From: Bacteriovoracaceae bacterium
GTDB lineage: Bacteria > Bdellovibrionota > Bacteriovoracia > Bacteriovoracales > Bacteriovoracaceae
Direction of reading: 5' to 3'
Assembly: GCA_041586955.1 (NCBI GenBank)
Contig: JBFGZE010000052.1
Location: 1 to 23,195 of the forward strand
Length of the DNA: 23,195 nt
Shown here in pieces: positions 1-23,195 of the stretch. The notes below the pieces were generated by a model that ran no database searches, was not told the origin of the DNA, and saw nothing but the letters and a program-made list of their open reading frames with translations. Made by a program: the position numbers and the translations under genes. Each line of letters starts with the position of its first letter. Within the stretch, counting starts at the first letter, position 1.

Positions 1-767
1 GAAAGAGGGTAGAGATGAGAAGTGGTGGGATGATTCTTCAGGACTTTTTGGAAGCTGCCATCATGAAGAGCAAGTCGTAATCCCTTTTCAATTCTTTTGG
101 CCATGGCGCTATTCTTCTTATTCACAAAAAAATACATTGGGATTGTATATTTTAAAATAAGAGTTTTTTCGATCATCAGGTTGGGATATCTCTTTTTGCG
201 ATTGTGAACTTCTCTGACCACTTCTTGAATTGCGCGGGGAAAAAAATCACACCTTTTGGCCTCTACTAATTTAAACAAGGATTCATAAACAGGTGTTCTT
301 AATACTTTAATACCTGCATTTTCTAAAATATCAGAATCTGCCCAATGAGATGCTTGGCAGGCCACAAATTTCTTGAGCTGACTCAGATTTTTGACTTCTG
401 AAAACTGAGGACTCATGTCCTTGTGAATAATAAATAATCGATAACTTAATGTACCCATAGCAAGAGGAATACGGATCGGAAGCAATTGTTTTTCCAGCTC
501 TTTTGATGTCCCCATATGATGGATCGTGATCAAGTTAGTACCTTCTTTTATTTCTAGGACAGATCTTCCCTGGGACAAAACGGTGGAAAGCGTATAGATC
601 GTTTTTTTACCATATTCCTTTTCTGTTTTAGTTAAGGCCAGGCGTAGAAGTTCAAGGAAATACTTATCGCGAGTATCATAAATTGATTCCGGTGGGGGAA
701 CGATAAAATCTTGCGACCAGGAGTTAGAAAAAAATAATAATGTGAATAAAATAATTATTGAGCGCAT
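1..767 (-). CDS. Periplasmic substrate-binding protein (type 2 / family-3-like fold), 3'-truncated by the window edge
   Basis: Not in the ORF track; translated by hand from ATG at 767 (AGGT upstream): MRSIIILFTLLFFSNSWSQDFIVPPPESIYDTRDKYFLELLRLALTKT...LLPIRIPLAMGTLSYRLFII...CQASHWADSDILENAG...LFKLVEAKRCDFFPRAIQEV...PMYFFVNKKNSAMAKRIEKGL...DGSF. Open to position 1 with a Sec signal peptide. The motifs PIRIPL, WxDxxIL, RxDxFPR and YFFV match this orphan SBP family. Confidence 0.85.
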   Translation of the reverse strand, partial: MRSIIILFTLLFFSNSWSQDFIVPPPESIYDTRDKYFLELLRLALTKTEKEYGKKTIYTLSTVLSQGRSVLEIKEGTNLITIHHMGTSKELEKQLLPIRIPLAMGTLSYRLFIIHKDMSPQFSEVKNLSQLKKFVACQASHWADSDILENAGIKVLRTPVYESLFKLVEAKRCDFFPRAIQEVVREVHNRKKRYPNLMIEKTLILKYTIPMYFFVNKKNSAMAKRIEKGLRLALHDGSFQKVLKNHPTTSHLYPL

Positions 768-848
768 GAAAACTTACCTAATTGGAAAGAAAGGAAAACG
801 GGGAGAGGCCATCGAAATATAACCCTCCTGCCTAGCGTCAATCAAGAC

Positions 849-2726
849 TTACATCACTTTAGTGCTGATCGCTCGCCGAATAAAATTCTTTGGAATAGAA
901 GTTTTAGCAACTTTCAAAGGAAACCAATTTCTGACGTCTTCATGAAGACTTAGGCCATGCATATAATTATAAATGGCCTTTCTTAACCCTTCGCCTAATA
1001 AATCATGATCGGTTTCGACTTCATCTTGAAAATAGACTGTGTTTTTGGCGAAGATGCCTTCTTCGGGTGTTGGGATAGGAAAAAGCTCAATGCCGTATTT
1101 CTTGGGATTGAGTCCTACTGGGCTATGAACGGTACATGAAAAACGATGCCAATAGGCCGAGTGGAGGCAATCATTTAAAAATAATTGCCGGACAATTTCT
1201 AAGCTATCAACTGTCTCTTGTACTGATTGTGAAGGAAAGCCATACATCAGGTATGCATGGACATAAATACCATTATCAGAAAAGGCCTTCGTCACTCTCG
1301 CGACCTGTTCAATATTGACGCCTTTGCCAATTAACTTCAAAATCCGAGGACTCGCAACTTCAAGGCCTCCCGTTACGGCAACACAGCCAGCATCGGCCAT
1401 AAGAGGTGCAAGTTGTTCAAATTGACTATCATAGCGAAGATTTCCCCACCACGATATATTCATATTTTTTTCGATCAATTGCTGGGACAATTTTTTAAGA
1501 AGAGCAGGTGGAGCGGCCTCGTCGACAAAGTGGAAGCCAGTTTGCTTAGTCTCTTCGACTAAGCGTTGGATTGATGAAATAAGAGTGTCAATATTACCGG
1601 CCTCGTACCGCCCAATATAATCTAAGCTGACATCACAAAAGGTGCATTTTTTCCAATAGCAACCATGGGCCAAAATCATTTTATTCCAACGAAAATCTGA
1701 CCACATCCGATGCATGGGATTAGGCATTTCCATCATGGGAATATAGCTTTTACAGTCCAGGCCATCATAGGTTGGGCCATTTAAGGATTTAAATTTCACA
1801 TCCTGATTGGGAGACATTGATTTTTGAATAATTCCATCTTCTAAATACCAAGTTCGCAGGAGGTCATGCTTTGAGGTTGTATGGGAGAGATAATCGGTCA
1901 GGCGCTTGAGTGGCAATTCGCCATCATCAAAAATGAGATAATCAATAAATTCAAAAAATCTGGTATCAGAAAGTTCTCTTAATTCTGTATTGACGAATCC
2001 GCCCCCGGCCACCGTTTTAATATGGGGATAATTGATCTTTAAATATTCGGCCGATTTAAGCGCCCCATAAACATTACCAGGGAAAGGCATGGTAAATCCC
2101 ACTAGAGTGGGAGAAAGCTCTGTTATATATTGATCAACACATTCAAGCATGAGCTGGTCAATCAAGGTCGATTTTTTGAGTCCTTGATAAAGATGGGTAA
2201 AAGATACTTGCGAAGAGGCGAGTGATTCTCCGTAACGAGAGAAACCAAAGCGCTCATCAATAGAATTTTGTATAATATCGGCCAAATCATCTAGATAGAG
2301 GCTTGCAAGATATTTGGCCTTGTCTTGAATTCCCATTTCACCAAATAAAGGGCCTATTTCATTTTCGTAATTATCAAGATGCAGGAAACGAGGGCCTTCA
2401 GGGAGAAGCATTCTTTTCGCGATTCTAAGCGCTAGGCTTGGATCTTCTCCTTGAAGATAAGTCACAACTCTTTCAATAGTGCTCGAATAATCTTGAAATG
2501 CTTCAAGAAAGTAATTTTCGACATCGCTTGGGTTGGTCTTATTGGCGATTTCATTTCGAATGAGCCCAAGTCCTTTTTGGCAGAAAAGCTTATGAAAAAG
2601 ATCAAGGCCTAAGTCTCTTTGATCAACATCATGGCCTTGCTCTCTAAGATACTGGGTGAGATAACCCGCTGCTGGATAGGGCGTATTGATCTGGGTCATG
2701 GGTGGAGTGATTAATAATAATTTCAT
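849..2726 (-). CDS. B12-binding-domain radical SAM protein (class B-like), substrate unknown
   Basis: 625 aa. CxxxCxxC motif (GCYWKKCTFC), FHFVDEA, GGLE and HAYLMYGFP core motifs. N-terminal cobalamin-binding-like region (LLITPP...PYPAAGYL; TVAGGGF; DDGE). Confidence 0.92.
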   Translation of the reverse strand: MKLLLITPPMTQINTPYPAAGYLTQYLREQGHDVDQRDLGLDLFHKLFCQKGLGLIRNEIANKTNPSDVENYFLEAFQDYSSTIERVVTYLQGEDPSLALRIAKRMLLPEGPRFLHLDNYENEIGPLFGEMGIQDKAKYLASLYLDDLADIIQNSIDERFGFSRYGESLASSQVSFTHLYQGLKKSTLIDQLMLECVDQYITELSPTLVGFTMPFPGNVYGALKSAEYLKINYPHIKTVAGGGFVNTELRELSDTRFFEFIDYLIFDDGELPLKRLTDYLSHTTSKHDLLRTWYLEDGIIQKSMSPNQDVKFKSLNGPTYDGLDCKSYIPMMEMPNPMHRMWSDFRWNKMILAHGCYWKKCTFCDVSLDYIGRYEAGNIDTLISSIQRLVEETKQTGFHFVDEAAPPALLKKLSQQLIEKNMNISWWGNLRYDSQFEQLAPLMADAGCVAVTGGLEVASPRILKLIGKGVNIEQVARVTKAFSDNGIYVHAYLMYGFPSQSVQETVDSLEIVRQLFLNDCLHSAYWHRFSCTVHSPVGLNPKKYGIELFPIPTPEEGIFAKNTVYFQDEVETDHDLLGEGLRKAIYNYMHGLSLHEDVRNWFPLKVAKTSIPKNFIRRAISTKVM

Positions 2727-2767
2727 GGAGCTATTATTACGTTATGTTTGGCCTTCTCGCCACTCTC

Positions 2768-2794
2768 TTATCGGTTTTTACATGAAATGATGAG
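2768..2794 (-). promoter_or_regulatory. Possible sigma28 (FliA)-type promoter for the radical SAM gene
   Basis: Minus strand CTCA-N15-ACCGATAA. The -10 (2768-2775) matches GCCGATAA at 7/8 and lies 41 nt upstream of the ATG; the -35 is weak. Confidence 0.4.
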
Positions 2795-2819
2795 GTCCGC
2801 TAGTGGAAAAATCAAGGCC

Positions 2820-5138
2820 TTAGCACTCCTCGCTTTGACCTTCATAATTAATAACGACAAGAGTAACATCGTCGTGTAGAGGTTCGTCCGTTATAAACTT
2901 GTTAAAATCATCCATTATTCCCTCTTTTAATTGGTCAGGCCCTTTATGAGCGTGGCGGATGATAGAGCGGAAAAATTTACGTTCACCATATTCGTTGTCC
3001 GCGCCAAGAGATTTACCTTCTGGTATTCCATCTGTATAGAGGATGATATGATCCTCTGGTTTAATGGTGACAGATTCTTGCTCATATTCTGCATGATGAG
3101 ATTGGCCGAGCCTTGGGCCAGGTTTACAGTCTAGTACCCGAAGATTGTCTTTAAGACCTTTTTCTCCGCGGGAATTGATTTCCGGCATGTCATACCAATA
3201 AATGGGGTCGTGGCTAGCGGAAGCAAAATCAACTTGTCCTGACTTTTTATCAATAATCCCTAAGAAGAAAGTCATAAGAACATTTCCCCGAGAGGATTCG
3301 AAGATAACTTGATTAAGATGTGAGAGCATCTCGCCAGGAGAGCTCATTTGTTCCGGCCCTCTTTTTGCCATAATTTCAATCATGGTAAATGCTGCCTTAG
3401 AGGCGGCCGTAATAAGAGCAGCGGGAACGCCGTGCCCGGTAGCATCAGCGATAGCAAACATGATTTTATCCTCACCAATAGGAATGATACCCCACCAATC
3501 ACCACCACATTCGCTAGCAGGAGTATAATAACTTGAGATGGCAAGACTTGGAAAATGAATATCAGGATGCGGAAACATGGTATCTTGAACCAATTTTGCC
3601 GTTTCCAATTCTTTTTCCATACGTGCTTTGTCTGCTGTCTCTTTGAGTAATTCAATATTGACGTAGGTGAAAGCAATGCTATTAGCAATTGTTTCTGAAA
3701 TATAAATTTCCTCATCTTTCATCATACGATCTTTTGATTGAGGGGAAAGAATGATCGTTCCCACTTTTTGATGACCGGATAAAATAGGGATGATAAAAAG
3801 GTTATATTGATGGAATTGAAGCGATGTTGTTGTATTTTGTTTTAGAACTTCGTGTAGAAGTTCCTTATCTTTTTCAATGGGATCTTGATCCCATCCCTTA
3901 TAATAAATATTATTAGTTAATTCAAAGTGATCCTTTTCTTCGCCAATAATCATTGCACCGCTATCAATAGTTAAAATTTCTAAAAAGGCGTGAAGAGAAT
4001 TATCCATAAGACTCTTTATATTCAGATCAGAACTGATGGCATGAGAGGACTTATTCAATTTATCAAGACTCTCAATTTTATGCTTGATGTTTTTAATCAT
4101 AAGATTAAAGGAAGTTGCCAATGTTTTGATCTCATCATTGGTTTTGATATCAAGATGAACATCAAAATCACCTTTTGAAATTTTAATGGCGGCCAAATTG
4201 AGTTGTTCTAGAGGTCCAATGATTTTTTGAATAAAAAGATAGGCGACGATAAAAGAAAGGGCCAATACTAAAGCGGTAATGAGTAAGGACCTCCTGGCCA
4301 GTCGTTCACCTGTTTCAAAGGCCACATCTTTTTTGACTTGGCCTAGAACCGCTAAATCATAAATACCTAGTTTTGAGTAGGATCCAAGGACATCAACGCC
4401 ATCGACTTGGTATTCTTGAAATTCTCTCGACAAGGAATTTTTAGTAATTTTTTGAATGAGAGGATTGTCCTTAAAGCTTTTTAAATTAATGTCATTTTGA
4501 GTTGTTTTAAAGATCTTACCCATTTTGTTGACGATATAAAGTTCATAAACACCAAGGTCTTCAAAAAAGACATCCATAAAGTTTTTCTTTATGTATACAG
4601 ACAGAAAGGAACGTTGATTACTTTGCTCACCAAATGGCAAAAGGATGATATAAAATGAGTCATTTTTATTAAAGGTCGGGCGATTTGGAATATCGTCGTT
4701 GATCGGCATTTTTTCGGCAGCGATTATTTCGGAAAGCTTTTTAAAATCTTTGTCTTTTTCGTTGAGATTATTCCAATGTTTTTTTACGGTAAAAAATAAT
4801 GGATCAGTGATTTCTTCCTTTAGGAGTTTGATGGAGAGAATATCTGAGTTTTCTTTGAATGGGGTAAGCAAAGCGTTAAGATCATGCCCTTTTGATTCAT
4901 TTTTTGATTGAAGCTTTAAAATATTACCAATAAGAACAGATTTTTGTGTGATTTCATTAAGATAAGATTTGATTTCTTTTGATTTACCGTAGGTGATGAG
5001 ATCTGTTGCAAAGTAGATATTGTTAAGATTATCTTGATTAAAAAGCTTAATAGCATTGTAAACGACTAGACTAATCGAAATAGTCATTGCGAGAAGCAAT
5101 AAGCTTATGAACTTTGTTCCAATGGTTTTATTCAACAT
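2820..5138 (-). CDS. Membrane-bound SpoIIE/RsbU-family PP2C Ser/Thr phosphatase (TM-periplasmic Cache-like sensor-TM-HAMP-GAF-PP2C)
   Basis: 772 aa. Two TM helices flank about 250 aa of periplasmic domain. HAMP (GPLEQL...ISKGDF...DEIKTLATSFNLM), GAF-like segment, RMEKELETAKLVQ helix, and PP2C motifs GGDWW, IADATGHGVPAAL, LYTDGIPE, HDDVTLVV. Confidence 0.93.
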   Translation of the reverse strand: MLNKTIGTKFISLLLLAMTISISLVVYNAIKLFNQDNLNNIYFATDLITYGKSKEIKSYLNEITQKSVLIGNILKLQSKNESKGHDLNALLTPFKENSDILSIKLLKEEITDPLFFTVKKHWNNLNEKDKDFKKLSEIIAAEKMPINDDIPNRPTFNKNDSFYIILLPFGEQSNQRSFLSVYIKKNFMDVFFEDLGVYELYIVNKMGKIFKTTQNDINLKSFKDNPLIQKITKNSLSREFQEYQVDGVDVLGSYSKLGIYDLAVLGQVKKDVAFETGERLARRSLLITALVLALSFIVAYLFIQKIIGPLEQLNLAAIKISKGDFDVHLDIKTNDEIKTLATSFNLMIKNIKHKIESLDKLNKSSHAISSDLNIKSLMDNSLHAFLEILTIDSGAMIIGEEKDHFELTNNIYYKGWDQDPIEKDKELLHEVLKQNTTTSLQFHQYNLFIIPILSGHQKVGTIILSPQSKDRMMKDEEIYISETIANSIAFTYVNIELLKETADKARMEKELETAKLVQDTMFPHPDIHFPSLAISSYYTPASECGGDWWGIIPIGEDKIMFAIADATGHGVPAALITAASKAAFTMIEIMAKRGPEQMSSPGEMLSHLNQVIFESSRGNVLMTFFLGIIDKKSGQVDFASASHDPIYWYDMPEINSRGEKGLKDNLRVLDCKPGPRLGQSHHAEYEQESVTIKPEDHIILYTDGIPEGKSLGADNEYGERKFFRSIIRHAHKGPDQLKEGIMDDFNKFITDEPLHDDVTLVVINYEGQSEEC

Positions 5139-5167
5139 TTATTTATTATAAAATCGAAGCTAAATAT
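5139..5167. promoter_or_regulatory. 29-bp divergent intergenic region with a perfect TATAAT on the minus strand 6 nt before the PP2C start codon (leaderless-type promoter)
   Basis: Minus strand reads TATAAT (5150-5145) AAATAA ATG (5138). Overlapping TATAAAAT on the plus strand. No Shine-Dalgarno for either gene. Confidence 0.5.
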
Positions 5168-7057
5168 ATGGAAGCAATTTATAAAAAGCATATTACCTTT
5201 CTATCTCTACCCACTATCATCGCCATCGTGTCTTCTGTTCTATTGATTTTAGAATTTAGTCAAGATAAACAAAATCAAGCTAGTGATGCTCTTGTTCTTG
5301 CTACGACAGAAGTCATAATAGGAGATGTTAAAAGAAAAATTAATAAAAGGTTTTCCTGGGATGCTATTGCCTATGATAATGACCTTTTTGAGAATGATCT
5401 TATCAGAACAGTAAAAAACTCTAGAGTTCGCATCAAGTTTAAAGACGGAAGTGTGATTGAAATGGGTGAGAATTCTCTTATTTCTATATCTAAATCTGAA
5501 GAAAGCTTATCCATTAATTTTATAAAAGGCGACCTCGAAGCTAAGGTATCAAAGTCGAAAATAAATATTAAGTCAAAGGATGTGCATTTTAATATCGATT
5601 CGTCAGATGCAAAAGTACAAATAAAAGCAGACGGAACTGGTCAGGCCAAAGTTAAAGTAGAAAATGGCACGGCAAATCTTGTTTTAAACGGCAAGAAATT
5701 AAGTGTTGAACAGGGACAATTGGCCACCATTAATGAAAATCAGGCCATTGATGTGAAAGATATTGCTCTTACGACAGTGTTTCCAGTTGAAAAAGACTAT
5801 CATTTTTCCAGAAAAGAAATTAATAAGATTAATTTTAAGTGGGAAATTGTAAAACTTAAAAATAAAAAGACAGCTCAATTAATTATTGAAAAAAAGTCAA
5901 AAAAAACGTTTAAGAGATTTCTCACTAAAGATATTCAAATCGCAGATAAAAATTATGAAGCGACACTGGGCCCAGGGCAATACCGCTGGTATATGGCAAT
6001 AGATAACCAAAAAGTGACTGACAAAGTGTCGTTTTCCTTAGCGGCAAAAATACCCATTGAGCTATTAAGTCCGTCAAAAAATTTTACTCGGGCAATTGAT
6101 CCCTTTAGAGAAGAGGATCTTGAGATTAAATGGAATGGTCCAGAGTATCTCTATGTTTACCGATATGAAGTGGCAAAAGACAGAGCGTTTAAAAATGTTC
6201 TGATCAAAAAATTGATTAAGCGAAATGAGAAAGTTTATATCAATATGAACCATCTTTATGATAATTACTTAAAGTCAACCAATATTGACTCGTTGTTTTT
6301 TCGCATCGTCGGTGAAAAACCTTTGCAGCCTTTGACACAATATAGTTCCAATATAATGGGTCATTTTAGTTCCATTAAAAAAATTAACCTTAAAGGGCCG
6401 CTCAACGAAAGAAGAAGAGATCTTTATCTTACTAATAATGCTAATGTGAATTTTACTTGGGATAAAGTTTCTGGAGCAAAAAGCTATAAAGTGATAAGTG
6501 CAAAGGATGAAAACTTCTTTCAAGAACTGGCACAGCATGAAACAGATTCAAATCAATTAAACTTAACCATCACAAGGCCTCGAAGTTATTATTGGAAAGT
6601 TGAAGGCCTTGATCAAGAAGGGCGGTTGCTAGGCCGCTCTCAAGTATTTCTTTTTGATGCCTTTTCGTCGTTGGTTTTAAATAAGATGGAGGTTCATGCG
6701 CCAGCTGATAAATTGGTTCGAAAATCGATAACACCTAAAGATTTTAATTTATTGTTTGAATGGGCGCCAGACCCCAAGGCCCAAGAATATGTGCTTATGA
6801 TTAGGCCTTTTGATTCCCAATCTCAGCAGCAAACCTTTATAAAAACATTAAAAGATAATCGTTTTGAACTTATTGAATGGCCTGCAGGAAAGTATATCTG
6901 GTCGGTTAAATCTCGTGGGTCGTTTAATGTTGAAAGCGAAAGTTCAAAGGAGAGAGTCTTTACCGTCGATCGTTCCGATCAATTACTCCAAGCTCCGAAA
7001 CTAAAGACTTTTAAATTGATCAAGAAAAATAATAAAAGGTCTAAGAAAAAGCTCTAA
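5168..7057 (+). CDS. FecR-domain protein with N-terminal membrane anchor and several FN3/Ig-like domains
   Basis: ATG at 5168 (MEAIYKK) is preferred over the track's TTG at 5114, which overlaps the divergent gene. One TM helix; FecR signature (GDVKRK...W...LFENDLIRT...SRVRIKFKDGSVIEMGENSLI...VKVENGTA); repeated FN3-like motifs (FKWE...PGQYRWYM; FTWDKV...SYYWKVEG; FEWAP...GKYIWSVKS). Confidence 0.88.
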   Translation: MEAIYKKHITFLSLPTIIAIVSSVLLILEFSQDKQNQASDALVLATTEVIIGDVKRKINKRFSWDAIAYDNDLFENDLIRTVKNSRVRIKFKDGSVIEMGENSLISISKSEESLSINFIKGDLEAKVSKSKINIKSKDVHFNIDSSDAKVQIKADGTGQAKVKVENGTANLVLNGKKLSVEQGQLATINENQAIDVKDIALTTVFPVEKDYHFSRKEINKINFKWEIVKLKNKKTAQLIIEKKSKKTFKRFLTKDIQIADKNYEATLGPGQYRWYMAIDNQKVTDKVSFSLAAKIPIELLSPSKNFTRAIDPFREEDLEIKWNGPEYLYVYRYEVAKDRAFKNVLIKKLIKRNEKVYINMNHLYDNYLKSTNIDSLFFRIVGEKPLQPLTQYSSNIMGHFSSIKKINLKGPLNERRRDLYLTNNANVNFTWDKVSGAKSYKVISAKDENFFQELAQHETDSNQLNLTITRPRSYYWKVEGLDQEGRLLGRSQVFLFDAFSSLVLNKMEVHAPADKLVRKSITPKDFNLLFEWAPDPKAQEYVLMIRPFDSQSQQQTFIKTLKDNRFELIEWPAGKYIWSVKSRGSFNVESESSKERVFTVDRSDQLLQAPKLKTFKLIKKNNKRSKKKL

Positions 7058-10000
7058 TTCTTTTAAAACATTTCTTGAAACTTATAAATAAGATAAGTAA
7101 ACCAGGTGTCGAATTAAAAAAGAAGTTAAGTATTTTTTCCCAGAAAGATAATGGTCTTTCATCAAAGGGGGATGCAAAGGCCGAACAACCTCCGCCTCCT
7201 GTGCCTCCAGGAATAACTTTGACAATATCACCATTACTGCTTGGATTAAATCCAAAGACACTTTCAACTTGATCATCAACACCATCATTATCGGTGTCAC
7301 GATTATTAGGATTAAGGCCTCGGCCAATTTCTTCAGCATTACTAATCCCATCGCCATCATTATCAATTGTGGCATCAGAGCTATCATATGGGTTGAGTCC
7401 ATAAGCAATCTCATCAGCATTGCTTATTCCATCGCCATCATAATCATTACTATTGGCGACTGTCAGCGCGAAGTTTTGATCAACGGATCCACCATGATTA
7501 TCAGATGCCCTGACAGTAATGTTTGAGATACCCACTTGGATGATTGTAGGGGTCCAAGAAATAATACCATTTGAGGGATTAATGCTCATTCCTGTCGGAG
7601 AGGCCATTAAGGAATAGGTGATACTTGTATTGATATTGGGATCATTGATATTCACATCATAAGTCCAAGGTAATAAAACATTTAAGTTGGTATTGGGACT
7701 TGTTGAAATGATTGGGGCAGTGTTATTAAGAGTGATTTGATTAGCAGAAAATAGATGAACGTCACTATTGACTGCGCTTTCTAATTTCGCACAAATAAAA
7801 TAAGCTCCTGGTGCGATATCGGATGCACTTATCGTAAGGGAGTCAGAAGCACCATCTGCTAGGCCACTTATTCCTGACATTATTAAGGTTGCATTGGTGT
7901 CGCAATTTCCAGTATTGACCGTTTTAGCATAAATGGAAATATTAAAACTATCATTTTCATTATCTTGATCGGTCCAAGTGACAGTAAAGGTACTAGGATC
8001 AGAGAAAGAATCCCCGACCCCATTTGGTTCGATAAAATTAATCTGGGGAGCAACATTATTACTAATAAAGGAATTGCTATTAGTGTTCATGCTAATGGTT
8101 CCCCCTGTCCCCGTTGTGTCAATTTTGGTCGCCGTTAATTGGTAATTGATACCACTGGCAGTCAAGTGAACATTTTCACCGGTAAAATCGACTATTCCGG
8201 CAGTTAAATTTTTAGATACATTTCCAGCGAGGGCGCCAGGTCCTGAGAGTAGAGTTAAATTAATGGTTGTCGTCGAATCAACTCCAGATGTGATGGTATT
8301 ACCATAAGCATCAATAATTTTGGCAGATATGGGAATTTCAGTATTAGCATTGGTATCATTGGGTTGGTTGACAATGACCACGGCCGATGCCGGTCCATGA
8401 GTAATACTAAAACTACTACTCGTTTTATTAAAACTATTTGTTCCGCCTGAACCAGAAGTATCGGCTTTTGTTGCCGTAATGGTTTTGGCACCAACCAAGT
8501 CGATATAAACGCCTTGGCCAGTAAAGTCCACCACTCCGGCAATTGCATTGATGGCCATTGTTCCGGCCAATGTTCCTGTTCCTGATTGTAGAGTTAAGGT
8601 CGTAAGGGCCGTCGCATCACTGCCGGTCGTAACGACATTACCGAAACTATCTTGGATTTCTATGAGTGGATTAATCTCAGCACCTGCGAGAGAATTCACT
8701 GGTTGATTGATGTATGTTAGTTTATTGGCAATGGCATGGGTTATATTAAAACTTGCTGAAATAGCGGCCATACTTGCTGTTCCACCTGAACCGGTGGTAT
8801 CTGACTTCGTGGCGGTAATGTTTTTGGCGCCAATGAGATCGATATTGACTCCAAGTCCTGTGAAATCAGCGATACCGGCCACAGCATTACTAGCAATAGT
8901 TCCTAAAAGGCTCCCTGTTCCGCTCGTTAAAGTGAGTGTAATGAGTGCTGTCGAGTCAATTCCTGTTGTGACAGTATTACCAAAGGTGTCGAGAATTTTA
9001 ACAACCGAAGCTATTTCTTCCCCGGCCACTGTATTACTAGGCCCCGTTGTAAAATTAACTGAGGTCGCTGTGCCAAAATTAATGGTAAAACTTGCCGAGG
9101 TATCATTCATACTGGCGGTGCCACCTGAGCCGGTGGTATCGGCCTTGGTGGCGGTAATGGTTTTGGCGCCAATCAAATCAATATTGACTCCCTTCCCAGT
9201 AAAGTCAGCAACACCGGCCACGGCATTCATGGATACGGTTCCGGCAATGGTGCCCGTGCCAGTGGCAAGAGTGAGTGTTATTTGCGCGGTGGCATCAGCA
9301 CCTGTTGTAACGGTATTGCCAAAGGCGTCCAGAATAGTAATCACAGGGGCAATCTCGTCACCAGCATCGGTATTAGCGGGTTCAGTCGTAAAGTCAATTG
9401 TGGAGGCGGAATTGTGGACAATGGTAAAACTTGCCGAGGTATCATTCATACTGGCGGTGCCACCTGAGCCGGTGGTATCGGCCTTGGTGGCGGTAATGGT
9501 TTTGGCGCCTATCAAATCAATATGAACTCCCTTTCCAGTAAAGTCCGCGACACCGGCCACGGCATTCATAGATACCGTGCCGGCAATGGCGCCCGTGCCA
9601 GTGGCAAGAGAGAGCGTTATTTGCGCGGTGGCATCAGGTCCTGTTGTAACGGTATTGCCAAAGGCGTCCAGAATAGTAATCACGGGAGCAATTTCATCAT
9701 TAGCGGTTGAATTACTAGGCTCCACAGTGAAATCGATATGGTCAGCTAAGTCTAATCCTGTGCCGGAGATTGCCTTATCCGAATCAACCGTGATCGTTCC
9801 GTTATGATAATTTGATCGAAATGTGTCTGCATGTACTCCATCGGTTATTGGGTTAAAACTTATATCCACAGTACAGCTGACTAAGAAGGAGAGACTTGTT
9901 CCACAGGTGGTTGACGAAATATTATAATTGGTCCCAGTTAAAAGAGACCTGGTAAAACTAGTTGCGTTATTGGTTCCATTATTAATAATCGTTAGTGTTT

Positions 10001-12698
10001 GTACATTTGATTGACCAACGCCCGTATCGGCAAATGTTATTGAGCTGGTGTAGCTCAGGTTGGCAGCTGAGAGAGGGGTAAATGTGACATTGATACTATC
10101 ACTTAGAGAAGGATCGTTAGTGATATTATAAGCAATGACCTCAAAGTTATTGGCCCCCTGATTAAGTGGTGAATTGGCGGTGAGATTATTATAAGACCAT
10201 GTTCCCGGGCAGTTTTGAGTGACTCCCGCAGTGGAGTTATTAATTTGAATACTATTGGTACCACTGCCACACGTGCCAGAGAGAATCAGTAATGAGTCCG
10301 TGGTAGAGTAATCGACACCTACGCCATTGCCGCCATCGGTAGTGATAACAGGAGTTGCAGGGGGAGTATTGTTGGTGGTGGTAAAGGTATAGTTTCGATC
10401 GTCACTTGCCGCCCCGCTTGGAAGTGATGATATATTTCCCACTTCATCAATTGCTCGAATGACCAATGTATAATCGGTGTTGGCACTAAGACCTGATAAT
10501 GAAAATGAATCTGTAGCACCTGCAAGAGAGGGCGTTCCTTCAGTGGATACTTGAATAACGGTGGCATCATCCCATTCATCCTGACTAATCGTGGTATTGG
10601 CCTGATGATAACGAATATCATAGGCCGAGGCCCTCCCTGTACTTGCGTCGTCTCCTGGGGCCGGCCAGGAAATATTGATAAAGGAATTTCCGATAGAAAC
10701 CTCTGTTATATTTGTGGCCAAAATGGGATCGGGCGCAATGCTATCGGGAGAATTTGTCGTCGTTCCGCTGGCCGTGTTACCAGCGGCAATTGTTGGAGTG
10801 GTAGGATTACCGTCTTCATCAAAGGCCACTACCCCAAAGTAATAAGTTGTATTAGCGGCAAGTCCCAATATCATAATTTGATCGCTAGCTCCTGCAGTGC
10901 TGGGAATTAAGCTTGTGGTATAAAGATTTGCATTATTAAAATCCGTCAAATCATTAATGGGGCTTGTACTATATCTAATATCGTAGGTATTGGCCGCCCC
11001 TTCATTGGCATTGTCTCCAACGGCAGTCCATAGAAGTTCAATACTATATTCATTGGCCGCTGATACGGTGAGATCAGAAATGGTATCAGGATCAATGACA
11101 TCAATGCCGTTCGCTTCTGTTGTAAATGAAACAGTATTACTTATCGGACCCATATTCGGAACCTCATCTTTTGCCCTGATTGCAAAATAATATAAGGTAC
11201 TTGCGCTTAATCCCGTTACAGTAAAACTTTGATAGGTTCCCGGTGGTTCTGGAAGAATCATGTCGTTTACCGTGGTCGCAGCGTTAAATTCCATTAAGTT
11301 CGTTATGGGCGTGGTTGAATAGCGTAGATCGTAACTGTTGGCCAAAAGCTTATCACTATCATCACCAGTAGCTGTCCAACTAAGCTTAACTGTCGTGTCG
11401 GTAATGACCCCAACACTGAGGTCTGAAATGACTCCTGGAGCAGTAATATCACTGCCAGTATTGATAGTGACAGAGACTTCGTTTGAAAGTTCACTCCAAT
11501 TATTACTCTCATCTTTCGTTCTCATGCGAAAATAATAAGTGTTTCCATTTGTAAAACCTTGATGGGAAGCCTCTTGTATTGCACCAGGAAAGTCGGGTAA
11601 TGGTATACCTCCTGGTGACCCTGTGAAATCTGTTGCACTGGTAAAGTCCGTGAGATTGGTAATAGGACTAATCGAATATTTAATTTGATAAGAATCAGCT
11701 TTTCCATAGTTGCAATCATTTCCTGGGGAAGTCCAGGAGAGGAGGACTCTATCTCCACTGGCATGATCAGCAGAGAGATCAGCTATCGCACAAGGGGATG
11801 TGAAATCTGTTAGTTCTATTATTGTTGAAGCGTACACAACATTGCTAATAGGAGAGATATTGCCATCCTCATCTAAAGATTTTGCCGCCATATAATATGT
11901 ATTTCCAATTGTTAAATCGGTAAACCTACAACCATAATAGGTCCCTGGATAAATTGGGGTCAGGTCTCCACATTTGTCACTTCCAGTGGAAGCAGGAGTG
12001 GCGCTGGTAAAGTTTGCCTCTGTGATAGGTGAGCTTGAGTAGCGAAAGTCGTAGCTAGCGACTTGCGCCCCGGTATCATCACTTGGGGAAGTATGAAAAA
12101 CATAAATCTCTGTCGCCGACGTTTTATAAACAGTTAAATCATTAATCGCATTGGGACCGACAGTATCTGAATAAACAGCAACGACCTGAATATGGTCAAT
12201 TTGAACTTCAAGGTTTTTGTTATGTTTATCTTTAGTTTCAACTTCAACAAAGGCCGTGGCGAAGTCTGAATAGATCCAGGGAGAACTTGAGGGGTTTTGA
12301 ATGAATGTCACTTCAAAATCTACCCATTGTGATGAGGTGAACGTTAAGTCATTGGAACTCTTTGTACCTCCTGAATTGCCTATTTTTATTTGAATTTTAT
12401 CATCACCATCGTGATCGATGGCACGCGCACGAACCAAAACAATGACTCGGTCATAGGGCCCATTATCAATAGCGGGGGTACCAAGGTCTAAATTCACTTT
12501 AAAAATCTGATTATCTCCAACCCCAGACGCGTATTGATCATCAATTGCGGAGACCGCCTCCCAAGAAGTTGCAACATTGATTGCAGAAAAACCATTGGAA
12601 GCATGGTCTTGGTCACCCTGAAATAGCTGAGTGTCTGCATGAATATGGCATGCATAAACAAAGGCGATCAATGTTAATAAAAAGCTATAATTTTTCAA
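7041..12698 (-). CDS. Giant secreted/surface protein: signal peptide, N-terminal beta domain, 5 FN3, Ig-like, choice-of-anchor-D/ASH-like domain, 5x113-aa Ig-like repeats, putative Ig (He_PIG-like), DxDxDG Ca-binding repeats, GGGGC-CTERM tail
   Basis: 1885 aa; TTG start with AGAGGG SD at 12707-12712. Five FN3 units with YDxRYS..PI and YYF..RAxDExGN motifs; PTGMSINPSNGIISWTPT; DYDGDGISNADE/DNDGDGISNAEE/DTDNDGVDDQVE; GGTGGGGCS + hydrophobic stretch + basic tail. Confidence 0.92.
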   Translation of the reverse strand: MKNYSFLLTLIAFVYACHIHADTQLFQGDQDHASNGFSAINVATSWEAVSAIDDQYASGVGDNQIFKVNLDLGTPAIDNGPYDRVIVLVRARAIDHDGDDKIQIKIGNSGGTKSSNDLTFTSSQWVDFEVTFIQNPSSSPWIYSDFATAFVEVETKDKHNKNLEVQIDHIQVVAVYSDTVGPNAINDLTVYKTSATEIYVFHTSPSDDTGAQVASYDFRYSSSPITEANFTSATPASTGSDKCGDLTPIYPGTYYGCRFTDLTIGNTYYMAAKSLDEDGNISPISNVVYASTIIELTDFTSPCAIADLSADHASGDRVLLSWTSPGNDCNYGKADSYQIKYSISPITNLTDFTSATDFTGSPGGIPLPDFPGAIQEASHQGFTNGNTYYFRMRTKDESNNWSELSNEVSVTINTGSDITAPGVISDLSVGVITDTTVKLSWTATGDDSDKLLANSYDLRYSTTPITNLMEFNAATTVNDMILPEPPGTYQSFTVTGLSASTLYYFAIRAKDEVPNMGPISNTVSFTTEANGIDVIDPDTISDLTVSAANEYSIELLWTAVGDNANEGAANTYDIRYSTSPINDLTDFNNANLYTTSLIPSTAGASDQIMILGLAANTTYYFGVVAFDEDGNPTTPTIAAGNTASGTTTNSPDSIAPDPILATNITEVSIGNSFINISWPAPGDDASTGRASAYDIRYHQANTTISQDEWDDATVIQVSTEGTPSLAGATDSFSLSGLSANTDYTLVIRAIDEVGNISSLPSGAASDDRNYTFTTTNNTPPATPVITTDGGNGVGVDYSTTDSLLILSGTCGSGTNSIQINNSTAGVTQNCPGTWSYNNLTANSPLNQGANNFEVIAYNITNDPSLSDSINVTFTPLSAANLSYTSSITFADTGVGQSNVQTLTIINNGTNNATSFTRSLLTGTNYNISSTTCGTSLSFLVSCTVDISFNPITDGVHADTFRSNYHNGTITVDSDKAISGTGLDLADHIDFTVEPSNSTANDEIAPVITILDAFGNTVTTGPDATAQITLSLATGTGAIAGTVSMNAVAGVADFTGKGVHIDLIGAKTITATKADTTGSGGTASMNDTSASFTIVHNSASTIDFTTEPANTDAGDEIAPVITILDAFGNTVTTGADATAQITLTLATGTGTIAGTVSMNAVAGVADFTGKGVNIDLIGAKTITATKADTTGSGGTASMNDTSASFTINFGTATSVNFTTGPSNTVAGEEIASVVKILDTFGNTVTTGIDSTALITLTLTSGTGSLLGTIASNAVAGIADFTGLGVNIDLIGAKNITATKSDTTGSGGTASMAAISASFNITHAIANKLTYINQPVNSLAGAEINPLIEIQDSFGNVVTTGSDATALTTLTLQSGTGTLAGTMAINAIAGVVDFTGQGVYIDLVGAKTITATKADTSGSGGTNSFNKTSSSFSITHGPASAVVIVNQPNDTNANTEIPISAKIIDAYGNTITSGVDSTTTINLTLLSGPGALAGNVSKNLTAGIVDFTGENVHLTASGINYQLTATKIDTTGTGGTISMNTNSNSFISNNVAPQINFIEPNGVGDSFSDPSTFTVTWTDQDNENDSFNISIYAKTVNTGNCDTNATLIMSGISGLADGASDSLTISASDIAPGAYFICAKLESAVNSDVHLFSANQITLNNTAPIISTSPNTNLNVLLPWTYDVNINDPNINTSITYSLMASPTGMSINPSNGIISWTPTIIQVGISNITVRASDNHGGSVDQNFALTVANSNDYDGDGISNADEIAYGLNPYDSSDATIDNDGDGISNAEEIGRGLNPNNRDTDNDGVDDQVESVFGFNPSSNGDIVKVIPGGTGGGGCSAFASPFDERPLSFWEKILNFFFNSTPGLLILFISFKKCFKRIRAFS
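8055..9749 (-). repeat. Five tandem 339-bp (113-aa) intragenic Ig-like repeats
   Basis: Units at 9749-9411, 9410-9072, 9071-8733, 8732-8394 and 8393-8055, consensus F...P.N...EI......D.FGN.VTTG.D.TA..TL.L..GTG...G....NA.AG..DFTG.GV.IDL.GAK.ITATK.DT.GSGGT. 9081-9344 versus 9420-9683 differ at 14 of 264 nt by hand count; the first 90 nt are identical. Confidence 0.93.
10375..12167 (-). repeat. Five diverged FN3-type domain repeats within the giant surface protein (boundaries approximate)
   Basis: Units start DTVGPNAINDL, DFTSPCAIADL, DITAPGVISDL, DVIDPDTISDL and DSIAPDPIL. Most carry W/H-T-A/S-P/T-G-D, YD(I/L/F)RYS and YY(F/M)..(R/K)..DE..N. Similarity is at protein level only. Confidence 0.8.
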
Positions 12699-12720
12699 CG
12701 AGCTAACCCTCTTTTATATT

Positions 12721-12745
12721 GTATCGGTTTAAATTGAGACCTTTA
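12721..12745 (-). promoter_or_regulatory. Possible sigma28 (FliA)-type promoter for the giant surface protein
   Basis: Minus strand TAAAG-N12-ACCGATAC, ending 22 nt upstream of the TTG start. The spacer is 2 nt shorter than the enteric consensus TAAAG-N14-GCCGATAA. Confidence 0.35.
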
Positions 12746-12857
12746 TAAGTGCCCGAGATTAAAAGTTAATTTAAATATTATTAATTGTTATTTTTTTTAA
12801 AATCGACCGAAAAACTTGGCATTATTTTGAAGGCAATTGTGGGGTAATTAAGAAACC

Positions 12858-14405
12858 TTAATTGATGAAGTAAGTGAGACCTAAATATAGGGAGTTAAGT
12901 TGTTGCTTAACACTGCTTTCGCTTTGTAAAAAATTTAAATTTCCAGAGTAGGTTGAACTTAAGCTTTGTCGTGAATAACCAATGTTTAACAATATATTTT
13001 GTTTAAACGGTTGGTAACTAAAATTAATTTTTAATTCGCTAAGAGAGCTGCTCGCCTCTTCACTTATTTTGATGGGAGTTTCGGTAAGAGTGAGTTTGGG
13101 GGCGAATTTATAGGAAAGCTGCAATTGATATTTTTCATTAAAGATAATGTTCCAGTTTAAATTTAAACAGAGTCCACTTACTTTATGCGCGATAAGGCTA
13201 AAGGGCGTTTCTGGTGGTGAAAATTCTTGTGAGTAAAGGCCAAGGTCAAGGCGGGGAGTATGTAAAAAACGTTTGGTTTTATATAAATTAATGAGGCTTA
13301 AATAGGCGTACTGCTCATTAAATTCTGCCTCGAAGGTGGTGCTATCAACACGATTATAATTTAAGCTTCCTTTTTTGATACTTATCCCTGCACCCAAGTA
13401 TTTCCAAAAATTGGAATCAATTTGAAACTCGGTCATATTTAAAGAGGAATGATCATTTTTTTTAAAGTCATTTTGACTGGTATTTGTAATGGAACCAAAA
13501 GAATAATTGGCTGCAAGGGTCAAAAGATTGGAGAAACGCTTTCTAAGCATGGAAAAATTATGAATAGCGCATTGTTCATCAATCCCAAATTCATCGATAG
13601 GGCAAACTTTAAGGGAGTAGTCACCATCTTCAAGAAATTTAATAAAAGAGGTTGTTTTAAACTGGGCATTTAAGATGATACTTGCTTGGTCGTTTTCCTT
13701 TTTTGTTATTTCGACAAAATAGGAGTTTATTTTTTTGATGGGAGTCCAATTAAAATAACTCATAGGTGAAGAAAATCTGATGTTCTCTTTTGGAGATATT
13801 ATTGTGATCGGAGAGAGATCGGGTCGCTCTATAATCGTTATATATTCTCTTTCACTATCCTCACTGGTGACGCCATTGATCTTTGAGTGGACGGCAAAAC
13901 TATAATCACCAGGTCCTGGAAACTCAATGTCATGATTATTCGTTGTAATATCGCCTGTGAAAATAATATCTTCATTTTTCCAAACTTGGAGAAAGAAAGA
14001 CGTTTCTTGATGAAAGCTTTCCCAACGCAAATTTATTTTTTTGACTTTTCCCGCGCGAGCGTAAATCGGAGTGTCTTTTTGCGGGAGCGGTTTTGGCGCC
14101 TCTGGCCTAACATCGATGAGGGAGGGAGCGCTCCAGAGGCCTTGGCGACCGAGGTAATCATTGGCAGAAATTTGAAATTGATAGCGGCCGGGAGGAATTT
14201 GAATCTTGGCGATACTTTCTTGGGATTTTTTTTCTAAGATAAGGCGATCATTTATGGTTTTAATTCTAATATTATAGGACTTGGCCAATGGGACTTTTTC
14301 CCATGCGAGCTCAATAATGGAAACTGGTGTTTGTGCTGGCGTATTGAGAGAAATGAATGAACAAATGATTATGATAAAATGCCTGAAATGCTCTCGCAGG
14401 TACAT
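12858..14405 (-). CDS. Secreted protein with about 3 N-terminal FN3-like domains and a probable C-terminal outer-membrane beta-barrel
   Basis: 515 aa with signal peptide. FN3-like units (LAWEKVPLAKSY...PPGRYQFQISANDYLGRQGLWS; LRWE...PGDYSFAV; FNWTP...DGDYSLKV). The last ~225 aa are alternating amphipathic strands ending LYLGLTYFIN, resembling a beta-signal. Confidence 0.75.
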   Translation of the reverse strand: MYLREHFRHFIIIICSFISLNTPAQTPVSIIELAWEKVPLAKSYNIRIKTINDRLILEKKSQESIAKIQIPPGRYQFQISANDYLGRQGLWSAPSLIDVRPEAPKPLPQKDTPIYARAGKVKKINLRWESFHQETSFFLQVWKNEDIIFTGDITTNNHDIEFPGPGDYSFAVHSKINGVTSEDSEREYITIIERPDLSPITIISPKENIRFSSPMSYFNWTPIKKINSYFVEITKKENDQASIILNAQFKTTSFIKFLEDGDYSLKVCPIDEFGIDEQCAIHNFSMLRKRFSNLLTLAANYSFGSITNTSQNDFKKNDHSSLNMTEFQIDSNFWKYLGAGISIKKGSLNYNRVDSTTFEAEFNEQYAYLSLINLYKTKRFLHTPRLDLGLYSQEFSPPETPFSLIAHKVSGLCLNLNWNIIFNEKYQLQLSYKFAPKLTLTETPIKISEEASSSLSELKINFSYQPFKQNILLNIGYSRQSLSSTYSGNLNFLQSESSVKQQLNSLYLGLTYFIN

Positions 14406-14406
14406 C

Positions 14407-14841
14407 CTAGTGCATGGCCTTGTAAATATCCGGATTTGTTATTTTGGTGACTTTCATTATCGCCTCTTTAACATCTTTATCGTCAAAAGGCTTAACCAAA
14501 ATGTTCTTAACACCTAAAGTAATTGCCTCACGCACGCTATTTTCATCGATGGATGCGGTCATAATGACAATTGGTAAAAATTGATTCGTGTTTTTATTAT
14601 TGATATTTTTTCGGACATAGGAAGTCTTGAAGATTCTAATGAACTCAATTCCCGATCTCAGGGGGATATCAAGGTCTAGGAAGATTACATCAAAATCTTG
14701 GAGACCCGCTTTTTGTAAACCCAGTCTACCATTATCTGCTTCAGCATATAAGGTATCGTAGTAGCAAAGATGAACAGTCTTTTTAAATTGCTCTCTGAAT
14801 TCCTGATCATCTTCAACGGTTAATATTTTTAATTTGCCCAT
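14407..14841 (-). CDS. Single-domain CheY-like response regulator
   Basis: 144 aa; ILTVEDD, FLDLDIP (phospho-Asp), IMTA, VKPF. Its stop codon is 1 nt before the ATG of the FN3-barrel gene. Confidence 0.92.
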   Translation of the reverse strand: MGKLKILTVEDDQEFREQFKKTVHLCYYDTLYAEADNGRLGLQKAGLQDFDVIFLDLDIPLRSGIEFIRIFKTSYVRKNINNKNTNQFLPIVIMTASIDENSVREAITLGVKNILVKPFDDKDVKEAIMKVTKITNPDIYKAMH

Positions 14842-14882
14842 AATTTCTCTAATAGATCCACTGCCATAATTTTACATCAAAT

Positions 14883-14902
14883 AATAAATAAATAAATAAA
14901 TA
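14883..14902. repeat. (AATA)5 simple sequence repeat in the divergent promoter region
   Basis: Read directly: aata aata aata aata aata at 14883-14902. Confidence 0.75.
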
Positions 14903-14933
14903 ATTGCTTAATATTTCGCGGAATAAAAAAGAT

Positions 14934-14942
14934 TGATACAAT
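14934..14942 (+). promoter_or_regulatory. Possible extended -10 (TGnTACAAT) for the kinase-STAS-CheA-like operon
   Basis: TGA TACAAT about 31 nt upstream of the ATG at 14974; GAAGGG SD-like sequence just before the start. Confidence 0.3.
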
Positions 14943-14973
14943 AGTTAAGATAATTTTGTGAAATGAAGGGTAT

Positions 14974-16554
14974 ATGGATAAAGAAATTTTAGGTAAAAAA
15001 ATTCTGGTGGTGGATGATCTTGAAGGAATGAGGTCCCTTCTAATAGAAGAGCTCTTAAGTTTAGGGTTTGAAAGACCTTTAGAGGCAGAAGATGGCGCTG
15101 AGGCGTTGGAAATTTTAAAAAACAATTTCGGTACTCCCAATCAGGTGGAGATTATTATTTCCGATTATGAAATGCCCATAATGAACGGTTATGAATTTTT
15201 AACCGCAATTAAAGCTGACCCTCAATTTAAGGATATTCCTTTTTTAATTGTATCTGCCTTAACGGACAAGAAGGAAGTTTTACGCTGTATCAAAGCTGGT
15301 GTCAGTAATTTTGTCATTAAACCCATTACCTCAAAATCCCTCGAAGAGAAAATTACCAATTTGTTTAAGCCGTCTTCAGAGAATTTAAATGAACCAACCA
15401 ATGAAGGTGAATTAGAGAGTACTTTTGGTGAGGCCTTTGATTTTGCTGATAAGATTTTAAATTCTATGTTTGATGGGGTCATCGTTGTCAACCATCACGG
15501 AACCATCCAAAAAGTCAATAAGGCAACCGCTGATCTCCTCGGCACCACTCTCGATCTTGTCGCGGGGAAAATATTACCTGATATTTTCCTCAATATGGAT
15601 TTAATAAATGAAAAAATTGAGTCTGTGGAAAAAACTAAAATGCCTGAAACAAACATTTCTTCCCTGATGATTATACCTGGTGAAGACCCGAAAGATTGTT
15701 TAGTTTCGATTACACCCTCTGGTGATGATCTTATATTTTGCGTCAAAGATATTAGTGAATTAGAAAGTTTAAAGAAAAATTTAAATTTATCACAAAATTT
15801 AAACTCAGTGATCAATATGGCCAACCTTTCGGAGCTTTATTCCAGAATTGCTCACGAGGTAAGGAATCCTTTGGCATGCATCTCTATGATCAGTCAACGG
15901 GCCATAACCTGTCTCGAAAAAGATAAACCTCAAGATGCTTTGGACCAGCTTAATAACATTAAAAAGCATGTCAAGGTAACGACAGAAATTTTTGATAATA
16001 TGAAAAAACTGGCAAGAGGTCAGTGCTGGTTAGAAGGTGAATTGTGCTCAGTAAAATCTATTGTCGACGATACGCTATTGATCCTCTCTGTCCGCTTAAA
16101 AAATGATGATATTACTTTAAACCTTGAGATCACAGATGAGGTGAAAGCAATAAAAATTCCTTGCCGCTCAACTCAGATTATTCAAATATTAGTCAACCTC
16201 ATTAATAATGCGATGGATGAAGTCCTGGGAGTTGATCAGCATAAAATTACATTGAAAGTCACCCTAGAAGATTCAAATATTGTATTTGCCGTCAGTGATT
16301 CAGGATCAGGAGTACCCCAAGATTTACGTTCTGAAATTTTTAAGCCATTTTTTTCGACAAAAAACAAGGGCGCGGGAACAGGCCTTGGACTAAGTATTGC
16401 TTCAAAAATAGCAATAGACCACTCCGGAGAAATATTTTTTGATGAGCAAAGTGCAGAGTCAACTTTTAAACTCGTGCTTCCCCTTGAAAATGAAAGTCTA
16501 ATGAATGACGAAGCTAAAACGATTGATATTAGTCAGTTTATTGTTAATAAATAG
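14974..16554 (+). CDS. Cytoplasmic hybrid histidine kinase REC-PAS-HisKA-HATPase
   Basis: 526 aa. Receiver (ILVVDD, ISDYEMP, VSA, IKP); PAS (ILNSMFDGVIVVNHHGTIQKVNKA); H-box IAHEVRNPL; N-box LVNLINNAMD; DSGSGV; FKPFFSTK; GTGLGLSI. No TM segment. Confidence 0.95.
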   Translation: MDKEILGKKILVVDDLEGMRSLLIEELLSLGFERPLEAEDGAEALEILKNNFGTPNQVEIIISDYEMPIMNGYEFLTAIKADPQFKDIPFLIVSALTDKKEVLRCIKAGVSNFVIKPITSKSLEEKITNLFKPSSENLNEPTNEGELESTFGEAFDFADKILNSMFDGVIVVNHHGTIQKVNKATADLLGTTLDLVAGKILPDIFLNMDLINEKIESVEKTKMPETNISSLMIIPGEDPKDCLVSITPSGDDLIFCVKDISELESLKKNLNLSQNLNSVINMANLSELYSRIAHEVRNPLACISMISQRAITCLEKDKPQDALDQLNNIKKHVKVTTEIFDNMKKLARGQCWLEGELCSVKSIVDDTLLILSVRLKNDDITLNLEITDEVKAIKIPCRSTQIIQILVNLINNAMDEVLGVDQHKITLKVTLEDSNIVFAVSDSGSGVPQDLRSEIFKPFFSTKNKGAGTGLGLSIASKIAIDHSGEIFFDEQSAESTFKLVLPLENESLMNDEAKTIDISQFIVNK

Positions 16555-16562
16555 GAAATAAT

Positions 16563-17006
16563 ATGAGTAGTTTAAAGGTAACAATTAATGGCGAAAAAGT
16601 AGAGCTGGATGGATATTTAGATGAAAAATCTGATTTAACAGTATTAAAAGAGCTCAATGGAGATATTATTGTCGATTTCAAAAATTTAACCCGCATAAAT
16701 TCATGTGGGGTAAAGGAGTGGGTTGAGGTCATTAATACAGGAGATAAAAATTTATCCTATGATAATTGCTCCTTGGTTACTGTTAAGCAATTAAATGCCG
16801 TGCCCGATTTTATGGGTGGTTCTCGCGTAATTAAATTTTACGCTCCGTACTATTGTGAAGAATGTGATGAGGAACGAGAGTGCCTTTTAGAAGTGGCCAA
16901 TTTTGATCCTGGTAATGTGCCCGAATTAAAATGCTCTGAGTGTGAGCACGCCATGAGTTTTGACGGTGTCGCAAGTCATTACTTTAGCTTTTTAAAGAGA
17001 GACTAA
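16563..17006 (+). CDS. STAS-like (anti-anti-sigma-like) domain fused to a C-terminal CxxC...CxxC zinc ribbon
   Basis: 147 aa. VELDGYLDE and IIVDFKNLTRINSCGV (Ser47) align with the STAS LxGxLD and D(L/F)xxxxx(I/M)DSxG motifs. C98-EE-C101 and C124-SE-C127. AGGA SD overlaps the upstream stop codon. Confidence 0.8.
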   Translation: MSSLKVTINGEKVELDGYLDEKSDLTVLKELNGDIIVDFKNLTRINSCGVKEWVEVINTGDKNLSYDNCSLVTVKQLNAVPDFMGGSRVIKFYAPYYCEECDEERECLLEVANFDPGNVPELKCSECEHAMSFDGVASHYFSFLKRD

Positions 17007-19679
17007 ATGGGCATACCATCACAAACATCTATTTCTAGCGATAAAAATCTTTATCAAAGTATTTATAATTATTCTCAAGATGGCGTGTTGATTGTTAGGC
17101 CAGAAACCTTCCAGATTTTATTTTTAAATACCAAACAAGTTGATCTTTCTGGCCACGAAGAGAGTGATCTTTATCAATTATCATTTCTCGATCTTTTTTT
17201 TGATGAAGATATTGAAGCGATAAAAACCATTCTTGAATCGACCATTCAATGGAAAACAGGCCTTGACCCTTTACGTATCATGAAACGAGGTTCAGGCCGA
17301 AAATTATACATTGAGATGACGACCTCTTTGGTAAATTTTGAAATGAGTGACGCCATTATGGTCACAGTCAGGGATATTTCAGAGCGGGTTAAACACGAAA
17401 AGAAAATTAAAAAATATAGTGAACAATTGGAACAATTAAACTCTGAGCTTGAAGCAAAGGTCGAAGAGCGCACCCAAAAACTTAAGCATGCCAACGATGA
17501 CTTGGTCCAGCAAAACACCTTTATAACGAATCAGAAAAAAGAAATTTCCGATATCATGAATAATATTCATCAGGGAATTATAACCATTGCACCCAATCTC
17601 ATAATCAATAAAGAATTTTCCTCCTTTATGAAAGTTCTTTTCCCTCAGGCCAAAATTGCTGGTCAAAAAATCAGCACTTTCCTTTATCAAGAGGGGAATG
17701 AGGACGATGCGTCGGTCTTAGATGAGGCCTTAGAGACCATTTTTTCTGATCCCAGTTTATGGGATATGGTGGAGGAGTTACTGCCCAAAGAAATAAATAT
17801 TGGAAATAGAGAAATTACATTATCTTGGGTTCCAATTATTATAGGTGAAAAAGTACTGAAGTTTCTTTTGATTTTTACTGACGTGACAGAGGAGAGAGAG
17901 CTCCAAAGAGAGATCTCAAGTCAGAAGGAAGAAAATGATCAAAAAGTCGAAATTCTTTTAAAATTATTAAAATATCCAAAGGACGTTTTGAATAAATTTG
18001 TCAGTGGGGCAACAAAAAACCTCAATAAGATGAATATTATGTTACAAAAACCCTCTTGGAGCAGTAGCGAAAATTTAAAAGAATTATTTCGCATCTTGCA
18101 CACTCTTAAGGGCGCTGCCAATCAAATGGGGCTCCAGCGAATGGCCAATGAATGCCATCTTTTGGAAGACCAATTAGGTTTAGATATTAACGAACAAAAA
18201 TTTTTGAGAGACGTTGAGTCACTAGATAAGCAATATAAAATCATTTTTAATTTTTATGAGAAAACAACAAATAGTTCACCAGAAATAGAAAGTTCTAAAA
18301 AAGATAAATATAAGACCACATTTGTACAAAGTTTATTAAAAGTAAATGAACAACAAGAACTACTTCGAAAATTTATGCACCTAGAAGGGGAGAGTGTCGA
18401 TTCAATTAGGGAGAATATGGCTGATCTGGTTGATAAAACGTCAACCTCATTAGGGAAAGATATTCGATTTGAATTTGAGTCGGAAACATTCTTTTTAGAC
18501 AAGAAAAGTATAGGTGATCTGAACGATGCCCTTTCTCATATTGTTCGCAATGCCATTGATCACGGGATTGATCAAACAGGCGATCTTAAAATTAAGTTTG
18601 AAAATAATAAATACCATTTATTAATCCAGATCATTGATAATGGAAAAGGTATTGATATTGAAAAACTGACTGAAAAAATTATAAGCAATAAAATTAAGAC
18701 TGAGTCAAAGTTAAATAATTTAGCAGCAGAAGAAATAATTCAATATGTTTTCCATAGTGGTCTAAGTACCAGGGATAATGTTTCAGATATCTCAGGTAGA
18801 GGTGTCGGCCTAGATGCAGTAAAAAATATTATTGAAAATGATCTAAACGGGAAAGTTTATGTCACTTCTTTGCCCAATAAAGGGACAATTTTCCATATTA
18901 TGCTACCAACTCCCTTAGCAATGTTTGAAGGGCAGTATTTAGAAATAGACAAGCAAGCGAAGGTCTTTAAATCTTATGATACCTTAAAACAACTTTTTTC
19001 TAATATAGATAAGTATGATCATTTTATTTACCCTGCAAACACAAGATTTCATCAACTAGAAAAGACTACAAGTTTAAAATATCATCATCTTTATACTTGG
19101 GGGATGGAAGTTTACTTGAATCCTAATTATCAAATGATGGAATTAAAAATAAAGGATTTTAAGCTAAAAAGTCATTATTTAGATCAGGTGTATCTCTATT
19201 TATCATCACACATTACGAGTAGCACCATTTTAAACGCAGTTATTGAGACTTGTGATGAACTCATTATGAATGCCATATTTGATGCTCCTCGAAATCTTGA
19301 TGGCAGTGTAAAGTACAATCATCTTAGCCGTTCAAAGTATGATATTGTTTTAGAAAATCACGAGCAGGGCATACTGAAAATTGGGTTCGATAAAGATTTT
19401 CTTGCAATATCAATGGAAGATCCTTTTGGCTCATTAACAAAAGAAACGGTGGTTAAGTATATCTATAAAGCAATTCAAACTGAGAATAAAATATCTAATG
19501 AATCCGCTGGGGCCGGATTGGGCCTCTCTCAGATATTTTTAAATTCAAATTATATGGTGATCAATTCGTGTCCCGGTAAGCGAAATGAAATGATTTCTCT
19601 TATCAATTTGGCAAAAACGAATAAGTCCAGATTATTGAATGGCCATAGTTTCAGCTTCTTTGAGCATCCTCACATTTAA
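17007..19679 (+). CDS. CheA-like (class II) kinase PAS-coiled coil-PAS-Hpt-HATPase, no CheW domain, with a C-terminal second RsbW-like HATPase domain
   Basis: 890 aa. Hpt ELFRILHTLKGAA (His365); HIVRNAIDHG, IDNGKGID, VFHSGLST, SGRGVGLDAVK; then DELIMNAIFDAP (from D750), ISMEDPFG and GAGLGL (from G835). The ATG directly abuts the STAS gene stop. Confidence 0.88.
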   Translation: MGIPSQTSISSDKNLYQSIYNYSQDGVLIVRPETFQILFLNTKQVDLSGHEESDLYQLSFLDLFFDEDIEAIKTILESTIQWKTGLDPLRIMKRGSGRKLYIEMTTSLVNFEMSDAIMVTVRDISERVKHEKKIKKYSEQLEQLNSELEAKVEERTQKLKHANDDLVQQNTFITNQKKEISDIMNNIHQGIITIAPNLIINKEFSSFMKVLFPQAKIAGQKISTFLYQEGNEDDASVLDEALETIFSDPSLWDMVEELLPKEINIGNREITLSWVPIIIGEKVLKFLLIFTDVTEERELQREISSQKEENDQKVEILLKLLKYPKDVLNKFVSGATKNLNKMNIMLQKPSWSSSENLKELFRILHTLKGAANQMGLQRMANECHLLEDQLGLDINEQKFLRDVESLDKQYKIIFNFYEKTTNSSPEIESSKKDKYKTTFVQSLLKVNEQQELLRKFMHLEGESVDSIRENMADLVDKTSTSLGKDIRFEFESETFFLDKKSIGDLNDALSHIVRNAIDHGIDQTGDLKIKFENNKYHLLIQIIDNGKGIDIEKLTEKIISNKIKTESKLNNLAAEEIIQYVFHSGLSTRDNVSDISGRGVGLDAVKNIIENDLNGKVYVTSLPNKGTIFHIMLPTPLAMFEGQYLEIDKQAKVFKSYDTLKQLFSNIDKYDHFIYPANTRFHQLEKTTSLKYHHLYTWGMEVYLNPNYQMMELKIKDFKLKSHYLDQVYLYLSSHITSSTILNAVIETCDELIMNAIFDAPRNLDGSVKYNHLSRSKYDIVLENHEQGILKIGFDKDFLAISMEDPFGSLTKETVVKYIYKAIQTENKISNESAGAGLGLSQIFLNSNYMVINSCPGKRNEMISLINLAKTNKSRLLNGHSFSFFEHPHI

Positions 19680-19715
19680 AAACGGATTTACACTATCCTG
19701 GAAGGTATTTTACTA

Positions 19716-19736
19716 AAAAATGGCCTCGCCATTTTT
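19716..19736. terminator. Possible weak bidirectional intrinsic terminator
   Basis: AAAAATGGC-ctc-GCCATTTTT, a perfect 9-bp inverted repeat 36 nt after the kinase stop. The GC core is short and the loop is 3 nt. Confidence 0.4.
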
Positions 19737-19892
19737 GCGATAAGACCTTTGTCCTCGTTGATTAATTGTTTACCGATGCGCAAATGTTTATTGCGTTGCG
19801 CTGTCTGCGCTATCGTTTCAATAAATCCTCGCCTTTGGTAAATAATATCAATACGAGGTTTGAAAACCGTAATTTCTCATTTAACATATTTT

Positions 19893-20543
19893 ATGATCAT
19901 AAAAATCTTATCTATTTTCTTAATTTTCAGCAACTCCACCTGGGCCACATGTGGTACCTTCGTTGAACCCCGTCATGAGCTGGTGGCCAGTACATTATCT
20001 CAAAATGAAGATAATATCTGGAACGATACAGATCGATTTAATTTAACATTTTGTGTATCAGATAAATTTGGTAAATATAAACCCCAGATCATTGATGCTG
20101 CAAACTCTGCGGCCGAAAAATGGATGGAGCATGCTAATGTTCGATTTATTTATATTGGCGATGAAGATGCCAATTGTGTCAAAACACAAAAAACCATTTT
20201 TTCTATTACTCGATCCGTAAAAAGGTTGCCTTTTTCAATGAAGGCCTTTTTCCCAAACGCAGAAAGAAAGAATCGCCATATTAGAGTTAATGAAAAGTAT
20301 CTACATATGACTTCATATATAAGAAATACCATGTTACATGAATTTGGGCATGTACTCGGCTTTCGGCACGAACAAATCCATCCCAAGAGTCCATCTCAGT
20401 GCAGGGAAGAAGATCAAAATTATAGACCTATTACTGATTATGATATTGACTCAATTATGCACTATAAAAGCTGTGGAGGCACAGGTTTTGGGGATCGATT
20501 AAGTCCTCTTGATCAAGACGGTGCGGCCCAGATGTATCCATAA
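19893..20543 (+). CDS. Secreted zinc metalloprotease (metzincin; M57/astacin/matrixin-like)
   Basis: HEFGHVLGFRH (HExxHxxGxxH), Met-turn YDIDSIMHY, LTFCVS. ATG at 19893 gives a clean signal peptide (MIIKILSIFLIFSNSTWA) and is preferred over TTG at 19860. Confidence 0.92.
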   Translation: MIIKILSIFLIFSNSTWATCGTFVEPRHELVASTLSQNEDNIWNDTDRFNLTFCVSDKFGKYKPQIIDAANSAAEKWMEHANVRFIYIGDEDANCVKTQKTIFSITRSVKRLPFSMKAFFPNAERKNRHIRVNEKYLHMTSYIRNTMLHEFGHVLGFRHEQIHPKSPSQCREEDQNYRPITDYDIDSIMHYKSCGGTGFGDRLSPLDQDGAAQMYP

Positions 20544-20599
20544 AGAAAGCGTTTTACTGTCCATTTTAAACTCTTAAACTCTCAAGGTCGCGGCCATAC

Positions 20600-20608
20600 T
20601 GATATAAT
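20600..20608 (+). promoter_or_regulatory. Extended -10 promoter (TGnTATAAT) upstream of the GDPD gene
   Basis: TGA TATAAT at 20600-20608, 86 nt upstream of the ATG. Confidence 0.45.
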
Positions 20609-20694
20609 TTATTGATTTTATGATGGAGTTGACCCTAGTCGGTAAAGCCTTCATTATGAGGGATAACTCCTCTTAATTATGCTAAATAGCACCG

Positions 20695-21558
20695 ATGAAC
20701 TCTATTTTAATCTCTCTGTTAGCTACTTTGTGTATAAATCAATCGTTTGCGATTGCGCCCTTTGATTTGAGCGCTCATAGGGGAGATCAAGCTAAACATA
20801 TTGAAAATACAATTGGTGCGTTTGAGGATGCCATTAAAAATGGTGCTCGATCAATTGAATTTGATGTTCATCTTACGCGCGATGGAGTTGCTGTCATTTA
20901 TCATGACTTTATATTAAGCGCTAAAAGATTTGTTGGCCTTGACGAAGATAGATATATTAATGAATTAAGCTATGTTGAAATTTCTAAACTCGTTTATAGT
21001 TCGAGTAATAGTAGAATCCTTACTTTGGATGAATTATTTGAATCTATGAGTGAGTTAAAAAAAGAAAAATATAAGTTCATTATGCATATGGAAATAAAGG
21101 TCGATGAATCAACGAATAAAAATCTTATGTTAAAAACGATTTCTCATAAAATAAGAAGATCGGCCCTGAGGGAGAGGGTCATCGTGAGATCTTTTGATAT
21201 CGATTTTTTAATTTCATTTAAAAAAGTGGCAAAAAGTATTAAGCAAGTTCTTCTCTTTGAACAAGGAGAAATTCCCTCCCAAAAAGAACTTTCAAAAATC
21301 CAAAAGATATTAAATGCTCAGGCCATTGCCCCATTTTACGGTGATGTTGATCGAGAATTAATTCAAAGGTCTAGGAAATTGAACCTTCAGGTACTACCGT
21401 GGACAGTGGATAATTTAGCGGAGGCAATAAAACTTATTAATTTAGGTGTCAGTGGAATCACCACAAATTATCCTCAAAGATTTGCAACGCTTGTGAAAAA
21501 CACAAATGATAGTGGAGAGTGTTTCTTTAATCTTCATCAACTTCTTATCACAAAATAG
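20695..21558 (+). CDS. Secreted glycerophosphodiester phosphodiesterase (GDPD; GlpQ/UgpQ family)
   Basis: 287 aa with signal peptide; SAHRG, ENT, IEFDVHLTRDG, YHD, EIK, SF, PWTVD, GITTNYP. Confidence 0.95.
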   Translation: MNSILISLLATLCINQSFAIAPFDLSAHRGDQAKHIENTIGAFEDAIKNGARSIEFDVHLTRDGVAVIYHDFILSAKRFVGLDEDRYINELSYVEISKLVYSSSNSRILTLDELFESMSELKKEKYKFIMHMEIKVDESTNKNLMLKTISHKIRRSALRERVIVRSFDIDFLISFKKVAKSIKQVLLFEQGEIPSQKELSKIQKILNAQAIAPFYGDVDRELIQRSRKLNLQVLPWTVDNLAEAIKLINLGVSGITTNYPQRFATLVKNTNDSGECFFNLHQLLITK

Positions 21559-21589
21559 TCCTGCCATAGTAGCGGGAGTCGATCATCCT

Positions 21590-22750
21590 TTATGAAGTGG
21601 CCTCTTTCATCTTGAATCTTTTATGAAGGTTAAAGAAAATGGCCGGCATGATACTGGTGAGAAGAGTATAGCTAATCAGTCCGTATCCTATGGCGCTATC
21701 AACTTCTTCTCGTTCCAGTAAAATATTCGCGGTGATGAGTCCAAAAATGAGGGTCGGCATGAGAGCAAGAGAGACCTTATAATTGTCGAATTTAAGTTTT
21801 TTAAACAAAAATTTAAAACTATTATTAATAAGAACCATTCTTAGTGGAACAAAGATGATAAACATTGATAACCCTATCATAAGGGCCGGTGTGTCGAATT
21901 TATATATTGATAACTTTAATCCCGCATAAAAAAAGTAAAATGGCAGAAATACACTAAAAAAACCAGACAAAGACCTAAAGAGTGCCTCCTCGCCCTCTTT
22001 AAAAATATTCCTTTTAAATCTCGATCCTATCAACCCCACTGCAAAGGCGCCTACCAAATAATAGGCCCCTAGCTCTTTTGAAATAACTCCTGAAATCAAA
22101 GAAAGAGCGACGAGGAAGGGAATTTCAGAATTAGGTGCATAGGGAGAGATAAACTTAAAAAATATTCGATAAATAAAAGGTAAAAATATAAATAAACCAA
22201 TAAAAAATGATAATGAGATGAGTATCGCTTTCAGGTCATTTCCCTGTAGCGCCATAAAAAGTAGTATGATAGATAAAACTTCCTTACAGATGGCCTTTGA
22301 TTTTATCCAATATTCTTGGTTTGGGCTTACTTCATAAGAGTGAAGGGAAGATAAAATAAACCCCGCAGATGGTGTAAAAATTCCTAGGGATAAGATGACT
22401 GCATTTTGAATGTTTAATGCGAAGATGTTCTTGATTCCAACAGTAATGATGGCCAAGACAATCGTAAATTTGGCCAGATACTTACCCAGGTAAACTTTAT
22501 CTTGCTTTAACTCATGAAAGTCCACTTCAAGACCCGCAAATAAAAACAGAGAGGTGATACCAATCTGGGAAAGAAAGCGAAAGAGAAGATCATTTTGGAC
22601 TGCTGGATCAATTAGGGATACACAGATACCGATAAATAGCGCGGTTATTCCTGATGGGATTCTAAACCTTAAAAAGATTTTAGGTAAAATCAAAACTGAT
22701 GAGAATAGAGCGAGGTACTCCAAATCCTTAGTTAACAAAATTTCAGGCAT
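21590..22750 (-). CDS. Cation:proton antiporter (Na+/K+:H+ exchanger, CPA2-like), membrane domain only
   Basis: 386 aa with about 12 hydrophobic segments; LSQIGITSLFLFAGLEVD, LVGAFAVGL, FLPFYFFYAGL; GAGGAG SD upstream. Confidence 0.88.
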   Translation of the reverse strand: MPEILLTKDLEYLALFSSVLILPKIFLRFRIPSGITALFIGICVSLIDPAVQNDLLFRFLSQIGITSLFLFAGLEVDFHELKQDKVYLGKYLAKFTIVLAIITVGIKNIFALNIQNAVILSLGIFTPSAGFILSSLHSYEVSPNQEYWIKSKAICKEVLSIILLFMALQGNDLKAILISLSFFIGLFIFLPFIYRIFFKFISPYAPNSEIPFLVALSLISGVISKELGAYYLVGAFAVGLIGSRFKRNIFKEGEEALFRSLSGFFSVFLPFYFFYAGLKLSIYKFDTPALMIGLSMFIIFVPLRMVLINNSFKFLFKKLKFDNYKVSLALMPTLIFGLITANILLEREEVDSAIGYGLISYTLLTSIMPAIFFNLHKRFKMKEATS

Positions 22751-22867
22751 AGGGTCTCCTCAAGCTTGCTTTAAATATCAATATTTTTTTGAAATTAATC
22801 CATTATTTTGTACTGATTTTATCAGGAATGTGTAAGGTATTGATACTATATTTTTAATTTATTTTGC

Positions 22868-22893
22868 TCAAGTTTTTTAGCGTTGGGCGATAA
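22868..22893 (+). promoter_or_regulatory. Possible sigma28-type promoter pointing rightwards, divergent from the antiporter
   Basis: TCAAGTTT-N10-GGCGATAA. Shares CGATAAGAGA with the motif upstream of the radical SAM gene. Confidence 0.35.
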
Positions 22894-23195
22894 GAGATAC
22901 AAACCTGCTCTAGACTTTGAAACCTTTATGAATAGGAAAGCTCGTAACTGACTAAAATTACTTTGAAACAATGCTCCCTTATAACCTTTGGATTATATCG
23001 CTAGAGGGCCATGCAAATTCTTAACATTCTCAACAACTTTGCCTTTTTGTGGTGATACGTAAGTTGGCCTGGAACTTCCTTTCCTTTTTATCTTTATTGC
23101 CAAGTAATTAACTTTTTATATTTGCACTAATTTTTCTTCAATAAGAAGTATTTTATGCCTTTTAATTCTGGCACTTTTTTTATTTATAGCAACCC

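Follow-up and report, generated by a model that had tools for sequence, protein, structure and literature searches.

A rearranged copy of a probable partner-switching gene cassette in a Bacteriovoracaceae bacterium carries a SpoIIAB-like kinase domain fused to a CheA-like kinase

Introduction

The closest described counterpart of the locus reported here is the SiaABCD system of Pseudomonas aeruginosa, in which SiaA is a PP2C phosphatase, SiaB a kinase, SiaC a STAS-like protein and SiaD a diguanylate cyclase (PMC7647112; PMC8457831). SiaC binds to the stalk of SiaD, and phosphorylation of T68 prevents this binding (PMC8457831). A second relevant protein is LvrC of Leptospira, a response regulator with receiver and Bergerat domains that has been proposed to act below a histidine kinase as an anti-sigma factor; the word STAS is absent from the main text of that study (PMC13269768).

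The RsbU-RsbV-RsbW-sigmaB and SpoIIE-SpoIIAA-SpoIIAB-sigmaF switches of Bacillus use the same three folds as the cassette described below, with the phosphoacceptor serine at the same position, but each has a cognate sigma factor. FecIRA-type signalling shares with it a FecR domain, whereas the adjacent ECF sigma gene and TonB-dependent transducer are missing from our block. The NsrA/Cya system of S. meliloti is comparable to gene clusters that combine FecR with a CHASE2 adenylate cyclase. Clusters of this kind in Campylobacterota, which include a TPR/outer-membrane protein, resemble the cassette in that FecR is encoded next to a membrane signalling enzyme and no ECF sigma factor accompanies the pair (PMC9239204).

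Here we describe an eight-gene block (positions 2820..19679) within a 23,195-nucleotide stretch of DNA (the window). A cassette that is widespread among Bdellovibrio-like bacteria and myxobacteria accounts for most of these genes, which represent a rearranged copy of it. The reading that we favour, with a probability of roughly 0.6, is that the block is a sigma-less, SiaABCD-like partner switch that gates an enzyme and is fed from the envelope. What the analysis establishes are the genes and their folds, the motifs for catalysis, a neighbourhood that is conserved in relatives and how seldom sigma genes occur there; we infer the rest.

Results

The eight open reading frames between 2820 and 19679 are all real genes, as judged from the ORF list and from Pfam, which reports SpoIIE and HAMP, FecR, fn3, He_PIG and TSP3, Response_reg, HisKA, HATPase_c and PAS, and Hpt. 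They are arranged in four strand-units, and the contiguous block claimed in an earlier note on this DNA therefore holds as a set of genes, although not as one operon. The same note's claim that the block lacks a sigma factor, DNA-binding regulator, MCP, CheW, CheB and CheR agrees with the absence of Pfam or NCBIfam matches to these families within it. Public contigs from three DNA runs of one study reveal no joint or gap in the block; all 30 of its 30 bins are covered by one of these runs, possibly the source sample, although no single piece spans it. No public RNA runs are listed as containing block sequence, and a scan for promoters between 12600 and 15100 found 9 sites where 8.2 would be expected. 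The host assembly is 88% complete.

The phosphatase gene (2820..5138, reverse strand) encodes a 772-aa membrane PP2C protein of the SpoIIE type, with the order transmembrane segment (residues 6-33), periplasmic sensor, second transmembrane segment (280-310), HAMP, GAF-like and SpoIIE domains; the Pfam matches are SpoIIE (E 8e-36), HAMP (E 6e-13) and a CodY GAF-like domain (E 0.0014). The metal-binding aspartates of a partner-switch phosphatase are present (D547, D565, D703 and D756/757), and this is the only SpoIIE match above cut-off in the assembly. The SiaA family model NF038263 scores 82.8 bits against a cut-off of 700, and the protein is thus not a SiaA by that model.

The STAS-like switch protein (16563..17006, forward strand, 147 aa) was recognised by profile and fold comparison, as Pfam reports no family for it at E up to 0.1. 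A core of residues 1-92 containing Ser47 (N-S-C-G) is followed by a 55-residue, zinc-ribbon-like C-terminal extension with a CxxC...CxxC pattern. N46-S47-C48-G49 aligns by profile to the D-S-A-G of TM1442 (E 0.0023), and the predicted structure (pLDDT 95) matches RsbV best (Z 9.2, rmsd 1.9, 87 residues aligned), in agreement with the earlier assignment as a STAS-like protein with the conserved serine. It is nearer to RsbV than to SiaC (Z 5.8), from which it also differs in having the extension and a serine in place of Thr68; the Bacillus switches have D-S-x-G where the window has N-S-C-G. This fold result and that for the kinase domain below come from a VIA-align wide search, which barely covers residues 93-147 of the STAS protein. 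Serine occupies the phosphosite in all 79 aligned family members, and both CxxC motifs are found in 69 of 79 and 34 of 64. The zinc part of the earlier description as a STAS-Zn protein holds in that all four cysteines are present in the window, but we rejected zinc binding as a family-defining trait, the cysteines being not universal in the family. The family comprises 4532 clusters at 50% identity (E up to 1e-3), and occurs in 213 of 301 genomes of the phylum and also in myxobacteria; Pfam and NCBIfam either miss it or score it too low. A search of mostly open-access literature found no description of it. The host genome also has a canonical STAS gene, on contig C105, which would be an alternative substrate.

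Immediately downstream lies a gene for an 890-aa protein whose larger part (17007..18920, forward strand) is CheA-like by Pfam, with the order PAS, coiled coil, PAS, Hpt (H365) and HATPase. Its C-terminus (18927..19679, forward strand) is a putative Ser/Thr kinase domain to which Pfam gives no family name. The RsbW/SpoIIAB family models of NCBIfam match only the CheA ATPase stretch and not this tail, and PF13581 has no match above cut-off in the host assembly. By fold search, its predicted structure (pLDDT 80) is most similar to SpoIIAB (Z 12.6, rmsd 2.8, 135 residues aligned), as expected from the earlier proposal of an RsbW-like domain fused to a CheA-like kinase. SiaB (Z 11.5), LvrC (Z 11.2, 18% identity over 147 residues), UsfX and RsbW are also among the best matches; SiaB trails SpoIIAB by no more than about 1 Z unit and is level with LvrC and UsfX, and histidine-kinase domains reach Z 7.0 or less. 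The N, G1 and G2 boxes of a Bergerat Ser/Thr kinase are present without a HisKA domain (E751, N755, D805, G835-G839), and across the family the motifs ExxxN, DxxG and GxGhG are conserved in 104, 100 and 96 of 104 domains, respectively. In relatives the domain is a free gene or is fused to PP2C, STAS or GGDEF. Free kinases of the family have an N-terminal extension, which in 1 of 16 shows a weak receiver match, and 1 of 16 matches PF19788 (E 0.001). SiaB-type kinases carry the label DUF6272.

We examined the STAS gene neighbourhood in 160 relative loci, comprising sets of 100 and 60 that were picked by score, not at random, and are related by descent. A PP2C gene is near the STAS gene in 121 loci (79 + 42), a kinase in 102 (58 + 44) and FecR-FN3 in 69 (37 + 32). 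The family PAS domain discussed below is near in 34 of 60 loci and in 88 of 100, the latter figure being partly circular because the PAS profile was trained on the same loci. PP2C, kinase, STAS, FecR and PAS effector occur together in 46 loci (33/100 and 13/60), and a sigma-70 region-2 match in just 3 (2/100 and 1/60). Genes of the left and right halves of the block are thus found together in relatives, which supports the sigma-less partner switch by which the earlier note had joined the halves. Five genomes of one other family, chosen for searching because no kinase gene is present at their main locus, have it elsewhere. The window itself is atypical of the cassette, since kinase and effector form one fusion protein in which the effector PAS lacks the family signature.

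These counts bear on the foremost alternative, which is that the output is classical but at a distance, with the kinase domain acting as anti-sigma factor towards a sigma factor whose gene lies elsewhere, the STAS protein as antagonist, and the neighbouring kinases as further inputs. The presence of SpoIIAB, LvrC, UsfX and RsbW among the best folds is consistent with this, as are the proposal that LvrC sequesters an unknown sigma factor (PMC13269768), the six sigma-70 proteins of the host genome, an ECF sigma gene about 0.9 kb upstream of STAS in one relative locus (L053), and a weak N-terminal receiver match in one of 16 kinase proteins. However, sigma genes are found in only 3 of 160 loci, many relatives have the kinase domain as part of a membrane PP2C, GGDEF or STAS protein, and the recurring PAS partner is left unexplained; we consider this explanation unlikely.

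One PAS subfamily recurs beside the STAS gene across two phyla. The outputs behind it are HisKA, Hpt/CheA-like (CheW-less), GGDEF, GGDEF-EAL, class III cyclase, or none; CheA-like proteins account for 18 of the 34 PAS effectors in the set of 60 loci, and GGDEF occurs in 9 of 34 and in 5 of 120 family PAS proteins elsewhere. The output in the window is a CheA-like kinase and not a diguanylate cyclase, and it is homologous to CheA-like kinases beside the STAS genes of relatives (E 1e-28 to 1e-32). CheA-like effectors thus recur in this position, but because the output is interchangeable the CheA-like relay envisaged in the earlier note is one of several. Position 40 of the PAS is R/K, and position 79 is E, each in 76 of 79 and 33 of 34 domains. 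In a held-out test, a profile of 20 histidine-kinase PAS domains was run on 9 other whole genomes and ranked the STAS-locus PAS first in seven and second in two; among four further high matches inspected, in the loci of these genomes and of one more, one is beside another STAS gene and one is fused to a kinase domain.

The first PAS of the window's CheA-like protein does not have the Arg/Glu signature. Against the family profile the window's own PAS domains reach 15.7 and 14.9 bits, which does not set them above PAS domains elsewhere in the genome that are unrelated to the family, and in a PAS tree (46 rows) the first groups with one unrelated PAS of its own genome (99/97). It is unlikely, and slightly less probable than a distant sigma factor, that these genes are neighbours without contact, with PP2C, kinase and STAS forming a switch that acts on something else, while the envelope genes and PAS enzymes are only co-inherited or co-transcribed. 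The PAS tree, in which 19 of 43 inner branches are open and the family is not recovered as a single clade, is compatible with this explanation, as are the missing signature in the window and the absence of the family PAS from 26 of the 60 loci of the second set. It is harder to reconcile with a PAS that stays by STAS while the output varies among five enzyme types and two phyla, and that is duplicated along with STAS: of the 30 loci with two STAS genes, 25 have a PAS gene no more than 600 bp from each. Inter-protein mutual information showed no signal, at low power: the highest z for 78 paired rows (an effective number of 43) was 6.3, compared to 5.9-7.3 in five shuffles.

The FecR-FN3 gene (5168..7057, forward strand; Pfam FecR E 4e-8) encodes a putative inner-membrane-anchored protein with one hydrophobic stretch. 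Its probable start is the ATG at 5168, 29 bp from the PP2C start, and the longest open reading frame begins at 5114. The two genes are head-to-head, an arrangement that relatives share in 34 of the 37 and 25 of the 30 loci with both, and Pfam and NCBIfam find neither an ECF sigma nor a TonB-dependent transducer in the block. Cassette loci of Myxococcota are without FecR. A separate 515-aa protein (12858..14405, reverse strand) has FN3 repeats and a predicted outer-membrane beta-barrel, its Atlas features matching OMP/autotransporter barrel clusters at 0.93-0.94 and the NCBIfam model LIC11435 matching below cut-off (E 9e-9). In many relatives FecR-FN3 is a single protein of ~1000 aa with an outer-membrane-barrel-like end, and the window's FN3-barrel protein is probably the detached C-terminal half of such a protein. 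Its 97% profile match to FecR C-termini is due to the FN3 part; the barrel part alone gives a 0.2% match to the barrel-like tails of long FecR proteins, and homology between these was not detected. Locus L157 was considered as a repeat of the window layout with a barrel gene and rejected, its 424-aa and 373-aa neighbours having no significant match.

The 1885-aa surface protein (7041..12698, reverse strand; Pfam and repeat motifs) contains five FN3-like repeats, Ig-like repeats, He_PIG and three TSP3 motifs, and ends in a GGGGC, hydrophobic and basic tail. The earlier note placed it at the centre of the circuit, but in a search of 150 family genomes only its Ig repeats (residues about 985-1530) found matches, in 8 of them; for three of the 8, those with an available STAS locus, the match and that locus are on different contigs. 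The protein is likely a local addition, accessory and not part of the conserved cassette, and is at most a co-expressed adhesin. That it is instead a contact sensor, signalling through the barrel and FecR to the phosphatase, appears improbable. Its gene does follow the receiver and barrel genes on one strand (gaps of 1 and 159 bp) and overlaps the FecR-FN3 stop, and 21 of the 37 FecR loci encode, at or near the same convergent position, a surface protein (picked by eye) that is rich in glycine and has a C-terminal anchor. Against this, the window protein has no homology to those glycine-rich proteins and no full-length match in the 150 family genomes, and 10 of the 37 loci show no such gene, while a further 6 are without the flank. 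A glycine-rich-protein anchor was also considered for the tail and was not supported, the tail being outside the top 25 of 2704 C-termini for the anchor profile.

Finally, although the NCBIfam CheA models match the CheA-like protein (E 5e-46 and 5e-29, both under cut-off), it has no CheW-like P5 domain and PF01584 has no match in the 88%-complete assembly compared to matches in 8 of 14 control genomes, so that a chemotaxis kinase served by receptors encoded elsewhere is very improbable.

The other two genes encode a receiver and a hybrid kinase. The single-domain receiver (14407..14841, reverse strand; Pfam Response_reg E 1e-17) has D56 as its likely phosphoacceptor, and a REC-bearing gene is present in 70 of 100 relative loci. 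The hybrid kinase (14974..16554, forward strand; Pfam and motifs) has the order REC(D64)-PAS-HisKA(H294)-HATPase, which differs from the PAS-HK-REC kinases of relatives, and it is at most a candidate orthologue of these. Within its genome no PAS but that of the hybrid kinase matches the family PAS profile, and this match is not significant (E 0.19).

Discussion

A SiaABCD-like switch could operate in the window as follows. An envelope cue would pass through the FecR-FN3 and barrel proteins to the periplasmic sensor, probably with FecR regulating the latter, and set PP2C activity. The phosphatase would oppose the SpoIIAB-like kinase domain at Ser47 of the STAS protein, which in turn would gate the CheA-like kinase. 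Unphosphorylated STAS protein is expected to bind the effector, as SiaC does with SiaD, and in most relatives a dedicated N-terminal PAS-coiled-coil may receive it. Given the fusion of kinase and effector in the window, and the loss of the PAS signature, the fused kinase domain is the most likely docking site for the STAS protein, which would control His365 autophosphorylation from there. Phosphate would then be passed to the lone receiver (D56) or to the hybrid-kinase receiver (D64).

The cassette has in common with SiaABCD a membrane PP2C, a Bergerat kinase and a STAS-like protein, the output being an enzyme instead of a sigma factor (PMC7647112; PMC8457831); its kinase fold scores Z 11.5 to SiaB, and some relatives have GGDEF output. 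It differs in its interchangeable outputs behind a PAS domain and in its FecR-FN3/barrel input. Fusion of the kinase to phosphatase or effector, which is frequent, sets it apart from the Bacillus switches, and the role proposed for LvrC, as an anti-sigma factor downstream of a histidine kinase, is different from that proposed here for the cassette kinase (PMC13269768).

More tentatively, and with rather less than even odds, the STAS-extension protein and PAS-coiled-coil may constitute a plug-in phosphoserine reader for histidine kinases, CheW-less CheA-like kinases, and diguanylate and adenylate/guanylate cyclases, with FecR-FN3-barrel proteins as an outer-to-inner-membrane tether reporting surface contact or envelope strain to the phosphatase; the window would then be a rewired kinase-effector fusion of a phylum-wide predator circuit. 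If the STAS protein does gate a histidine kinase, whether by way of a PAS or of a fused kinase domain, this would be a direct junction of Ser/Thr partner switching with two-component or c-di-GMP signalling, and would extend the SiaC-SiaD scheme to interchangeable enzymes. The cassette is relevant to the sensing of surfaces or prey by myxobacteria and by predators of the Bdellovibrio kind. The STAS family occurs in cultured Halobacteriovorax marinus (locus L097), so the scheme is testable with four small proteins.

Compared with the Campylobacterota clusters, the FecR proteins of the cassette carry FN3 repeats and often a barrel-like tail, and the membrane enzyme is a PP2C, or a CheA-like kinase in two paralogous loci of the host genome. 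In these loci two further FecR genes directly face membrane CheA-like kinases, one of which has a sensor homologous to that of the PP2C (E 8e-30).

Composition of the block

The window spans an entire contig of a 3.46-Mb assembly that is 88% complete, and the closest STAS relatives with a name carry the labels Bacteriovoracaceae and Bdellovibrionota, which suggests the same placement for the window. All eight genes of the block were found as the earlier note described them and do lie together, but they are split over four strand-units and do not form one operon: the PP2C phosphatase (2820–5138, minus strand); FecR-FN3 (5168–7057, plus strand), head-to-head with it; the surface protein (7041–12698), FN3-barrel (12858–14405) and lone receiver (14407–14841), all on the minus strand; and the hybrid kinase (14974–16554), 147-aa STAS protein (16563–17006) and CheA-like fusion on the plus strand, spaced 8 and 0 bp apart. 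No joints or gaps over the block appeared in contigs from three DNA runs that belong to a single marine study; the best-covering run may be the sample behind the assembly. The flanking genes, encoding a B12-binding radical SAM enzyme (849–2726), a zincin-like metalloprotease (19860–20543), a glycerophosphodiester phosphodiesterase (20695–21558) and a cation/proton antiporter (21590–22750), do not recur among the neighbour clusters of 100 relative loci. A short A/T-rich repeat (AAAT runs, 14873–14913) separates the divergently oriented genes for the receiver and the hybrid kinase.

The STAS protein and its putative kinase

The 147-aa protein has no Pfam match, and just 5 of 21 relatives match Pfam STAS. 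The family profile aligns N-S-C-G on D-S-A-G of the anti-sigma antagonist TM1442 (E 0.0023), and residues 1–92 of the predicted structure (pLDDT 95) match RsbV (Z 9.2), TM1442 and SpoIIAA in a fold search; these Z values are moderate, yet the eight best matches are all STAS domains. SiaC is a poorer match (Z 5.8). Ser47 is kept in 79/79 aligned family sequences, and in a second set of 64 the serine motif pattern is found in 60, with N-S-x-G in the remaining four. Profile and fold confirm the assignment as a STAS-like protein. The proposed zinc-binding character holds less well: four cysteines are present here but in only 69/79 and 34/64 relatives, so that the family is characterised by the extension rather than by zinc binding.

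The C-terminal 250 residues of the CheA-like fusion (890 aa; this part 18927–19679) are modelled with a SpoIIAB-type fold (Z 12.6, best match), followed by SiaB (11.5), LvrC (11.2), UsfX (11.1) and RsbW (10.6), with histidine-kinase ATPase domains far lower (7.0 or less). The ATP-binding motifs are kept in 96–104 of 104 family domains, which bears out the RsbW-like kinase domain proposed for this C-terminus.

At E up to 1e-3 the STAS profile retrieves 4532 clusters (50% identity), some of the weaker of which may be ordinary STAS proteins; the family is present in 213 of the phylum's 301 sampled genomes, and 468 GTDB stretches match. One genome (G171, L142–L149) has 12 copies, several within FecR-PP2C-STAS cassettes adjoining differing large proteins, one a beta-helix protein. 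In some proteins the STAS domain shares a chain with a Hanks-type kinase, with a PDZ protein or with its own Bergerat kinase (P0051, P0120, P0139, P0125, P0004, L161:9773–11125).

A recurring cassette and its likely mode of action

Neighbourhoods were examined over at most 10 kb on each side, many truncated at contig ends, in a first set of 100 loci (20 of 27 non-self matches plus the best 80 of the 468 GTDB stretches) and a second of 60 hand-chosen across families; L192 and L086 are one and the same contig. Those best 80 derive from Bacteriovoracaceae, Kofleriaceae, Haliangium, Polyangia, other Myxococcota and one Fibrobacteria bin. PP2C lies near STAS in 79/100 and 42/60 loci, the kinase in 58 and 44, and FecR in 37 and 32, accompanied by PP2C in 37 and 30 and head-to-head with it in 34/37 and 25/30. 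The earlier proposal depended on the left and right halves of the block being syntenic in some relatives, and they are linked: PP2C, kinase, FecR and a recurring PAS-coiled-coil family occur together in 33/100 and 13/60 loci. The commonest Bacteriovoracaceae order is a divergent FecR and PP2C, then kinase (free or PP2C-fused), STAS, PAS-HK-REC and REC; in Myxococcota FecR is missing, and PP2C, kinase and TPR proteins accompany one or two STAS genes, PAS-HK and REC.

We consider the cassette a real, widespread and apparently undescribed partner-switching variant, with a mechanism that we infer. Our literature searches found no description of the STAS family, its PAS partner or the FecR-PP2C pairs, which subscription papers or supplements might mention. 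Partner switches without a sigma factor are already known, as two papers on SiaABCD indicate (PMC8457831, PMC7647112), and the whole system is probably a switch of that kind (probability about 0.6). An envelope cue would pass through FecR-FN3 and the barrel to the PP2C sensor, and PP2C would oppose the kinase on Ser47, since these have the expected folds and motifs and no other clear copy of either occurs in the assembly. STAS would then gate an effector, as suggested by the neighbourhood and the SiaC-SiaD analogy, with phosphate passing to the lone receiver (D56) or that of the hybrid kinase (D64). By analogy with SiaC, the unphosphorylated STAS protein would be the binding form; a conserved PAS arginine might just as well recognise phosphoserine, which leaves the sign of the switch close to even. 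The leading alternative, a sigma factor controlled from a distance, is favoured by the resemblance of the kinase domain to SpoIIAB and RsbW, but sigma region 2 matches occur at only 2/100 and 1/60 STAS loci; we regard it as unlikely. A canonical STAS protein (D-F-V-G-S-S-G motif; G000:C105:2774–3229, in the source assembly) might also be a substrate of the phosphatase and kinase encoded in the window.

The probable PAS partner

The gene 3' of STAS as a rule encodes an N-terminal PAS domain plus coiled coil, with conserved N28, R/K40, E79 and D114. A profile built on 20 histidine-kinase PAS domains, run over nine other whole genomes, ranked the STAS-locus PAS first in seven and second in two, irrespective of output (CheA-like kinase, GGDEF domain, cyclase, myxobacterial kinase). 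Five further high-scoring places comprise one beside another STAS gene, one PAS-GGDEF-kinase fusion and three without STAS nearby. The family PAS occurs in 34/60 second-set loci (18 CheA-like, 9 GGDEF, 6 HisKA, 1 other); class III cyclase, GGDEF-EAL and stand-alone forms were seen in the first set. Where two STAS genes are present, a PAS gene lies at most 600 bp from each copy in 25 of 30 loci. Against a dedicated partner count its absence from 26/60 second-set loci, its failure to form one clade, and a STAS/PAS covariation signal no higher than in shuffles. That these proteins are neighbours without contact is slightly less probable again than a distant sigma factor.

Other genes near STAS include a PilZ-domain gene directly 3' (L040:9062–9814, L169:10265–10987) and, in one family of the phylum, a conserved receiver protein of ~640 aa with a large unnamed C-terminal part (L134:10351–12279; similar genes in L137, L163, L167, L170 and L174). 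At L022:9767–15500 and L027:7193–13000 a PAS-GGDEF-output cassette adjoins a Flp/Tad pilus cluster that encodes prepilin peptidase, CpaB and secretin.

The window holds a derived version of the cassette. Its CheA-like part is homologous to relatives' CheA-like effectors, and the protein has acquired the kinase domain as a fusion in place of the PAS signature: the first PAS has neither R40 nor E79, reaches 15.7 bits against the family profile, and groups with a close relative (L041) and one unrelated PAS of its own genome. PAS domains of two PAS-GGDEF-kinase fusions in another genome (L039, L121) are low-scoring too, which suggests that kinase fusion can substitute for PAS as the STAS docking site, although three cases are an anecdote. 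The window's hybrid kinase has its receiver first, and is at most a putative orthologue of the family kinase.

The envelope side

The giant surface protein, which the earlier note made part of the circuit, is not supported as a core part: its matches to other large proteins are confined to the Ig repeats and come from 8/150 family genomes, and in the three of these with a known STAS locus the match is on another contig. At 21/37 FecR loci a different family, glycine-rich and C-terminally anchored (340–530 aa, 19–28% glycine, Cys-TM-basic anchor), converges on FecR and is often accompanied by a collagen-repeat gene (L021:15817–18652; L097:1265–4294, in Halobacteriovorax marinus; about 19 other loci). 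It has no Pfam or NCBIfam name where tested. Surface genes thus often occupy this position, but the window's surface protein is not homologous to the family. A sensor role for the surface protein is accordingly improbable.

Outer-membrane barrels tend to have an aromatic residue near the C-terminal end. FecR proteins reach at least 700 aa in 27/37 and 14/30 loci, and 25/27 and 9/14 of these have an aromatic residue in the final five positions. A shorter FecR-FN3 gene with a separate FN3-barrel gene is found in the window, L039, L040 and L064. The C-terminal domain of the window's FN3-barrel resembles Atlas barrel clusters (0.93–0.94); homology to the long FecR forms by sequence covers the FN3 part only.

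Chemotaxis is very improbable: no CheW domain was found in the 88%-complete assembly, despite three CheA-like kinases. Two further FecR genes of this assembly stand head-to-head with membrane sensor-HAMP kinases bearing a CheA-like ATPase (G000:C36:3112–7814, L126; G000:C143:16–3346, L127); one of these kinases has Hpt by Pfam, neither has CheW, and one has a sensor homologous to that of PP2C. The FecR-sensor input is thus reused with different outputs, and these pairs are its short-circuit form.
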